A DNA stretch of 64,000 nt from a virus. A program made the position numbers and the translations under genes. The stretch lies in IMG/VR virus record IMGVR_UViG_3300013132_000034, positions 33,368 through 97,367 of that record; one strand, given 5' to 3'. Below, piece by piece: positions 1 to 64,000 of the stretch. The notes under the pieces were generated by a model that was given only the letters and a program-made list of their open reading frames with translations, did no database searches and was not told where the DNA came from. Within the stretch, counting starts at the first letter, position 1. The number at the start of each line of letters is the position of its first letter.

Positions 1-460
1 AGGGCCATGTATCTGAAAGAGTGTAAAAGTTTGTTAATGCGACATGAGTAGTAGTAGAAAACCCTGTTATCAGAGTATTAATATTATCAAATTTTCCTGC
101 TGCAACTAAATTTGCACCGCAAAGAGTTAATGCACAAACTTTATCTATAGATCTAAATTCATTTGAATTAAAAACTTGATTTCTTGTACCTATATTTTTA
201 AGAGAGAAAAATCTTTGAAAATTTGAATCAAAATATGCTATGTTTATATATTGAAAAGAAGATATAGGAACGTAAAAGGGATATATATAAGGTTCGTTTG
301 TATAATTAGCTATAAAACTGCCACCAAAATACAAATTAGAACCAGAATATGCAATAGCATAAATTAGCGTGGTATTAGTATCAGCACCGCTTAAAGCAAT
401 ATCAATATTTGTCCATTGATCTAAGGCAGCGTCATAATTAATAGGGTTGTAGAATGCCAT
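1..460 (-). CDS. Partial (runs off window start) beta-propeller-repeat virion/adhesin protein
   Basis: Not in the ORF track; open from ATG 460 to the window edge (MAFYNPINYD...IYAIAYSGSNLYFGGSF...VCALTLCGANLVAAGKF...), with repeated 'ALA.SG..LY.GG.F' propeller-blade motifs. TAAATA box at 475-470. Confidence 0.65.
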   Translation of the reverse strand, partial: MAFYNPINYDAALDQWTNIDIALSGADTNTTLIYAIAYSGSNLYFGGSFIANYTNEPYIYPFYVPISSFQYINIAYFDSNFQRFFSLKNIGTRNQVFNSNEFRSIDKVCALTLCGANLVAAGKFDNINTLITGFSTTTHVALTNFYTLSDTWP

Positions 461-475
461 ATTTTTTAATATTTA

Positions 476-1918
476 TTAATTTATATTTCTTCCTATACCA
501 CCAATAATACCGTCTGCAAGCGGTTGACCGTATATCGGTTGAGTTGGTGAAGGTGTAATAGTTGGAGTTGGTGTTGGTTGAACTGTAGATGGAGGTGTTG
601 GTGAAATTTGCGGTGTAGGTTGTGGTGTACTTGTTGGATTTGGTGTATTTGTTGGTGAAGGTGTTACTGTTTGTGATGGTGTATTTGCTGGTGTATCGGT
701 AGGTGTTATTGTTGGTGTTTCGGTAGGTGATATGGTTTGAGTTGGTGTAAAGGATGGTGTCACTGCAGGTGTTGCAGTTTGTGTAGGTGTGCGAGTAGGT
801 GTAGATTGAGGTGTTGATGTCTGTGTTACAGATTTTGTTGGTGTAACCGTTCTTGTAATTGAGCAAGTTGGAGTAAATGTAGGTGTTGGTGTTGTTGTAG
901 GAGTTTTTGTAGGGGTGGGCGAGGCAATTGTACCTGCAACATTAAAATTCTTGATACCAAAGTCGGTATTGTTCAGGGATGAAAAGTTTAATCCTAATTT
1001 TAAGCTATCTAAAGCAATACCTGTGCCTAGAGTTGGGCTGTTATAATTTAAAATAGTTACATAATCATTATAATCACCTGGTTTAATTTTTACTTCTATT
1101 GTTTTACCTAAATCTGTTAATCTTATCTTTATTCTGTTACCTGAATTTGCAGTAAGCGATGATGCTAGATTATTGGTGAGTAAAATAGGCAAAGAATAGA
1201 ATGAGCTGCTTAAATTATCAGATTGTATTAAATGTTTATAGCTATTTAAATAGGAATCTTTAATAGAAACAGAATTTGGCACTACAGTTGAAGTTATATT
1301 GTTAAGCGTTTGTCCAAATCTACCAGTAAAATCAAATCCCACCCCAAGCAATCCACCAGCCTTGCCAGCATAAACAGACCCTACATTTTTTCGTTCTAAG
1401 TTAGGGTACCCCCAACCTGCAGGTTTATTTGGGCCATCTTTCCAATCTACAGCCCATACGGGAAAATCACTATTGCTAGTACTATAATAGTACAACAAAC
1501 TGTTATTAAGCCAAATTCTCCACCCTGTAGGGTATATACCATAAGTAGTATCGTAAAATCCTATTCTTAGACCCCCATCATTTCTATAAATTGGTCTATC
1601 TGTATAATTTGAATAAGCTGAAATATAGATAGGTGTGAATGTATTATTGGCTTCACTTAGTAAGAGATGTGAATTATTAAATATATCACCTGTTAATGGT
1701 AGGTACCCTAGCCCCCAACCAGGCGAACCACCGCTTAGAGAAGAATTACCTTCATAAAAAAATAAACAAAATCCTTCGGAGCCTGTTTCATTTAAATTTT
1801 TATCTAACAAATTACTATATACATTAGTAACATAATCAAATGAAATGACAATATCACCTTCAGGCGACAATTCATAATTAGGAAAAAAAGTATATGACCG
1901 GGTTTCGTTAAAATTCAT
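476..1918 (-). CDS. L-type (legume-like) lectin domain protein with C-terminal Pro/Thr-rich tail; putative tail adhesin
   Basis: Lectin-like motifs GSEGFCLFF, GGSPGWGLGY, GGLLGVGFDFTGRF, PNSVSI; about 130-aa PTPT tract at the C-terminus. Confidence 0.65.
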   Translation of the reverse strand: MNFNETRSYTFFPNYELSPEGDIVISFDYVTNVYSNLLDKNLNETGSEGFCLFFYEGNSSLSGGSPGWGLGYLPLTGDIFNNSHLLLSEANNTFTPIYISAYSNYTDRPIYRNDGGLRIGFYDTTYGIYPTGWRIWLNNSLLYYYSTSNSDFPVWAVDWKDGPNKPAGWGYPNLERKNVGSVYAGKAGGLLGVGFDFTGRFGQTLNNITSTVVPNSVSIKDSYLNSYKHLIQSDNLSSSFYSLPILLTNNLASSLTANSGNRIKIRLTDLGKTIEVKIKPGDYNDYVTILNYNSPTLGTGIALDSLKLGLNFSSLNNTDFGIKNFNVAGTIASPTPTKTPTTTPTPTFTPTCSITRTVTPTKSVTQTSTPQSTPTRTPTQTATPAVTPSFTPTQTISPTETPTITPTDTPANTPSQTVTPSPTNTPNPTSTPQPTPQISPTPPSTVQPTPTPTITPSPTQPIYGQPLADGIIGGIGRNIN

Positions 1919-1919
1919 T

Positions 1920-2192
1920 TTATGGCAAGGTTAGAGTTGGTGTCGGTGTAACAGTACATGTAATGGTTGGTGTTGGTGATTTTGTTGGGTCAGGTGATGT
2001 AGAGGGTGTTGGAGTCGGTTGTGGTAATGGGTAGCTTGATAAGAGAAAACAACTATCACATGAATTTGAGCCAACAATTTCCGCTTTTCTTACATTTATT
2101 AACCCACTATTACCAGTAGAAATATAACAATCACCATAATAATTTACAGTGCTTGATAAAGAATCTGCATATATATAAAGTGAATTTGCCAT
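1920..2192 (-). CDS. Small Pro/Thr-rich virion-associated protein
   Basis: 90-aa ORF with PTPTPS tail; TAAATA box 5 nt upstream of ATG. Confidence 0.6.
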   Translation of the reverse strand: MANSLYIYADSLSSTVNYYGDCYISTGNSGLINVRKAEIVGSNSCDSCFLLSSYPLPQPTPTPSTSPDPTKSPTPTITCTVTPTPTLTLP

Positions 2193-2224
2193 CTAGTTAT
2201 TTATTGTAGCTGTAAAGATTGAAA

Positions 2225-5200
2225 CTATACAACTCTTTGTACATATGGATATGGCGGGTTACCCTTAATAGTAATATTAGTTCCTACAGGACCACCTGAA
2301 CTTGAAACTGGAGATTTAGCAGTTATTGTGTTGTAATAACCATATGGAGCGCATGCGAATTCGTTAATTGGTTGTGTTGATGCATATACAAAACCAATAT
2401 CACTTGTCCAGTTATTTGTACTTGATAATATTAAGCCCTTGACATAAGAAGAATCACTATTAAAGTCAGAAACAAATACTAGAGTAAAGTTTGGATTAGC
2501 AGTATTTGCATAAAATACAGTAAATGCAGATGGACTTATAAGTCTAGTATATGCAGCTGTTAATGTATAATTACCATTTGCAGCAGTTAAACCAGCACCA
2601 CTTACATTTATTACTAATGCATCTGGACATAAATTATTCCATGGTAGCGGGGTTGGTGTTGGCACAGGGTTAGTTACTGTTGGTGTAGGTGTCAATGTAG
2701 GTTGCGGTGAAGGTGTGGGGGTTACAACAGGGCTAAATATTAAACCAGCATCACAATTAACGAATTCACCAACTATCAAGCTAGGTGATGCAGATGTACC
2801 AAACCATAAAATTGATTCATCTTTGTTTTGATATGATGAGAATTGACCTGTAATAGTATTTCCATAAAAAGCTGTAAGCGGCAAAGTAACCGAAAAATTT
2901 AAATCTTTTATAAAAAATTCGGGTTTGTAAGCAATATGTTTTATAAAATCTACATTAGCATTATTAATATAAAATTCATGGTATATATTAACAAATACAT
3001 TATTACTATTTTTCGCGAAATAGTTGAGAACGAATGTATTCGTGTCTTCGTTATAACTTAAAACAGGCTTGTCAATACGTTCTATGTTTGTATCATCATC
3101 TAAATGAACATAAAAACCTGATAAATTTTCGTAACTAACATTAAAAGTAGGATAAATTTTTAAAAATTGAGGATTTGTAATGTTTATTTCATAAATTTCA
3201 GGATACAATACTTTTTTATTTGAAGCACTAAGTTCTGGTATAAGAACCATTTTTGCAATATAAGCTATATTTTGTTTTTCGTTAAAAAATAATGTACTAA
3301 ACTTTTCAAGTTTTTTATTATTGTTATATATTTTAACAAAATTCTTTGAGCTATCGAAGGGTTCAATTATATTCTCTATATAATTATAAGAAAGTTTATC
3401 GAAAATAAAATAATCTTTTGTTTCAATAAATAAAACGTTATAAATTAATTCAAAATTAACAACTCCTTGTTTTATATTATCAACAACAAAACTTGGATAT
3501 TTTTCATAAACGGTTGAAAGAGCAATATCAAGCGTATTTACATTTGTAGTATTTGCATTCTTAACATACAAATTGCCAATTTCTTCATATCTGCTTTCAT
3601 AAATTGATTTGTTTTTATCAAGATTTGTTGATAAAGCTTGTACTGACGTTTGATATTCTGTAGGTACCGCTAAATTAACAAATTCTGCATTGTCATCTCT
3701 ATAATTTAATGTACCGGGTCTTACAGTAGTAGCAGAATTAGATATGGCGCAAGGTGTTTCACCAGCTAAATTAAATCTAAACCCTTCTAAATCTACCAAT
3801 ACATTAGCAGATAGAGGGAATGTATACGAAAATGTAGCTCTATCGACGTTATTAGGTCGAGTATAATCGTCGTTTAAGCTTCCTTCTAACAATTCACTGT
3901 AGTAAACAGGTACTGAAGAGTTAAAATCTGACCTATCTGAAGAAACATCTAATCGTAAATTACTTAAAGGGTCTACAAAAGTAACACAGTCTAATAAGAC
4001 GCAATAAGTTACTTTAAAAATATCACAGTATGTGTCGATGCAAGAGCCATCTTGTTGAACCTCGCAAAAATGACCTTTTCCATAAGCTATAACAAGTAAT
4101 GGTGTTGGTAGTGGTGTAAACCTAACAGGAGCATTGTAGGGGAAATTAATAACATAATTAGCATAAGGGTCTACTCCTGGTAATAATCTATTAATTCCTC
4201 TTGCTGATAAACTTGTATAGTAACCGCTGCCTGGGGGTATTTGTGAAACAGTTCTAGATGTTACACCAGATATATCTTTGTCAGGATTGGGTATAGTTAA
4301 ATCAATATTAAACCCGCTATCAAAATCATAAAATTTATAACCGTCTAACAGTAAACAATTTTTTATTCTTAAATTGGTAAAATTATTTATATTTAAACCT
4401 TTTCTTCCTGTGCCATACAAACCACCGCGCCCGCCAGTGAAATTAAAAAAATCTAATTCTTGTTCTGAAATAAATTGTCCTCTATTTTTACCACCACGGC
4501 CAATCCCTACAGGATTTATTTCTTTATAAAGACCAAAATTATTTCCGTATATATCATTTTTGTATTTTGTGAGAGTCTTGTTTAAAACTAATAAATTAGA
4601 TTGTCTTTGTTCTAAAGGATACAAATTATCTTGTACGGGATAAACGTCGGAATTAGCCCATACTGATTTTGATGAACCTTCAAAAAATTCTGTACTGTCT
4701 ATATCACGTGACATGCCTATAGGTTGATAACCTATAGTTTCACTTCTGCTATGGTAAGCATAAAAGTTTTTATATAATGGATTACTTACTATATTACCAA
4801 AAAGATATTGAGCAGTTCTATTAAAATGCATCCATGAAACATCTTCTTCATAAATTAATGGTGATTCAAAATCTGTTTCAGATAAGTTAGTAATATTACC
4901 ATATTGAGAAGGGTCAGGAAATACGTAAACTTTATTTGTTTTTAATTTATTATTATCTATATCTACTGTATGTTTAAAATTATTAAAATTTAATACGCCT
5001 AATTTGTCAGGTAGAAAGAATCCCCCTATTTGTCTTATATTTTTTAAATTACTTTCATTTTCAACTGCAGCTGCAGAAGGAAATCTTTTATTTAAAAAAT
5101 TTGTAGATTTATCTTCGGCTTCAAAAAGTAACCCCGAAGCTATATCTGAAAGAGTATTTCCTACACTTAAATAATAATAGTCAGTGCCAATAAATTTTTG

Positions 5201-6097
5201 TATTAAATCTTTTTCTAAATTTAAATTTAAATTATTTTTTTCTAAATTATTTATTTGATTTATAAAATCCCTATCTTTTAAATATTGTAAATCATCAGAA
5301 TTTACTTGAAAATTAATTGAATAAGAGGTATTTAAATCGTTGAGAAAAAATGTATAAGCAGTTATAGCATCAATTATGATTTTATCAAAATCAGTAAATA
5401 ATTTTGTATTAAATTCATTAGTATTTGATGTATAAAAATCTGATGAAAATGTTTTGTTGTATGTAGTTGCGGGTAAGTCAGGGTTAAGATCAAAATATTG
5501 TGATTCATCGTACAGTTCATTTATTTCTAAACCTATATTATTTTTAACAGAAGAAAGATCGAATAAATTAGTTTGATTGGATACAAGCTCTATAGCTTTT
5601 AATGCTTTAAAAATTTCATTTTTTATTAAAGTTTTTACACCAGCTTGCGAACCCTTCAATGAATTTTCATATTTTTTAAACGGTACATTCTGTCTTAATA
5701 ATGAGTAATAGTTACATATTTCTTTAATTTTTTTAGTGAAAAATGGTATAACAGAATATAAATCTAAATCATTATTAAAATCTGCATTAGTAACGAATCT
5801 TCTTTCTTCTAAAGTAGAGAAATTAAGTAAAACTTCTCTTAAAAAACCTACAAATGTAGATCTAACGAAATCAGTGCTTTCGATTTTATCTATTTTTTTA
5901 TATTTGTACCATTGTAAGAGATAGTATTTGTATTGTGAAACTAAGAACTCGCTATCTGATTCGGATGAATTTGTTTTTATTAAAAAATTTAAAAATGTGA
6001 AAGGTTCATTATAATCGCCTGCATTAACTGTTTTGCCGGATATTATAGAATCAGGTACAGATATTAAAATTGTATTTTTTTCTAAAACATCGGACAT
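2225..6097 (-). CDS. Large baseplate/tail structural protein (gp7-like wedge N-terminal region, PT linker, C-terminal VSGAG-NG.Y module)
   Basis: 1290 aa in the baseplate cluster; 'IPFFTKKIKEI..YY...LKGS..G' wedge-like segment; PT linker followed by INVSGAGLTAANGNY. Confidence 0.55.
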   Translation of the reverse strand: MSDVLEKNTILISVPDSIISGKTVNAGDYNEPFTFLNFLIKTNSSESDSEFLVSQYKYYLLQWYKYKKIDKIESTDFVRSTFVGFLREVLLNFSTLEERRFVTNADFNNDLDLYSVIPFFTKKIKEICNYYSLLRQNVPFKKYENSLKGSQAGVKTLIKNEIFKALKAIELVSNQTNLFDLSSVKNNIGLEINELYDESQYFDLNPDLPATTYNKTFSSDFYTSNTNEFNTKLFTDFDKIIIDAITAYTFFLNDLNTSYSINFQVNSDDLQYLKDRDFINQINNLEKNNLNLNLEKDLIQKFIGTDYYYLSVGNTLSDIASGLLFEAEDKSTNFLNKRFPSAAAVENESNLKNIRQIGGFFLPDKLGVLNFNNFKHTVDIDNNKLKTNKVYVFPDPSQYGNITNLSETDFESPLIYEEDVSWMHFNRTAQYLFGNIVSNPLYKNFYAYHSRSETIGYQPIGMSRDIDSTEFFEGSSKSVWANSDVYPVQDNLYPLEQRQSNLLVLNKTLTKYKNDIYGNNFGLYKEINPVGIGRGGKNRGQFISEQELDFFNFTGGRGGLYGTGRKGLNINNFTNLRIKNCLLLDGYKFYDFDSGFNIDLTIPNPDKDISGVTSRTVSQIPPGSGYYTSLSARGINRLLPGVDPYANYVINFPYNAPVRFTPLPTPLLVIAYGKGHFCEVQQDGSCIDTYCDIFKVTYCVLLDCVTFVDPLSNLRLDVSSDRSDFNSSVPVYYSELLEGSLNDDYTRPNNVDRATFSYTFPLSANVLVDLEGFRFNLAGETPCAISNSATTVRPGTLNYRDDNAEFVNLAVPTEYQTSVQALSTNLDKNKSIYESRYEEIGNLYVKNANTTNVNTLDIALSTVYEKYPSFVVDNIKQGVVNFELIYNVLFIETKDYFIFDKLSYNYIENIIEPFDSSKNFVKIYNNNKKLEKFSTLFFNEKQNIAYIAKMVLIPELSASNKKVLYPEIYEINITNPQFLKIYPTFNVSYENLSGFYVHLDDDTNIERIDKPVLSYNEDTNTFVLNYFAKNSNNVFVNIYHEFYINNANVDFIKHIAYKPEFFIKDLNFSVTLPLTAFYGNTITGQFSSYQNKDESILWFGTSASPSLIVGEFVNCDAGLIFSPVVTPTPSPQPTLTPTPTVTNPVPTPTPLPWNNLCPDALVINVSGAGLTAANGNYTLTAAYTRLISPSAFTVFYANTANPNFTLVFVSDFNSDSSYVKGLILSSTNNWTSDIGFVYASTQPINEFACAPYGYYNTITAKSPVSSSGGPVGTNITIKGNPPYPYVQRVV

Positions 6098-6105
6098 GTT
6101 ATTAT

Positions 6106-9100
6106 TTAATTATAGTATACATTCGTTGCACTGGTGAAAAGCTTTAACCCATTAACAAATGTATACGCTATATTTTGATCTAAAATACCATCTTCACTGT
6201 AAAAGTCGTTATGAGTGCTAAGATTAAATTTTAAATTGCTATTTTTATTGTTAAAATCTAGTATATTGTTGTATATTTCTTGATCTACTTTCTTTAATCT
6301 GTAAAACTCGTAGTAACCCGCTATGTCTATACCCGAGATAGATGAAGGTGCTACAAGGCCCCAACCCCAATCATAATTAAAAGTAATAAATGGTATTATA
6401 TCGCTAGATAGAGCACCGTTTATAATAGTTGTATTAACGGCTTTATAAGTGTTAGAAAACTTTTCTTTGGCAACAATAGTTTCAGTAGCAGAAAAGGTAT
6501 CTGTAGTCAAATTAATTATATCACCTAAATTTTCAAGGTTAGAGAAATTGTTATTTGATTGATTCTTATTTCCAAAAAGTAAATTTCTCTTAATGCTGCC
6601 TAAATCTAGGATACGTCTGAGAGATGGTGGGTAGGGATACTGGTAGTTTTCAAAGTCAACACCAAACATCTCACACTTTGACAACAATGACTCAATATTA
6701 CAGCTATTAACATCCGCAATATTTTGATTAAAATTACCTATCTTTTCATAAATCTTTTTAAGCAAAGCTGTATTTACATTAGAATTTTCATCACCAACTA
6801 TAGTTCCAAGAAAGTCATTAAAAAATACCGGTTTATCTTGTAATGTTTCTGTAAGTGCGTAATTTTTGTACATTTTTTGGCCATCGAAATCTTCTTTATT
6901 TTTAAACATTAAATTAAAACCTGATGCAGGTAAAATATTAAATGTTGAGGATGTCCCTGATATTAGTCGTGTATTATCGGTTGTGTAATAATACTTGTTA
7001 ATCCACCTGTAACCTAAAAAGTCGCCATCTGCTTGATATTTGTCATCATAATAAGCAGATATTGGATATAAATAAAAATTGTTAGGTGCAGAAACAATTT
7101 CTATATTTTTTAATGCAGATAAAGAAAAATTTTCGGATGAATTAGCAGGTAAAAAATAAATTTTTCTATCAAAATTATTTATTGTTAATATTTCATTTAA
7201 AGAATTACAAGAAATACCTTCTAAACTTTGTATGTAATCGGTAACATTACCATATGCACCATCAATAAAATAGTCATTTCTTTGTAGAGAATCATATTCA
7301 ATTTTTGTTAATTTAGAAATTCCATGTGATACCCAGCAATGTTGACTCCCATCTACTGTAATATCGGAAGGTAAATAAAAATTATCAAAAGTAGAGAGAA
7401 TATTAAGCTTGTTATCGAATAAAACAACCAGATCATTTCTATTTTCTATATCTGCAGATGAAGCATCACTATTTAAACTATAAGCTGTAGCCCATATATT
7501 ATTATTTCTATCAACAATAATTTTTTGAAAATAATAATTACTAAGTTTAGTTGATGAAAGAAAATTTAATTCATTATCATACTTCATAATTTTTGAACAC
7601 AATGGGTGTGAAAGCACAACAAACACATCATTATTTTTATCTATATCAACAAAAGATGGGAGTATAATATTTTCGCCTGCAAATCCATTATACTGAATAT
7701 AATTAGCAGAAGTAATAAAGTTATTTGTTCCTAAGCTTTTTATTTTAACAATTTTATCAGTAAAATTGTCTATCTTTATAACTGAACCACTGTCAAATAA
7801 AGTTACAAAAACATTATTATTACTGTCTATTGCAATACAAGAAGGTGCTGCGCTTCCTCCTGCGGAGTCTAGCAATGTAGCAGTAGTGCCATCATTTAAT
7901 GTTACCCCTGATAATGCTATATTTGCAAGTATATTGCCTTTATAATCATATTTTAAAATTTTATCACTATCACTATCGCCTACCCAAAAACAATAATCAT
8001 CAAGAGTAGAGTTAGAAGAAGGTATTTGTGATATAGTAAATATACTTCTACAATCTAAAGAGTTTAAGAAGTCATAATTAGTAATGGTAAGTTTTGGTGT
8101 AAATTTTGGTGAAGTAGAAAAATAAGAAGTTGAAAAATACCTTGCAATATTATTTGAATACGGTTGTGAATAAAAAATAAAAGCTGTATCTTGCTCGAAA
8201 TTAGGTATATCATCTATGTAAGCTATTGCAGATAATCTTGCAGAAAGAACAGATGTTTCGGTAATAAAATATCCTCTATAAAACCCGCCCGAATTTGAAA
8301 TATCTTTTTCAAAATTTGTTTTATAGAAAACAGTATTAGGAATTTCTTTATTGCTACCATCTACTAATACTATTTTTAAATTATATGACGTGGTTGGAGA
8401 AGTATTGGTAGCTGAAAGATAGGGATAGCTTTTAGTTGTAAAATTGTCTTTATCTTTTAATTTTACAACAAATGGTATTTTAGTTGATGCAAAACTTGTA
8501 TTGCTCATTTGAAAACCATTAAAAATTTCGGTTCCTTCACCATCTAACCCGTTTGAAGTAATAGTAAGCTTAGCAGCAGGGTTATAGCGTGTTTTAATAA
8601 TTGGTAGGACGGCAGGTATTGTATTTAAATAGGAAATACTAAGTGGTTTTAAATTTTCATATGAATTTTGATTTATTGACATGAAATCGTAAAATTTAGA
8701 TGTATCAAGCGATGCAAAAATAAATATAGGGTCATTGTCAGAAACGTTGTTCTTATTACTATCATCAGAATAATAAAAATTAGCGGTACCAGATGTTCCA
8801 ACTAAAAATGCATTACTATCTTCTTTGTTGCAATAAATAATTTTTTTATTTTCTATTTTTGCATATATTTCATTATTTGTAGAAATTATTTTATCAACAA
8901 TAACGTCTTGTAATATACCGTTTATTTCTTTCTTTTCAACAAATTTAAAAAATTTCTTAAGGTGTGCCCATTTATCTTTGTAATAATTACTTACATCATA
9001 ATAATATGTACCGGATCCGCTAGCGTATAAATTGAATGTATAACCGGTTGCAGATAACATATTGTAATTTTGCCAACTGTTCGTTCTTGTAAGTGTTATT

Positions 9101-9549
9101 TTATCCGACAATCTACCCGCGGGTATATCAATTATAAAATGTTGTTGATCAGTAAATTCATATTTATCAGGTATAAAATTTACAGCTTGTACATTAACAA
9201 CAAAACTATTTAAATAACTTTCCCCGTCTTGATTTATTAAATATAATTTTACTTCATAGTTTCCCGGAAATTTATACCAGTGTGTTCCGGTAGGAGCAAT
9301 TTTATAAGTTCCATCGCCAAAATCCCATCTTATTTTTACATTTGAATAATCATTTGTATCTGTAATATACTGTGTGTTAGAATAAGAGGTAAGCGGGGAA
9401 ATAAATGTATTTGTTGATACAATTCGTACAAGAGTAAAATCAGGTACAAATGTTAACGGTGTTTGCTCTAATGTAAATGTTGATAAAGCAGGTTTTCCAG
9501 TATAGTCATATACATTAACGTAAAGATCATTTGTATTGATGAAGGGCAT
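6106..9549 (-). CDS. Baseplate structural protein with PKD domain and NHL-like beta-propeller
   Basis: PKD motif KIRWDFGDGT...THWYKFPGNYEVKL; repeats such as IAIDSNNNVFV, VDIDKNNDVFV, IIVDRNNNIWA; directly downstream of gp6. Confidence 0.65.
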   Translation of the reverse strand: MPFINTNDLYVNVYDYTGKPALSTFTLEQTPLTFVPDFTLVRIVSTNTFISPLTSYSNTQYITDTNDYSNVKIRWDFGDGTYKIAPTGTHWYKFPGNYEVKLYLINQDGESYLNSFVVNVQAVNFIPDKYEFTDQQHFIIDIPAGRLSDKITLTRTNSWQNYNMLSATGYTFNLYASGSGTYYYDVSNYYKDKWAHLKKFFKFVEKKEINGILQDVIVDKIISTNNEIYAKIENKKIIYCNKEDSNAFLVGTSGTANFYYSDDSNKNNVSDNDPIFIFASLDTSKFYDFMSINQNSYENLKPLSISYLNTIPAVLPIIKTRYNPAAKLTITSNGLDGEGTEIFNGFQMSNTSFASTKIPFVVKLKDKDNFTTKSYPYLSATNTSPTTSYNLKIVLVDGSNKEIPNTVFYKTNFEKDISNSGGFYRGYFITETSVLSARLSAIAYIDDIPNFEQDTAFIFYSQPYSNNIARYFSTSYFSTSPKFTPKLTITNYDFLNSLDCRSIFTISQIPSSNSTLDDYCFWVGDSDSDKILKYDYKGNILANIALSGVTLNDGTTATLLDSAGGSAAPSCIAIDSNNNVFVTLFDSGSVIKIDNFTDKIVKIKSLGTNNFITSANYIQYNGFAGENIILPSFVDIDKNNDVFVVLSHPLCSKIMKYDNELNFLSSTKLSNYYFQKIIVDRNNNIWATAYSLNSDASSADIENRNDLVVLFDNKLNILSTFDNFYLPSDITVDGSQHCWVSHGISKLTKIEYDSLQRNDYFIDGAYGNVTDYIQSLEGISCNSLNEILTINNFDRKIYFLPANSSENFSLSALKNIEIVSAPNNFYLYPISAYYDDKYQADGDFLGYRWINKYYYTTDNTRLISGTSSTFNILPASGFNLMFKNKEDFDGQKMYKNYALTETLQDKPVFFNDFLGTIVGDENSNVNTALLKKIYEKIGNFNQNIADVNSCNIESLLSKCEMFGVDFENYQYPYPPSLRRILDLGSIKRNLLFGNKNQSNNNFSNLENLGDIINLTTDTFSATETIVAKEKFSNTYKAVNTTIINGALSSDIIPFITFNYDWGWGLVAPSSISGIDIAGYYEFYRLKKVDQEIYNNILDFNNKNSNLKFNLSTHNDFYSEDGILDQNIAYTFVNGLKLFTSATNVYYN

Positions 9550-9551
9550 TT

Positions 9552-11402
9552 TTAGTATTCAATTTTAGTGTTTACAGTAGAAGTTGTAAGTACCTCAATT
9601 TTATTAAGAATGTCTAGCGGGTTATTAAGGAAGGGGTATTTAAAATATGGAAATAAATAATTTTGCGATACAATCTGTATATCGTTTTCGGGGTAAACTG
9701 GATTCCAAACTAAAAAATTCAATCCCGGTACTTTAAACGTACCCATATCATCAGTTCTCTCAACATAAAAATCTTCTACACCATCAATAGCAAATATTTT
9801 TGTAGTAATATCGTTTATATCAAATAATTTACCTAAATTATTACTAGTTGATTCGAAGGCAGTTTTAATAATATTGTATACAGTATTTTTAATAGTTTGG
9901 GTGTCTACCTGAGAAAGTACATTTTTTGTAATGATTAGCTTGGATTGTGTCGTAACATTAGGTGATAAGTTTTCCCCCGCTCTCATTATACCGAAGTCAA
10001 CTGATACATATACAGGGTCAAATATTAAAACCTCAGAAGTAAGAGTTTTAAAATTTTGTAACGTATTTAAAATTAATTCTTTTTGTGCAGTGTTTAGATA
10101 ATTAGTTCTCTGTGTTAAAGAAGTAATTTTATCTAATCTAGGCACCCCATAGATGTATATGTTGTTAAAATCACAAGTATCAGCAAATTTTGTTTGGTTG
10201 AATAAAACTCTAGAATCATTATTTGGTCTTTTTAACCCCAAATCATAGTAATATCTAAAATGACCATTCAAATAATCCCAATTATTAACTGCTTTTGTAG
10301 CGCTTATGATATTTGCAAAATTTTTATTAACAAAAGATTCATAATCTTGAGCAGTAACTAATCTAAATTGAGAATTATATATTCTAGGAGCGTTTGTTTT
10401 AATTTCTTCAGCAGATTCTTTATCTTGAAACTTGGTTGATGGTTCGTTATTTGAGAATGTAAGGTATCGAGTTTGATCATTATTTAACAAATTTAAATTT
10501 GTTGAAACAGTATCTTTTATTATAGTATTATATCTTAAAGAATCATATAAAAATAATTTATTACCATCTAATGTTCCTATATCGACTTCACCCCTATCAC
10601 CGTCAGTTTGTAAGAAATAAATAGCAACTTCATCGCCCTCTTCTAATTTTTTTCCAGTAATGCCATTACCAAATTTAATTTCGTAGCGCTCATTTTCATT
10701 TAATCTTTTTTCAAAAACTCTGCTATTTGAATCATTTAAAAATAATCATGCAGTTTCTGAATACTTAAAATATTTACTTGATGATTTTTCTTTTACATAA
10801 ACATCAATATTAAAATGATCAATTTTTTGATTTTCTTGATTTGCAATAAATGTTATGGTTAATTGTTCGTATTCTTCACCGCTTGCTGTATAAGTAGGGT
10901 ATTCAACGTAAGCTCCTTGATATAATAAATTAGTTTGAGAAAATAAACTTAAAATTTCATCTAAATTTGCCTCTTTAATAAAAGTAGCATCATTATTAAA
11001 GCTATAAGTAATTCCGTTTAAAGTAAAATAAGAATATCTTTTAATTGTATATGTATCTACTGGTAGACTTTTTGATGCTATTGAATTAAAACTTAATAAT
11101 GCAGATTGATATCCTATAGGCTTGTAATTTAATTCTTTTACTATTTTGTTTATATTTTCGTACAACGTTGCTTGACTGAATAAAGTTTCTGCTGCTGTTC
11201 TATTTAAATAAAACAAAAGAACATGATAAGCATAAGCTATAATATCAATAACAGAAGAAATATTACTACCTTCATAATTTTGATCCGTAAATGTATTATT
11301 AGCATTTAATCTATCAATAATAAGTTGCTTGAGTGATAAAGCATCAAAAGCAGCATAGCCGTCTCTATTAATTAAGAAATTTGAATCTTGTTCTACACTC
11401 AT
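9552..11402 (-). CDS. Baseplate wedge protein gp6-like, interrupted as written by one in-frame TGA at 10748-10746
   Basis: ORFs 10746-11402 and 9552-10490 are in the same frame. The gap translates as LFLNDSNSRVFEKRLNENERYEIKFGNGITGKKLEEGDEVAIYFLQTDG (gp6 FGNG motif). N-terminal DQNYEGSNISSVIDIIAY and C-terminal ESAEEIKTNAP..RLVTAQDYE are gp6 signatures. Confidence 0.85.
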
Positions 11403-11404
11403 AA

Positions 11405-11875
11405 TTATTTAAAATTAAACCCATCATTATTTAATATGCCTGTAAGGTTTACTGATTCTAATCCTAGCTGTGGAACCGAGAGAGTTAGATTTATTAAATA
11501 GCTATTATCTTCTTCTTTTGCTACAATATTAACCTTAACAATCTTTACTCTTGATTCAAATGTGTTTATATTGTCAACAATAGTATCGCCTATAGTTTTT
11601 GCAGTAGATTCTGAAACTTGCTCAAATACAAAATTAGTTAAACCTATACCAAAATATGGATTTAGTAATTTTTCACCTCTATTAGTTAAAAATATGTTTC
11701 TTATACTATTTTTAATAGCATTAAGATCATAATCTACTTTTAAATCAATTAGTTCGCTCTTCTTTAAAAATTCTGAATTTTGTGTATATTTGTAATCAAA
11801 ATCTAGTCTTAAATCAGCATATTTAATATCGTTTTTCTGAACAACGTTGGCGAGACTATCGATTTTTATACTCAT
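11405..11875 (-). CDS. Baseplate wedge subunit gp25-like
   Basis: AIKNSIRNIFLTNRGEKLLNPYFG...FESRV (GPW/gp25 family motif). Confidence 0.9.
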   Translation of the reverse strand: MSIKIDSLANVVQKNDIKYADLRLDFDYKYTQNSEFLKKSELIDLKVDYDLNAIKNSIRNIFLTNRGEKLLNPYFGIGLTNFVFEQVSESTAKTIGDTIVDNINTFESRVKIVKVNIVAKEEDNSYLINLTLSVPQLGLESVNLTGILNNDGFNFK

Positions 11876-11936
11876 ATAATATATTTAGTATAAATTAGTA
11901 TATACAAAATTAATTTTCAAAACATAAATATATATA

Positions 11937-12530
11937 ATGAAAAGAAGATTTAACTCTCTCTATGAGACATACAAGCAAAAATTTACTAGCGGTGGGTTTC
12001 TATATGGTTCAACTGTAAAATTAAAAGACACATTCTTTAAATCAGATTTCTATAAAGGTCAAACACAAGAATATCAAGATTTGCTAAAATCTTGGACTCA
12101 ATCTGATTTGCTACTACGGGTAACTGGTGTAAAGCCTGTGAGACCTACTACACAAGGCGCTGGTAATGCAGAAATAACAGGTAGTGAATTTGATGTAGAT
12201 ATAACACAAGAAATAGCCCCGGGTAGATATGTAGATTATGTAACTGTTCCGGGTGTATATTTACAGCCTTATGGCAATGGCATTAATTTACCTAAAATTC
12301 CCGATTCATTAAAGAGAAACGATAAAGTTCAAATTAAACCTGAAGTTGAAAAACCTGAAGATGAACAACAAGTACAACATACAGTAACTTCTGATGATGG
12401 TAAAGGTAAGCTTATTAAGGGTGATAGAAAATTGGTTAACAAAAACATCAAGATACCTGCTTCGCCAGATGTTAGTGCAAAATCACCATCAGTTGCAAGC
12501 TATACGCACAAGTATTTACCTAAGCGCTAA
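11937..12530 (+). CDS. Hypothetical late protein with capsid-targeting-like N-terminus
   Basis: 197-aa ORF starting MKRRFNSLYETY; TAAATA 6 nt upstream. Confidence 0.7.
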   Translation: MKRRFNSLYETYKQKFTSGGFLYGSTVKLKDTFFKSDFYKGQTQEYQDLLKSWTQSDLLLRVTGVKPVRPTTQGAGNAEITGSEFDVDITQEIAPGRYVDYVTVPGVYLQPYGNGINLPKIPDSLKRNDKVQIKPEVEKPEDEQQVQHTVTSDDGKGKLIKGDRKLVNKNIKIPASPDVSAKSPSVASYTHKYLPKR

Positions 12531-13455
12531 GTAGTTCTTCTAATCCTATACAGCAGCTATAAAAATTTATTTCCTGATCTACTACGAAACTGCTTCTATA
12601 TAAATGCTCTGAAACAACGAGTAGCGCTTTTTTGCTTTTTTCAAAGTTATAATTTAAATTATCATTTATATAATTAAAAAGATCTCTCAACAAGCTAACA
12701 TAATCACCTTGAAACTTATCTTCATTTTCAATCCAATATTTTCTACCTATATTAGATCTTTTAGTTTTTATAAATTCAATAATTTTTAATACCAATTCAT
12801 TATTAATAGCAATATTAGGTATTTTTAACTCGCCGCCCAAACAGTGTTTTTGTATCTCATTAATAATTTTTCTAAAATCAGGGTACAATTTTTTAATTAA
12901 TAAGACTACATCTCTCTTTTGCTCATCATTTAGTTTAATGTTTTCATTCTTTAGTATATAAAGAATTCTTTTAGCCATACCTTCAAGAGGTGGGGTTATA
13001 TTAAAATCTTGACAACGACTTATTAGCGCGTTTATAATCTTATGCTTATAGTTACAAGTCAAGACAAACCGAGTATTAAAAGAATATTCTTCCATGGTAT
13101 TCCGAAGCGCTTTTTGCGCCTCTAGGCTAATACCATCTACTTCATCGAGTATGATTACTTTTAATTTACCATCTAAACTCTTAGTTTTAGAAAAACCTAC
13201 TACTTTATTCCTTATTGTATCTATGCCATTTTCATCACTTGCATTAATATACAAATATTGACAACATAAAATATCGTTTACTATAATTTTAGCTAAAGAA
13301 GTTTTACCTATACCTTGAATACCTGCTAATAATATATTTGGAATCTCAAGTTTATCTTTAAAAGACGAAGCAAGCTTTCTAGCTTCATCAGTTAAAACAA
13401 TATCATCAAGTGTTTTAGGTCTGTATTTTTCTATCCAAAGATTATTAAAGTTCAT
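12520..13455 (-). CDS. Clamp loader AAA+ subunit (gp44/RFC-like)
   Basis: WIEKYRP, Walker A GIQGIGKT, INASDENGID, IILDEVD, SRC motif. Confidence 0.95.
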   Translation of the reverse strand: MNFNNLWIEKYRPKTLDDIVLTDEARKLASSFKDKLEIPNILLAGIQGIGKTSLAKIIVNDILCCQYLYINASDENGIDTIRNKVVGFSKTKSLDGKLKVIILDEVDGISLEAQKALRNTMEEYSFNTRFVLTCNYKHKIINALISRCQDFNITPPLEGMAKRILYILKNENIKLNDEQKRDVVLLIKKLYPDFRKIINEIQKHCLGGELKIPNIAINNELVLKIIEFIKTKRSNIGRKYWIENEDKFQGDYVSLLRDLFNYINDNLNYNFEKSKKALLVVSEHLYRSSFVVDQEINFYSCCIGLEELLSA

Positions 13456-13886
13456 TTACCAGATGATCCAAAGCCTTTTTCACCTCTATTAGATTCAACA
13501 ATTTGTTCTGTAAATGTTGGTGTATAATTTGGTGCTAACTTATATAAAACAAACTGAGCAATTCTATCTCCCTTTGTTACCTTATAATCTATACCAGTGA
13601 AATTGTATAGCTTAATACCTGCATCTCCTCTATAACCGTTATCTATAATACCTGGGTGCGCAAATATACCAAATTTAAATCCTAATCCACTTCTTGATTC
13701 AACCTTTATCCAATAGCTTGTTGGTATAGATGCAAATTTTAAGCCAACATCAACTACAGCTGATTGCAGAGCTGGGATTATCTTATCTTCAACACAATAT
13801 ACATCGTAACCGGAATCATCAGCATTGTTTTTAGAGGGTAACTTTGCGTCCGGGTGAGTTTTTATAAAAGATAATAGATCGGTCAT
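13452..13886 (-). CDS. dut: Trimeric dUTPase
   Basis: DSGYDV, RSGLG, GIIDNGYRG, GDRIAQ, RGEKGFGSSG motifs. Confidence 0.97.
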   Translation of the reverse strand: MTDLLSFIKTHPDAKLPSKNNADDSGYDVYCVEDKIIPALQSAVVDVGLKFASIPTSYWIKVESRSGLGFKFGIFAHPGIIDNGYRGDAGIKLYNFTGIDYKVTKGDRIAQFVLYKLAPNYTPTFTEQIVESNRGEKGFGSSGK

Positions 13887-13892
13887 ACTAAT

Positions 13893-13920
13893 ATTGTAAC
13901 TTTTACTTTTAATAATTCAA
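13893..13920 (-). promoter_or_regulatory. Sigma70-type promoter for dut/gp44
   Basis: TTGAAT(13920-13915)-16 nt-TACAAT(13898-13893)-6 nt-ATG. Confidence 0.7.
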
Positions 13921-13934
13921 CATAAATATATTAT

Positions 13935-14417
13935 ATGTCAGAAGATAACGGAGATATTGACGATATTATAGATGCTTTGAAAGAGAAAAATAGCGAGATA
14001 AAGAAAGAGGTGAGAAAATCAGCTAATAAAGATAATTTAGAAGAATATGTTATTGAGAGTGCTAGTACTGTAATCAATGAAGGTCTAGATTTAATTAAAA
14101 ACTTGGGTGTGTTTTTAAATGCGGCACCTGATGCAAAAGATCTGTCTGCATATTCAGAGCTATTGCAAGCTACGTCAACAGCAATAGAATCGTTAAATAA
14201 AATTATAATTCAAAACAAGAAAGGCGAAACATTAAAAGAGCTCAAAAAGATGGATTATGAACAAAGAAGAGATCTATTGGGTGATGCAAAGGAAGCATTA
14301 ATTAGCACGCGAGAAGAAATTTTTAAAAAAATGATTAAAAATGTTGAGATTATTGATATATCAGCCCAGACCACCGACAATATTTTGAGTGGTTCCGCAG
14401 ACAACAGTGTTAAGTAA
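13935..14417 (+). CDS. Putative small terminase subunit (gp16-like)
   Basis: Size and helical pattern (..VINEGLDLIKNL...AYSELLQA...LNKI...ISTREEIFKKM) resemble T4-type gp16; late TAAATA box 6 nt upstream. Confidence 0.55.
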   Translation: MSEDNGDIDDIIDALKEKNSEIKKEVRKSANKDNLEEYVIESASTVINEGLDLIKNLGVFLNAAPDAKDLSAYSELLQATSTAIESLNKIIIQNKKGETLKELKKMDYEQRRDLLGDAKEALISTREEIFKKMIKNVEIIDISAQTTDNILSGSADNSVK

Positions 14418-15950
14418 ATCTTTAGTAGTATTTTCTAAAGTTGCAAGAAGAGTATCTTGAAGCTGATTTAACGCGTCAGTTCTTGAATCTGCTGCTGCAC
14501 CGGGGTTATCAAATAATGAACCCAAGGAGAACGGTGGTAATGGTAAATTCATACCAAATATACTGCTTACAGAAGAAAGATCAATGCCGTTTATTGCATT
14601 TAATAATCCCTGTATAGCATCTCCGTCGGTCTCTTCAAAAGTTATATTAAAAGGATTTATTTTTTTCAATTCTTCAAATAAATCAAAATCAGAAGATGAA
14701 GCGGAAGAAAAGTTTGTTAGTGGATCTTCATTACCATTAAAGGCAGCTAAAGCACCGCCCATGCCAATACAATCAGTAATGCTTGAAGACCATGATGGAG
14801 CTTGATATGCGGGATATGCTATCGTACCATCGTAATGACTGAAACTCTTGGGTAGATTTGTATCTGATTTTTCAGCGTTTTCAGAAGCCTGCTCGTTGGA
14901 TGTTGTTTTGGGTTCTTCTTGTATCCCCGCATAATTGGTAACGTTTTTATCTGTATTATTCTCAGACAATTCGGCCTTACTAATACTCGAGAATAATTCT
15001 CTTGGATTTAATTCTTCTAATCTGCTAAATAAATTGTTTTTATATAATTTATCTAGTTCCTCAGTTGTTTTTTGTTTTAAATTTATTGTTTCGACAGCTT
15101 GTGTAGAAAGAACACTATCGTTAAAATATCGACTTTTTAAATATTTTATTTTATTGCTAAGCAAATCTACTTCTTTATCTACTTTTTCAACTTGCAATCT
15201 GAATGAATATTGCGTTACATAACTTAAATTTTGTGAATAATCTCTGTAATTTAAAGCTTCATTATCATTTATATTACAATATCTTAACAAAACTTTTATT
15301 TCATTCTTAAATAAATCTAAAAGTTTATCTACTGTTTTCTTTTTAATTTCAGAAACAGTTCTTGTGTAGTAACCCTCGTCAGTAACTAAATTAGTTCCGT
15401 GAGCAGTTTTAGATAAAGAAGAAGAATCAATGGGCTGTACTAACATTATATTGCTCCTATACATATTGTTTGTTCTAAAGCTAAAGCGTTGAAGAATTTG
15501 CTTTGTCCAGGGTGAAATTTTATTAATAGAATTATAGGAAAGGTAAAGTGGTGGCGGGGTTCTATTCATAGACCAGTCTGATATTGGGCTAATACTATCA
15601 TCAATAAGATAAGAAGCGTTAGTAAATTTACCAATACTATCGCTTTCTAATAATAAAGAAGATAGTTTAATTTCAGATTTTATATAATCTGGACTTGATT
15701 TAAATATTTCGTACCAATAAGACACGAAATCACTATCAAATTTGTCAAAATAATTTTGTAATTTATTAAAAAATTCTATTCTAGCTTCTACACTATCATT
15801 TTTAAAAAATGTAGATCTATAATTAAGAGATGTTTCTATTTGTTCAATAAATTTAGATAAAATAGTTAAATAGTTCGAATATTTTTCAAGTATGTATTTA
15901 GATGACGCTAAATTTATATCACAAATTTGTGGTATAATAGTTTTAATCAT
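14361..15950 (-). CDS. Hypothetical protein in the baseplate hub cluster
   Basis: 529-aa ORF coupled (ATGA) to the upstream hub gene; no recognisable motif. Confidence 0.7.
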   Translation of the reverse strand: MIKTIIPQICDINLASSKYILEKYSNYLTILSKFIEQIETSLNYRSTFFKNDSVEARIEFFNKLQNYFDKFDSDFVSYWYEIFKSSPDYIKSEIKLSSLLLESDSIGKFTNASYLIDDSISPISDWSMNRTPPPLYLSYNSINKISPWTKQILQRFSFRTNNMYRSNIMLVQPIDSSSLSKTAHGTNLVTDEGYYTRTVSEIKKKTVDKLLDLFKNEIKVLLRYCNINDNEALNYRDYSQNLSYVTQYSFRLQVEKVDKEVDLLSNKIKYLKSRYFNDSVLSTQAVETINLKQKTTEELDKLYKNNLFSRLEELNPRELFSSISKAELSENNTDKNVTNYAGIQEEPKTTSNEQASENAEKSDTNLPKSFSHYDGTIAYPAYQAPSWSSSITDCIGMGGALAAFNGNEDPLTNFSSASSSDFDLFEELKKINPFNITFEETDGDAIQGLLNAINGIDLSSVSSIFGMNLPLPPFSLGSLFDNPGAAADSRTDALNQLQDTLLATLENTTKDLLNTVVCGTTQNIVGGLG

Positions 15951-17542
15951 AAAACAACCTCATTATTATTAGGATTTGAAAATGAATATGTTTTGATAGC
16001 TGTAATTTCATTTTCATATGAACCGCTTCTAAATATATGGTTTATTTCAACTAAAAAGTATGTTCCTAGAAATTTATCATCAAATTTATTACTAGGTTGA
16101 GATGAATCCCTATCAATAGATACAAATCTACCTGCTTGTCTCACCGTAAGACCGGGCGCAATAAAATTAATAGTATTATTTAAAAATAGTGCTTTTTTCA
16201 TTACTTCATTTCTTCCTGAAGATAACCTTTGATCTCTATCGTTAGAAACACTAAATGTACAATCATAATTTCTATTATTAATTCTATATTCATTCTTTGT
16301 CAATGTAGAAAACCCCGCATTACTGCTACCTTTAAAATTTTTAACATAATTTTGATAAAAAACATCAAGAATTCTTTCAAATTGATTTTCTTGAACATCA
16401 ATATTAAAAGTTTTGTTGTAAAAGTCATAGCTAAAAACTTGTTTTGTCGTTATGTAATGCTGTACATCAAATCCTGCAGAAGGAAAAAATTTATATTTTT
16501 GTATTTGTGAATAATCTGGTAAAAATGCGCTGTTTTTAGTGCTAATAGGTGTACGCGTAATATTATTAAAATTACTTACATTTGAATCACTATAACTGCC
16601 TACTAAAAATTTTTCAATATGTAATGGCCCTCCTTCATCTGCTCTTAAATTTCCTTGCCGAGTATAAGCGTTTTCAAAATAAGATTTTAGTGATTTGTAC
16701 GAAAACTCATTTGTATATCTCTCTTTTCTTAAAATACAAAAATCATAATTATTAGATGGGCTACTTACATGAACTGAATCTATGTATTTATAATCATCAT
16801 ATGCGCATGAATTTACTGGAGACGAATAAAAAATATTTGTTGATCCTTCATCAAATTCAGCAAATTTTAATTTAAACCCTTCATTACTTGGAAATGTTTC
16901 TAATAAAATATTTTTTATAGCTGTGCCAGTTTTTATAGATCTTTCGGAATTGTCTAAATTTATAACATCAGGTTTAGTTATATAATTAGAAGTAGTAAAA
17001 TCTATGTTTTTTTCTAACATTATTTGATATGAATAATCCCAAAAATGTAATTTTTTAAATTTTTCATCGTTTGTATTGCCTGTAATATCTTCTATATCAT
17101 ATATAGCAAAAACATATTTTAATCTCCAAATTTTGTTTATTTTTTCACCATAATTATAATTTAATTCATTGTCTATTTTTGGGCATATATCTACTATTAA
17201 ATAATCTCTCGCATCTCCTCTAAAAGAAAATGGTAAAATATTTTTAGAAGAATTTTGATTAAATTCTTTTTTAGGCAAATAATAATCTTGAGAAGCATCC
17301 GATGTTTCTGTAGTTATTTTTTCAATTGCGTCCAAGTCGTTTTTAAATATTAATGTTCCTTTATGAAAAGCGTTTAATAAATTATCATTTATAATAAGCT
17401 CAACAACAGATTGTGTTTTTAATCTTACAAACTCTTCATTTGCATTGTATAGTATTAAATCATAATAATATTCAGTATTATCTGCAAATCTATATATATT
17501 ATCAGTATCAGGTGAGGGCAGTGTAGTATTAAATGTACTCAT
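15947..17542 (-). CDS. Baseplate hub protein (gp27-like)
   Basis: C-terminal PG...RQAGRFVSI...KFLGTYFLVEINHIF...YENEITAIK is typical of hub proteins; position fits. Confidence 0.65.
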   Translation of the reverse strand: MSTFNTTLPSPDTDNIYRFADNTEYYYDLILYNANEEFVRLKTQSVVELIINDNLLNAFHKGTLIFKNDLDAIEKITTETSDASQDYYLPKKEFNQNSSKNILPFSFRGDARDYLIVDICPKIDNELNYNYGEKINKIWRLKYVFAIYDIEDITGNTNDEKFKKLHFWDYSYQIMLEKNIDFTTSNYITKPDVINLDNSERSIKTGTAIKNILLETFPSNEGFKLKFAEFDEGSTNIFYSSPVNSCAYDDYKYIDSVHVSSPSNNYDFCILRKERYTNEFSYKSLKSYFENAYTRQGNLRADEGGPLHIEKFLVGSYSDSNVSNFNNITRTPISTKNSAFLPDYSQIQKYKFFPSAGFDVQHYITTKQVFSYDFYNKTFNIDVQENQFERILDVFYQNYVKNFKGSSNAGFSTLTKNEYRINNRNYDCTFSVSNDRDQRLSSGRNEVMKKALFLNNTINFIAPGLTVRQAGRFVSIDRDSSQPSNKFDDKFLGTYFLVEINHIFRSGSYENEITAIKTYSFSNPNNNEVVL

Positions 17543-17549
17543 ATTAAAA

Positions 17550-17921
17550 TTAAAGTTTTAATTTTATTTCATCAAGTATAAATTTTATAAATTCAGTACG
17601 AATTATTTTAAGGTTTGTACCTATTTCAGCTAAGCTGATAGGATCATTAATCTTATTAACAAGGCATATTAGCCACCATAAATCCATTGTTTGATATTCA
17701 TTAAAACTTATCATAGACCAGGGCATTTTTTGTGAAACTAGTATATTATAATAAATTGATGGGTTTATATCGTCAGGAAGTTGAATAGTGTTTAAAATAT
17801 TATAATAAAATTGTTTATTATTAGTAGTATAAATTTTGAATATATTCTCATATCTAGTAGGGCTAATTTTTGGTAGCTCCTCTATATTATTCTGATACTC
17901 GCCTTTTTGATTGGTATCCAT
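17550..17921 (-). CDS. Baseplate wedge gp53-like (LysM-like)
   Basis: PWSMISFNEYQTMDLWWLICLVNKINDP...GTNLKI. Confidence 0.85.
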   Translation of the reverse strand: MDTNQKGEYQNNIEELPKISPTRYENIFKIYTTNNKQFYYNILNTIQLPDDINPSIYYNILVSQKMPWSMISFNEYQTMDLWWLICLVNKINDPISLAEIGTNLKIIRTEFIKFILDEIKLKL

Positions 17922-17922
17922 T

Positions 17923-19230
17923 TTATGTATTTATTCTGTTAGAATAATTGGGTAGCGATGCAGGCAACCCATTAATATTGTTTTCTAATGATAAATTAGT
18001 ACCGCCTGATGCTAAAATAGAATTTCTTTGAATATCTGTAATATTGCCAAGATTTGCAAATCCACCATTTGTAGTACTTGTTGAGACAAGTGATCTCTTT
18101 TCATAAAGCATTGAATATAAGAAATTTCTAGTTTCAGCAACTAAGCTTGACATAGTAATAGAAATTTTGTACGCATCTGGAACTATAGTTTCGAAACTTT
18201 CTAAATTAGATAAGGTCTGCCCATTCTCTCCTAATTGTGGTATTGGTAGTTTCATAGTTCTTCTTGCTCCTAAAAATTCTACAGATAATTTTTTAATGTA
18301 TGCGTAAGGTGTATATTTAACCCCAGGTATCATTACTTCATAAATAACACAAGGCTCGATAATATCTCTTGAGATTCTTGTTGGTCTATTTTGATATATA
18401 AGTAAAAATACTAATTGCCAATTTCTTACTACATCTATAAAAGTAGCGTTAGCAGTATTAAGCAGTGGGAACTCAAAACTAAAATCATCACCACCATCGG
18501 CAAATTGAAACATTTTTGTTCTTTCAATGTAAGTACCGGGTTCTTTGATATTAATTAAATCAATACCTGCTTTAATAAAAGCTCCTAAACCTGATGCTAA
18601 TTCAGCAAATGCACTATTATCTAAATCACCAAATGTATTTGTTAAATCATTATTTAAATTTTCAAAATAAGGTATATTATATTTCCAACCGGTATTTTCC
18701 GTTAAATAGAGACCATCATAAGGTGATAAAACTCCATTATACTGTCCTCCAAGCCCCACTTTGTTTACAATTTTTGAAACGCCTTCTTTTAAATAATTAA
18801 CTGAATTTGTAATATTAGAACCTAGACCACCTAGTACACTTGCTCCTGTACCAGTAAGTCTTGAGCTTTGCTCAGAAAAAAACTTACCCACTTCTGAAGA
18901 CACATCACCAACTTTACTTACGCCAGTAGCAACACTATAAAATGCCTGGTTTACTATAGCATTTACATTAATTTTTTTTTCTATTAATTCAATTCTAGGA
19001 ACCTCTGCTCTATATAACTGATTTGTTTGGCTTTTATAATTTTGTATAGTCCAATAAAAAGAATTTACTACATCAACATTATATGGAGAGCGAAATGAAT
19101 TTCTTAAAAAATTAGGGCTTAATGAATTTGTTGTTTTGTTATTGGCTGGTATTAATAAAGGTGGGGCGCTTTTGTAGACTTTAGTTCTATTAAGGTCTTG
19201 TGAAAAAGTCCATAAATATGATGCGGCCAT
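17923..19230 (-). CDS. Baseplate tail-tube cap gp48-like
   Basis: FSFEFPL...PCVIYEV...YIKKLSVEF...VPDAYKISITM tube-fold motif; start moved to ATG 19230, 6 nt after TAAATA. Confidence 0.6.
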   Translation of the reverse strand: MAASYLWTFSQDLNRTKVYKSAPPLLIPANNKTTNSLSPNFLRNSFRSPYNVDVVNSFYWTIQNYKSQTNQLYRAEVPRIELIEKKINVNAIVNQAFYSVATGVSKVGDVSSEVGKFFSEQSSRLTGTGASVLGGLGSNITNSVNYLKEGVSKIVNKVGLGGQYNGVLSPYDGLYLTENTGWKYNIPYFENLNNDLTNTFGDLDNSAFAELASGLGAFIKAGIDLINIKEPGTYIERTKMFQFADGGDDFSFEFPLLNTANATFIDVVRNWQLVFLLIYQNRPTRISRDIIEPCVIYEVMIPGVKYTPYAYIKKLSVEFLGARRTMKLPIPQLGENGQTLSNLESFETIVPDAYKISITMSSLVAETRNFLYSMLYEKRSLVSTSTTNGGFANLGNITDIQRNSILASGGTNLSLENNINGLPASLPNYSNRINT

Positions 19231-19250
19231 ATACAATATTTATAACAAAG

Positions 19251-21128
19251 TTAATTTGCTAGTACGCTTTGACGCCAAGATGTTACGCCACCAGGGGAAG
19301 TCATGTTTACTACGCTTTGATTGTTAACATTTGTTGCAACGTTGTTATTTGGTTGAATTTTTTCGAGATAATTCTTAGTTTCAGTCATAATCTCTAACTG
19401 CTTTTGTAATATTTCTATCATCCTATCATTACTATCAGAAATAGAAGAAAGATGATCAGTACTTTCTGATTCCTGGTCATCTCCAACAGTTTCAGCATAT
19501 TGCTCTTCATTAGTTTCAAAATCAGGCTCTTTTTCAACAATATATTCAGGTGTTTCTTCTTCTTTCTCTACATTTACTTCTTCAGGCTTATTTTCTTCAC
19601 CGCCAAATAAACCTGAGAAAATTCCTTTCTTATTTTCTGCTGACTCTTCTTGTTTTTTCTCCGGAACGGGTTTATCTTCTCTTTCCTTCATATCACCTGA
19701 AACCCAACCAACTATTTTCTTAACCCAATCAGGTGCTTTATCAAGCATTTCTTTAGCCCACCCTATAATATCTACATTAAAATGATCTTTAATAAATTTA
19801 AGCATAGTTCTCAAAGGCCACATAACGATATCTTGCGCTTTCTTTATAATTCCAAATAATTTGCCAGTAAAATCACCTTTAAAGAAATTTTCTACTTTCT
19901 TTTTAATATCTTCACCAAAAATTTTACCCGCTATCCATGTAGCTATTTTTCCAATACCTTGAAATATTAAATCGGGTACAGCAAGCAATATTCTCATAAC
20001 ACCTTCAACAATATTACCTTCAGAAAATGCATCGGTGATTTTATCAGTTAATTTCTTTATATTTTCAAAATTTAATATTCCTAAAGTAAAGAAACTTACT
20101 ATACCACCAAGTAACCCATCTAATACAGACTTAAATGATAGTCCTTGTTGCTTAACACTGCCAATAGTATTTGTAATAATATCGATAATTGCAATAACGG
20201 GGCCTAAAGCTCTGCCTATAATTTTACCAATTTTAAAAAGTGGCGTTTTTTTGAGCGCATTAAAAATTGTTTTTCCTAATCCGCCTACCATTTTTGCTAT
20301 ACGCATAAAAAAGCTAGCACCTTTTTGAACACTTGAGCCAATTCCGCTTAATGCCTTGCTTATTAATTTGATTGCGCTGCCTGCTTTACCTTCTCCTCTA
20401 AAGAAAGCGCCTATTTTTTTGAATAATTTACCTAGAAAGGATTCTTCACTAAAAAATGTTCTAATTTTTTTAAAGAGAGATGATTCTTTGATAGAAGCTA
20501 TTAAACCTCTCCATATACCTTCTAATTTTTTAAATAGCTTAGAATCTCTAAACATCTTAGCAATCCTGCTAGCTGCACTAACTATTTTACTTCTTAAAAC
20601 CATAAACGCATCTCTTAACCATTTAAAAACGTTAAGGCTACTAATTAATCTTCTTATTCTGTTAAACCAACTGCCAATAAATTCTATCAAACCAACTACA
20701 ATACCTGTTAATAGTGCAAGTAGTCCCCATAAAAAGTTTGTTTTCTTTTTCTCTTTCACTTCTTCTTCTTTTTTAGGTATTAAACCTGCAATTACATCTC
20801 TCAACATTTTAAATACTGCAGGGTTTACTTCTTCAATGCGCACTTTACTAACTGGTCCACCTATTTTCTTTGCGCCTGACTCAATGAGCTCAGCTGATTC
20901 TTCTTTTGAAACTTTGCTCTCGTTCGTACCACCCGCTAGTTTAGTTAAATAATCTTTAAATTCTTTTTTGATTAAATCTGCAAATGTTTTGAACTTTGCA
21001 TTTTTTGTTCTTCTAAATTCATCAACATAAAACGAATCATCTTGCATTTTAGCAATTTTTTCATTCATTTTTTCCAAAGCCATAGTTAAATTAGCTATAG
21101 CTTCAGCTACGTCAATATTATCCGCCAT
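19251..21128 (-). CDS. Tape-measure-like protein (gp29-like)
   Basis: 625 aa with hydrophobic segments, Trp/Phe-periodic amphipathic helices and C-terminal NNNVATNVNNQS; lies between gp26-like and gp48-like genes. Confidence 0.6.
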   Translation of the reverse strand: MADNIDVAEAIANLTMALEKMNEKIAKMQDDSFYVDEFRRTKNAKFKTFADLIKKEFKDYLTKLAGGTNESKVSKEESAELIESGAKKIGGPVSKVRIEEVNPAVFKMLRDVIAGLIPKKEEEVKEKKKTNFLWGLLALLTGIVVGLIEFIGSWFNRIRRLISSLNVFKWLRDAFMVLRSKIVSAASRIAKMFRDSKLFKKLEGIWRGLIASIKESSLFKKIRTFFSEESFLGKLFKKIGAFFRGEGKAGSAIKLISKALSGIGSSVQKGASFFMRIAKMVGGLGKTIFNALKKTPLFKIGKIIGRALGPVIAIIDIITNTIGSVKQQGLSFKSVLDGLLGGIVSFFTLGILNFENIKKLTDKITDAFSEGNIVEGVMRILLAVPDLIFQGIGKIATWIAGKIFGEDIKKKVENFFKGDFTGKLFGIIKKAQDIVMWPLRTMLKFIKDHFNVDIIGWAKEMLDKAPDWVKKIVGWVSGDMKEREDKPVPEKKQEESAENKKGIFSGLFGGEENKPEEVNVEKEEETPEYIVEKEPDFETNEEQYAETVGDDQESESTDHLSSISDSNDRMIEILQKQLEIMTETKNYLEKIQPNNNVATNVNNQSVVNMTSPGGVTSWRQSVLAN

Positions 21129-21142
21129 AAGTATACAAATAC

Positions 21143-21919
21143 TTATTCGTTACTAAAGAATGCGGCGTCTAAATTTATAATATATTCTTTGTTATTTTGA
21201 TTAAATGATAGATATTTCTTTTCGAATGATCTGATCTCTTCAATGTAGTCTAAAATTTGCTTATTAACATCAGCCGTAACATTTTCTAATAATTTAACTT
21301 GCTGAGATACACTTAAATCGTTGAACTCAACCTTACTAACATCAGAAATTTCAATAAAATCTATAAATTTAGCTATTTCATAAACAAATAATTCACCAAT
21401 AATATCTTTTAATGCATTGTCTTTTTCAATTAGGTGTGAAAGGTTTTTAGTAATTTCTTTATTAACTTTATTATCTACTGGTAGAGTAGGTATTTTTAAG
21501 CCAACTTTAAGAGTTTCGACGGTTATAATTTTTTCACTAACAACATCAAGAGGCAAAGCCGTGTTAACTACGGTATCTATATCAAACACACCGGCCTCGT
21601 CATTTAAATCTTCGGTTCTAATTGCATTTGATATCTTTGTACCAAAAATATCTTTTCTCAAAGCAATAGCAATTGACGGGCGATCAGATACTAATAATTT
21701 TTGTGTTTGGTCTTCCCTGTTTTCAAGAATAATAGTATTTAAAACTGTATTAAACGAAACACCCGGTATTGCCTTATCAAGAGATGCTTTAATAATTTCT
21801 TTTTGCTGCTTGATATTGAGTGGCTTAAATTTAGCAATTGAATTTATAGAAGGTACAAAAATGTCAAGTGTTTTCTTGTTAAGTTCTTGTAATTTTTGCA
21901 GTAGAAGTTCTGAACTCAT
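21143..21919 (-). CDS. Baseplate hub assembly protein (gp26-like)
   Basis: IFVPS...KFKPLNIKQQKEII motif. Confidence 0.65.
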   Translation of the reverse strand: MSSELLLQKLQELNKKTLDIFVPSINSIAKFKPLNIKQQKEIIKASLDKAIPGVSFNTVLNTIILENREDQTQKLLVSDRPSIAIALRKDIFGTKISNAIRTEDLNDEAGVFDIDTVVNTALPLDVVSEKIITVETLKVGLKIPTLPVDNKVNKEITKNLSHLIEKDNALKDIIGELFVYEIAKFIDFIEISDVSKVEFNDLSVSQQVKLLENVTADVNKQILDYIEEIRSFEKKYLSFNQNNKEYIINLDAAFFSNE

Positions 21920-21928
21920 TTATTATAT

Positions 21929-22825
21929 TTAACTCAAACTCTCGGTTTTCAATGGCATGCCAGCTGGTTTAGTAGATTTTTCTAATTCATCATTTTGCTG
22001 CTGTATTTCTTTAGAATAAAGTGAATACAGCATAAGAGATTCGGAAGGAATAAGACTCAAAAATTCAGGAATAGAAATCTTTACCTTACTTGTCAATACA
22101 TACATTAGTTCAAATATATTCTTTAAATCTTCAGAATAAACTAAATCCAGAAAATATAAAATTGAATTGTTAAAAGGGTTTAATTCTAATGAGTTGAGCT
22201 CTTTTACATGGGTATTTTGTGAAAGCAATGTAATTTCCTTGCAGCTAGCTTTAACTTCTTCAAAAAAATTAAGAAATTTTTGAGTATTAGTGCCTGAAAT
22301 GTTTTCAAACAATTTTTCTTTAAGATTATTATCTAAATTTTCGAAATCATATTCATTATCTTGTAAATAAATTGTTTTGATACAATGATTAAAAATGTCA
22401 TCTAAATTTTTTATATACAGAACTGTGGGTATGCAGAGTTTTAAAGAAAAATTTTTCTCTATTTCAACTATTTTATGTGTTAAGAACTTTTTTTCTGTTA
22501 AAAGCTTTATTTCATTAAACAGATTAAAAGCTATTAATCTGTTTTCATTATCAGATTTAATTTTAAACTTTATTTCAGAGTTTATATTGATAGCTTTAAA
22601 TTGTAAAAGTATAATTAATTTGTCAAATATATCTAATTTGTAAAATATTTCTTTTTTGTACAAAGTCTCACGTATTACAAAATCAAAATATTCTGATAAA
22701 CCACTATAGTCTTTGTTAGTAGAATATTTTAGTATGTTAATAAGATATGAATTTTTAAATTCACTAAAATATTCTTTACTGTCTAAACTAGGTATGTATA
22801 TTTTAAGTTTAAATTCATTAATCAT
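21929..22825 (-). CDS. Baseplate hub assembly protein (gp26/gp51-like paralog)
   Basis: IYIPS, LDIFDKLIILLQFKA; C-terminal 'EFLSLIPSE..LY....E' resembles gp51. Confidence 0.55.
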   Translation of the reverse strand: MINEFKLKIYIPSLDSKEYFSEFKNSYLINILKYSTNKDYSGLSEYFDFVIRETLYKKEIFYKLDIFDKLIILLQFKAININSEIKFKIKSDNENRLIAFNLFNEIKLLTEKKFLTHKIVEIEKNFSLKLCIPTVLYIKNLDDIFNHCIKTIYLQDNEYDFENLDNNLKEKLFENISGTNTQKFLNFFEEVKASCKEITLLSQNTHVKELNSLELNPFNNSILYFLDLVYSEDLKNIFELMYVLTSKVKISIPEFLSLIPSESLMLYSLYSKEIQQQNDELEKSTKPAGMPLKTESLS

Positions 22826-23748
22826 ATTAATCCAAATGGATTAATTGTACCAAACCCGCCTTCAAAACCGCTTTGTAAAGGCGAAATAATAGGTAATTGT
22901 CCATTCTCTATACGATTAATTATGTTAACCAACGGAAAATACAAATTAGCATTAACTGTATAGTGAGAAAATACCCAACTAGTTTGAAAAACATCTAAAG
23001 CCTCACCGCTAGGATCATAAACCATTTCTTCAGAATCAAGAGTTACTGGGACACAGTTATAAAACTGCCACACTTTTCTAGGAACCATAGATATGTTTTG
23101 ATAAGTTTGCGCATATTGCATTATAGTAATATCAGTTTTAACATTATAATAATCTCTTTTACCTCCAATGTCGCCGGGTCTAGCGGTAAATCCCATATGA
23201 GAAGCTAGTATAATCCAAGGCCTGATTACAACATCTAAAAACGACGTATTTGTTTCTCTAAAACCTATTCTTAAAAATGAACCGTACGGTTGTCTATCAG
23301 TAGAAGCAGGTGCGCCTAGAAAGCCTCTATTATTTTTTATACGAACAAATTCAGTATCTAAAGTTTCAGGTGGTATTGTAACAGATGAAGCAAACAAGCA
23401 ACCAATAATTCTTTGTAGAGGGTAACTTTTTAAAATGGATAGTGGAGTACCTAAATCATAGCCTCTCTTATCACCTCCTATAAGTTCTAATCCTTGCATA
23501 ATTCTTGTGTTTAATGCTGCTGGATACCTATCTATTAAAACGACCCATTGCGTTCTTAATGGAATTGATGTTGACCATGATTCCATTTGCGCAAGAAAAT
23601 AATCACGAACACTTACTAATGGAACAGCGGGTAAATTAAATCCAAATAGATTTGTAATCTGAGGTGCGAATAACGGGTTTTTACCTGAAACTAGACTTGC
23701 TGCGTTCTGAACAATACCAGCTGCAGCGTCAACAAAAGGATTATTCAC
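22822..23748 (-). CDS. Tail-tube-fold baseplate protein (gp54-like tube initiator)
   Basis: SVTIPPE, IGFRETN, KVWQFYNCVPV tube-family motifs; adjacent to gp19. Confidence 0.6.
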   Translation of the reverse strand: MNNPFVDAAAGIVQNAASLVSGKNPLFAPQITNLFGFNLPAVPLVSVRDYFLAQMESWSTSIPLRTQWVVLIDRYPAALNTRIMQGLELIGGDKRGYDLGTPLSILKSYPLQRIIGCLFASSVTIPPETLDTEFVRIKNNRGFLGAPASTDRQPYGSFLRIGFRETNTSFLDVVIRPWIILASHMGFTARPGDIGGKRDYYNVKTDITIMQYAQTYQNISMVPRKVWQFYNCVPVTLDSEEMVYDPSGEALDVFQTSWVFSHYTVNANLYFPLVNIINRIENGQLPIISPLQSGFEGGFGTINPFGLI

Positions 23749-23764
23749 TAAAATATTTAGTGAA
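23744..23764 (-). promoter_or_regulatory. Hairpin covering the late promoter and GTG start of the gp54-like gene
   Basis: TTCACTAAA-ATA-TTTAGTGAA: perfect 9-bp inverted repeat containing TAAATA (23759-23754) and GTG (23748). Confidence 0.55.
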
Positions 23765-23776
23765 AAATATTAGTTA

Positions 23777-24322
23777 TTATGGTAATCTCTTCCAGTAATG
23801 GTAAGCAAGAGTGGCGGTAAATTTAAGTGTCTCACCTGTGCCATCAGCAATATTATATGATAATGGACCAACGTTACGTACTGATACGCCAACTAATTGA
23901 TATTGAGCTACTTTGGCTAGCTTTGCATCAAGCTGAACTAGATCAATTGTTGAGCTTTGTTTTGGTGTAAAATAATTGCCAGTGCTATTTGCGTCATCAA
24001 ATGTACTGCGTGACCAATCCTCAAATTTTTGGCGTAGCTTAGACTGAGCATCAGCATAAAATTCAACTGCATAAGCTTCACTATTAGGATAAAGAACACT
24101 ACCCGGGACGTTGAAATTTAATCCCATGTATGGTACAACTTTATTTTGTATTGCTCTTTCAGGTAATGTGGCAGTACGAATATAAACTAAATCATCATTA
24201 TCAAATGTTACACCCGAGTCAGCTGCGTTAATAGATAAAACTCTAAATTGAAAATCGCGCGCGAAATCTCTTTGTTGCGCTACTCTGTAGAAGTCTGATA
24301 TTAATTGATTTACGTCTGCCAT
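23777..24322 (-). CDS. Tail tube protein (gp19-like)
   Basis: TATLP...VPYMG...VPG...LRQKFEDW...LVQLD...FTATLAYHYW; follows the sheath gene. Confidence 0.9.
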   Translation of the reverse strand: MADVNQLISDFYRVAQQRDFARDFQFRVLSINAADSGVTFDNDDLVYIRTATLPERAIQNKVVPYMGLNFNVPGSVLYPNSEAYAVEFYADAQSKLRQKFEDWSRSTFDDANSTGNYFTPKQSSTIDLVQLDAKLAKVAQYQLVGVSVRNVGPLSYNIADGTGETLKFTATLAYHYWKRLP

Positions 24323-24337
24323 AAAATTATTTATTCG

Positions 24338-26644
24338 TTATGCTATAATTTCGTTAAAATCTTGGCTAGTTTTTGTAGCATAGAAGTTAACCAAGATGTA
24401 TTCAGCTGTTCTTGTTGGCTTGATATATATATCAACAACAAGTTGATTGTCATCGATTATAGCTGGTGTATTATTTTTTTCATCGCAGATGATCAAATAA
24501 TCATATACCCCTTGTGTATTTTTAGCATTTTCGAAAAATGGTGATATTGTATTAATAACCTGTGTGCGTGTAAACAGTGTGTTGGGCTCAAATATAAAGC
24601 TCTTTACAGTGTTGCGTACGAGTGTTTCAAGATTAATGAACAATCTGCGTACATTGATACGATCAAACGCGCTTGGTTGCTTTTGTAATGTTTTTTGTCC
24701 ATATACAACAAACCCTTCGGCGGGAAAGAATGCAACAGGGTTTGCGCCAATCTTATATAATTGATCGCGTTGTTTCTGTTTTGGGTATACTGCAAGATCA
24801 ATAGCACCAGCAACAGTGCCGCGTGTAAAGCCTGCCGGTGCAAACCATGGTTGATAATTTGTATCTGTACGTGCCATTAAAGCTGCAGCAAATCCTGAAA
24901 ATGGTGCCCAAACGGGTACGCTTAATACAGGGTCAGATACAAGAACACAATTTGCATACGTGCATGCATAGCTTGTATTAATTGGATCAAAGCAATTACG
25001 CAATGGCCAGTAAATATTAGATGTAAAGTTTGTATCAGATCTTTCTATTGTTTTAATATTTGCACCCTGGACAAAAATAGGTAGTAGAGGATCTGAAATA
25101 AACAAATGGTCTTTACGTTGTTCAGCCGCAAATACTCTGAATTCTTCAAATACTGATGCCCATGCATCTCTTAAATTCTTTGTTTCACCTGTAATACCTG
25201 TTGAAGATGATAAACCGTTATATGCAGAGATATATTTGGTGTCGTCGAATATGCCATTATTTGCAGATGACGAAGCATATATTGTTCCTAAACCGCCTTC
25301 TACTGTTAATGTTAAAGGATATACATCATAATTTTCTACTTTTTGTAGAAGTTTGTTAACCTTGCCGGGTACATTACCAATAACCTTAGAGTAAGGATTG
25401 TCTAAGGTATACGATCCGAGAGGATATAATGCACCACCAACACCGATTTCTGATGTAAAATAATTAACCCCAGCAACGTTAATACCGGTGAAATTAGAAT
25501 CGAGTTGTGCAGCATATTTTAATCCTTCACCGAGAACTCGAACTTGAACCTTAGGATTACCAGCTTCAGTTGCGTTGTTTGTGCTTGTATCTCTCTTTGA
25601 AACAGCGGGATTAACTAGTATATTAATTGTTGGTGAATTATCTTCTACTGCGCCAAGGAAGAAACTTTGTGCACCACCACCACTTTCAGGTAAGTTTTGG
25701 CGATAGTAATTGATTGAACCTGTATATTTTTCAACAAGTGATTTTGTCAATTGTAATACTGTTGGTGAAAATACCGATTGATACAATTTAAATACACCTA
25801 CATTTAAACAATCTCTGTAAGCTGTTGTGCCAATATTATATGTTGTAAATTCCATGTCTTGCGACAATGAATTATCTGCACCATCGAATGCAGCGCTTAG
25901 AGGAAAATCTAATCTTGTTTCAAGCAATTCTGTGTAAGTATTAGTCGCTGCAGTGCCACCGGTCCTGGTACCTTCTACACTAACTGTAAAAGCTTTTGGA
26001 AGACCACGGTAATCAACTTGTGGGTTAACTGTAGTGTTGTCAATCAAACCTACATAATAACCTTCAAAGGTAGAATTTATATTATACTTCTGTTTATTTA
26101 AAACAATAATACCGGCATTACCAAATGCTGAAAGAGAAGTAATTTGACCATTACTATCCGTTACATTTGACTTCCATGTAAACCCGCTGCCGTTTAGAAT
26201 ATCTTGATATTGTGTGTCGGTTAATTCAACTAAATTAGGTTTACCTAGAAGGAACATATCACCATCACCGCTAATAATATCTAGATTTGTTTGAATATCA
26301 TTGTTTGATGCTTTCTTGCCACGTACTGGATATACAAGAGCGGTATATTTTGAACCGAAACCTTCACCTAAACCGGAACCATAGCCAAGACGAGCTGCAT
26401 ACATTGTTGCAGGGCTTTGAAATACTGCTTTAGCGGTATGATAAAAATATCTCTCCGCTGCATTTGTAGGTGTTCCGAATATTTGAGTAAATTCAGATAA
26501 TGTCGAAACAACGATTGGTTCATATGTCGGACCTTGTGCTGCAAAACCAGCAACTAATACGTTTGTTACATCGTTTGTTGCTGCTCTTAGAGAAAGATCT
26601 ACTTCACTTATTTGTACACCGGGGCTTTGGATTGTTCTTGCCAT
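24338..26644 (-). CDS. Tail sheath protein (gp18-like)
   Basis: SPGVQISEVDLS, PWFAPAGFTRG, VVYGQKTL, SAFDRINVRRLF, FEPN, IYIKPTRTAEYI. Confidence 0.97.
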   Translation of the reverse strand: MARTIQSPGVQISEVDLSLRAATNDVTNVLVAGFAAQGPTYEPIVVSTLSEFTQIFGTPTNAAERYFYHTAKAVFQSPATMYAARLGYGSGLGEGFGSKYTALVYPVRGKKASNNDIQTNLDIISGDGDMFLLGKPNLVELTDTQYQDILNGSGFTWKSNVTDSNGQITSLSAFGNAGIIVLNKQKYNINSTFEGYYVGLIDNTTVNPQVDYRGLPKAFTVSVEGTRTGGTAATNTYTELLETRLDFPLSAAFDGADNSLSQDMEFTTYNIGTTAYRDCLNVGVFKLYQSVFSPTVLQLTKSLVEKYTGSINYYRQNLPESGGGAQSFFLGAVEDNSPTINILVNPAVSKRDTSTNNATEAGNPKVQVRVLGEGLKYAAQLDSNFTGINVAGVNYFTSEIGVGGALYPLGSYTLDNPYSKVIGNVPGKVNKLLQKVENYDVYPLTLTVEGGLGTIYASSSANNGIFDDTKYISAYNGLSSSTGITGETKNLRDAWASVFEEFRVFAAEQRKDHLFISDPLLPIFVQGANIKTIERSDTNFTSNIYWPLRNCFDPINTSYACTYANCVLVSDPVLSVPVWAPFSGFAAALMARTDTNYQPWFAPAGFTRGTVAGAIDLAVYPKQKQRDQLYKIGANPVAFFPAEGFVVYGQKTLQKQPSAFDRINVRRLFINLETLVRNTVKSFIFEPNTLFTRTQVINTISPFFENAKNTQGVYDYLIICDEKNNTPAIIDDNQLVVDIYIKPTRTAEYILVNFYATKTSQDFNEIIA

Positions 26645-26687
26645 ACTAAAAATATTTATATTTTTTCGTCACTAATTTCTTTGCTTT

Positions 26688-27296
26688 TTACAAATTAGTT
26701 GTAGTAATTGGCTGAGTAGCATCAGGAGATAGAATCTTTACTAATAACTGATCAAAAGAAAATTCAAATGTTGTATCTATTTGAGATGCGTCCCTATAAC
26801 TATAGTTAATCTCTCCTAATAAAGTAGGAAATGCACGGGTAAAGTCAAATTGTATAACTTTATTGTCATATTCATCTAAACCATACAATGTAAAGTTTGC
26901 TTTATAAACATTAGAAGTTGTACTGTTTATTAAATCTCTATGATCTAATTGATTATATTTTTGATTATTAATTAAATCTAACCAACTATATATAACCCAA
27001 TAATTGTTAAAATAATTATCTATTGTAAAACTAACGGTAACGTTTGGATAAGGTGGTCTGCTTTCAGATGAAACATGCAAGGTTTGCCCGGCATATCTTG
27101 AAACTACTTCATTTATTGAAACGCTCGGTATATTAATACCGAAGACGCTAAATGAAATTGAATCAAATAAAATATTACCGGGTTGTCTTGTTATTTTTTT
27201 GTTTATACTTTTTAAAGCTTCCGGTAGCGTCATGACAAATAAAAATTTGTCTTTACGTTGTTTATTAAAAGGTGACTGCGCGTATTCTGTGCTCAT
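26688..27296 (-). CDS. Tail completion / tube-terminator protein (gp3-like)
   Basis: NIPSVSI, VSFTIDNYFNNYWVIYSW, FDFTRAFPTLLGEINY. Confidence 0.7.
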   Translation of the reverse strand: MSTEYAQSPFNKQRKDKFLFVMTLPEALKSINKKITRQPGNILFDSISFSVFGINIPSVSINEVVSRYAGQTLHVSSESRPPYPNVTVSFTIDNYFNNYWVIYSWLDLINNQKYNQLDHRDLINSTTSNVYKANFTLYGLDEYDNKVIQFDFTRAFPTLLGEINYSYRDASQIDTTFEFSFDQLLVKILSPDATQPITTTNL

Positions 27297-28999
27297 TTAT
27301 AGTAATCCGTTAAAAATTTCCACCCTTGCCCTTTTAAATCATCAACATCTGCATTTTCGCTAGATTGACTACTAATAATTGCTGGCAGTATATTTTCACC
27401 AAATCCTCCTCTTTCATTATTTAAATAAGAAGATGGTTTTATAAAACTTCTTAATCCCCAATCTAGAACTTTTATTAGCAATGGTTTTCTATTTGTATCA
27501 TATTCGATAATATCAAAAAATTTCTCACAAACATCATTTTCGAGCCCCATTAAAGCCCATACAAGTGACATTACTCTATCATCATAAAAATTGCCCTCTC
27601 TTGCAGCCCAGGTACCATTTGGGTATCTAACAAAGTTTTTTAATTCCATAACAGTATCTTTATCATACAGTTTAACTGCATTTAATTCATTAACCCAATA
27701 GCGCATATTTGTAACACCTCTATATTTTGTATTAGTGTGAGCGATAACGCCAGGTCTTTTTATATATTCAGTGCCTCTTATTTTAGGAGAATAATTTACA
27801 ATATTTTCATAATGGTGGGTCATTTTTAATTGATCAACTACTTGTGCACCGCAATTATTTCTTTCTATTAAAACTGGAGGTGTACCATATTGTCTTAAAA
27901 TTTCTAAAAGTTTTGAAATAAAATTAAATGGTGTAATAGAATTGTCTGCGTAAATTGCTGATTGTTTTATTTCTTTTAGATCAGTTACATCTAATACCTG
28001 AACTACACTATAATTGCTGTTTACTCCTTCTGCGACGTCAACACCAACAACATATACTTTCTTTTCATCCGGCTCTTCCCAAACTCGGTATTTTCCATTA
28101 TCAAAAATAAATTCAGGATCTCTTATATTTTGTTTTAATTTTTCAAACAGTTGATCGGATAAAGAACTTTCCCCCGTTTGTAAAAATACATTACCAAATT
28201 CTTGATCAAAAAATTCTTTACTACCTAACGATCTGACAGTTTTTTCTTTCCAGTCCTCATCTCTTCCTGGCACTTCCCACCAATCAACCCGCTCGGCGTG
28301 CCACCCGTTGGAATTTTCTATAGCACCTGAATATAATTCATGAAATAAATTTCCAGTACCATTAGGAGTACTTGCGACAAATATTTTTGATTTTTTAGAT
28401 GATGAAATAATTGGGTAAACGGATTTCCAAAAATCTTGTACCATACCATTATCGATAAAGGCTAACTCATCAAGAATTAAAACATTACAGCTATCACCTC
28501 TACCTGCATCAGATGATGTTGTTGAAATTCCTATACTACTACCATTAGCTAGTACCATAGAAGTTTTACCATATTCAACTGCGCCAGGTTTTAAATAGTT
28601 AGGAAGTTGCTCGTATGCTAATCTTACACGTTTAAAAATGTTTATTGCGGTTTGTTCTTTATTAGCGACAATTAAAATTCTTTGATCATCAAAAAAACAA
28701 CTTATCCATAATGCATAAATTGTCATTAATGTTGTTTTACCTGATTGTCTAGAAGATAAAAATACAACAAATCTATTGTCTCTTAATGCTCTAAGTATTC
28801 TTTTTTGATAATTGTGTAGTTTTATCTTTTCTCTGCCTCTATCCAAATTAACAATATAAAAATAATTTTCTGCAAAATGTAATATGTTTTTGCTACACTT
28901 TTTTAATTCCGACAACATTTCACCTGTCCACTCAAATGTTGTTTCAGGTGTGGGTAAATTCTTGTTACCTAAATAAAATCGCGAATCTTTGTGAGGCAT
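27293..28999 (-). CDS. Large terminase subunit (gp17-like)
   Basis: SRQSGKTT Walker A, ILDELAF Walker B, STPNG, FDQEFG, nuclease motifs GVDVAEG and DDRVMS. Confidence 0.97.
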   Translation of the reverse strand: MPHKDSRFYLGNKNLPTPETTFEWTGEMLSELKKCSKNILHFAENYFYIVNLDRGREKIKLHNYQKRILRALRDNRFVVFLSSRQSGKTTLMTIYALWISCFFDDQRILIVANKEQTAINIFKRVRLAYEQLPNYLKPGAVEYGKTSMVLANGSSIGISTTSSDAGRGDSCNVLILDELAFIDNGMVQDFWKSVYPIISSSKKSKIFVASTPNGTGNLFHELYSGAIENSNGWHAERVDWWEVPGRDEDWKEKTVRSLGSKEFFDQEFGNVFLQTGESSLSDQLFEKLKQNIRDPEFIFDNGKYRVWEEPDEKKVYVVGVDVAEGVNSNYSVVQVLDVTDLKEIKQSAIYADNSITPFNFISKLLEILRQYGTPPVLIERNNCGAQVVDQLKMTHHYENIVNYSPKIRGTEYIKRPGVIAHTNTKYRGVTNMRYWVNELNAVKLYDKDTVMELKNFVRYPNGTWAAREGNFYDDRVMSLVWALMGLENDVCEKFFDIIEYDTNRKPLLIKVLDWGLRSFIKPSSYLNNERGGFGENILPAIISSQSSENADVDDLKGQGWKFLTDYYK

Positions 29000-29014
29000 T
29001 ATATAAATACTTAT

Positions 29015-29986
29015 ATGAATAAAGTAAGGGACTTAGTAGATTTGTCTAAGGTATATGAAGCAGTAAAGACATCTAAAGTGTCTGACCCTAAGGCAAAATT
29101 TGGTACAAAACCTGGCAAGCCAATGCAAGCTATACCTACAGTAAAAGCAAAAGAACCTCTTACCTCTGACCATAAACCTAAACAACCCTTTTTTCATAAA
29201 GATTCTGGCCCGGAGAATGCAGATAATTTTAATAAAAACATAGTAGATCCAAAGACAAACAAAGGTAAAGAGAATGTTTATGAGCCAGAAAAATTTTCAG
29301 ATAATATCGAAAAAAAAGTAAAAGAGAGTATAAATAATTTTATGAATAACAAATCTATTTTTGACAAACTTTACGAAGAGGTAATGGGAGGCACAGAAGA
29401 TGCCGAAGCCCTCGACGCACAAGAGCTCGGCATTGGCCCTGAACAAGAGGGTGAAAAGTCCGAAGCTGAAATGAGCTCAAAAGAGCTTATAGCGAAAGCT
29501 TTAGAATTACTTCAGCTAGCTCATGATAAATGCCCTGAAGAGGGTGGCGATGAGCATGAAGGTTCAGATGAATTTGGTCCTGAAGCCGGTAAGGAAGAAG
29601 GCCAGGAAGATGAAGAAGATGGTGAAGAGCAAGAAGAAGGTAAGAAAGAGGAGAAGAAGGAAGATAAGAAAGAAGAAGTAGCTGGCTAAGCAGTTGATGC
29701 AGAAGAAGTCGGCACACCAATAGTTGATGGTGAAAAGCTATCAAAGGGGTTAAACAAAGTATCTTCCGGCTCAAATGTAGTAGCAGGCGATGTTTCAACA
29801 GCTGGTAAGAAAGCTGGCAAAGGTGGTGATGGCAAAACAACCGATAAAGTTGGTAATGACGGTGACAAGGGCCACGCACTAGTCGGTAGCGGTGTAAGCG
29901 GTGGTGCACCAACACCTGTTAAAGGCAAGTCAAATGTCGTTAACAGCAGAATTAAGGGTAACAACCAACCCTTCTACAGCGTCTAA
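29015..29986 (+). CDS. Acidic late (head-internal/scaffold-like) protein, interrupted as written by one in-frame TAA at 29687-29689
   Basis: ATG 5 nt after TAAATA. The frame stays open for about 98 codons after the TAA (AVDAEEVGTPIVDGEKL...NQPFYSV*) and ends just before a strong terminator. Confidence 0.7.
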
Positions 29987-30003
29987 AATAGATTAATAAA
30001 ATT

Positions 30004-30032
30004 AAAGCCCCTCGCAAGAGGGGCTTTTTTTT
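30004..30032 (+). terminator. Rho-independent terminator
   Basis: AAAGCCCCTC-GCAA-GAGGGGCTTT followed by further Ts; GNRA tetraloop. Confidence 0.92.
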
Positions 30033-30046
30033 GATTAAATATCTTT

Positions 30047-31156
30047 ATGGTTACCGATTACCTAAAAGATGAGTTGAATCCTACTTTTTTTGATAGTGAT
30101 AACAAACTCAAGGAACCTATAAGAGAAAAACTTCTTTTAATTGCAAATAAAGCTTTTGAAGATTTAGAAGTAGAGACAGATATAGTTGATATAACATTTA
30201 CGGGTTCTTTGGCCAATTTTACCTACAATGAAGATTCAGATGTAGATTTACATATTGTATTAAAATTTAATGATATTAATAAAGACAATGAGCTAGTTAA
30301 AAAAGCATTAGACTGTAATAAGTTTGTATGGAATTTAAGACACGAAATTACTTTTGCTGGGCATGAAGTAGAAATATATTTTCAAGATGTAAATGAAAAG
30401 CATAATTCGTCTGGTGTTTATTCTATAGAAAAAAATAAATGGTTGATTGAACCAAAAAAATTATCTAATCAAATTGATAAAGACTTAGTAGATAAAAAAT
30501 ATAATCATTATAGCTCACATATAGAATCTTTAGAAAAAATTATAAAAAAAGATGTTACTAAAGACTATGCAGAAAAAATTCTTAGCAATGCGCAGAAATA
30601 TTTTAAAAAATTAAAAGCTGATAGAAAGGAAAGCTTAGAGACTGAAGGCGAATTATCTGTTAATAATTTAGTATTTAAAGAACTTAGAAGAAGAGGGTTT
30701 ATAGATAGATTGAATGATTTGATACATCAAGCATATGACAAATCTTTAACTGAGTCATATTTTAGCAAAATTGCTACTAATGTAGGTTATAAGAAAAAGA
30801 ATAATACTTTCAAACCAATGAAGCAAAAAAAGAAAGAAACAAAATTATTTTTTAAAATTAATCCAGGCACAAGAAAAAGACATCAACACCCTGTTGGTCG
30901 TACTGGTTATGATAGAAAACATCCTCAATTTGTTCCTGATATGCATAAGGCTGATTTAAGATCATTTCAAAAGTTAGAAAGTTTGAGAAATGGAAAAACT
31001 GGTAGATATGTTTTATCGCCTAGTGAGTTCAGTAAGCTTAAAAAACTTTATAATATTAGCATGGTTAAGCCTGGTGAAATAAAGAAACTAGGCAATACAG
31101 GAATTAATTTATATTATGATCCTAACTTTAATAAATTTGTAATGGAGAGACTATGA
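30047..31156 (+). CDS. Pol-beta-family nucleotidyltransferase domain protein
   Basis: TGSLANFTY..DSDVDLHIV motif; GELSVNNLVFKELRR; basic C-terminal extension. Confidence 0.8.
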   Translation: MVTDYLKDELNPTFFDSDNKLKEPIREKLLLIANKAFEDLEVETDIVDITFTGSLANFTYNEDSDVDLHIVLKFNDINKDNELVKKALDCNKFVWNLRHEITFAGHEVEIYFQDVNEKHNSSGVYSIEKNKWLIEPKKLSNQIDKDLVDKKYNHYSSHIESLEKIIKKDVTKDYAEKILSNAQKYFKKLKADRKESLETEGELSVNNLVFKELRRRGFIDRLNDLIHQAYDKSLTESYFSKIATNVGYKKKNNTFKPMKQKKKETKLFFKINPGTRKRHQHPVGRTGYDRKHPQFVPDMHKADLRSFQKLESLRNGKTGRYVLSPSEFSKLKKLYNISMVKPGEIKKLGNTGINLYYDPNFNKFVMERL

Positions 31157-31911
31157 GTGTAGACAAATATACTGGTAATACAGACATTAGATTTTACCCT
31201 CTTCAATCAAACCAGGTTGAAAATAGTTGTTTTAGGTTCCTAGATAAAGATAAAAATGAGTGTGAAAGAGCTCTTGTATCAAATGCTTTGAGAGAACAAA
31301 TTAATTTGTATGGCACTAAAGTCACCTATTATATTAACACATACAACCCGGCATTGACTGCTGATAATTTTTACGGAGAACAACCTTTATCAGAATATGG
31401 TATACCTATTAGCTTTATAGCCTTTATTGATTTAAATGAAAATTCATTACTGTTAAGTAAGTTTGGATTTCAATCAGAAGATGAAATAACGATGTATATA
31501 CATATTAGTTCATTTTATGAAGCATATAATACACCTGTATTGTCTGCTTTGTTTAATGGTTACGCAATAGAACCAAAGTCTGACGACGTTTTTAAATTAA
31601 CAGAATATGGTAGTGATAGACCGGGTGAAAGAGACGGGAAAATGTTTCAAATAACGGAGAGACTAGATCAAGATATTAATAAGATAAATCCTCTGCTAGG
31701 ACATTATGTATGGCTGCTTAAAGCTAAGAGATTTGAATATAGCTTTGAACCCGGTCTTACAGCAGAAAAAGGTAATACTCAAGTATTTGATAATCCAAAG
31801 GATAATAGCATTACTGGTGCTGATAAAAATTATACATTTGATATTAATATTGCATCAAAGCAAGTATTTGATGGAAAAAATAATACTAGTGTGTATGGTG
31901 AATATGATTAA
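31153..31911 (+). CDS. Neck/head-completion protein gp14-like
   Basis: EQINLYGTKVTYY, FYGEQP, LLSKFGFQSEDEITMYI, EPKSDDVF. Confidence 0.8.
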   Translation: MSVDKYTGNTDIRFYPLQSNQVENSCFRFLDKDKNECERALVSNALREQINLYGTKVTYYINTYNPALTADNFYGEQPLSEYGIPISFIAFIDLNENSLLLSKFGFQSEDEITMYIHISSFYEAYNTPVLSALFNGYAIEPKSDDVFKLTEYGSDRPGERDGKMFQITERLDQDINKINPLLGHYVWLLKAKRFEYSFEPGLTAEKGNTQVFDNPKDNSITGADKNYTFDINIASKQVFDGKNNTSVYGEYD

Positions 31912-32213
31912 ATTTCCTCTAACTCTTCTTCAATCTCTAATTCTTTGTAGCTCTTGATACCGCCCTTAAAAATACCTTTGTCTATCTCTAATTCATGCAA
32001 CATAGAAGTGTAACGAGCATCTAAATATTTTTGAAAATCTATAGGCTTAACCCAAGCTGTGCTTTTATCAATATTAACGCCCATTTCATCTGCTTTTCTT
32101 CCTACAATATAAATTGCCTCCATTAATGAAAGCCACCTAGCCGCACATTCAAGTGAAAGTACTTCTGTTTTATTGTCTTTGAGCTGTAGCGTTATTGTTC
32201 TGTTTGTATTCAT
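31908..32213 (-). CDS. Hypothetical protein (weak gp33-like resemblance)
   Basis: 101-aa ORF; SLMEAI...EMGVNID segment is loosely gp33-like (function is speculative). Confidence 0.55.
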   Translation of the reverse strand: MNTNRTITLQLKDNKTEVLSLECAARWLSLMEAIYIVGRKADEMGVNIDKSTAWVKPIDFQKYLDARYTSMLHELEIDKGIFKGGIKSYKELEIEEELEEI

Positions 32214-32538
32214 TACATACTTTTATAATGGAACCTAATATCATAGTCAAGAACTTTTCTGTATTAATGTTGTCCTTATAAATTGTTTTCAAAATAGTCT
32301 GTGCTTGAAATAAATCTTGCTTAATTTTTGTGTCAACCACAACATGTTCTTTCAATATATTAAAAAAAATATTAATGTAATCGCTTATAGTAACACAATT
32401 ATAGGAGAGCGCTGCACCAGCTGTAAGATCTGCTTTATCAAAATATTTTTCAATAAATGGTTTTACTTCACTATAATCTACAGGTTTCAGTTTATCTGCA
32501 TCGGTAAAACTTGCAGGCTTTAATGTTATATCAACCAT
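32170..32538 (-). CDS. Hypothetical protein
   Basis: 122-aa ORF overlapping its neighbours in an operon. Confidence 0.6.
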   Translation of the reverse strand: MVDITLKPASFTDADKLKPVDYSEVKPFIEKYFDKADLTAGAALSYNCVTISDYINIFFNILKEHVVVDTKIKQDLFQAQTILKTIYKDNINTEKFLTMILGSIIKVCNEYKQNNNATAQRQ

Positions 32539-32938
32539 TTTTGGTATCTAGAACGAGTGGTGTTAAAGGTATGGGTTCAGTTACCGCAGCTGTTTCTGCA
32601 GTTATAATTATTGAATTATTCTTACCGCATGTGCCGCACTTATAAGAATTTTCTTGATTTAATACAACAGGCACAAACTCCTTAACTTTTTTATAGCAAG
32701 GACATTCAACTTCTATTCCTTGTTTAGAATATTCAGAAAGTGTTAAGGCTTGTATTTGTTTAAATTTTATTTCGCTTAAAAAATCAATAACTGACCCCAC
32801 AATATAAAAAATAACAAATTGCGCAATTGTAGTTACAAGAAATACCGTCCAAAAACTATGCGTAAATGGCATTAATATTAATGCTAAAAGAGTACTTACA
32901 ATACATGTAGTAAAAGTGCTTTTAAGTAAACTAAACAC
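32531..32938 (-). CDS. Membrane protein with C-terminal Cys (Zn-ribbon-like) motif
   Basis: Two hydrophobic N-terminal segments; CPC...CGTC. Confidence 0.65.
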   Translation of the reverse strand: MFSLLKSTFTTCIVSTLLALILMPFTHSFWTVFLVTTIAQFVIFYIVGSVIDFLSEIKFKQIQALTLSEYSKQGIEVECPCYKKVKEFVPVVLNQENSYKCGTCGKNNSIIITAETAAVTEPIPLTPLVLDTKNG

Positions 32939-32945
32939 AATCTAT

Positions 32946-32973
32946 ATTATAATATAAAAATATTAACTTTCAA
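32946..32973 (-). promoter_or_regulatory. Sigma70-type promoter
   Basis: TTGAAA-16 nt-TATAAT-7 nt-GTG(32938). Confidence 0.75.
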
Positions 32974-33334
32974 CTAATTTCTTAACAACATAGGCTAATT
33001 TTTTTGTAATGCCATAAATCTTTTGAGTTAATAATCTAGCAAACTTTAAATAAGTCTTTTTTCTCTTAACAGTAGGATTTGCTGCAGCTTCACCTAATTT
33101 AGAATATAAATTATCACAGCATATAAAAATATGTTCTATTAGGTCGTAAACATTTGTTAATTCAGAAGGCACTGCTCTTTTAACGTTAACATTGTTAGGA
33201 TTTTGATGTTGATTACCAAATATACCGTTAATAGTGACAGGATTAGATTTCAACTCCCTATTAGCTAATCCTGCAACATACCTATCACCTGTCATCATCT
33301 GTGTATCTTCACACATTTTTTTGAATGAAATCAT
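32963..33334 (-). CDS. Hypothetical late protein
   Basis: Start moved to ATG 33334 (MISFKKMCED), 5 nt after TAAATA. Confidence 0.65.
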   Translation of the reverse strand: MISFKKMCEDTQMMTGDRYVAGLANRELKSNPVTINGIFGNQHQNPNNVNVKRAVPSELTNVYDLIEHIFICCDNLYSKLGEAAANPTVKRKKTYLKFARLLTQKIYGITKKLAYVVKKLVES

Positions 33335-33335
33335 A

Positions 33336-33352
33336 TAAATATTTAATAAATA
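33336..33352. promoter_or_regulatory. Back-to-back late (gp55-type) promoters
   Basis: Palindrome TAAATATTTA (33336-33345) plus TAAATA (33347-33352); each gene start lies 5 nt from a box (33334 minus, 33358 plus). Confidence 0.7.
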
Positions 33353-33357
33353 AATAT

Positions 33358-33774
33358 ATGAAAAATTATCAATCACGCTTTTTTAAGATAATTGAAGCTG
33401 ATGAAAACGCTGTAACAGCGGATCAATCCGCAGATCAAGTAGCCGCAAATCAACAACTAACTACAACTGATGTTAAGGATTTAGGTGCTGTAAAAGGTGC
33501 AGATCAAGTTGCAGTAGCAAAGCAAGAGTCAACAGCTCAGCAGTTAACTGAGCTGCAGAGTTGGATAGGAAGGCTTGATGAGTTTATCACATATTTGAAC
33601 GGTGTAGATGAAAATTCTATTCAAACTAAGCTACACAAAGCAGGGTGCGATTCATTATTTGAAAAGATAGCAAGAAGTGAAACAAAGAAAATTGCTAGAG
33701 TAGCGGTAGATTTAAGTTCTTTAGCTGAATCACTCAAGGGCTATCTCATTGCTGGTTCTAACGATAACGGATAA
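33358..33774 (+). CDS. Hypothetical late protein with capsid-targeting-like N-terminus
   Basis: Start moved to ATG 33358 (MKNYQSRFFKIIEA). Confidence 0.7.
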   Translation: MKNYQSRFFKIIEADENAVTADQSADQVAANQQLTTTDVKDLGAVKGADQVAVAKQESTAQQLTELQSWIGRLDEFITYLNGVDENSIQTKLHKAGCDSLFEKIARSETKKIARVAVDLSSLAESLKGYLIAGSNDNG

Positions 33775-34801
33775 TTTTACTAAGTTGTACTAATCCTTTA
33801 AGACCCGTTACTGTATTGTTGAGTATTACTTCCGGTTTAATACAATTACGATTTAGTTTAACACAAATTTCATTAAAGTCTTTATATTTTTTACCGAGCT
33901 TTTCTGGCCATACGAACACACTTTCATTTTGTTCTAGCAAGATTCTAGATTTTCTAGCGCTTGCTGAGTCCTGCCATTGTGAATCCAATACATATATTTT
34001 TTTGTGTAGTTTATATTGATCAATTTGAGTTTTTTGTAATGTATTAAATGTTTGTCTGCTTTTCTCTTGAATGCCTGTAATACCAACACCATTTTCTATA
34101 AAACACGAATCGATGGGGCCTTCGAAAATAAAAATATACTCTAATTCATCTTTTATATTATCAATATTAAACAAAGATTTTTCACCGGATATTTTAGATA
34201 GATATTTTGGCTTTGTTTTATTATCAGAATCTAATAAAGTTCTGGTTTGGTAAAAAACTATATTATTATTATAATAGAAGGGTATAACTAATCTATTTTT
34301 ATGAACTTTATCAGTTAAAGATAAGAAAAAAGTGGGGGGCGGATTTATACAAGTATTAAGCTTTCTAGCTTTTATATATTCTAAAGCTAGCTTAACAATT
34401 TTATTATCTTTATAGAATTCGAGTTGAGAGGAGTCACTCAAATTAATTGAATTGTCAGGCAATGTACTCGATTGTATAGTGGGTTTAGTTTCTTCTTTTT
34501 CGTTTTTAACTTCCTTTACATTATCAATACTAAAATGTTTTATCTCATTAATAATTTCAATATCATTACTGCCGCTAACATGTTTTATCCATTTGTAAGG
34601 GGCGCTGTACCAGCCACAATTGTGACAACATATAACTTGTTTCTTGGGAAGATAGAATAACCTTCTTTTTTTCCCCCAACTATTACCTTCTCTACAAATA
34701 GGGCATCCACCCTCATATACATTAGCTAATCTCTTATATTTTGCATACCCTGCATATTGAAAAAATTTAGCTACTACATATTCGTCTGGGACTACAATCA
34801 C
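33758..34801 (-). CDS. DNA primase (gp61-like)
   Basis: Zn finger CPIC...CHNC, RLVIPF, TOPRIM FEGPIDS, KDFNE. Confidence 0.93.
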   Translation of the reverse strand: MIVVPDEYVVAKFFQYAGYAKYKRLANVYEGGCPICREGNSWGKKRRLFYLPKKQVICCHNCGWYSAPYKWIKHVSGSNDIEIINEIKHFSIDNVKEVKNEKEETKPTIQSSTLPDNSINLSDSSQLEFYKDNKIVKLALEYIKARKLNTCINPPPTFFLSLTDKVHKNRLVIPFYYNNNIVFYQTRTLLDSDNKTKPKYLSKISGEKSLFNIDNIKDELEYIFIFEGPIDSCFIENGVGITGIQEKSRQTFNTLQKTQIDQYKLHKKIYVLDSQWQDSASARKSRILLEQNESVFVWPEKLGKKYKDFNEICVKLNRNCIKPEVILNNTVTGLKGLVQLSKIIRYR

Positions 34802-34807
34802 AATACA

Positions 34808-34834
34808 ATTTTAACTACAAAAACTAGAATACAA
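34808..34834 (-). promoter_or_regulatory. Sigma70-type promoter for primase
   Basis: TTGTAT-15 nt-TAAAAT-6 nt-GTG(34801). Confidence 0.6.
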
Positions 34835-34835
34835 G

Positions 34836-35024
34836 TTATTGTTTTTTAGGTCTCATTTCAACAATACCTTTTTGTATAAACAAACCATTAGCAGGATCAT
34901 ACCAATGCGCTTCAACGTATATATTATCACCTACAACTCTTTCAATAATTTTAGGGATTGATACCTGACCGCTAGGCGAGACTATTTTAATAGGTTGTAC
35001 ATAATCACCATTAGGCAAATTCAT
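34836..35024 (-). CDS. Small hypothetical protein
   Basis: 62-aa ORF; TAAATA 5 nt upstream of ATG. Confidence 0.7.
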   Translation of the reverse strand: MNLPNGDYVQPIKIVSPSGQVSIPKIIERVVGDNIYVEAHWYDPANGLFIQKGIVEMRPKKQ

Positions 35025-35032
35025 ACTAGTAT

Positions 35033-35314
35033 TTACTCTGCATGTATGTTTTTTAAATACTGAGCTTTAACTACTTCAAATATGTCGTTAGGCAATACTT
35101 CAATATAATCAATGATATTAGTTCTATAACTAGCGAGAAACTCAGTCTTTTTTATAGAATGAGGCAACATATCAGGTAGAATTAAAAAATAAGCTTCTTC
35201 AGAATCAGAATAATCAACTAATACAGCAAATTTACCGATGTAAATGCCTTTTGTATAGGCAAAAATGGAACCGGGATTAAAAGTCCTTTTAAATTTTTTA
35301 AATAGCTTTATCAT
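35033..35314 (-). CDS. Hypothetical protein
   Basis: ORF overlapping the end of the sugar epimerase/reductase gene; ATG at 35314 preferred. Confidence 0.6.
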   Translation of the reverse strand: MIKLFKKFKRTFNPGSIFAYTKGIYIGKFAVLVDYSDSEEAYFLILPDMLPHSIKKTEFLASYRTNIIDYIEVLPNDIFEVVKAQYLKNIHAE

Positions 35315-36176
35315 CACCAAATCCCAACAAGTATTTCATATTTTTTATACAAATATCTAATGCAACGTTTGTATCTGTAAAATTAAAGCCTAATTGCTTA
35401 ACTTTAGCGTTTGAAAGAACACAATTAGATCTATTAGCTTTTACGTTTAAATCCTTAACATCAATAATATTCCATGAAGGGTTGTTGATTTCGTTGGCTC
35501 TAAAAATTTCTATTATATCTCTTGCCTCCATAGCATTGTCGTTCACAACATTATATATACCGGGTTTAAAGTTGTAACCTCTTACCAAATAATATATAAA
35601 TTTGTTTAAATCATCTATATACGTAAGACTATTACGCATGCTTATTAAATTATTATAGGAATAAATTTTTGTAAGATAGTTTTTATCTTCTAATGTATGT
35701 GTAAAAGGCATTCTTATTCTTAAGATTGCTAAGTTTTCGTTATTAAATTTATTAGCTAATTCAAAAATGTGTTTAGTTTTTGAATAAAATGAGGATTCAG
35801 AATTAAAAATACCAAAATTAGGCTCATCCTCTTCCGTAAACTCTTTATCATAACCTGTATATATACAACCGGAAGATACATATATATGTCTTATGCTTAA
35901 TTCATGACATACTGATTGTACTAATAGAGGCACCTCTACGTTATACTTAAAACAATCTTGCTTATTTTGTTCGCACCCATCTACATTAGGTCTACCGGTG
36001 TAACCGGAACAATTTATAACAAAATCGGGATTTTCTTGTAGAAGATATTTTTTAAAAACTTCTTTATTTGAATAATCTAATATCTCCTTAGTTATATGCT
36101 TTAAATTAAAAAAACTTCCTTGCAAAAATCTTTGCAAATGATTACCTATAAACCCGCCTCCAAGAATTAAAATCAT
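35298..36176 (-). CDS. NDP-4-keto-6-deoxyglucose 3,5-epimerase/4-reductase (NRS/ER-type rhamnose synthase, RmlD-like SDR)
   Basis: GGGFIG Rossmann motif, NCSGYTGRPNVDGCE, SSGCIY, SFYSKTK, LRIRMP (NRS/ER-family signature). Confidence 0.85.
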   Translation of the reverse strand: MILILGGGFIGNHLQRFLQGSFFNLKHITKEILDYSNKEVFKKYLLQENPDFVINCSGYTGRPNVDGCEQNKQDCFKYNVEVPLLVQSVCHELSIRHIYVSSGCIYTGYDKEFTEEDEPNFGIFNSESSFYSKTKHIFELANKFNNENLAILRIRMPFTHTLEDKNYLTKIYSYNNLISMRNSLTYIDDLNKFIYYLVRGYNFKPGIYNVVNDNAMEARDIIEIFRANEINNPSWNIIDVKDLNVKANRSNCVLSNAKVKQLGFNFTDTNVALDICIKNMKYLLGFGDDKAI

Positions 36177-36475
36177 TAAAATGGAAAGTCTTTATCTGGA
36201 TCTTCAGACTGATTAAACAAAAACTTATTAAGTAACGCAGATAATGAATCAGCCTCTTGTTGATTGTGCGCCGAAATAACATGTACAGGCTCACCTGTAG
36301 GTGAATAGCCCAGTAAAATATAACTGTTTAAAAACTCTTCTATAGTAGCTTTTAATGCTTCAATGTCTCTTGTTTTTGAAGTAATCTCGGATGCTTGTGA
36401 TGAGAGGTAATTATTAAGAGCTGCTTTTAAAATTTTATCTAATTCTTGAGACTTTTTTTCTTTCTTATTTTTCAT
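36176..36475 (-). CDS. Hypothetical protein
   Basis: 99-aa ORF, TAATG-coupled to the downstream gene. Confidence 0.7.
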   Translation of the reverse strand: MKNKKEKKSQELDKILKAALNNYLSSQASEITSKTRDIEALKATIEEFLNSYILLGYSPTGEPVHVISAHNQQEADSLSALLNKFLFNQSEDPDKDFPF

Positions 36476-36505
36476 ATTATCACCCCATTGTCATTATTAT
36501 CTTTT

Positions 36506-36871
36506 TTAGGCTTCTTCATTAATAATATTTAATTGTTTCTTTACGTAGATGCTATTATCGCTTACATTATTTGCGACACCTCTTGCTATTAATTGCTGTA
36601 TAACAACCTCAAGCGAGTCTGTTTTAAGATTAAAATTTTTAGGAAATTTAACGCCGCCATCGTTAAATTCAAACAATACATCATTTAAAAAATCTTTATT
36701 CGTATAACATGTTATAAAGACAGACGAACCGCTTGGATCAACTAAAATTGTCCATCTACGCGGATCATGCTTACCGTACCTAAAAAACATTTTTAATACT
36801 ATAAAACCATTATCACGGAGTCTTTTTATAAAATATCCTGCTGTTTTAATCTTGTTGTTAGATATTTTCAT
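36506..36871 (-). CDS. Hypothetical protein
   Basis: 121-aa ORF directly after the sliding clamp gene. Confidence 0.7.
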   Translation of the reverse strand: MKISNNKIKTAGYFIKRLRDNGFIVLKMFFRYGKHDPRRWTILVDPSGSSVFITCYTNKDFLNDVLFEFNDGGVKFPKNFNLKTDSLEVVIQQLIARGVANNVSDNSIYVKKQLNIINEEA

Positions 36872-37612
36872 TTAATTGACTAATGCCGATACTACATACT
36901 TACCGCTATATCCGGATTCTTCAAGGTCAAAAAGAAATACCCCAAGATTGCTATTAAATTTAACGTTTAATAAGTTAGATTTTGATGAGCTTATTAATCT
37001 TACAATTTCAAAATTTACAGCAACTGGTTGATTTATTTTGTCCCCAGCAAATTCATCCGAAATTTTTATGGCTATACTATCCACATTATGTCTATTGTTA
37101 TCAGTAAAATCACAAAATACGTTATTATTCTCAGTGTATAGATAGAGCTTACTAATATCTAATGCAATAGTACTTGCTTTTAAAATATTCTGTAAATCTA
37201 ATTTTTTAATATTGAAATTTGTAGAAAATTCTAAAGAAAATATTTTTTTTACATTAATTTTTGGTACTATGATAATACCATCTTCAAGCAAATGATATTT
37301 AAATTTAAAATAGTTACTTTTAAAAGATATATTATTGTTTTCTAAAGCTAGTTCTTGTGAATCTTCCTCAATACAAGAAAATATTTTAATTAATTTCTTT
37401 ACATCAGGTACATTAATAGTTACTAAATTATCATTTATAAAGTTATTCTTTTGACTTGTTGAGGTATAATATACAACGGTATTGTCATTATTACTACAAA
37501 CACAAAACGCGTTGTTTTTTTCAAAGCTTAGTACGCAACTATCGACTAATTTAGAAATACTAGTTAGATAACCGTTAGTAAAACTTTTTAGAGCTTCAAT
37601 TTTGAGAGCCAT
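36872..37612 (-). CDS. Sliding clamp (gp45-like)
   Basis: 246 aa, clamp-like beta-alpha-beta pattern (INVPDVKKLIKIF, FKYHL, YVVSAL); close to gp32. Confidence 0.7.
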   Translation of the reverse strand: MALKIEALKSFTNGYLTSISKLVDSCVLSFEKNNAFCVCSNNDNTVVYYTSTSQKNNFINDNLVTINVPDVKKLIKIFSCIEEDSQELALENNNISFKSNYFKFKYHLLEDGIIIVPKINVKKIFSLEFSTNFNIKKLDLQNILKASTIALDISKLYLYTENNNVFCDFTDNNRHNVDSIAIKISDEFAGDKINQPVAVNFEIVRLISSSKSNLLNVKFNSNLGVFLFDLEESGYSGKYVVSALVN

Positions 37613-37621
37613 TTATTGATA

Positions 37622-38038
37622 TTATATGTCTTTTTTTTTATTATCAAGAGCTTCTCTTAATTTAAATACTTCTGATTCTAATGAAATTACTTTGCGATAA
37701 ACATCGTCTATTTTTTGAAAAATTTCATTTAAATCATATTTTTTATCGAATGGTAAAAGCAATTGATCATCATTTACATTAGGAGCTGCTACAGTAACAG
37801 TTTGTAATACTGGTTGATGGCTAGGCTGTACCGCTTGTTGCTGTTGCGCATGTGATATTGGATTTATACCTTTAGATAAATCATGTTCTAGAGCAACTTT
37901 TTTAATGTCAAGGGATTCAGGTCTAATACGACCATCAATAATTTTTGAATCAATCTCATTAAGAGAACCTTTTACAGCGCCAAGAAAACTAACTAATGCT
38001 AAATTTTCTTGATATTCTTCCTGTGGTGTTTTAGTCAT
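37622..38038 (-). CDS. Hypothetical protein with QLLLPF motif and C-terminal coiled coil
   Basis: 138-aa ORF between gp32 and the clamp. Confidence 0.7.
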   Translation of the reverse strand: MTKTPQEEYQENLALVSFLGAVKGSLNEIDSKIIDGRIRPESLDIKKVALEHDLSKGINPISHAQQQQAVQPSHQPVLQTVTVAAPNVNDDQLLLPFDKKYDLNEIFQKIDDVYRKVISLESEVFKLREALDNKKKDI

Positions 38039-38873
38039 CTATACCATCTAAAAGTCTCTTAACTTCATCGTCATCAACTGCAGTTGTATCGGTGGTTGGT
38101 GATGCGGCAAGAGCGGGCTCTCTAGTAGAACTTTTCTTAGTATCAACAGACTCATCATTATTAGCTTCTATACATAGAAAATGTTCATCGAGAAGCTTCT
38201 TAAGATCATCATACGATTTTACTGGATTGATCTTCGCAAGATCATGTACACCATTAAGGACTTCTTTAATATTCTTATCATTTAAACTATCGATTGCCTT
38301 AGGCATAGAAAACTTAGAAGACACATATGTCTTGTATCCACCTTGTGTTTCACAAACTATCTTTAAATTAACACCATCAGATTTGAGCGAGAAAACACGA
38401 GGACCAAGGTCGTCAGCATCATCACCATCGATAGCGCGCATAACAATCTTGTGAAGTTGTTTACCGAACTGCAATATTTTAACTTTACCATTGTTATCAG
38501 GGTTAGTTGGGTCTTCAACTACATAAACATTAACTAACCATCTCTCTGCCCAAACTAATGAACTAGCTTTCTTCTTTTCATCTTCTGTACCGGAACGAAG
38601 AAGTTTGTATTTGAGTTCAGAGATTGGATCGCGTTCACCAAATGTTGATGGAGAAATAGCAGAAATAAATTTACCGGTAGCATAACTATTCCAGGAATGC
38701 TGAAAGTAATGAAAAAAGGTTTTTGACGGATCTGTAATATTAGGTAGAAGTCTAACAACATAAGTTTTATCAGATTCCATTCGCAGAATGTCGCGGTAAG
38801 ATGAATTGGTAGAATCCTGTCTAACAAGAGCGGTTTTTATACTTTCAAACATTGACTTGGTGATATCGTTCAT
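38031..38873 (-). CDS. Single-stranded DNA-binding protein (gp32-like)
   Basis: VRLLP, NVYVVEDPTNPDNNGKVKILQFGKQL, YVSSKF, KSYDDLK; acidic tail. Confidence 0.9.
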   Translation of the reverse strand: MNDITKSMFESIKTALVRQDSTNSSYRDILRMESDKTYVVRLLPNITDPSKTFFHYFQHSWNSYATGKFISAISPSTFGERDPISELKYKLLRSGTEDEKKKASSLVWAERWLVNVYVVEDPTNPDNNGKVKILQFGKQLHKIVMRAIDGDDADDLGPRVFSLKSDGVNLKIVCETQGGYKTYVSSKFSMPKAIDSLNDKNIKEVLNGVHDLAKINPVKSYDDLKKLLDEHFLCIEANNDESVDTKKSSTREPALAASPTTDTTAVDDDEVKRLLDGIDD

Positions 38874-38879
38874 AAGAAT

Positions 38880-38907
38880 ATAATAGTATGTTTTATATAA
38901 ATATCAA
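38880..38907 (-). promoter_or_regulatory. Sigma70-type promoter for gp32
   Basis: TTGATA-16 nt-TATTAT-6 nt-ATG(38873). Confidence 0.7.
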
Positions 38908-39536
38908 GCAATTTTCTTTAAACCTTCTCTTACTAATATTTTAAGTTTTTTAGACCTAATAAAATTATTATAAATATTGTCAGTATTTTCTAAAATGTTG
39001 CCTAAAATAAATTTATATGTTTCAAAATGTTTGTTAAGTTTAGCGACTGCATTGGTATATCCCATAACAGTATAAAGATTTATTTTATGTTCTTGTAAAT
39101 GTGTGATAAATGAAGGTAATGTTTCATCATTTTTAGTATAATCTAAATAATTTAAAACGCTTATATTATTTTCTTTGCAAAATTGTTTAATGAATTTAAT
39201 TGAATCTAATGTGTATTTTAGACAATCTTCACTATCCGGGTTACATGACTCGTTTTGATTTTTGTAAAGATTATATGCTTTTATAGCTTTAGGGCTTATA
39301 AAATACTTTAGGTCGAAAAATTTTTCGTCTTTATAAATTTTATATGGCGCATTAAAAAAATCATCTATATTAATTTTTTTAAATTTATTAAAAAATAAGC
39401 TTAGTTTTTTTACATAAAAAACAGTACTATCATCTAAGTCAGAAAAGTCTTTTCTTAAATTATAAGGTTTATTATTATTTTTTTTGTAACAGCTTAGATG
39501 TTTATTGTAAATAAATTTTTCGAAATCATTAAGCAT
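38904..39536 (-). CDS. Hypothetical protein, possibly gp59-like helicase loader
   Basis: 210 aa, upstream of gp32 as gp59 is in T4; similarity is weak. Confidence 0.5.
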   Translation of the reverse strand: MLNDFEKFIYNKHLSCYKKNNNKPYNLRKDFSDLDDSTVFYVKKLSLFFNKFKKINIDDFFNAPYKIYKDEKFFDLKYFISPKAIKAYNLYKNQNESCNPDSEDCLKYTLDSIKFIKQFCKENNISVLNYLDYTKNDETLPSFITHLQEHKINLYTVMGYTNAVAKLNKHFETYKFILGNILENTDNIYNNFIRSKKLKILVREGLKKIA

Positions 39537-39738
39537 TATAAAACTTCCACTTAAACCTAGATCTCTCTTTTTTAAGCTTCTTTAAGACTGAAGGTTTAGA
39601 CACTCTTCTCCTATATCTTAAATCCTCGAGAACTTCTGATTGCTTAACTTGTTTTATGAATGCGTTAAGTTTTTTATCAAAATATTCCTTATTGGTTGCT
39701 TTTTTTGTATCTAATTTTACTTCTGCGTTTATTCTCAT
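39529..39738 (-). CDS. rpsU: Phage-encoded ribosomal protein bS21 (divergent)
   Basis: 69 aa, basic; FDKKLNAFIKQVKQSEVLEDLRYRRRVSKPSVLKK aligns by eye with the bS21 pattern F..AL.RF...V...G.L...R.R....KPS..RK. Confidence 0.75.
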   Translation of the reverse strand: MRINAEVKLDTKKATNKEYFDKKLNAFIKQVKQSEVLEDLRYRRRVSKPSVLKKLKKERSRFKWKFYNA

Positions 39739-40016
39739 GGTTTTTCTCTATTAAGGTATTTCATTATGTATTTGCTCTTATATAATGTAGGATCAAATTC
39801 AAAGAATATTTTAAATGCATTGTAATCATTATCCACTTCTAAAACTTGTTTTAATAATTTTTTGACACCTTCATTTTTTAGGCAGAGCAAAAATATGTTT
39901 GCGAGGTTTAATTTCTTACCATTAGTTAAATAGATAAATGTACAAAAAGAAAGAAAATTATGCATAGTTTCAGATTCAACTAACTTATACGACGGATTAA
40001 GTTCGCGTATGTTCAT
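39735..40016 (-). CDS. Hypothetical protein
   Basis: 93-aa ORF, ATGA-coupled to bS21. Confidence 0.7.
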   Translation of the reverse strand: MNIRELNPSYKLVESETMHNFLSFCTFIYLTNGKKLNLANIFLLCLKNEGVKKLLKQVLEVDNDYNAFKIFFEFDPTLYKSKYIMKYLNREKP

Positions 40017-40893
40017 TTAAAGGAAAAAATTTCTTGGTAGCTTCCAGTATGTTTTCGTTAATTGAGCTGTATGCTGCATACTCGGTGCCATAGCCTGAAA
40101 AACATTTATTTACTAAATCACCTAAATCAACATTTAAATTTTTATTCTTCCTAAAATGAGCTGTTTTCTTTTCTAAATCTAGTACTAAGGCAATATCATA
40201 TCCTTTTTTAAGTATTTTATGTGCTGCTTCGTTTTTAAATTTATTACAAAAAGTAGATACAGTGTTGTAGTTTTTACCGTCAAAAAGCAAGTTGCCTTTA
40301 AAAAGTCTTAATCCTTTGAGAGTAATAGCTAGTTCTTTTAAAATTATATTAATTTTGCTATTCTCTGATTCTGTAAAGATTATAACACCAGAATTAAATT
40401 TTTTTATAAATGCCTCTACTTTATTAAAATCGGGCAATGTTTTGAAATAGTAGAACAATTTTAAAGGTGTCAAATCTTCATTAAATTCGAACGTCAAATA
40501 GCTCTTGACATTATTGAGGAATATAAGTTGATTATTTGTTATCACATTATTAGAATGTGCTTTAAACAATTTTATAAATTGTTCTAATGTAGTAATACTA
40601 TCTGCAGATAGTATATGTGCATTTTTAAGTTTTGGTAAATCTATCAATTTTTTATTAATAATGTAAATATTTTTTTTATCTAAATCATTACTAAAATTTT
40701 TAAAATTATAAAATCCAACAACATATACAAATTTAAATTGTTCAAAATCTAATTTTTTTAAATCATTATACAGATTATTTTCGGTTGAAACAACAACAGT
40801 AATATTTTCTTTCTGTGTAAACCATTTAAACGACAGTATACACGTTGCAGCTTCAATGTTTGAGGGCACTACAAAACAGTATTTATCCGTCAT
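39997..40893 (-). CDS. Degenerate DHH/DHHA1 phosphoesterase-like protein
   Basis: DHH-family layout with eroded motifs (SNIEAA for DxDG, IINKK for IDHH, GYGTEYAA for GGGHxxAA; HFRK..VDLG retained). Confidence 0.55.
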   Translation of the reverse strand: MTDKYCFVVPSNIEAATCILSFKWFTQKENITVVVSTENNLYNDLKKLDFEQFKFVYVVGFYNFKNFSNDLDKKNIYIINKKLIDLPKLKNAHILSADSITTLEQFIKLFKAHSNNVITNNQLIFLNNVKSYLTFEFNEDLTPLKLFYYFKTLPDFNKVEAFIKKFNSGVIIFTESENSKINIILKELAITLKGLRLFKGNLLFDGKNYNTVSTFCNKFKNEAAHKILKKGYDIALVLDLEKKTAHFRKNKNLNVDLGDLVNKCFSGYGTEYAAYSSINENILEATKKFFPLNEHTRT

Positions 40894-40924
40894 TATTTAA
40901 TTATTTAGGAAATATCAATTATAA

Positions 40925-42259
40925 TCAATTATTATCTGCAAGAACTTTTAGGGTTGACGTCAAAGAATTACTTTCGTCCGTATCATTTATAGTGTCATCC
41001 TGGGTTATAGATAATGTGGGGTAATCTATTCTCAATAAAACGTTTCCGAAATTAGGGCCAAATCTGTTCTTCATCATACCTAGATGAATTACGCCTAATT
41101 CTCTTTCTTCATCTGTTTGAAAAATACTCATAACTACATCGGCGGTAGCTGCAAGACCTATACTTTCACTAATAGTAGCAATAGAGGGGTCATTCTCACT
41201 ATAGCCAGATCTGTTTAATTGAGTAGCTGAAATAATAGGGCAATTAAAAATATACGACATTGCTCTTATTTTTTCTGTTACATATTTTACTCTCTCATAT
41301 GAATTAGTGCCTGTAGAAGAATGAAGAAGGTTGAGATAGTCAATTACAATAGCGTCTATTTTAATACCTTTAGAAAGAAATTTTTTTATAAATGCATTTA
41401 ATTGTAATGGAGTAACTGTTGAGGGTGGAAATTCTTTTACATATATTTTTGCGTTAGGATTTTTTCTATTAAATTCGTCTATACCGATTTTTAATTGTTC
41501 TTGTTCACCTTTTAATCTAAAAAGAGGAATTTTAGTTAAGTTAGATGATAAGCGTTTTGCATAAATCAATTCTGGCATTTCAAGTGAAATAATGAGAACT
41601 GTTTTATTTTGCTTAGCTATATTAACAGCAATATTTGCTAAGAAAATAGATTTTCCGATATTAGTTTCACCTGCAAATACATATAATGACCTACCATTTT
41701 CTTGTAACCCCCCACCAATTCTATGGTCTATCCAAGGGTAACCAGTGGTAATATAATTTTCAACCTTATTAAGATCATCAACAATAGCTTGAGAGTTAGA
41801 TAAAATTTCAATACCGAGATCTACCGACAAATTTATGCTACAAGATGATTCAAATTTTTGTAATATTTCTGATGTATTTATTTCACCCTTTGTACACTTA
41901 TCAGCTACTTCTAGCATAGTGGTATATACGGCTTTTTCCTTTAAAAACCGCTCAGTATTTTTATAAAGTTCATCTTCATTAAAATTTTTGTCAATATCTT
42001 TAAATTTTGATATCGCTTCTTTAAAATTGTCTTTAAGCTTATCTGTGTTTAAATATGCTTTAACTTCAGTTAGAGTGGGTACTGTACCAGTTTTGATGTA
42101 AAATTCGCGAATTATAGAAAAAATACTTTTGATATTTTTATCTTTAAAATAGGTCGGTTTTAAGTGATCAGCAATAGAACCTAAATACTTTTCATCAGTA
42201 AGTGATTTGTATAGTACAATATGCTCGAAGTAATCTAGATCTAGTTCTCTATCTTGCAT
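40925..42259 (-). CDS. Replicative DnaB-like helicase (gp41-like)
   Basis: AGETNIGKS, ISLEM, KEFPP, IVIDYLNL, SATQLNRSGY, SESIGL, KNRFG. Confidence 0.95.
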   Translation of the reverse strand: MQDRELDLDYFEHIVLYKSLTDEKYLGSIADHLKPTYFKDKNIKSIFSIIREFYIKTGTVPTLTEVKAYLNTDKLKDNFKEAISKFKDIDKNFNEDELYKNTERFLKEKAVYTTMLEVADKCTKGEINTSEILQKFESSCSINLSVDLGIEILSNSQAIVDDLNKVENYITTGYPWIDHRIGGGLQENGRSLYVFAGETNIGKSIFLANIAVNIAKQNKTVLIISLEMPELIYAKRLSSNLTKIPLFRLKGEQEQLKIGIDEFNRKNPNAKIYVKEFPPSTVTPLQLNAFIKKFLSKGIKIDAIVIDYLNLLHSSTGTNSYERVKYVTEKIRAMSYIFNCPIISATQLNRSGYSENDPSIATISESIGLAATADVVMSIFQTDEERELGVIHLGMMKNRFGPNFGNVLLRIDYPTLSITQDDTINDTDESNSLTSTLKVLADNN

Positions 42260-42270
42260 AGGTTAAGCTA

Positions 42271-42298
42271 ATAATATAACAAATTATTTGATAATCAA
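42271..42298 (-). promoter_or_regulatory. Sigma70-type promoter for helicase
   Basis: TTGATT-16 nt-TATTAT-11 nt-ATG. Confidence 0.6.
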
Positions 42299-42969
42299 GA
42301 AGAATATTCAGAAAGAAATTTTTCTTCGCTTTGCAAATAATTATCATCAAACGCTCTCAAACCTGGTGAACAATGAATTACATTAATCGGCCATACACAA
42401 AGTTTTAATTTTTTCTTATTTGCGTCTATACTCGAAGCAATATCATAATGATGAAAATTATAATTCTCATTAAATTTCCAGTTTACTGATTTTACTTTTT
42501 TGACGTTAACTGCAATAAAAAGACCGTCAAGCAAAGCAACTCTTGCAGGTGTGGGGCCAAAGCTAGTTACATATCTTGAAGTATTTGTTTTATCAGTATA
42601 ATGAGCTACCGCTCCTCTAAGATTTCCGCTTTGAAAGCCGCCTGCCATTAAATGCCAAAGGCTTGGTTTAGATATTAGCGGGTTAATACAACCTGCAAGG
42701 CCAATAATATCATACCCCTGTTCAAAGGCTGCATTTAGTTTTTTTTCAAGCTTTAAATCATCTATAAAAACATCGTCGTGGGCAAATACTATTGTATCAT
42801 ATTCATCAGAATCTTTACTATATAAAAAATTATTATAACTTTTACTTAAACCTTCTTTATTCTCTCTCTTAAAAAAAACATCTAAATGATCAAATTCTAA
42901 GCAACTTTTATATAGCTCAGTTACTGTCTCATCCGCGCATGGCGTGCAACTAAAAACACAAATACTCAT
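42295..42969 (-). CDS. GT-A fold glycosyltransferase-like protein
   Basis: GLSKSYN, VFAHDDV (DxD-like), IIGLAG, LDGLFIAV, FHHYD, HCSPG. Confidence 0.8.
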   Translation of the reverse strand: MSICVFSCTPCADETVTELYKSCLEFDHLDVFFKRENKEGLSKSYNNFLYSKDSDEYDTIVFAHDDVFIDDLKLEKKLNAAFEQGYDIIGLAGCINPLISKPSLWHLMAGGFQSGNLRGAVAHYTDKTNTSRYVTSFGPTPARVALLDGLFIAVNVKKVKSVNWKFNENYNFHHYDIASSIDANKKKLKLCVWPINVIHCSPGLRAFDDNYLQSEEKFLSEYSS

Positions 42970-43616
42970 ACTATAAAAAATGGACTATTACCATTAAATT
43001 TTGATACTTTCGTTAATCCCTCTTGAGTTACTAAGAAGATAGTATTATTTTCTAATTCTTCCAATCCAATATCAGGGTAAGATGAAAATTCGCATTGTAA
43101 AAAGTTGCCGTAAAGAGTACTGCCACACCTCACGAGGTAAATATTTTTGCTTTGTGTGTTAAATATCCACAAGCTATAAGTGCCTTCTAAAATTTCGCAA
43201 ACGTTTCTTACTGTTGTTAATTCGTCTTTGTCTTCAAGAAAAGTAAGTAAACTTGGTATAATACTGCTATCTACTGAATTAACATGGTCGGGTAAATATT
43301 TTTGTTTTATTGTTTCGAAATTCGATAATACACCGTTATGCGCAACTATCCAATTACCATCAATAAATGGATGAGATGTATCTCTATTAAAGCTTCTTTC
43401 TGACGAAGTAGGGGCTTGTGTATGTCCAAGAAGATAGAAATAGTTATCTTTAAAAAAATTATCAATATCAACTACCCCGGGTTGCGCTTCACATAGCTGT
43501 ACATCTCGGTTTTGTGTTAAGAATAAGCACCCAAAAGCAAAATCCCCGCGCTCTCTATTTAAATTATAAAGAGTTTCAAACCTCTCTTTATCAGTAGAGC
43601 CGAAAATACCACACAT
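42966..43616 (-). CDS. Class II (Ntn) glutamine amidotransferase, stand-alone
   Basis: N-terminal MCGIFG nucleophile, RG, GHTQAPT, HPF, AHNGVL, VDS. Confidence 0.88.
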   Translation of the reverse strand: MCGIFGSTDKERFETLYNLNRERGDFAFGCLFLTQNRDVQLCEAQPGVVDIDNFFKDNYFYLLGHTQAPTSSERSFNRDTSHPFIDGNWIVAHNGVLSNFETIKQKYLPDHVNSVDSSIIPSLLTFLEDKDELTTVRNVCEILEGTYSLWIFNTQSKNIYLVRCGSTLYGNFLQCEFSSYPDIGLEELENNTIFLVTQEGLTKVSKFNGNSPFFIV

Positions 43617-43620
43617 AATA

Positions 43621-44358
43621 TTATAATGGTATACAGTTATAGGAATTCCAGCTTATTTCTTTTTTATAAGGTACTGGGTCAATATAACCAGCTTTAACAA
43701 ACCCTTGCAATCTCAAGCTACACGCGGTACATTCACCGCACGCTTCATCACCACCTTCATAACACGTCCACGTATTTGCAAAATCTATTTTATGGACAAC
43801 ACCTAAGCAAACAATTTCGGTTTTAGAACTATTTAAAAGCGGTGCTTCAACTTTTATTCGACACCGTCTATTTAAATTAGAAAGTCGATTAATTTCCTCT
43901 ATAAATTCTTTACTACCATCCCAATAACCTGCAATACTATCAGCTTGTGCAGCACCATGCCAAACTGCTGCAGCATTTAATGCTTCTGCACGAGCCAAAC
44001 ACATACTAATAATCATTAAGTTTCGAAATGGAACATAATTAACTGTTTGCGGATCTCCCATAGCATCTTTTGCCTTTGCCACAGAAATATTATTGTTTGT
44101 AAGTGAAGAAGTACTTGCAATATTTTTAAAAAATGAAATGTCAATAATATCGTGCGTTACATTATCTTCGCCAATTTTTCTTTTTATGCTTTCAATTTGA
44201 AGTGAAGCGTAATTTATTTCCTTTAAATGTTTTTGACTATAATTAAAGGTAATTGCATGGATTTTTTTATAATATTCAACTGCTTTGTGTAGGAGAACAG
44301 TACTATCCATTCCGCCGCTAACAGGAATAACAACTGCAGCTTCTTTATTTTGTGTCAT
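43621..44358 (-). CDS. queC: 7-cyano-7-deazaguanine synthase QueC family protein
   Basis: PP-loop SGGMDS, YSQKH, YVPFRN, TWTCY.G..ACGECTAC..R Zn site, DPVPY. Confidence 0.9.
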   Translation of the reverse strand: MTQNKEAAVVIPVSGGMDSTVLLHKAVEYYKKIHAITFNYSQKHLKEINYASLQIESIKRKIGEDNVTHDIIDISFFKNIASTSSLTNNNISVAKAKDAMGDPQTVNYVPFRNLMIISMCLARAEALNAAAVWHGAAQADSIAGYWDGSKEFIEEINRLSNLNRRCRIKVEAPLLNSSKTEIVCLGVVHKIDFANTWTCYEGGDEACGECTACSLRLQGFVKAGYIDPVPYKKEISWNSYNCIPL

Positions 44359-45499
44359 CAGCTAATTGTGCGCCCTTAGTCTTCTTTTTCAAGACAGGTT
44401 CTGCATCAACATCAGGTAATTCGTCTGGTACAGCATCATTATTACCATACTGCCATTCTGAATTTATCTTTTGTTCAATTGCTGGTAGAATTTTAGTATT
44501 CCAAAGCTCTTCATCATCTTTCCAAGACTTATAGTAACCAAGCTTTGTACCATCAGCTAATGCATAGGTAGCACCGTTTTGCACAACAATACCAAAACCA
44601 ACTGCAAGATCAAGTAACCCGTAAAATTTATTCAAACCGGATTCAAAACTTAAATACATTTCGCCTTGTAAATACTGGCGGATAAATCTATTTTTTACGG
44701 TTAAAGCTCTTAGAATTACGCCCGGGTAATTTCGCTGGCCAACAGCAAGTTTACTATCAACAGTCTTGCCACCATCATCTTTTTCAGGCTTTCTTGCTAA
44801 CTGAACTGTAACGTCTGAGAGATACCACACGCTCTTACCACCGGGTTGATTCTTAATCATACTTTCAAACATAGCGCTTGGATCATCGTATGTGTGGTTA
44901 GTTATAACAAACGTTGTTTTAGTTAATCTTGACATATTTGTACATGTCTTTAGTAAGCTTTTTATAGCGCGTGCACGCGTGCCCATATCCATAGATGTGC
45001 TTTCTTTACCCATCCTATCAATTGATAATTGGTTTTCAAGATTAGCAAGCGAATCTATTGCAATAATAAATTTGCCCTCTTGTCCAGACTCTTTTACTTT
45101 AGTTAAGAAATTATATATAGTATTTCTTGTCTCTTCAATAGTAAAGCACGGGACATACTTTACTTTTGAGGTGTCTAAGCCTAACTTCGAAGCAGATTCA
45201 CTATCAATTGCACCTTCTGTATCAAAAATTACGGGTACTAATCCTTCTTTTTGCGCATTTGCTAATATCTTAGTAATAATATATGTTTTACCGGTCATGC
45301 TTTCACCAGCAAATAAGGTTACTCTATTTTTAGGGATACCTTTATTAATACTGCCTGATATAACAGCGTTTAAAACATATGAACCCGTATTAATCCAGCC
45401 ATCCACTTTTGATAGTGAACCCTCTGACAAATATGTCGCGTGAGGGTTGACACTATCAATAGTGTCTAGAACGTTTTTAATATCTTTCGAAAGAGACAT
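44345..45499 (-). CDS. uvsX: RecA-like recombinase UvsX
   Basis: TGSYVLNAVISG, AGESMTGKT, FDTE, IDSLANL, TNHTY, KNRF. Confidence 0.93.
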   Translation of the reverse strand: MSLSKDIKNVLDTIDSVNPHATYLSEGSLSKVDGWINTGSYVLNAVISGSINKGIPKNRVTLFAGESMTGKTYIITKILANAQKEGLVPVIFDTEGAIDSESASKLGLDTSKVKYVPCFTIEETRNTIYNFLTKVKESGQEGKFIIAIDSLANLENQLSIDRMGKESTSMDMGTRARAIKSLLKTCTNMSRLTKTTFVITNHTYDDPSAMFESMIKNQPGGKSVWYLSDVTVQLARKPEKDDGGKTVDSKLAVGQRNYPGVILRALTVKNRFIRQYLQGEMYLSFESGLNKFYGLLDLAVGFGIVVQNGATYALADGTKLGYYKSWKDDEELWNTKILPAIEQKINSEWQYGNNDAVPDELPDVDAEPVLKKKTKGAQLADDTK

Positions 45500-45903
45500 T
45501 ATTCTTCGTCATCAAACAACTTAATAACTTCAGCCTTGCTCTTACCGGAGCTATTTGCAACAGGCGAGTTACTAGCAATCGGAGTAGGATTGCCGCTAAA
45601 AATCTTCTCATATTGCTCAAGTAGACGGGGATCAAGCTGAATGCTGTCACCAAATACTAAGTTGTTTCTATTAAATGCCCAAACTGTTCCTTCTTTTTGA
45701 TTCTTCGGATCAACAAACTCTCTGAAGAAATAAGGAATGGTCTGTACTTGTAGTTGACCAGTCTGGGCCTGCTGTCCAATATGAACGATAGCAGGGTTTT
45801 TTACCTTTACAACCTCTTTTGTATCGGAGACAATTTCTCCGAGAATAACTCTTCCGATATGATCAACAAATGTTGAAACTGTTCTAGTAGTATTTTTGCT
45901 CAT
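45499..45903 (-). CDS. Hypothetical protein (Sm-like beta fold possible)
   Basis: GRVILGE...VKVKNPAIV...YEKIF pattern, common next to the polymerase in T4-like phages. Confidence 0.7.
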   Translation of the reverse strand: MSKNTTRTVSTFVDHIGRVILGEIVSDTKEVVKVKNPAIVHIGQQAQTGQLQVQTIPYFFREFVDPKNQKEGTVWAFNRNNLVFGDSIQLDPRLLEQYEKIFSGNPTPIASNSPVANSSGKSKAEVIKLFDDEE

Positions 45904-45909
45904 GTAATA

Positions 45910-45937
45910 ATTTTATTATATACGAACAATAAATCAA
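45910..45937 (-). promoter_or_regulatory. Sigma70-type promoter for the 45903-uvsX-queC-GATase-GT operon
   Basis: TTGATT-16 nt-TAAAAT-6 nt-ATG(45903). Confidence 0.7.
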
Positions 45938-48510
45938 GCTAAAAGTTCAAATAAATCGCATTGAACTTGTTTTCCAGGCTCAGTAGCCTTCCATTTTACA
46001 GCATCATACAATCTTTCAATACCGCTAAATATAATTTTATTAAACATTGTCTCATAATCAGGTTCAAAGATGCTAGAAAATTCTTTAGGATAATAATATT
46101 TAAAAGCTACTGACGAGAGACCATAAGGATTAGGTTTGCGCACATAAAAAAACCTAATCTTGTCACCAGAATTAATATGTTCGTATTTTTTCTCTATATT
46201 AAGCTTCTTTAGCAAAAAATTATAATAATAAGCAGCTTTAACATGATTAGGCATACCTTTTACTACTCTAAAATTATCACATTGTGCTGCGTATTTTTCA
46301 TAATTTTTAATACCTGACACAAACGAAATATCCTCAAGAGGTAATTCTTTAAATTTTTCGTATACTTCATTTAAAATTTTATTTGTCTCGACTTGATTTT
46401 TAGTAAGTAGCATTGTCTGTATAATTTTTTTAACATATGGTTTAATAGGCGTGGGCATTGTTGTACGTACTACCTCTACCCCAGTGTACTTAAACTTGTT
46501 GCATGGTATGCCTTCTTCGTCAAGTAAATGTAAGATATATCTTTTTTTCTGTAGAAATAAACCGACATCGGAAATAGCTTCTCGTTTGAAAACAAATCTA
46601 CAATCAACTGAATTTAAGGTATTGAGACCCCAAGTTTTGATGTGTATGTTTAAGAAATTTTCTAATTCTTCTACTATATCATGATATTCTTTAGTAATGT
46701 TTCCTTTTTTATCTATAACATCAATATTAAGTTTTTTAACTAATTCGTTCAATGTTACATACACACTGTCAGTGTCATTGTAAATAACAGGTTCAAAATT
46801 AAGTTCGGAGACAGATAATTTTTTTGAAATAAATTCTCGTGCTAAATCATTACACTGCTTAATAACTGCTTGACCAGTTAGCGTAATCGATGAGGCGAGA
46901 TCGTCATCACCTATGGGTGCGTGTTTGTTTCCGAAATAACCGTAAATTGTATTAATAAAAATTTTAATTGTATGTTGTTTTATATTAAGTCTATTAGTTT
47001 CAATTTGAATATCTTTATATTCTTGGGAGCCTTTTGTTAGTGTTGAAAGGGTTTTCTTTAATTTCTTCAAGTCATGTTTAATTTCTACGCGCTGAGAATA
47101 ATATCTGTCAACAATTTCAGGAATTATGCCTTTTTTCTTCTGCGAAAATAAAACTTTAGAACGTGATATTGACAGCTGTTCTTTTTTTACTAATTGCGCA
47201 AATTTTTCTTTAGTTAAAGTATATGAAGTCCCGTTTACATCTCTAAAGAGTACATTGCCATTTTCTTTGTCTATATTTTCAATTTTGCCCATTTTTGTTT
47301 CAGGAGAAAGATTCAGAGATATCATCGTATTTGGGTATAGACTATTAGCATCAAATGATACAATATGCTCTTGAAACCCTTGTTGTGGTTCACTAACATA
47401 AGCACCGGGATTTTTTTGTGTCTTGTCTTCGTTTCTAATAAATGTGGGTATTCTTTGTTGCCGGTATCTTGCGCGAATTGCGGTAGCTCCGGTAATTACT
47501 GACAAAGAACCCATTGCAGCTTCAAACGTTGTTAACCCTGTATAGGCCAACATTCTTAATAACTCTAGATAGCGTAATTTATCTTCAAGTTTAACTAAAA
47601 TTTTTACGTCTTGAATATTATAATCTACAAACAATTCCCAATTCTCATCTGCTAGAGAAGATAAATTTGTGTCGCCGTAGTCTACTTTTGATTCACCAAG
47701 TTCTATTTGCGCAATATTATCAAGTTTATAATTCTCTCTCTGTACCATGCAAAATCTTTTATACACATCCAAGTAATCAATAACAGAAATACCTTCAATA
47801 TGCCATCTTACTTGTTCATGACCATATTTTCCCCTTATACTCCTTGGATATAATTTTAGAACTGGTGACAGTTTCAACACCTCTTCCTCACCAAGTATTT
47901 TTTTAATTCGATTAATTATGTAAGGTATATCAAAAAATTCACAGTTCCATCCGGATAATATATCTGGATGATCAAGTTCTATATATTTGATAAATTTTTT
48001 TAATAATTCTTGTTCAGATTCACACTTAATATAGGTTACTCTGGGTTCTTTCTTTGTATATGATTTTAATCCCCATGTATAATAATGGTTATGTAAAGAA
48101 TCGTAAACTGTAATAATATTAATTACATGGTTTGCTTCTTCGGGTTTTGGGAATTCATCCGGGCTATATGTTTCTATATCTAATAAACATAATTTGAGAG
48201 GTTGAACGCTAAATTCTTTATCTTCATTTTTTTCCCAATATGAGTCAATCAAGTACTGCTGAACTGGCGGTGTATTTTCAAACACCCGAGTAACACCTCT
48301 TTTTATATATTCATTTCTATCATACTGTGTTTTAAATGAAATCTTTTTTAAATTAGTATTAAAGATTGACTTAATATCAGAATCGCCATTATTTTCTATA
48401 TAGAGATAAGGCCTGTATGTGGCGTCATAAAAGGTTCTATTACCATTTGTATCCCACGTGTATACGCGTACACTCTCATTTTTGGGAAGATAAACTGCAT
48501 TCCTATACAC
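45934..48510 (-). CDS. Family B DNA polymerase (gp43-like)
   Basis: Exo DIET, GWNCEFFDIPY, YNIQDV; Pol SFDANSLYP, KIFINTIYG, YNDTDS, KKRY. Confidence 0.97.
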   Translation of the reverse strand: MYRNAVYLPKNESVRVYTWDTNGNRTFYDATYRPYLYIENNGDSDIKSIFNTNLKKISFKTQYDRNEYIKRGVTRVFENTPPVQQYLIDSYWEKNEDKEFSVQPLKLCLLDIETYSPDEFPKPEEANHVINIITVYDSLHNHYYTWGLKSYTKKEPRVTYIKCESEQELLKKFIKYIELDHPDILSGWNCEFFDIPYIINRIKKILGEEEVLKLSPVLKLYPRSIRGKYGHEQVRWHIEGISVIDYLDVYKRFCMVQRENYKLDNIAQIELGESKVDYGDTNLSSLADENWELFVDYNIQDVKILVKLEDKLRYLELLRMLAYTGLTTFEAAMGSLSVITGATAIRARYRQQRIPTFIRNEDKTQKNPGAYVSEPQQGFQEHIVSFDANSLYPNTMISLNLSPETKMGKIENIDKENGNVLFRDVNGTSYTLTKEKFAQLVKKEQLSISRSKVLFSQKKKGIIPEIVDRYYSQRVEIKHDLKKLKKTLSTLTKGSQEYKDIQIETNRLNIKQHTIKIFINTIYGYFGNKHAPIGDDDLASSITLTGQAVIKQCNDLAREFISKKLSVSELNFEPVIYNDTDSVYVTLNELVKKLNIDVIDKKGNITKEYHDIVEELENFLNIHIKTWGLNTLNSVDCRFVFKREAISDVGLFLQKKRYILHLLDEEGIPCNKFKYTGVEVVRTTMPTPIKPYVKKIIQTMLLTKNQVETNKILNEVYEKFKELPLEDISFVSGIKNYEKYAAQCDNFRVVKGMPNHVKAAYYYNFLLKKLNIEKKYEHINSGDKIRFFYVRKPNPYGLSSVAFKYYYPKEFSSIFEPDYETMFNKIIFSGIERLYDAVKWKATEPGKQVQCDLFELLA

Positions 48511-48516
48511 AATTCT

Positions 48517-48544
48517 ATTATAAATGTATTTTTAAATATTACAA
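48517..48544 (-). promoter_or_regulatory. Sigma70-type promoter for DNA polymerase
   Basis: TTGTAA-16 nt-TATAAT-6 nt-GTG(48510). Confidence 0.75.
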
Positions 48545-49777
48545 GCCATTCACCTTATTAAGCAAGACTCTATCCTTATCAGCATACGGAAGGTTATAGA
48601 GTTCAAAATATTTGTTAATATTGTCATCATTTTCTAACCATCTTGTTTCAGCATGTGCATATGCCTCGCGACAAATATCCATATATCTTGATTTCTTTTC
48701 AAGAGTTTCATCAATTCGCTGAATCATTTCTGCTCCTGTTTTAAATCTTATTGGTGCATTACTATAAGTAACAAGATCTTGACAAGCAATCGGAATACCA
48801 TAACAACTGGCCTCAATATATTTTAGGTCACTTTTAGCTTTGTTAAAAGTATTATCTTGCAAAGGTGCAACCATCATATTAATGTCCAAATTATAAATTT
48901 TTTCAGGATATTTATAAAGCATTTCCCAAGGATGATATTCAAAAACACCTTGTGCAACAAAAGGTCGCAATGCTAGCGGAAACGCTCCTAAAAATACCCA
49001 CTGATATTTGTCTTTAGTATCGACAATAGCTTGTAATACGTGACGAAAATCATCGTTTTGATTTACCCTATTGTCAACATCAAAATGTGCGCCGGACCCT
49101 GCATATAATATGCGAGGCTTTTTGCGATGTGTATCATAATTTTTGCTTAATTTCTTCTCATTAAAAAAATGGCCCATCCACCACTTTGGTGGGTAGTTAG
49201 GTATTACAGTAACATTTTTATTACCTGTTTTATTCATGTAATATTGCTTCATGAAATCACATGTAACAGTAATTTCATCTGCCATCTGCATCATAGAAAT
49301 CGCATTATCTCTTATCTCATCATTTTTAAATGCAGGTTTAAATTTATTATATTCAGGTATATCTTCATGAAACATAATATCATCAATTTCATATATTAAG
49401 CGAAATCCTATCTGACTACTTAGTTGTTTAAGAAACTCAAAGAATTGTCTCTGATGATTAGTTGCTTGTCTCTGAATTCTAATAGCTTTGGTGTTACCAT
49501 ACCAGCGAGGATCAAAACACATCACTGTTGACATGTGTACAATAGCTTTTTGATGTGCACATAATAAATGACCTGGCCAAATCAATCGCCAAAAACCGCA
49601 CCCGCTATAATCTGCAAGATAGTTGATGGCGCGTGGTAGATTTGCTTCCGGTGGAACAGCAGGAAGATCCTGTGGAGAGGCAGGCATTATGCCAGGGTTG
49701 TTAGCTGGCATTATATTAGGAAATGGTGCAGCTGCAAACGGTGAAGCTGCAAACGGTGAAGCAAAAGGTGAAACCAT
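48539..49777 (-). CDS. GT-B fold glycosyltransferase with low-complexity N-terminus
   Basis: SGCGFWRLIWP, IQRQ, YEIDD, VIPN, APLQDNTFNKAKSDLKYIEA. Confidence 0.8.
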   Translation of the reverse strand: MVSPFASPFAASPFAAAPFPNIMPANNPGIMPASPQDLPAVPPEANLPRAINYLADYSGCGFWRLIWPGHLLCAHQKAIVHMSTVMCFDPRWYGNTKAIRIQRQATNHQRQFFEFLKQLSSQIGFRLIYEIDDIMFHEDIPEYNKFKPAFKNDEIRDNAISMMQMADEITVTCDFMKQYYMNKTGNKNVTVIPNYPPKWWMGHFFNEKKLSKNYDTHRKKPRILYAGSGAHFDVDNRVNQNDDFRHVLQAIVDTKDKYQWVFLGAFPLALRPFVAQGVFEYHPWEMLYKYPEKIYNLDINMMVAPLQDNTFNKAKSDLKYIEASCYGIPIACQDLVTYSNAPIRFKTGAEMIQRIDETLEKKSRYMDICREAYAHAETRWLENDDNINKYFELYNLPYADKDRVLLNKVNGL

Positions 49778-49784
49778 TGAAAAT

Positions 49785-49812
49785 ATATTATATTATGCCA
49801 TAAATAATTCAA
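49785..49812 (-). promoter_or_regulatory. Sigma70-type promoter with an opposite-strand late TAAATA box in its spacer
   Basis: TTGAAT-16 nt-TAATAT-7 nt-ATG(49777); plus-strand TAAATA at 49801-49806 serves gene 49817. Confidence 0.65.
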
Positions 49813-49816
49813 GGTA

Positions 49817-50716
49817 ATGAATAGTAAGGATAACAGACTTATATTTGAAGCTTACTTTAATAAGAAGAAATTAATAAATGAAGCTCCACCAATTGACATG
49901 TCGGGTGATATTTACTCAGAGCCAGCAGTAGGGGGTACTTTACCTGGTAAAGGTAAAGGGTATGGTCAAGGAGCAATAGAAGGCTATGCTGCAAAAGCAA
50001 AAATTTCTTTAGAAGATGCAGTAAAAAATATGGCAAGATTTATTAGTTCAAAAATGCCTGAGAAAAAAGAAGTTAGTGGTAAGACAGTATTGCATTACCC
50101 TGGCGATCCTAAAACATTTGAAAGAGAAATTACCCCGGAATTTTCTCAAACATTCGGTGTTTCAAAAACAAACGCAGGATTTACTATTCGTATAGTTTTA
50201 GATTATGTTCTTAAAGCAACTAAAACTTCGGGTGGTCTTAAGAAAACTGGAGTACAAAGAAAAGCTGAACGTATAAGTGCAGTTAAAGCTAAAAAAGTAG
50301 CTCCTGTTTCCGTATATGAAGTGGACAAATCAAAACCTGTAGCTGATCCTGTTCTTAAAATTGTAAAGAATGGTTTACCAGAAGAAGATGTACCTGCAAG
50401 AGAAATTTTATCGCTTATAAATCAAATAATTAATGATTATAATGATACACCGGGTCTTGATCCTGCTAAAAAAATTAAAAAAATAAAAAATACTCAAATT
50501 GTAGATGCTTTAATTAAAGTAGGTGTACTAGCGGAAAAAGAAGTTACGCCTCAAGCTGAGCCTGAGGCTGGTGTTGGTACTGGTGAAGCACCTACACAAG
50601 AAGAGAGAGAAGCGTTAGAGGATGCAGCTGATGATCAGGAATTTATTAATACCTATGCAGGTTTTGGCGAAGCCCCGGGCGGCGGGTATGATATAGATTT
50701 TGACAAGATGGATTAA
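49817..50716 (+). CDS. Hypothetical late protein with capsid-targeting-like N-terminus
   Basis: MNSKDNRLIFEAY...LINEA; acidic C-terminus. Confidence 0.75.
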   Translation: MNSKDNRLIFEAYFNKKKLINEAPPIDMSGDIYSEPAVGGTLPGKGKGYGQGAIEGYAAKAKISLEDAVKNMARFISSKMPEKKEVSGKTVLHYPGDPKTFEREITPEFSQTFGVSKTNAGFTIRIVLDYVLKATKTSGGLKKTGVQRKAERISAVKAKKVAPVSVYEVDKSKPVADPVLKIVKNGLPEEDVPAREILSLINQIINDYNDTPGLDPAKKIKKIKNTQIVDALIKVGVLAEKEVTPQAEPEAGVGTGEAPTQEEREALEDAADDQEFINTYAGFGEAPGGGYDIDFDKMD

Positions 50717-52518
50717 TAGTCACTAAATTCTATTCTCTTAGTAATACCGTTCTTTTTTTCTAAAAATATAATATCACCAGTTGCGAATTTAACGCTTTCT
50801 TTTCTATGACTAATAACCATTATACATTCATTGTATTTTTCAATTCTTTCTTTTAATATACCAAGAACAAGCTCTACTCCTTTTTCGTCCAACGATGAAT
50901 CAAATAGCTCATCATAAACACTAAAATTAAATGCAATGTTGCCCTGTAGGCGTCTAATATCCATAAATGCAAATAAACAGGCAAGATCAATATTCTTACG
51001 CTCTGCACCGCTGAAATTAAAATAAGAACAAGGCTTTCCTTTTTCATCTATAATCTCCTCTTCAAAATATTCATTAAAAATACAGATACAATTTGCATCC
51101 ATTTTTTTAAGATAGTATGCAAGCTTACTATTAAAAAGCTGTAATATTTTCTTTACAATATACGACTTAACGCCTTCCTCAGACAAAACAAATTTAACAG
51201 CTTCAAGCATATTAAGATGTGTTTTTGTTTTTTCTAATGTAACTTTAATATCATTTAGCCTTGCTGTAACTTCTGCTATAACAGTATCATACTGATTATC
51301 TGTTTTATTAAGCTCAGCCAAATCAATCTCTAGCTCTTTTTGCCACACATTTATTTGTTCAATTCTATTTTTAATATTATCTATGCCTTTTTCTTCCAAT
51401 TTAAAATTGTTTATTTTTGTTTTAAGAGATTCTACAGCTTTATTAAGCTTTAAATCTAAATCAGATAATTTTTCTTCTTGCTTATTACTTTCATTGATCT
51501 CAAGCTGAAAGCTATTTATTTCTTGTTTTATTTTTAATTTTTCTTCATGAATATGATGCTTATCTTTGTCATCTATAGAACGCAAGCATGTTGGGCAAAT
51601 ATCCTTATCTGTACCAATACGTTTTATACTTTGCTCTTTTAAACTAATCTGTGTACGTAAAGAAGAGGTTTTATCTCTTAATTGCTTAATATCATTATCT
51701 ATTTTTTCTGATTTTATTGTTAATGTACTTATATCGTCATTAATTTTATTAATATCTACCTTAATAAATTTAGAAATTTTTTCTTCTAATTCTTTTAATT
51801 CGTTGAAGTTATTTTTTTGTCGAGTTAAATATTTTTCTTTCTTTAAATCTCTCTCTTTTATATAATTGTCTTTAGCTGCTTGATGTGTAAGTAAACTTTT
51901 TTCTACCTCGGTAAACTTTGCAGATTCAATATCAAAATTTCTCTTAATATCATTATATTCGTCTCGTAAATTCTGCAACATTGTACTAAAAATTTCTAAA
52001 TTAAATATACCTTCAATAAATTTTCTTTTCTCTACTTTCTTTTTTGCCATGAAAGGTGTTGTGTTATTAACAGTCATTATGACACAATTTTGAAATATTT
52101 CTTGTGAACAATTAATCTTTTCTAAGATAAAATTTGAAGTATTAGAAATACTATCTCTAGTTTTATCTTCACCATTAATATAGATATAACATCTAGAAGG
52201 TTCTAGCATTCGTATAATTTGATAATCATCTTTTTTATTATATGATTCGATACTAAATTCTAGTGTTACTTCACAGTTTTCATGATTTGTATTATTAACA
52301 ATATGTTCTTTTTTTAATTCTCTTAATGTTTCGCCAAAAATAGCAAAATATATAGCATCTGCTACTGTTGATTTACCAACACCGTTTCTGCGATCTTCTT
52401 TATCACGATTTAAACCTGTTATAATATGTAACCCGGATTTAAAGTCAATTGTAACAGGCGTACTTCCGACTGATAAAAAGTTTTTAATGGACAGTTTTTT
52501 AAAAATAATCCTTTTCAT
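50713..52518 (-). CDS. Recombination endonuclease ATPase subunit (gp46/Rad50-like)
   Basis: KNFLSVG, NGVGKST, CPTC hook, FSGAE, DELFDSSLD, ISH. Confidence 0.95.
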   Translation of the reverse strand: MKRIIFKKLSIKNFLSVGSTPVTIDFKSGLHIITGLNRDKEDRRNGVGKSTVADAIYFAIFGETLRELKKEHIVNNTNHENCEVTLEFSIESYNKKDDYQIIRMLEPSRCYIYINGEDKTRDSISNTSNFILEKINCSQEIFQNCVIMTVNNTTPFMAKKKVEKRKFIEGIFNLEIFSTMLQNLRDEYNDIKRNFDIESAKFTEVEKSLLTHQAAKDNYIKERDLKKEKYLTRQKNNFNELKELEEKISKFIKVDINKINDDISTLTIKSEKIDNDIKQLRDKTSSLRTQISLKEQSIKRIGTDKDICPTCLRSIDDKDKHHIHEEKLKIKQEINSFQLEINESNKQEEKLSDLDLKLNKAVESLKTKINNFKLEEKGIDNIKNRIEQINVWQKELEIDLAELNKTDNQYDTVIAEVTARLNDIKVTLEKTKTHLNMLEAVKFVLSEEGVKSYIVKKILQLFNSKLAYYLKKMDANCICIFNEYFEEEIIDEKGKPCSYFNFSGAERKNIDLACLFAFMDIRRLQGNIAFNFSVYDELFDSSLDEKGVELVLGILKERIEKYNECIMVISHRKESVKFATGDIIFLEKKNGITKRIEFSDY

Positions 52519-53564
52519 TTTAGTTTTTTATACAGCTCTACTGTATAATCTATTATCTCTTTTTTATTATTAATGTCAAGTATATTAACAAATTCTTCTA
52601 TTGCTTTAGGTATATCAACTCCGGAAAAATCACAATTATTTTCGTTACTAATACTGAATTTATTAAAGTTTGCTGCGTAGTCTACATTAATAGAGACCGG
52701 TTTAAGTATTGAAAGTTTCTTTAATAAGAAGTCAATTTCATCAGCTGTTATATTTTTATCAACAACAAATTTAACTATATTGTTGTTAAAGCTATCCTTA
52801 ACTTTATCAGTAATACCATTTTCTTTAACAAGCTCAGAAAGATATATTTTCTTATGCTTAGGATAGCAATTATTTTCAATAAATTCATATTTTAATGAAT
52901 CTAAGTCTAATATATGCACACCTTTCAAACTATCTACATCACCGAAATCCATTTGGAAAGGCGAACCAAGATATAATATAGTACCATCAGAATAAGTCCT
53001 TTCGTCTTTGAGATGGAAATGACCTGATATAATTAGTTTAGATTTTTCTAAAAGAGATGAAGCTTTAATACCGTGATCACAAATTTTATGACTATTCATT
53101 TTAAATGATTCGATTTCAAAGTGACCAAACATTATATCGCACTCTGGTATATGATTAATTTCAGTGCCCCAAGGTACAAATACTAAATTTTTATTGAAAT
53201 TACGTGATGCGAGTACTTGTGAAATAACTTTTATGTTGGGCCAGCCACTAAAGGGAGTTAATGAATTGATATCGGACCGATCTTTATAATATGCGTCATG
53301 GTTACCGACTAACATTACTATATTAAAATCTTTAAGTTTTTCTAAAAGTTTTGACGCTAAATGTATAGTATTAACGGAAATTTCGTCTCTATAATGAAAC
53401 AAGTCACCGCAAATTACAATATCTGTTATTTCTCTTTCTTTTAGTTCTTTACTAATCCAAGAAAAAAACTTTTCTGCAACATCGTACCAAAATATATTGT
53501 TTTGATGTACTCCTATATGAACATCAGAAAAACAACATATTTTCTTATTATTAATCTTAACCAT
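52515..53564 (-). CDS. Recombination endonuclease nuclease subunit (gp47/Mre11-like)
   Basis: SDVHIG, GDLFH, GNHD, GHFE, SGHFH, YLGSP. Confidence 0.95.
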   Translation of the reverse strand: MVKINNKKICCFSDVHIGVHQNNIFWYDVAEKFFSWISKELKEREITDIVICGDLFHYRDEISVNTIHLASKLLEKLKDFNIVMLVGNHDAYYKDRSDINSLTPFSGWPNIKVISQVLASRNFNKNLVFVPWGTEINHIPECDIMFGHFEIESFKMNSHKICDHGIKASSLLEKSKLIISGHFHLKDERTYSDGTILYLGSPFQMDFGDVDSLKGVHILDLDSLKYEFIENNCYPKHKKIYLSELVKENGITDKVKDSFNNNIVKFVVDKNITADEIDFLLKKLSILKPVSINVDYAANFNKFSISNENNCDFSGVDIPKAIEEFVNILDINNKKEIIDYTVELYKKLK

Positions 53565-54060
53565 TTAAGTTTGTAAAAATATCATTACTACCATCATCAG
53601 TTTCGTCAGTGGGTTTAATGTATATTTTTGCACCATCCGGACAAGAATGTAAGAGGTCTGAGTAAACTTTTTCCTTATAATCGTTAATAGCATCATGGTG
53701 TTTTTTTTCCTTTTTAATTCTATTTATAAATGCGTGAAATGCAATAGTTGTAAAGTATGAGAATGGGCTAAACCCGCTATTAATTTTAAATTTTTTATTT
53801 TTTAATGCGGAAAACATTTTTACAATAGCATCACCAACCATATCATCTTTATAGGTATAATTAATAAAATTAGGCGCATAACTTAAACCATGTGCTATTT
53901 TTGTTATTGACTCTCCTAATTTTTGTGAAATTGTACCTGCTTTATAGTAGATAACAATCTCATCCTCAAACTCTTTCGGATTGACGTAGAAAGGCTTTTC
54001 TTTTTTAACTTTCTTTTTCGGTGAAATCTCTGGCTGTGTAGTTGATTTTTTCTTTTTCAT
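53557..54060 (-). CDS. Late-transcription sigma factor (gp55-like)
   Basis: YVNPKEF, IAHGLSYAPNFINYTYKDDMVGDA, PFSYFTTIAFHAFINRIKKEKK. Confidence 0.93.
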   Translation of the reverse strand: MKKKKSTTQPEISPKKKVKKEKPFYVNPKEFEDEIVIYYKAGTISQKLGESITKIAHGLSYAPNFINYTYKDDMVGDAIVKMFSALKNKKFKINSGFSPFSYFTTIAFHAFINRIKKEKKHHDAINDYKEKVYSDLLHSCPDGAKIYIKPTDETDDGSNDIFTNLNG

Positions 54061-55471
54061 AAATTTGTTTTCTTTTGTTTGTATGTTGTGTACCGTAGTA
54101 GAGCTGATCTGATATGTCGAATATTATAAGCTTGTCCTTGTTGATATGCAAGCGTAAACCTCTGCCTATAGACTGCACAGTTTTAATTTTTGCTTTTCCA
54201 CCGCCCGCAAAAATAATATAATGAAGGTTTTTGACATTAATACCTGTAGAAAATATTTTAGAAATAGCTATTACTACAACATTATTGTCTTTTTCTATAA
54301 TAGTTTTTATTTTTTCTCTTTCCTCAATTTCAACTTCACCTCGAATAAAAAATACTTTTTTATCTAAACAATTTTTCGAAAGAACATCATACAAAATTTC
54401 ACCATGTTTAATAAAATCGATTAATATTAATGAGTTGTTGTCGAGTTTGCTAATTAATTTAGAAATTAATGAATTTCTAAATTTATTCTCTATAATAAAG
54501 TCGAGTTCTTTTTTGTAAAAATCGGTTGGGTTAAAATTATTTGTACCTCGCCGCGGTACATTATTATAAAAAAGATTTAACATTTGCACTTTAACATTAC
54601 TAACGTAACTTTCAGCTCTCAATTCAAAACTATTTTTTTCGTAAATAATAGGCCCAATTTTACCTATAATATTCCATTGATCTTCTTTATCCTCAGGCAA
54701 TGTACCGGTAAAGCCAAACTTATTATTTGTTTTAATTAAGGTTATAATTTTATTAACCTCGTTACCTTTTCTAATTTTATGAACTTCATCTACGACAAGC
54801 ATGTCGATGTTTTCCGCCCAGGTTAAATTTGAATTTTTACTTTGTAGAATACCTAAATTAGAAATAATAACGTTAGTAGTTAAATTTAGTTTATCATCTC
54901 CAGTCCATTTAGAATGCGTAAAGGGTACTCTGTACGTATGAAAATCGTTAAAGGTTTGCTCAGCTAATCCCCTATCAGGTACAATAACTAAGCATTTAAA
55001 TTTTTCACCATACATTTTATATACAGAAGAAAGAAGTGATGCCATTACTAAAGTTTTGCCACCTGCAGTTGCTAAAACAACAGTGCCACGCCCTATGTCA
55101 AGACAAGCTTTAACAATATCTTCTTGATAGTCCCTAAGCTCTAGGCTTAAAGGAAATAAATTATTTGAAAAATTTGAATTTGTTTTCCATGTAAATTTAG
55201 AAGGAATAATAAGTTTTTTAATTTCATCAGAAATTTGTAATTGAGTAGGATATTGTTTTTCAAAAATATACTTTTGTATTTCGATGGTAAGGCAGGGATC
55301 AAATCTACCAGTTGGTGTTATTGCATAAGTTCGTGATGGTATATAGCGAGAATATCTTCTTAAAAAAACTGCTGCTTTGTTTTTAACAGAAAAATTTTCT
55401 CTTATTTCATCAAAATAATCACCAGAGAGAATTGCCTTGTTCTTTTTTTTATCAAGCTCAACACTTATCAT
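54005..55471 (-). CDS. uvsW: SF2 DNA helicase UvsW
   Basis: LRDYQ, ATAGGKT, VDEVH, GFTGT, FSTGIN, QSIGRGLR. Confidence 0.93.
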   Translation of the reverse strand: MISVELDKKKNKAILSGDYFDEIRENFSVKNKAAVFLRRYSRYIPSRTYAITPTGRFDPCLTIEIQKYIFEKQYPTQLQISDEIKKLIIPSKFTWKTNSNFSNNLFPLSLELRDYQEDIVKACLDIGRGTVVLATAGGKTLVMASLLSSVYKMYGEKFKCLVIVPDRGLAEQTFNDFHTYRVPFTHSKWTGDDKLNLTTNVIISNLGILQSKNSNLTWAENIDMLVVDEVHKIRKGNEVNKIITLIKTNNKFGFTGTLPEDKEDQWNIIGKIGPIIYEKNSFELRAESYVSNVKVQMLNLFYNNVPRRGTNNFNPTDFYKKELDFIIENKFRNSLISKLISKLDNNSLILIDFIKHGEILYDVLSKNCLDKKVFFIRGEVEIEEREKIKTIIEKDNNVVVIAISKIFSTGINVKNLHYIIFAGGGKAKIKTVQSIGRGLRLHINKDKLIIFDISDQLYYGTQHTNKRKQIYEKEKINYTARDFTEKES

Positions 55472-55866
55472 GTAGTTTCTAGTTTTTGTATTTCAATAAT
55501 ATTTTTAATATCGTACGTCATAGAAGATATAGTCTTTTCTGTTTTTTCTAATAACGTTATTAAAAGTTCTAATTGTTCTATTTCTTCTTTTAATTTCTTA
55601 ACACTGCTTACTTCATTTGCAGTCTCTGTTAAAGTATTGGGCGCAAGTCTAACCTGACTTTTTTCTTTTATTTGCTCAATAATTGCTTTTCTGTGACTTT
55701 CAAGTTCTTTTTGTTTTTCCGCTAGCAATATTTTGGTGCGTATTAAAAGACCAACATACTTATGTTTGATTGCTGGTAGTTTAAATTGTACTTCTTTTAA
55801 ATTAAGCTCATCAACTGTTACGTCTTTATCTATTTCTTCGAGTATTTTCGGAATATTAAGTTCCAT
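55468..55866 (-). CDS. uvsY: Recombination mediator UvsY-like
   Basis: EIDKDVTVDELNL...LPAIKHKY...MTYDIKNIIE; start moved to ATG 55866, 6 nt after TATAAT. Confidence 0.75.
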   Translation of the reverse strand: MELNIPKILEEIDKDVTVDELNLKEVQFKLPAIKHKYVGLLIRTKILLAEKQKELESHRKAIIEQIKEKSQVRLAPNTLTETANEVSSVKKLKEEIEQLELLITLLEKTEKTISSMTYDIKNIIEIQKLETT

Positions 55867-55872
55867 ATTTAA

Positions 55873-55900
55873 ATTATATAATAAGTTATAAATATTTAAA
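55873..55900 (-). promoter_or_regulatory. Sigma70-type promoter for uvsY-uvsW-gp55-gp47-gp46, overlapping an opposite late promoter
   Basis: TTTAAA-16 nt-TATAAT-6 nt-ATG; plus-strand TATAAATA ends at 55894, 6 nt before GTG 55901. Confidence 0.65.
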
Positions 55901-56155
55901 GTGAATAATTTTAATGAGCTTGTAAAACGAATACTAGAAAGCACAGGCGCATTGCCCGGAGTTACTGGTAATTTAGCGGGAAGCGGCGGGTCGCTTGGCA
56001 GTTTTCAGACATCCGGTTGGGTGTCAAATCCAGCGGGGACCCCAGGTACTGATGAATTTGCAAAAAATGATTTTAGAAAGCCTGTTGCTCTGGGTGCAAA
56101 AAAGGGCAAAAAAATCAAAATTCAAAGAAGACCATTGATACGTGGTGGTTTATAA
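55901..56155 (+). CDS. Small late protein with capsid-targeting-like N-terminus
   Basis: MNNFNELVKRILES; basic C-terminus. Confidence 0.65.
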   Translation: MNNFNELVKRILESTGALPGVTGNLAGSGGSLGSFQTSGWVSNPAGTPGTDEFAKNDFRKPVALGAKKGKKIKIQRRPLIRGGL

Positions 56156-56583
56156 TGGATTTAGGTCATTGGGTTTTAGCAGAAAATGTACAAATAGATG
56201 AAGCTGCTTTTGGATTTATTTATGAAATAACTAATACAGTCACAAGCAAAAAATATATAGGTAAAAAGCAATGTATTTCAAAAATAAAAAGAAACCCGCT
56301 TAAGGGTAAAGTAAATAAAAGAATTTTTAAAAAAGAATCTGACTGGAAGTCTTATACAAGCTCGTCAAATGAATTAAATGAAGATATTAAAAAGTACGGG
56401 AAAGATAAATTTATTTTTAAAATTCTAAAGGTATGTAATAGCAAGTGGGAGTTGGCATATTTTGAAATAAAAGAACAAATAGACAGAAACGTATTACTGA
56501 GAGATGACTATTACAATGGTATCATAAATGTAAGAATAGGTACTCCTCCGAATAATTTTAAAGAATCTATTGAAACAAGATAA
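56155..56583 (+). CDS. GIY-YIG-like nuclease domain protein
   Basis: GFIYEITN....KYIGKK, ESDWKSYTSS, YYNGII. Confidence 0.8.
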   Translation: MDLGHWVLAENVQIDEAAFGFIYEITNTVTSKKYIGKKQCISKIKRNPLKGKVNKRIFKKESDWKSYTSSSNELNEDIKKYGKDKFIFKILKVCNSKWELAYFEIKEQIDRNVLLRDDYYNGIINVRIGTPPNNFKESIETR

Positions 56584-56597
56584 TAATCATCTATACT
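56570..56597 (+). promoter_or_regulatory. Sigma70-type promoter
   Basis: TTGAAA-16 nt-TATACT-6 nt-ATG(56604). Confidence 0.7.
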
Positions 56598-56603
56598 AAA
56601 TTG

Positions 56604-57170
56604 ATGTCACGGGTTTTACATTTACCTCAATATAATCTTCAAATTATAAGCTTTGATAAAGTTTATAGTGAAAAATTTATAAAAAATTTCTTTAATAATT
56701 GTGAAGAATATAAAATAAAAGAAATCACATTAAAAAATAAAGACGTTAAAAAATTAATGTATCACAATACTATATATGCAATTTGTGAAGAAATTATTCA
56801 AACAAAAGTTAAGGAAAAGTCTATAATTTTCTTTAGTACAAGTACTTTGACAAAGACTGATCTCAACAATTATATAAATGAAGAAGAGCTGTTAATTTTT
56901 TTTGAATTATTGTTGAGAAAACTGTCTAAAATACTACCGGTCAAAGTCTTTATTACTAGTAATACATTTAGTTATTTTACTCATATTTGGAAAAAATATG
57001 ATTCTAAGGGTATTGAGCTTTTAAACAATATTAGAGCTTTTACTGAGAAAATTGATTATAGTAAATTTACATTTAAAAGAATAAGACTTTTTTCAAATAG
57101 ATATGGTTTGACTTTTCTTTCAAGCGTGTATTTTAACACGTTAAAGTCAAAACAACTGCTTCTAAAGTAA
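56604..57170 (+). CDS. Hypothetical protein
   Basis: ORF with its own promoter; ATG at 56604. Confidence 0.7.
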   Translation: MSRVLHLPQYNLQIISFDKVYSEKFIKNFFNNCEEYKIKEITLKNKDVKKLMYHNTIYAICEEIIQTKVKEKSIIFFSTSTLTKTDLNNYINEEELLIFFELLLRKLSKILPVKVFITSNTFSYFTHIWKKYDSKGIELLNNIRAFTEKIDYSKFTFKRIRLFSNRYGLTFLSSVYFNTLKSKQLLLK

Positions 57171-57181
57171 TAAATATATAT

Positions 57182-57661
57182 GTGAGCAAGTATTTGTCTA
57201 AATTGTTGTCTGTTTATGAATCTCTAGATTCAAAGCATTTACCATCCGAAAAACAAGAGGAATGCGAAACTTGTGATAAACAAAGGGATGTTTCAGATGA
57301 ATTTGATGTTGCACATACATATACACATCCTTCAACAAACAAAAAAGTTTTTTGTATGATGCGTAAGCATCCTATGGGTTATAATATCATAGATATAGAT
57401 GAGGATGGTAAGCCTGTTGTAGATATATTTGGCCCGTTAAAAGATAATAATGCTGATGAAGAAGCAGAAAGTTTTGCAATGAAAGGTTTTTTAGGCGCAC
57501 CAATTAATCCAACTGAAATTGCATTAGTTAAAACACTAGCAGGTGATACAGCAAAAGGTGGTTTGTTTAGCAATCCGCAAAAAGATATGGAAAAAGCTTA
57601 CGGTACATTAGTAAGTAAGCTAGCTAATAAAATAAAAACGGTAGCAAATACAATAAAATGA
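57182..57661 (+). CDS. Hypothetical late protein
   Basis: GTG 5 nt after TAAATA; MSKYLSKLLSVYES. Confidence 0.7.
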   Translation: MSKYLSKLLSVYESLDSKHLPSEKQEECETCDKQRDVSDEFDVAHTYTHPSTNKKVFCMMRKHPMGYNIIDIDEDGKPVVDIFGPLKDNNADEEAESFAMKGFLGAPINPTEIALVKTLAGDTAKGGLFSNPQKDMEKAYGTLVSKLANKIKTVANTIK

Positions 57662-57990
57662 AATTTATAAACTTAATTGAAAAATATTATACATTACTTG
57701 AACAAGAACCTGCTTCTGCTCTTCCACCACAGCAGCCTCAACAACAACAGGATGCAGCGATGCCCCCAGTAGAACAACCAGCCGCACAGCCTGCGGCACC
57801 ATTATCAACTGAAGGTGAAGCAATGTTAGTGAGATTACTTAAAAAAGCTCTAGTGATAAAGCCAGATACAACTGATACAGATTCAATTTTAGAACTTCCT
57901 GATGTAAATCCCGATAATGCTAAAAATGTTTTGCAGCAAATTATTACTTTAATAAGAAAATACGACCCAGACGTAGATTTAAACAAATGA
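57658..57990 (+). CDS. Hypothetical late protein, Pro/Gln-rich
   Basis: MKFINLIEKYYTLLEQ; ATGA-coupled. Confidence 0.7.
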   Translation: MKFINLIEKYYTLLEQEPASALPPQQPQQQQDAAMPPVEQPAAQPAAPLSTEGEAMLVRLLKKALVIKPDTTDTDSILELPDVNPDNAKNVLQQIITLIRKYDPDVDLNK

Positions 57991-58769
57991 AATTTGATTT
58001 TGTTATTGAGAGTATTCTCAAAAAACATATAATTTTTGAAGCTGCTGGCAAAACAATTGTAATATTTCCGGGCGGGTTTCATCCCTTTCACCTAGGTCAT
58101 AAAAGTATTTTTGATAATATACAAAAAACTTTTCCCGGTTCAGATTCATACATAGCAATAACTGATTACACTGAAGAGAGACCTTTTACTGCAGAAGAAA
58201 AAAAACTAATTATTTCATCAACAGGAATAGATCCCTCAAAGATAATTCAAGTAAAATCACCTTTTAGACCTGAAGAGATTTTAAAAAAATATAACCCAGA
58301 TACAGATAATGTAATTTTTGTGATAGGAGAGAAAGAAAAATATGACCCTTCGAGAAAATCATTATTTATAAGAACTAAAAAAGATGGTTCGCCTTCTTAT
58401 TTTCAAGATTACGACCCTGGCAAGCCATTAGATTCATTTGATAAGCATGGCTACATATATTTGTTTCCAACAATAAAATTTGGAAAAGATGTGTTTGGTT
58501 CAAATATTCAAAGTGCATCAGAATTAAGAAAAAAATATAATTCTTTAAATGATAATCAAAAAATAAATTTAATTAAAAAATTGTATGTTAAAAACGTGGA
58601 TAAAATTAAAAAAATATTCGATTTACATCTTGGCAATGAAGAATCAGATGAAAGTCCGGAAATTGCTAAAGAATTAATGAAAGATACAGATAAAGCATTT
58701 AATGATGTTTATTTAAACCCACCGTACAAAGTTGATAGCCAGTTAACTGTTGGTAGAATGAAGTATTAA
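57987..58769 (+). CDS. HIGH-superfamily (cytidylyltransferase-like) nucleotidyltransferase
   Basis: IFPGGFHPFHLGH (HxGH), PFTAEEK, SASELR. Confidence 0.8.
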   Translation: MKFDFVIESILKKHIIFEAAGKTIVIFPGGFHPFHLGHKSIFDNIQKTFPGSDSYIAITDYTEERPFTAEEKKLIISSTGIDPSKIIQVKSPFRPEEILKKYNPDTDNVIFVIGEKEKYDPSRKSLFIRTKKDGSPSYFQDYDPGKPLDSFDKHGYIYLFPTIKFGKDVFGSNIQSASELRKKYNSLNDNQKINLIKKLYVKNVDKIKKIFDLHLGNEESDESPEIAKELMKDTDKAFNDVYLNPPYKVDSQLTVGRMKY

Positions 58770-59314
58770 GATTTTTTTTCTATTAGTTGAACAACTTCAA
58801 ATAATATTTTTTCGAGATTTTCCTTGCTTTCTTTTGACAAAATACTTGAAATTTTTGAAAGTAAATCACTAGAACCTGAATCAAATGCTAGTGCTATTTG
58901 TTGTTCTTCGTTTTGCTCTTGATGTGGCTCTGACACATTTTCATGATCCAAATAATGTTTTATTGAATCTAAATAATCTGCTGCTTTTGTAATTTTAGCC
59001 CTAACCCATGCATCAAGATTGTTTATTTTATCTAATTTATTATATAGACTAACAGCATGGCTTATTGTATTGTAAAGCTCATTTTTAGACATTTGAATTT
59101 CATCTTTATCTATACTACCACTTTGATCAATACTGCAGCCACAATCTTCACATGATTCATCTTTATTTTTCTTGACTAAAGGTGGCTTAATAACTGTTTG
59201 TATAACGGGTGAAAGACCTTGTTGGTTATCTGCTTGGGGTCCCAAATCAACAGTACCTTCGTTTAATACTTTTAAATAAGCATTATTTAAATTAAAAAGA
59301 TCATCTCGGTACAT
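58766..59314 (-). CDS. Hypothetical late protein of T4-like phages
   Basis: LDAWVRAKITKAADYL motif; ATG 5 nt after TAAATA. Confidence 0.7.
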   Translation of the reverse strand: MYRDDLFNLNNAYLKVLNEGTVDLGPQADNQQGLSPVIQTVIKPPLVKKNKDESCEDCGCSIDQSGSIDKDEIQMSKNELYNTISHAVSLYNKLDKINNLDAWVRAKITKAADYLDSIKHYLDHENVSEPHQEQNEEQQIALAFDSGSSDLLSKISSILSKESKENLEKILFEVVQLIEKKS

Positions 59315-59327
59315 ATAAATATTTATA
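59314..59327. promoter_or_regulatory. Palindromic bidirectional late promoter
   Basis: Perfect palindrome TATAAATATTTATA gives the T4 late consensus TATAAATA on both strands, between divergent genes. Confidence 0.75.
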
Positions 59328-59332
59328 GAACA

Positions 59333-59629
59333 ATGAAAAGTTTTTCGATGTTTTTTGCCGAATCGCTTAATAATGATATAGCAAATCTTGAGGAAAAAAA
59401 AGGTGCCAGGTGTACAAAGGTAACTGGTCAGCAGTCATCGTCAAGATCGGATAAAAAATATATGAGATGTGCCAGAGTTAATGGTAAGCTTAAGAGGGTG
59501 CACTATGGCGATCCAAAGAGAAGAATAAAGAAATCTAACCCAAAACGTCGTAAGTCATTTAGAGCCAGACATAAATGTTCTTCTGCTAAACCGGGAACAG
59601 CTAAGTATTTTAGTTGTAAAAATTGGTAA
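59333..59629 (+). CDS. Small basic late protein
   Basis: MKSFSMFFAES; VHYGDP...KKSNPKRRKSFRARHKC...YFSCKNW motif seen in T4-like phages. Confidence 0.75.
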   Translation: MKSFSMFFAESLNNDIANLEEKKGARCTKVTGQQSSSRSDKKYMRCARVNGKLKRVHYGDPKRRIKKSNPKRRKSFRARHKCSSAKPGTAKYFSCKNW

Positions 59630-59630
59630 T

Positions 59631-59774
59631 ATGAGCAAATTTGATAAACTTGTTAAGGAAATATTAGAAAAAAAGAAAGCGCCCCGGGGGGTTTGCTGGA
59701 AGGGTTATACCATGGTAGGAATGAAGAGTAAAGGCGGCAAGCAAGTACCTAATTGCGTTCCAACAAAAAAGTAG
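59631..59774 (+). CDS. 47-aa late peptide with CWKGY...VPNCVP motif
   Basis: Below the ORF-track cutoff: MSKFDKLVKEILEKKKAPRGVCWKGYTMVGMKSKGGKQVPNCVPTKK*. Confidence 0.75.
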   Translation: MSKFDKLVKEILEKKKAPRGVCWKGYTMVGMKSKGGKQVPNCVPTKK

Positions 59775-59803
59775 TTTTATAAACTTTTCACTTAAGTAAT
59801 TAG

Positions 59804-60013
59804 GTGAAATTTTACCGAAAGCAGCAGCTTAGAGATGATGTGGTTTATATTAAGATAAGCTCTGATTTTATATTAGATTTATATGAAAAATCTAAGAAAA
59901 TGAGCGGTATAGACAGAAAAATAATGTTAGATCAGATAAAGTTATTCTCAGAACACATGGATGAATATATCGAAAAACCTGTAAAGCAATCTATTAATAC
60001 TAAAAAATCATAA
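59804..60013 (+). CDS. Small hypothetical protein
   Basis: 69-aa ORF; TAAGTA 5 nt upstream of GTG. Confidence 0.6.
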   Translation: MKFYRKQQLRDDVVYIKISSDFILDLYEKSKKMSGIDRKIMLDQIKLFSEHMDEYIEKPVKQSINTKKS

Positions 60014-60021
60014 ATAATTTG

Positions 60022-60426
60022 GTGAAGTCTTTTCTAAGGTATTACCAAGAGAAAACTATACTTAGTCTTATAGATAATATTGACTTAGAGGGTGTTGGTA
60101 CTGTTAAGTGTATGGCAGATTCAGGTAATAGCGCATATAATGTATTAGATGGAAGAGAAGTAGAATTAAAAGATAATAAAGTTTCATTTTTTACGACAGA
60201 TAGAAACATTAAAATGGTAAAGGATGTATTTGACACTATAACAATTCATATTGGTTCCGGTGTAAATGAAAAACGACCTGTTGTAAAATTTAATATTATT
60301 TTTAATGGAAGAAGATATTATAACGTACCATTTTCGATAGCTGATAGAAGCAAAAATGAAACTGATGTATTGTTAGGAAGAGAATTCTTATCAAAATTAG
60401 ATGCATTAATAGATGTTAATTCCTGA
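60022..60426 (+). CDS. Retropepsin-like aspartic protease (RimK-associated 'Zn protease' family)
   Basis: ADSGN catalytic D-S-G, KRPVV, FSIADRS, VLLGREFL; GTG 60022 is 5 nt after TAAATA. Confidence 0.8.
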   Translation: MKSFLRYYQEKTILSLIDNIDLEGVGTVKCMADSGNSAYNVLDGREVELKDNKVSFFTTDRNIKMVKDVFDTITIHIGSGVNEKRPVVKFNIIFNGRRYYNVPFSIADRSKNETDVLLGREFLSKLDALIDVNS

Positions 60427-60428
60427 TA

Positions 60429-63400
60429 ATGAATATTATTTTTCCTAATATACCGCCTTACAGCAACTATAATTTTGTTGTTATAGGTGGAGTTACGTAT
60501 TATAATACTACTGCAAAATCTATTTTACAACAAGGTAATTTTAATAATGTAAATGTTGTTTCAATAACACCAACAGCAACCCCATCTAATACACCTACCT
60601 TTACTATTACACCAACAAATACAATTACAAATACAAAAACACCAACCTCTACACCTACTAATACTAATACAAGCACAAAAACTAACACACCAACTAGCAC
60701 GGTGACACATACAAGCACTACAACACCAACAAATACCCCTACACTTACTTACACAACAACTCCAACAATAACTTTAACTGTCAATTTCACACCTTCACCA
60801 ACATCAACATCAACAAATACACCTACACCAACAAATACACCATCCTTTACACCAACGCAAACAAAAACACCACAAAAAACACCGACAAAAACAAGAACAC
60901 CAACATTAACACCAACAAATACAACTACAAATACAAAAACACCAACCACTACACCATCGTTAACTTCAACCATAATGTCAACGTTTATATGTGTTTCAGG
61001 TGCAGGAAATCAAATATTTAACGGATCTTTTGGTCCCCTATATTATGACAGTGGTGTGTGGATTTATGAAAGTGTAATAGCGCCTGGACTATCGGGTGCA
61101 TATGCATTGTCCCCAGCCCTGCCAAATAGTACATGGGCATTTTATATTTTTAAGAATGAACCACCATTTGAAACAGATATTATATATCAAAATGCTACGC
61201 AAGGTGAAATGATACCTTCGACCGGGTGGGTTGCAGTTAATAGCGTTAATGATCCAGCGCCAGAAATATATCAGGGATTATGCACTCCGACTTTAACATT
61301 AACACCTACTGAAACTCCTACAACAACACCTACTGTTACAAACACTGTATCAAATGGAACAACTCCGTCGGTTACACCTACTCAAACACCAACACCTACT
61401 CTTACACCAACAATTCCTGAAACACCTACCCTCACACCAACAAACACAATTACTACTACACAAACACCTACCTTTACTATTACAGAAACACCTACTAATA
61501 CATTAACCAATACAATTACTCAAACACCTACTCAAACACCAACACCTACTCTTACACCAACAAACACAATTACTACTACACAAACACCCACTTTTACTAA
61601 TACCTCAACACCAACTATAACCATGACACATACAGGCTTATCAAACAATTTATGTGTTGAAGGAGCGGGTATTAACTTGTTTAATGGAACTTATAATTTA
61701 ATTCAAGGACCAAGCTATTATGTTTATGAAGGTCCTCTAATCCCTGGAGTTTCGGGAGTGTATGCATTCTGGCCTAAGACAAGCCCGGAGCAGGCATGGA
61801 ATTTCTATATTTACAGAGACTACCCCCCATATTTTACACAACTAATATATACAAACCCAATTAGCGGTAATATAATTCCACAGACAGGTTGGGCCGCGGT
61901 AACTGTAAATGCAATACCACCGATGTCAAGTGTTATAGCTAGTGCTTGTTTTCCAACTCCTACTTTAACACCAACAAACACAATTACTACTACACAAACA
62001 CCTACCTTTACTATTACAGAAACACCTACTAATACATTAACCAATACAATTACTCAAACACCTACCTTTACTATTACACCAACAATTACTAATACAATTA
62101 CTCAAACACCTACCCTCACACCAACAATTCCTGAAACACCTACCCTCACACCAACATTTACACAAACCCCATCAATAACTCCAACCACAACAATCTCACC
62201 CACACAGACTCCTTCCACTACTAAGCCTCAATATTTGTTTTATAATTCTGAAGGTGAAATAAAGAATGTTAATAATAGTTCGTACCCAAGCTATTTAGTA
62301 ATTTCAACAGCAGTATTAAATTTTAGTGCATCAATTGATAATCATATATTAGGGTTTACAAATTATTTTGATGTAAACAATTTTAACAATTGTTATGTCG
62401 AACTTTCTTATAATACCTCAGAATTATCAGCCAATAAAACAACAATATATATTACAGACTCTTGTGAAATTTCATCGTATGAAAATAATTTCTATACATT
62501 TCTGTATTCTAATACTGGGTCATTATTGTTAGGTATTGCGCTTGCAGATGTAGATTTACCGCCAATAGATCAAATACCGCCAACACCCACATTTACACCG
62601 ACAAATGAACCGACACCAACATTTACTCCTACTGCATCTTATACTCCTTCAGTAACTATAACACAAACTTCAACAATTACACAATCAGTAACACTTACTC
62701 GTTCTGTTACACCCACAATAACACCAACCAGCAATACACCTACTCCAACACCTACTCAAACTATTACAAATACATCTACCCCAACAAACACACCTACACA
62801 AACTATTACTCAAACTCCAACACAGACCAATACACCAACACAGACTACAACCCCAACACAAACAATTACTCAAACTCCAACACAGACTCAGTATACGTTT
62901 TTAAGTATAGATTCGAATAGCTTATTAGTTCAAAATATAACTTCTGTTTTTAACTGTAATGGTTATAATGGTAAAGGCATAATTTATTACCCTATTAGCG
63001 ATACAATTCCATTTGCAGGAAAATTTACAGATTCTAATTTTATTAGTTGGGATGTTTATTATAATCCTCCTCTCTCATCATTTAATTTACCTAACTCAAC
63101 AATCACTTCATGTAAGCTAAAATATATTAATTTTGTAGGGTGGGAAATTATTATGACAATATCAAGAGTATGTGATGATAATATAGGTGGTTTTTCTGTA
63201 TTTGCTGAAAACGATCTTCAAACCTCTGCATTCGGTATACCTGCAAACAAATGGAGAGGCCGTGATATTGATAATACGTATTTAGGAGATTTATTGATCA
63301 TACCAAACACACCTTCTATAACACAAACACCTACACAGACCAATACCCCAACCGTAACTCCTTCTGTAACTCCTACTAATACTGTCACACCTTCTATTAC

Positions 63401-64000
63401 TCCTACAGAAACAGTAACACCATCTGTTACTCCAACTATTACACCAACACTTACTATTACACCTACTGAAACAGAAACTCCTACTCCTACCCCAACTGCT
63501 TCTGTAACCCCTACAATTACTGCTTCTATCACCCCTACTGAAACTGTAACTCCTACGATTACTATTACACCTTCAATTACTCCAACAATTTCAGTAACAC
63601 CAACAATTACTCCTACACCTACAGAGACACCAACCAACACACCTACAGAAACTCCAACATCTACACAAACCAGAACACCTACTCCTACCCCTACAACCAC
63701 AAATCCAGTATATACTATTTGGAATGAAAGCATAAACGGACCTCTTTCTAATTCTGCAGGCTCGCCAACTGTTGTAACTTTAAATAACGGTAACGGCTTA
63801 GTTATTGCTTCTGTAGTAGGCGGCGGCCCTGGAAATAATGATTACTTTACGTTCACTGTAGGGAATAATCAAATATTAAATAAAATTCTTCTTAGAAGTT
63901 ACAGTTCTTCTGATAATGTTGCTTGGTTGGGTATTCAATCTGGTTCTGCATGGACTGCAGGAAATAATCCTGGCTTAATGTTAGCTCAACAACATTTTGG
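60429..64000 (+). CDS. Partial large mucin-like Thr/Pro-rich modular adhesin/tail-fibre protein
   Basis: Not in the ORF track because it has no stop before the window end; frame checked at 60429, 60963, 61650 and 63903; PT tracts separate globular domains. Confidence 0.8.
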   Translation, partial: MNIIFPNIPPYSNYNFVVIGGVTYYNTTAKSILQQGNFNNVNVVSITPTATPSNTPTFTITPTNTITNTKTPTSTPTNTNTSTKTNTPTSTVTHTSTTTPTNTPTLTYTTTPTITLTVNFTPSPTSTSTNTPTPTNTPSFTPTQTKTPQKTPTKTRTPTLTPTNTTTNTKTPTTTPSLTSTIMSTFICVSGAGNQIFNGSFGPLYYDSGVWIYESVIAPGLSGAYALSPALPNSTWAFYIFKNEPPFETDIIYQNATQGEMIPSTGWVAVNSVNDPAPEIYQGLCTPTLTLTPTETPTTTPTVTNTVSNGTTPSVTPTQTPTPTLTPTIPETPTLTPTNTITTTQTPTFTITETPTNTLTNTITQTPTQTPTPTLTPTNTITTTQTPTFTNTSTPTITMTHTGLSNNLCVEGAGINLFNGTYNLIQGPSYYVYEGPLIPGVSGVYAFWPKTSPEQAWNFYIYRDYPPYFTQLIYTNPISGNIIPQTGWAAVTVNAIPPMSSVIASACFPTPTLTPTNTITTTQTPTFTITETPTNTLTNTITQTPTFTITPTITNTITQTPTLTPTIPETPTLTPTFTQTPSITPTTTISPTQTPSTTKPQYLFYNSEGEIKNVNNSSYPSYLVISTAVLNFSASIDNHILGFTNYFDVNNFNNCYVELSYNTSELSANKTTIYITDSCEISSYENNFYTFLYSNTGSLLLGIALADVDLPPIDQIPPTPTFTPTNEPTPTFTPTASYTPSVTITQTSTITQSVTLTRSVTPTITPTSNTPTPTPTQTITNTSTPTNTPTQTITQTPTQTNTPTQTTTPTQTITQTPTQTQYTFLSIDSNSLLVQNITSVFNCNGYNGKGIIYYPISDTIPFAGKFTDSNFISWDVYYNPPLSSFNLPNSTITSCKLKYINFVGWEIIMTISRVCDDNIGGFSVFAENDLQTSAFGIPANKWRGRDIDNTYLGDLLIIPNTPSITQTPTQTNTPTVTPSVTPTNTVTPSITPTETVTPSVTPTITPTLTITPTETETPTPTPTASVTPTITASITPTETVTPTITITPSITPTISVTPTITPTPTETPTNTPTETPTSTQTRTPTPTPTTTNPVYTIWNESINGPLSNSAGSPTVVTLNNGNGLVIASVVGGGPGNNDYFTFTVGNNQILNKILLRSYSSSDNVAWLGIQSGSAWTAGNNPGLMLAQQHF
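61434..62065 (+). repeat. 98-bp perfect direct repeat (61434-61531 and 61968-62065)
   Basis: Identical acaccaacaaacacaattactactac...actcaaacacctac copies, offset 534 bp (in frame). Confidence 0.85.

What the first reader, a model, noticed from the sequence alone, without database searches (positions are those of the whole stretch)
13887..56603. Early/middle sigma70-type promoters place the transcription start on the start codon (leaderless mRNAs, 16-bp spacer)
Seen: ten promoters TT(G/T)www-spacer-TAnnnT precede dut (13886), 32938, primase (34801), gp32 (38873), helicase (42259), 45903, gp43 (48510), GT (49777), uvsY (55866) and 56604. Nine have a 16-nt spacer. The -10 hexamer ends exactly 6 nt before the start codon in seven cases and 7 nt in two, and there is no Shine-Dalgarno sequence. 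Known: sigma70 +1 is typically the 7th base after the -10 hexamer. Inference: these transcripts begin at or beside the AUG/GUG. The motif also argues against a Bacteroidota host, whose promoters are TAnnTTTG.
Basis: partly seen in the sequence, partly recalled or inferred. Interest (0 to 1): 0.8.

Follow-up and report, generated by a model that had tools for sequence, protein, structure and literature searches.

The report
Phage promoters fused to start codons
In this uncultured T4-like lake phage and its relatives, host-type promoters sit exactly one promoter-length before the start codons of the replication genes, with no ribosome-binding site. Their messages should therefore begin on the AUG/GUG itself, unlike in T4, although no RNA 5' end has been mapped.

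Summary
All ten sites have TT(G/T)nnn-N16-TAnnnT (primase N15). The -10 box ends 6 nt (seven sites), 7 nt (two) or 11 nt (helicase) before ATG/GTG, and none has a Shine-Dalgarno.

It is not chance. Eleven of 105 genes on the 97-kb contig have this layout at 6-7 nt, against a mean of 0.57 (maximum 4) in 1000 dinucleotide shuffles.

It is conserved. In 53 distinct orthologous promoters from relatives (gp43 57-91% identical), the distance is 6 nt in 32 and the spacer is 16 in 44. The hexamers stay fixed while the spacers drift. A complete 217-kb relative shows the same layout genome-wide.

The reading is too narrow. T4-type late boxes (TAAATA) end 5-6 nt before 23 further starts. Nearly all other genes overlap or abut the preceding gene. 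SD motifs are at chance level (6/105, against 34/55 in a Pelagibacter myophage). A 43%-identical gp32 outgroup has a normal AAGGAG leader.

The best reading is a leaderless-plus-coupled expression programme. It is a known style (Actinobacteria, Deinococcus-Thermus, Thermus phage phiYS40) that I did not find reported for T4-like phages.

No RNA 5' ends are available, and the host is unresolved. Earlier notes from this scan describe the same layout in other uncultured T4-like phages.

The parts
13884..13920 (-). E-type promoter plus start codon of dUTPase: TTGAAT-16-TACAAT-6-ATG
   Evidence: Pfam dUTPase
32936..32973 (-). E-type promoter plus GTG start of a 135-aa ORF: TTGAAA-16-TATAAT-7-GTG
34799..34834 (-). 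It is the only in-frame start within 80 codons.
37610..37647 (-). Conserved in 6 relatives.
38871..38907 (-). E-type promoter plus start of gp32: TTGATA-16-TATTAT-6-ATG. The TGA stop of the upstream gene (38904-38906) lies inside the -35 box.
42257..42298 (-). Promoter of the DnaB-type helicase: TTGATT-16-TATTAT-11-ATG. This is the exception, with a predicted leader of about 4-5 nt. Relatives have 6-7 nt.
43614..43650 (-). Extra weaker promoter: TGGAAT-16-CATTAT-6-ATG, conserved in 4 close relatives. The 58%-identical relative has TTGAGA-16-TAGAAT-8.
45901..45937 (-). E-type promoter plus start of a 134-aa ORF: TTGATT-16-TAAAAT-6-ATG. The TGA stop of gp43 (45934-45936) lies inside the -35 box.
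48508..48544 (-). E-type promoter plus GTG start of DNA polymerase gp43: TTGTAA-16-TATAAT-6-GTG. The TAA stop of the upstream gene lies inside the -35 box. It is the only in-frame start within 80 codons.
49775..49812 (-). It shares a 39-nt gap with the divergent gene at 49817.
55864..55900 (-). Promoter plus start of uvsY: TTTAAA-16-TATAAT-6-ATG (non-consensus -35, conserved as TTTAAT in relatives). It heads the coupled run uvsY-uvsW-gp55-gp47-gp46.
56570..56606 (+). E-type promoter plus start of a 188-aa ORF: TTGAAA-16-TATACT-6-ATG
53557..54060 (-). gp55-type late sigma factor. It is 44% identical to the annotated late sigma of Pelagibacter phage Mosig, and is the only sigma70 region-2 match in the contig. 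It is the likely reader of the TAAATA boxes.
39529..39738 (-). Divergent phage ribosomal protein bS21. It is context for SD-free translation; a link to it is untested.
   Evidence: note e1-5964374

Best explanation
These are working sigma70-type promoters read by the host RNA polymerase holoenzyme. The -35 box (TTGAnn) lies 16 bp upstream of a TAnnAT -10 box. That box ends 6 nt (range 5-8) before the start codon, so transcription begins on, or within 1-2 nt of, the A/G of ATG/GTG.

The resulting mRNAs have no 5' UTR and no Shine-Dalgarno. They would be translated as leaderless messages, with a ribosome and initiator tRNA recognising the 5'-terminal AUG/GUG. Downstream genes of each unit would be translated by termination-reinitiation, because they overlap or abut the preceding stop codon.

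The same design applies to the late genes. A gp55-type TAAATA box ends 5-6 nt before the start codon. The phage clade therefore expresses essentially its whole genome without 5' leaders.

Shown: the motif geometry, its enrichment, its conservation, the absence of SD, and the presence of gp55.
Inferred: the TSS position and the mode of translation.
For: Geometry and enrichment:
- TTG-N18..20-TAnnnT ends at d=6 in 9 genes and d=7 in 2 genes of 102. Shuffles give a mean of 0.57 and a maximum of 4 in 1000.

Conservation:
- In 53 distinct orthologous promoters, the distance is 6 nt in 32, 7 in 6, 8 in 11 and 5 in 2. The spacer is 16 in 44.
- The hexamers are kept while the spacers and discriminators change.
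- gp32 relatives of 48-49% identity still have TTGAAT-16-TAAAAT-6-ATG. The 43% outgroup has a leader with AAGGAG.
- The complete 217-kb relative has 26 genes at d=6. The strict pattern matches 32 times against 6 for the reversed control, including matches at 187-217 kb, where the called ORFs are mostly small.

Absence of SD:
- SD 4-mers occur before 6/105 genes here and 20/269 in the relative. The figure is 34/55 in Pelagibacter phage Mosig and 29-75% in other T4-like loci.

Who reads the -35 box:
- The only phage sigma is gp55 (region 2 only). No region 4 is found in the complete relative, so the host sigma must read the -35 box.

Position rules:
- The -10 box occupies -12..-7, and the T4 late box -13..-6 (PMC1524935).

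Class partition:
- E-type boxes precede replication genes.
- TAAATA precedes baseplate and tail-tube genes.

Weaker support:
- Position -1 is a pyrimidine in 74% (E, d=6) and 72% (L, d=5), against 55% elsewhere.
- Promoter-adjacent starts are ATG/GTG. Where TTG and GTG are adjacent (w60019-60024), the spacing selects GTG. This matches the RTG rule for leaderless starts in mycobacteria (PMC4633059).

Overall accounting:
- With slightly wider motif and distance limits, 85 of 105 genes are either promoter-adjacent or lie within 10 nt of the upstream stop.
Against: No RNA 5' end is mapped.

Distances of 8 nt (11 of 53 orthologues) and 11 nt (the helicase here) imply short leaders of 1-5 nt, not strictly none.

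Four of the 11 E-type genes on the contig start with GTG. GTG is a poor leaderless start in E. coli (PMC4633059), so efficient translation depends on an unknown host.

Read-through from upstream units could also supply these genes as internal cistrons.

Folding energy of the first 36 nt does not distinguish promoter-adjacent genes from coupled genes.
Confidence: 0.8

Rival explanations
1. The promoters are real but the leaderless transcripts are a minor product. Most protein would be made from long polycistronic read-through RNAs, on which these genes are internal cistrons initiated without SD (A/U-rich, S1-dependent or reinitiation). The tight promoter-to-start distance would then reflect genome compaction only.
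For: Gaps are very short (24-35 nt), and the stop codon of the upstream gene lies inside the -35 box, so compaction is extreme. I did not look for terminators between units. Internal genes clearly initiate without SD in this phage.
Against: Compaction alone would allow any distance from 0 to about 15 nt. The observed distribution is a spike at exactly the TSS distance, for two different promoter classes with different rules: 6 nt after TAnnnT and 5 nt after TAAATA. The spike persists across 48-91% identical relatives.
Confidence: 0.1
2. The A/T-rich boxes act in the RNA as a non-SD ribosome-binding signal, like the A-rich motif upstream of gene starts (about 9 nt in Bacteroides ovatus) that GeneMarkS-2 finds in Bacteroidota genomes. 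They would not be promoters.
For: There is no SD anywhere. The box-to-start distance of 5-7 nt resembles SD spacing. GeneMarkS-2 'group B' genomes have such motifs before all genes (PMC6028130). The phage has its own bS21.
Against: A -35 TTG at a fixed 16-nt spacing, conserved across relatives, has no meaning in an RNA that would have to start upstream of it. The boxes are absent from the 40% of genes that overlap their predecessor, whereas group-B motifs precede internal genes too. The two box types partition by gene class, as T4 early and late promoters do. TAAATA is the T4 late core, and a gp55 homologue is present.
Confidence: 0.05
3. The pattern is chance in AT-rich DNA, or an artefact of taking the first ATG/GTG after a stop codon as the start.
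For: At 30% GC, TAnnnT is common. It occurs before 3-4% of all RTG triplets at any given offset.
Against: Shuffles give 0.57 against 11 observed. Internal in-frame RTGs give 0 of 412 at d=6. Five genes have no alternative start within 80 codons. Protein similarity to relatives begins at codon 1, and upstream conservation is limited to the hexamers.
Confidence: 0.02

Closest known systems
Leaderless genes of Actinobacteria and Deinococcus-Thermus ('-10 region adjacent to ORFs'; GeneMarkS-2 group C; PMC12340547, PMC6028130, PMC4633059)
   Same: A Pribnow box lies 6-8 nt before the start codon, with no SD. ATG or GTG sits at the mRNA 5' end.
   Different: In those bacteria only 25-50% of operons are leaderless, and the other genes keep SD sites. 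Here SD is absent throughout. A strong -35 box with a 16-nt spacer is present, and the carrier is a T4-like phage of about 30-42% GC.
Thermus thermophilus phage phiYS40 (most middle/late mRNAs leaderless; as summarised in PMC3594737 and PMC4842269; the primary paper was not held)
   Same: A large phage whose own transcripts mostly lack leaders. This is a precedent for a phage-wide leaderless programme.
   Different: phiYS40 is not T4-like. Its leaderless promoters have an extended -10 TGnTA and its host is itself rich in leaderless genes. Here the E-type boxes have no TGn but a clear -35 box. The late class uses the T4 gp55-type TAAATA box. Early genes are included.
Phage T4 early and late promoters (sigma70 -10 box at -12..-7; late TATAAATA at -13..-6, read by gp55 with gp33 and the gp45 clamp; PMC1524935)
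   Same: The same two promoter types are present, along with a gp55 homologue and the same partition between replication and structural genes.
   Different: T4 transcripts carry 5' leaders with SD sequences (own knowledge). The SD-using T4-like controls analysed here show no promoter box at 5-7 nt. Here the boxes abut the start codons.
Lambda cI mRNA from PRM (PMC10491246)
   Same: A phage mRNA that starts on its AUG and is translated without SD.
   Different: That is a single regulatory gene in an SD-using genome, not a genome-wide design.

Membership tests
Sigma70-type (-35/-10) promoter | TTGACA-like -35 box and TAnnnT -10 box separated by 16-18 bp | tested here: met
   All ten sites meet it. 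The spacer is 16 in nine and 15 in one. In relatives the spacer is 16 in 44 of 53.
Sigma70-type (-35/-10) promoter | Hexamers under selection: conserved while the flanking and spacer sequence drifts | tested here: met
   Orthologous promoters of gp43, gp32, w45903, GT, uvsY and w56604.
Sigma70-type (-35/-10) promoter | Directs initiation by the RNA polymerase holoenzyme | not testable with these tools
   This needs in vitro transcription or 5'-end mapping.
Leaderless mRNA (sequence criterion: -10 box adjacent to the ORF) | The -10 box ends 6-8 nt before the start codon | tested here: met
   Histogram spike at d=6.
Leaderless mRNA (sequence criterion: -10 box adjacent to the ORF) | No Shine-Dalgarno before the start codon | tested here: met
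   0 of 10 sites. 6/105 genes genome-wide, against 34/55 in the Mosig control.
Leaderless mRNA (sequence criterion: -10 box adjacent to the ORF) | The primary 5' end is mapped on the start codon | not testable with these tools
   No RNA data are available.
T4-type late promoter (for the companion TAAATA class) | TATAAATA core at -13..-6 with no -35 box | tested here: met
   TAAATA ends 5 nt (14 genes) or 6 nt (9 genes) before start codons, against 0.86 expected. The position rule is from PMC1524935.
T4-type late promoter (for the companion TAAATA class) | A phage gp55 sigma is present | tested here: met
   w53557-54060 is 44% identical to the Mosig late sigma and gives a weak Sigma70_r2 match.
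T4-type late promoter (for the companion TAAATA class) | gp33 co-activator and gp45 clamp are present | tested here: inconclusive
   Mosig gp45 gave no blastp hit on this 46%-complete contig. gp33 was not searched.
Bacteroidota sigmaA promoter | -7 box TAnnTTTG at -12..-5 (PMC9723704) | tested here: not met
   Positions -8..-5 of the E-type boxes read A-T-n-n. TAnnTTTG shows no positional enrichment before genes in G000 or in the complete relative.
phiYS40-type leaderless promoter | Extended -10 box (TGnTA) without a -35 box (PMC4842269) | tested here: not met
   No TGn precedes the -10 boxes, and a -35 box is present.

The most novel reading that the evidence does not exclude
The clade has given up Shine-Dalgarno initiation altogether. 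It uses only two SD-independent modes: a 5'-terminal AUG/GUG, and termination-reinitiation. It may do this because it infects a host with a canonical sigma70 and ordinary SD-dependent translation, and then disables or re-tunes that pathway, for example through its own bS21. That would be a translation takeover in which only phage messages remain readable.
Probability: 0.12. Interest if true: 0.85.

Novelty: new variant of a known kind. Interest (0 to 1): 0.6.

Why it matters
T4 is the textbook case of phage gene expression with leadered, SD-bearing mRNAs and translational repressors that act on those leaders. A widespread freshwater T4-like lineage appears to have no 5' UTRs at all, in both the host-sigma class and the gp55 class, with stop codons nested in -35 boxes.

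If this holds, it has several consequences:
- Transcription and translation start sites can be fused genome-wide in a large phage.
- Leader-based controls (RegA-type repression, RegB-type SD cleavage) cannot operate as they do in T4.
- The phage's host must translate 5'-terminal AUG and GUG efficiently.
- There is a simple sequence rule for start-codon annotation in such metagenomic phages.
- The E-type cassette (34 nt from the -35 box to the start codon) is a natural minimal expression unit.

Tried and rejected
RNA evidence:
- The one metagenome scan (gp32) returned 13 loci, and none ended at the start codon. No transcript-end evidence was obtained.

Host:
- No close relative was found in 185,579 species genomes.
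- There are no tRNAs in the window.
- No T9SS sorting domain, whiB or psbA-type reaction-centre protein was found in this contig or in the complete relative.
- bS21 matches solved bS21 chains only weakly (best E = 0.01), with no phylum signal. Its nearest Atlas clusters are viral.
- TerL and gp43 are at most 38% and 32% identical to those of cultured phages: Sinorhizobium/Rhizobium phages for TerL; cyanophages, Sinorhizobium and Pelagibacter phages for gp43.

Takeover idea:
- No RegB or MazF/PemK nuclease was found. The RegB search had no positive control.
- GGAG is not avoided in coding sequence.

Structure:
- The first 36 nt of promoter-adjacent genes fold less stably than internal ATG windows (p = 3e-4), but no differently from coupled genes. 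The test is therefore uninformative.

A SAR11-type (Pelagibacter) host looks unlikely, because a pelagimyophage uses SD. An actinobacterial or cyanobacterial host lacks the usual marker genes (no whiB, no psbA) but is not excluded.
Full report
**What the DNA is.** The window is bases 33368-97367 of a 97,367-bp IMG/VR virus record. CheckV rates it 46% complete. GC content is about 30%. It is a divergent T4-like phage. Pfam finds dUTPase, gp32, a DnaB-type helicase, a family-B polymerase and UvsY. Local BLAST with annotated proteins of Pelagibacter phage Mosig finds gp55, UvsW, gp46, gp47, gp44, portal, sheath, TerL and tube. gp43 is only about 31% identical to any cultured phage.

**The observation.** All ten sites are as described. 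Nine have a 16-nt spacer; the primase has 15. Seven have 6 nt between the -10 box and the start codon, and two have 7. The helicase has 11. None has an SD 4-mer. Two further sites in the window (w37612, w43616) and two or three outside it (contig 6031, 32289, perhaps 22975) follow the same plan.

**Is it chance?** No.
- I called genes mechanically, using a codon-usage score and taking the first ATG/GTG. Of 102 genes, 9 have the full motif at distance 6 and 2 at distance 7. At almost every other offset from 0 to 30 the count is 0-1, and never more than 3.
- Internal in-frame RTGs give 0 of 412 at d=6. All 4679 RTG triplets give about 0.2% per offset.
- One thousand dinucleotide shuffles of the 45-nt upstream regions give a mean of 0.57 and a maximum of 4, against 11 observed. 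For the window alone it is 0.38 against 9.

**Are the start codons right?**
- Five of the ten genes have no other in-frame start in the first 80 codons.
- The DnaB N-domain, dUTPase and UvsY Pfam matches begin 9-13 residues into the proteins.
- Residue 32 of gp43 aligns with residue 31 of Mosig gp43.
- For uvsY the mechanical first start (GTG at w55944) is wrong. The Pfam match, the Mosig alignment and the relatives all support ATG at w55866.

**Relatives.** The viral collection holds seven loci of the same clade, with gp43 57-91% identical. The metagenome collection adds nine, with gp32 48-83% identical.
- I anchored orthologues by tblastn from codon 1. Among 53 distinct promoter sequences, the -10-to-start distance is 6 nt in 32, 7 in 6, 8 in 11 and 5 in 2. 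The spacer is 16 in 44, 15 in 7 and 17 in 2.
- The hexamers are retained while the spacers and discriminators diverge. One example is gp43, where TTGTAA/TATAAT or TATTAT is kept but the 16 nt between them differ.
- The relatives' helicase promoters have the canonical 6-7 nt, so the 11 nt here is a local change.
- The relative L002 lies on a complete 217,413-bp genome. I fetched it whole. Of its 269 genes, 26 have the E-type motif at d=6, 36 have TAAATA at d=5 and 14 have it at d=6. SD 4-mers occur before 20 genes.
- The strict pattern matches 32 times, against 6 for the reversed control. Many of the matches lie at 187-217 kb, where the called ORFs are mostly small.

**Contrast groups.**
- The Pelagibacter myophage Mosig has SD 4-mers before 34 of 55 genes and no spike.
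- Eight other T4-like loci, 27-32% identical in gp43, have SD before 29-75% of genes.
- The nearest gp32 outgroup (43% identity, including an activated-sludge contig) has an ordinary leader with AAGGAG 6 nt before the ATG.
- The SD-free, leaderless layout is therefore a derived character of this clade.

**Wider picture in this genome.**
- TAAATA, the core of the T4 late box, ends 5 nt before 14 starts and 6 nt before 9. Shuffles give a mean of 0.86 and a maximum of 5.
- T4's TATAAATA spans -13..-6, and the sigma70 -10 box spans -12..-7 (PMC1524935). TAAATA-N5 and TAnnnT-N6 therefore both put +1 on the first base of the start codon.
- TAAATA genes with a family match are baseplate and tail-tube genes. 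E-type genes are replication genes. A gp55 homologue is present.
- With slightly wider limits on the motifs and distances, 43 genes are promoter-adjacent and 42 lie within 10 nt of the upstream stop on the same strand. Of the remaining 20, several are spurious antisense ORFs, mis-chosen starts or degenerate boxes.
- Upstream stop codons are nested in the -35 box (T-TGA-TA, TTG-TAA). This gives gaps of 28-30 nt. Note e1-5902621 had pointed to this in a related genome.

**Mechanism.** Most likely (about 0.8), the host holoenzyme initiates on the start-codon purine, and the mRNAs are translated as leaderless messages. Downstream cistrons would be translated by reinitiation. Weak extra support:
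- A pyrimidine at -1 in 74% and 72% of the d=6 E and d=5 L genes, against 55% elsewhere.
- Exclusive use of ATG/GTG at promoter-adjacent starts, as in mycobacteria (PMC4633059).

The distances of 8 and 11 nt imply that some leaders are 1-5 nt long.

**Who reads the -35 box?** The complete relative contains no sigma region 4, and its only region 2 match is in gp55. A host sigma70 must therefore read TTGAnn-16-TAnnAT. TAnnTTTG, the Bacteroidota -7 box (PMC9723704), is not positioned before genes.

Two things point the other way. Total absence of SD is typical of FCB-group/Bacteroidota genomes (PMC6028130). Lake phages with bS21 have been assigned to Bacteroidota hosts (PMC9723584). Flavobacteria themselves have only about 5.5% leaderless mRNAs (PMC9723704). 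I could not resolve the host.

**Novelty.** Leaderless genes defined by a -10 box next to the ORF are well known in Actinobacteria and Deinococcus-Thermus (PMC6028130, PMC12340547). Thermus phage phiYS40 makes mostly leaderless middle/late mRNAs (PMC3594737). My literature searches found no such description for T4-like phages. phiKZ has no leaderless transcripts (PMC8244752). This is therefore a new variant of a known kind.

The scan's earlier AI notes report the same layout in other uncultured T4-like phages. I used them as leads only.

Noticed in passing
window 460-60022 (for example starts at 2192, 6097, 11875, 11937, 13935, 17921, 19230, 21919, 23748, 24322, 30047, 35024, 57182, 59314, 60022): The T4-type late core TAAATA ends 5-6 nt before 15 start codons in the window (23 on the contig), against about 0.5 expected. 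The late genes therefore look leaderless too. Several of these boxes use the upstream gene's TAA stop as their first three bases (8-nt gaps).
   Followed up: yes
window 38904-38906, 45934-45936, 48539-48541, 42295-42297: The stop codon of the upstream gene lies inside the -35 hexamer of the next promoter (T-TGA-TA, TTG-TAA). This gives fixed intergenic gaps of 28-30 nt, or 35 nt at the helicase.
   Followed up: yes
window 13887-13934 and 49778-49816: Two divergent gene pairs share gaps of only 48 nt and 39 nt. Each gap holds an E-type promoter on the minus strand and a TAAATA box on the plus strand, and the two overlap each other.
   Followed up: partly
window 17923-19230 (-): A 435-aa gene sits behind a perfect TATAAATA-N6-ATG in the structural block. 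It has no tblastn match in 50,697 cultured phage records and no PHROG family. It may be a very divergent major virion protein.
   Followed up: partly
window 39529-39738 (-): A very divergent phage bS21. The best solved-structure match has E = 0.01, and the nearest Atlas clusters are all viral S21. It lies in the replication block, in a genome without any SD sequence.
   Followed up: partly
window 42260-42270: The helicase promoter has 11 nt between the -10 box and the ATG, where the three distinct relatives have 6-7 nt. This looks like a recent insertion of about 5 nt that creates the only short leader in the set.
   Followed up: partly
L084-L087 (gp32 43% identical; one contig from activated sludge): The nearest outgroup of the clade has a normal gp32 leader with AAGGAG 6 nt before the ATG. 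This brackets where the SD-free layout arose.
   Followed up: partly
L062 (IMGVR_UViG_3300033121_000875): Another distant T4-like locus is SD-poor (3 of 28 genes). It has A-rich stretches before starts and no promoter box at 5-7 nt, so it represents a different SD-free style.
   Followed up: no

Follow-up and report, generated by a model that had tools for sequence, protein, structure and literature searches.

A divergent, viral-only bS21 protein in a T4-like phage clade with SD-free gene starts

Results

A bS21 gene in a four-gene unit between helicase and gp32

The window analyzed here, a stretch of 64,000 nucleotides, was taken from a contig of an uncultured T4-superfamily myovirus (IMG/VR record IMGVR_UViG_3300013132_000034). 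The contig is a 46%-complete fragment on which no tRNA genes were found; complete relatives are 217–230 kb. Four genes overlapping by 20, 4 and 8 nt form a unit in which the third encodes a homologue of ribosomal protein bS21, with the genes for a replicative helicase and gp32 on either side (Table 1). These overlaps bear out the description of bS21 as coupled within a unit in an earlier sequence-only reading of this DNA.

Table 1 Features of the bS21 unit, its neighbors and the late sigma factor gene
Feature	Position	Strand	Details
Divergent phage bS21 homologue	39529..39738	-	69 aa; tail KWKFYNA; core motif K48-P49-S50
First gene of unit, 298 aa	39997..40893	-	DHH/DHHA1 (NrnB-like) phosphoesterase as a lead only; Atlas features 0.96; structure TM 0.74-0.85 to DHH/NrnB clusters
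Conserved 93-aa protein, no assigned function	39735..40016	-	Second gene of unit; TGA stop overlaps bS21 ATG (ATGA)
Conserved 210-aa protein	38904..39536	-	Directly upstream of gp32; overlaps bS21 end by 8 nt
DnaB/gp41-type replicative helicase	40925..42259	-	Upstream neighbor of unit
gp32 single-strand DNA-binding protein	38031..38873	-	Downstream neighbor of unit
Hybrid promoter, sigma70 -35 element and gp55-type box	40894..40928	-	TTGATT 40928-40923, 15-nt spacer, TAAATA 40907-40902, 8 nt, ATG at 40893
gp55-type late sigma factor	53557..54060	-	phrog_234, E 2.4e-26

The 298-aa protein has no Pfam or PHROG match. From the shared ATGA, translational coupling between the 93-aa gene and bS21 is predicted, and the junction is kept as ATGA, GTGA or TTGA in most context-A relatives. 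Pfam, PHROG and Atlas searches gave no confident family for the 210-aa protein. It occupies the place of the gp59 helicase loader of T4-like phages, for which it is a candidate by position only; the gp59-gp32 neighborhood is present in cyanophage S-SM2. The gp32 gene has its own early-type promoter (TTGATA-16-TATTAT, about 38907-38880), which ends 6 nt before the ATG.

At the head of the unit, a second TAAATA (40899-40894) stands directly before the ATG, so that the tandem boxes reported earlier at 40907-40894 are present exactly, although the second is not conserved among relatives. The arrangement TTGATT-N15/16-TAAATA is kept in relatives with and without bS21. The first TAAATA lies 8 nt before the ATG, and the modal spacing in the clade is 5–6 nt.

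The product belongs to a viral-only bS21 subfamily

The product of the bS21 gene ends in RFKWKFYNA. Taken alone, it scores 18.6 bits (E 0.0016) against PF01165, and 17 bits in a six-frame search, below the Pfam gathering cut-off of 27 bits; the bS21 proteins of relatives in G011-G014 score 28–40 bits, above that cut-off. PF01165 is matched by all 14 subfamily members at E<=0.01 (best E 2.4e-8). When the subfamily profile was compared with the PDB, it matched 32 distinct sequences, all of them bS21, bS21c or bS21m (best E 1.4e-6), including that of Flavobacterium johnsoniae (7jil_z). An AF2 model of the protein is helical (pLDDT 77.6; helices 17–34, 36–45 and 49–66), and a Foldseek search with it returned four rows, none significant (E>1), all of which are bS21 chains. 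The F..F helix and the KPS core motif of bS21 are kept in the subfamily. The divergent bS21 and its aromatic tail, both claimed from the letters alone, thus proved real, the HMM search that had been proposed as a check being positive at the level of the subfamily, and by family membership the product is a genuine bS21-family protein of a divergent, viral-only subfamily. KWKFY-type bS21 was found at 54 viral loci, and the subfamily was seen on viral contigs only, with none in bacteria among 185,579 species genomes. A near-identity DNA search and a tblastn search with bS21 against cultured phages gave no match.

In the alignment of the 14 members, P49, S50, K63 and W64 are invariant and Y67 is nearly so. 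The KWK[FY]Y tail is conserved across the subfamily, and three relatives have the exact KWKFY end. The invariant K-W suggests that the tail makes a contact that is new and specific. Phe62 of the window bS21 is at the position of F. johnsoniae Tyr54, mapped as the residue 12 past the S of KPS (S42) after PMC7797042; this position is F, H or Y in 8 of the 14 members and N, L, Q or K in the other six. With a net charge of +6 to +8 and a pI of 10.2-11.8, the C-terminal domain is strongly basic and so departs from Bacteroidia-type bS21, in which it is markedly less basic (Jha et al. 2021, PMC7797042). Just 15–20 residues follow KPS in the subfamily. The corresponding region of Escherichia coli bS21 is about 10 residues longer, and it is therefore doubtful that the short tail reaches 16S h37/A1167.

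Gene starts carry promoter-like boxes and lack SD motifs

SD 4-mers precede 5 of 107 genes where 4.6 are expected, which is background. Coupling was seen for 45 of 109 genes; an exact TAAATA box stands 3–11 nt upstream of 31 and TTG-N15-18-TAnnnT ends 4–8 nt upstream of 12; the same two motifs are found at 0.24% and 1.3% of internal ATGs. About 20% of gene starts, as naively called, are outside the coupled and boxed classes.

Across 2,115 gene starts of the clade, sigma70-type -10 boxes peak at a distance (d) of 6 nt from the start codon (162, baseline 1–5) and TAAATA boxes at d=5 (154). Boxes precede 54–58% of genes with a gap of 6–60 nt and only 1.9% and 2.6% of overlapping genes. They thus mark operon heads, and a role as general ribosome-binding sites does not fit. 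Early genes have a -35 TTGA at a fixed spacing of 16–17 nt (-35/-10 type) and late genes TAAATA, which without a -35 element precedes sheath, structural and tail genes and is probably read by the gp55-type sigma factor. The enrichment of TAAATA is about 85-fold at d=5–6. Both promoter classes keep the same distance to the start codon, as predicted if the boxes are promoters; in T4, transcription starts about one helical turn downstream of the late box (PMC2988020). Boxes are also found in divergent intergenic regions with no same-strand upstream gene, and at several junctions (gap 8, d 5) the upstream gene has its stop codon in the TAA of the box. The motif TAnnTTTG is not enriched at gene starts of the clade.

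The start-abutting box geometry is absent from the two controls, S-SM2 and pelagiphage Mosig. In S-SM2 the TAAATA boxes are 16–34 nt upstream of starts. In Mosig, SD motifs are enriched (34% against 4.6%) and the TAAATA boxes do not abut start codons.

Since SD motifs are lacking and both box types lie 5–6 nt before first start codons, leaderless or near-leaderless mRNAs are expected for first genes. The data fit leaderless or near-leaderless first genes followed by coupled internal genes, leaderless status being predicted from geometry. The sequence-only reading of an SD-free genome with leaderless or coupled starts agrees with these counts. In the literature searched, we found no description for T4-like phages of such clade-wide placement of early and late T4-type promoters at start codons.

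bS21 as a probable accessory gene in the clade

At 44 loci of relatives the 93-aa and 210-aa genes abut with no bS21 between them (e.g. L064, 4280/4281). Gene-start organization at the loci lacking bS21 is closely similar by comparison: SD 5.5% against 5.7%, late boxes 14.4% against 13.1% and coupled genes 47.5% against 48.1%. The KWKFY-type gene has a second location beside structural genes, where it is co-directional with them and has its own late box 4–5 nt upstream. Two near-complete relatives without a KWKFY-type gene encode an unrelated, canonical-type bS21 at another locus, and bS21 carriage therefore looks selected in the clade. We rejected the idea that the two types are fast-evolving orthologues, as they occupy different loci and share 24% identity over 37 columns (hhalign probability 32%). 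Overall, 11 of the 12 clade contigs >=100 kb examined encode some bS21; these genes belong to two unrelated lineages and occupy three locations. In one relative, 88% complete, no bS21 was detected, which fits an accessory role and weakens any argument that the protein is important to the clade. The fragments examined of more distant, SD-using relatives (L068-L072) have no bS21.

On comparative sequence grounds, KWKFY-type bS21 is best seen as an accessory gene that occupies one set junction among the replication genes, given its clean presence or absence at one junction, the identical architecture either way, the second location and the second, unrelated bS21 type.

Comparison with known systems

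The phages of Chen et al. 2022 are freshwater, putatively Bacteroidota-infecting myoviruses of 293–331 kb (PMC9723584). The window phage resembles them as an aquatic myovirus with a small bS21, an aromatic residue at the Tyr54 position (in the window copy) and a group-conserved C-terminus, and their bS21 has likewise been proposed to enter host ribosomes and favor phage mRNAs (PMC9723584). However, the bS21 gene of those phages is on the reverse strand, surrounded by genes for terminase, capsid and portal, and its product is most like Flavobacteriia bS21 (PMC9723584), whereas the window bS21 is co-directional in a replication cluster, belongs to a viral-only subfamily, has a strongly basic tail and accompanies canonical -35/-10 early promoters that are not of the Bacteroidota type. 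Membership in bS21 clades a-e of that study was rejected based on the co-directional setting, either between helicase and gp32 or with structural genes, and on the size of the relatives (217–230 kb versus roughly 300 kb).

Pelagimyophages such as HTVC008M and Mosig are also of the T4 superfamily and have bS21 as a frequent or core accessory gene (PMC6375957, PMC7029224); incorporation of the HTVC008M protein into ribosomes was demonstrated in E. coli (Mizuno et al. 2019, PMC6375957). Unlike in the window phage, Mosig bS21 is canonical (58.6 bits), its genes are SD-led and its TAAATA boxes are away from start codons. As SD-using Mosig encodes bS21, carriage of the gene is not specific to SD-free phages.

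Late transcription appears to be of the T4 type, which involves gp55, gp33, gp45 and a TATAAATA box (PMC2988020): a gp55 homologue is encoded, and boxes with a TAAATA core, similar to TATAAATA and without a -35 element, precede structural genes. The clade differs from T4 in that only 5–6 nt separate the end of the box from the start codon, too few for a leader or an SD. A comparable layout is that of bacterial leaderless 'group C' as defined by GeneMarkS-2 (Actinobacteria, Deinococcus-Thermus), in which a -10 box is found 6–8 nt before the first start codon of an operon and is absent at internal genes (PMC6028130). By the same geometry, the boxes of the clade peak within the 5–8 nt before first starts that leaderless organization calls for, are nearly absent at internal genes and go with SD motifs at background; the clade differs from group C in being T4-like phages with two promoter classes and a clear -35 element. 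The basic-hydrophobic-Tyr (KFY) at or near the C-terminus recalls the RLY/KLY motif of gamma- and betaproteobacterial bS21 and of some huge-phage S21 (Watson et al. 2020, PMC7550191), in which the invariant Trp of the KWKFY subfamily has no counterpart.

Discussion

Phage-encoded bS21 is widespread, and we know of no case in which its function has been shown. The reading that we favor, with a probability of about 0.6, is that the gene encodes a true but divergent, viral-only bS21 that is accessory, is translated without an SD by coupling, and has been added to a leaderless layout common to the clade. The four-gene unit would be transcribed from the hybrid promoter, and ribosomes finishing the 93-aa gene would restart at the overlapping ATGA. 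Clade members with or without the gene lack SD motifs and place sigma70-type and gp55-type boxes 5–6 nt from the start codon that opens each unit; mRNAs would be leaderless or nearly so for first genes, and internal genes would depend on coupling. We infer, in line with earlier proposals for other phage bS21s, that the phage protein most likely occupies the place of bS21 on the host 30S platform, where it would tune or maintain initiation in the course of infection. It would be an add-on to the leaderless architecture, neither its cause nor its requirement.

The sequence-only reading had gone further and joined promoter layout and ribosome remodeling in one system: phage bS21 would replace that of the host and hide or misplace the anti-SD, such that SD-led host mRNAs lose and leaderless or coupled phage mRNAs are translated. 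Consistent with this, the aromatic tail is invariant, Phe62 takes the place of Tyr54, which in the Flavobacterium ribosome, where the ASD is sequestered, stacks on A1534 (PMC7797042), nearly all of the large clade contigs have bS21 of some form, including the different bS21 of the two near-complete relatives, and the SD-using L068-L072 fragments have none. Phage gene-start signals usually mirror those of the host, however, and none of our results supports the link. The architecture is identical at the 44 loci without the gene at the junction, one 88%-complete genome has no detectable bS21, the aromatic residue 12 past the KPS serine is not conserved, the C-terminal domain is basic unlike the Bacteroidia type (PMC7797042), and bS21 is a core gene of SD-using pelagimyophages, Mosig among them (PMC7029224). 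Because relatives without the gene at this junction are organized alike, the co-occurrence check yielded no bS21-leaderless link; the refuting condition set out in the sequence-only reading thus speaks in part against the joined system, which we consider unlikely. Nor is it undescribed, as had been suggested, since the general takeover hypothesis for phage bS21 is in print (Mizuno 2019, PMC6375957; Chen 2022, PMC9723584; PMC9976891). A variant that we hold to be similarly doubtful is that the clade acquired bS21 at least two times from unrelated lineages and kept it at three loci as an adaptor re-tuning the host 30S platform toward 5'-terminal AUG and re-initiation, at the expense of SD-led host mRNAs; the placement of promoters and the make-up of the ribosome would then be two halves of one takeover strategy.

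Somewhat less doubtful, though still improbable, is that phage bS21 just keeps 30S subunits complete during infection and makes no selection among mRNA classes, being supplied by the phage because bS21 binds late and loosely. It is exchangeable and by far the commonest phage-encoded ribosomal protein (PMC9976891, PMC6375957), the two unrelated types appear interchangeable within the clade, and presence is polymorphic with gene-start signals unchanged. Against such a spare part, the KWKFY subfamily stands far from every cellular bS21 and has no bacterial counterpart, which suggests changed function rather than mere redundancy, and the invariant K-W of the tail points to a specific contact. There is little chance, in our estimate, that the AT-rich boxes are instead non-SD translation signals on mRNAs with leaders, like the A-rich 'group B' motifs a few nt upstream of starts in Bacteroidota (PMC6028130). 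The box TAA that serves as the upstream stop codon at several junctions could act in re-initiation, but boxes are nearly absent before overlapping internal genes and group-B motifs precede all genes (PMC6028130). The fixed -35 spacing of early genes, the gp55-type box of late genes in a phage that encodes gp55, the boxes in divergent intergenic regions and the lack of TAnnTTTG enrichment also speak against it. Least probable is co-option of the small basic protein for non-ribosomal nucleic-acid binding in replication. Its strong positive charge and the location of its gene in the replication cluster would suit this role, but the bS21 core motifs are kept, and in other subfamily members the gene lies among structural genes under its own late box; its position is therefore not tied to replication.

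The clade offers a natural experiment, with closely syntenic phages that have KWKFY-type, canonical-type or no bS21 on a common, unusual SD-free layout of start-abutting promoters. Given a host or surrogate, these variants are a route to test whether phage bS21 alters mRNA selection.

The DNA polymerase and terminase do not point to a host, as both are only about 30–38% identical to those of all T4-like isolates. The canonical-type bS21 of the relatives has one match, at 44%, to a 3.8-kb contig from a Verrucomicrobiales MAG, and this does not suffice for a host call. Neither the cyanophage marker psbA nor the actinophage marker WhiB was found in five clade genomes, and the latter result gives no support for an actinobacterial host. 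A Bacteroidota host looks unlikely from the sequence features, namely the missing TAnnTTTG -7 motif, the canonical TTGA-16/17-TAnnnT early promoters and the basic bS21 tail.

A divergent bS21 subfamily on viral contigs

By itself, the ORF that the sequence-only reading had called bS21 scores 18.6 bits against PF01165, below the 27-bit cut-off. Two database searches retrieved 13 relatives of 66–81 aa, and all 14 sequences of the resulting subfamily match PF01165 (best E 2.4e-8). When the subfamily profile was compared with the PDB, 32 distinct sequences were matched (best E 1.4e-6), every one a bS21 or an organellar homologue, including the F. johnsoniae chain 7jil_z. The KPS motif is kept, with P49 and S50 invariant, and the aromatic tail is conserved as KWK[FY]Y, with K63 and W64 invariant. 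An AlphaFold model of the ORF has three helices (pLDDT 77.6), and its four Foldseek rows, none of them significant, are all bS21 chains. KWKFY-type bS21 was found on 54 viral contigs and in none of the bacterial genomes of 185,579 species. We conclude that the ORF is a true bS21 homologue, whose subfamily is divergent and was seen on viral contigs alone.

In F. johnsoniae bS21, where S42 is the S of KPS, Tyr54 stacks on A1534 and helps to sequester the anti-SD, and the C-terminal domain of Bacteroidia bS21 is unusually non-basic (PMC7797042). The equivalent of Tyr54 in the ORF (S50+12) is Phe62, so an aromatic residue is present in this copy, but 6 of the 14 members have N, L, Q or K there. 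Unlike in Bacteroidia, the subfamily C-terminal domain is strongly basic (pI 10.2–11.8). Thus, the subfamily lacks the Bacteroidia signature. The KWKFY tail is similar to the RLY/KLY motif of proteobacterial bS21, which contacts h37/A1167 in the ribosome (PMC7550191). Given that only 15–20 residues follow KPS in the subfamily, it is doubtful that the same contact is made.

Features of the window and of two relatives
Feature	Position	Strand	Basis or remark
bS21 homologue, 69 aa, C-terminus RFKWKFYNA	39529-39738	-	PF01165 and family profile
298-aa first gene of the unit, DHH/DHHA1-like (NrnB/oligoribonuclease-like) phosphoesterase lead	39997-40893	-	Atlas features and structure
Unit promoter region: TTGATT (40928-40923), 15 nt, TAAATA (40907-40902), 8 nt, ATG	40894-40928	-	Sequence
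Second TAAATA	40899-40894	-	Adjoins ATG
gp55-type late sigma factor	53557-54060	-	phrog_234, E 2.4e-26
1190-aa ORF	60429-63998	+	Extends past contig end
Canonical-type 60-aa bS21 of relatives (loci L150 and L151; records G007 and G006)	L150:1495-1677, L151:1495-1677		PF01165

Gene starts without SD sequences

On the contig, SD 4-mers at -18 to -4 occur at 5 of 107 genes, compared with 4.6 expected, as the sequence-only reading had proposed. Based on naive start calls, 109 gene starts comprise 45 that are coupled, 31 with a late box (TAAATA), 12 with an early box (TTG-N15-18-TAnnnT ending 4–8 nt upstream) and 21 in neither class. At 21 starts, an exact TAAATA has its end 5 or 6 nt upstream (~0.25 expected). 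In a pooled set of 2,115 unique gene starts (this contig and its relatives), the distance d between box end and start codon peaks at 5 (154 starts) and 6 (78) for TAAATA and at 6 for the early motif (162, against a baseline of 1–5); the set shows no enrichment of the Bacteroidota TAnnTTTG motif. Boxes are found upstream of 54–58% of genes preceded by a 6–60 nt gap, whereas for overlapping genes the frequencies fall to 1.9% (late boxes) and 2.6% (early boxes), and we therefore regard them as operon-head signals rather than general ribosome-binding sites.

The T4 late box lies about one helical turn upstream of the transcription start (PMC2988020). With a late box at about that distance from the start, or a -10 ending 6 nt before the ATG, the predicted +1 falls on or beside the start codon. 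The control phages differ: S-SM2, a cyanophage, has its boxes 16–34 nt upstream and an SD frequency of 23% (9.5% random), and pelagiphage Mosig has scattered boxes and an SD frequency of 34% (4.6%). A leaderless organization of the clade, as predicted here, is well supported by promoter geometry, and the earlier claim of leaderless or coupled starts holds on this basis. We found no description of such an organization in T4-like phages in the literature; a pelagimyophage study (PMC7029224) reports failing to predict late promoters in its genomes.

At several junctions (e.g., starts 6097, 24322 and 35024) the TAA of TAAATA is the upstream stop codon (gap 8, d 5). Stop, promoter and start are thereby very compact, with the next ATG 5 nt after the box.

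The gene unit and its promoter

The bS21 gene is third in a four-gene unit (298 aa, 93 aa, bS21, 210 aa; overlaps of 20, 4 and 8 nt), and its start codon shares ATGA with the upstream TGA, a junction kept in most relatives. The 298-aa protein has no Pfam or PHROG match, and its apparent resemblance to DHH/DHHA1 phosphoesterases is a lead only. The subfamily occurs in two contexts, helicase-[298 aa]-93 aa-bS21-210 aa-gp32, as in the window (context A), and next to a gp15-like gene in a structural region, where bS21 has a box of its own 4–5 nt before the ATG (context B).

Relatives conserve TTGATT-N15/16-TAAATA before the post-helicase unit whether or not they carry bS21; the promoter is a property of the unit, not of bS21. 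Tandem TAAATA boxes had been read at 40907-40894; both are there, but the second is not conserved in relatives, so the tandem arrangement is incidental. The hybrid of a -35 TTGATT, a 15–16 nt spacer and a gp55-type TAAATA suggests that the unit may be expressed both early and late.

In most context-A relatives, a TAAATA within the 93-aa gene is followed 4 nt later by an in-frame ATG, ~10–12 codons upstream of the bS21 start; at the equivalent site in the window, 39745-39775(-), the box reads CAAATA. This TAAATA might act as an internal late promoter, yielding a leaderless mini-ORF coupled to bS21, although conservation of the peptide encoded there confounds the signal.

Relation between bS21 and gene-start architecture

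A helicase-based search gave >400 relatives, of which the best 80 were retained. Of the loci spanning helicase to gp32, 49 have bS21 and 44 do not; in the latter the two flanking genes directly adjoin (4280/4281 in locus L064). Gene-start measures are alike with and without the gene (SD 4-mers, 5.7% and 5.5%; late boxes, 13.1% and 14.4%; coupled genes, 48.1% and 47.5%), and thus the architecture does not depend on the KWKFY-type gene. Some type of bS21 was found in 11 of the 12 examined clade contigs of at least 100 kb; these proteins represent two or more lineages and occupy three loci. In whole-record searches, two near-complete relatives without the KWKFY-type gene (199 kb, 91% complete; 193 kb, 88% complete) encode a canonical-type bS21 elsewhere (PF01165, 50.7 and 60.8 bits), and one 88%-complete relative yielded no bS21 of any type. 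KWKFY-type and canonical-type proteins are only 24% identical over 37 columns. Given an unrelated protein at another locus, bS21 was seemingly acquired at least twice in the clade.

A more distant syntenic group (L068-L072; helicase 44–53% identical) has SD at 24% of starts (pooled). Start-abutting boxes were not seen there, nor was bS21, in contigs that are only 6% fragments. A different 110-aa ORF replaces the 93-aa gene and bS21.

Two observations argue against an exclusive link between bS21 and SD-free starts: Mosig, which uses SD, encodes a canonical bS21, and in pelagimyophages bS21 belongs to the core gene set (PMC7029224). The components of the sequence-only reading are upheld, but the comparative data count partly against joining them in one putative translation-takeover system. 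Nor is its core idea undescribed: several papers have already proposed that phage bS21 takes the place of the host protein and redirects translation (PMC6375957, PMC9723584, PMC9976891, PMC7550191). Genome size, strand, gene context and bS21 type all set the window phage apart from those of Chen 2022, and the clade that carries its KWKFY-type bS21 has an unusual gene-start architecture of its own.

The phage and its host

The source contig, of which the window covers bases 33368-97367, is single, linear and viral (97,367 bp, 30.5% G+C). A CheckV completeness of 46% and the 1190-aa ORF running off its end show that the record covers only part of a ~200-kb genome; complete relatives are 217–230 kb. 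T4-type genes encode replication and recombination proteins (family-B DNA polymerase, gp41-like helicase, primase, gp32, UvsX/UvsY, gp46/47-like nuclease and Dda-like helicase) and structural and packaging proteins (tail sheath, large terminase and portal). Polymerase and terminase share only ~30–38% identity with their counterparts in any cultured T4-like phage. No tRNA genes were found on the contig, and neither WhiB nor psbA in five clade genomes. The sole cellular-genome match for the canonical-type bS21 of relatives is weak, on a contig of a Verrucomicrobiales MAG. The canonical -35/-10 early promoters and the basic bS21 tail suggest that a Bacteroidota host is unlikely.
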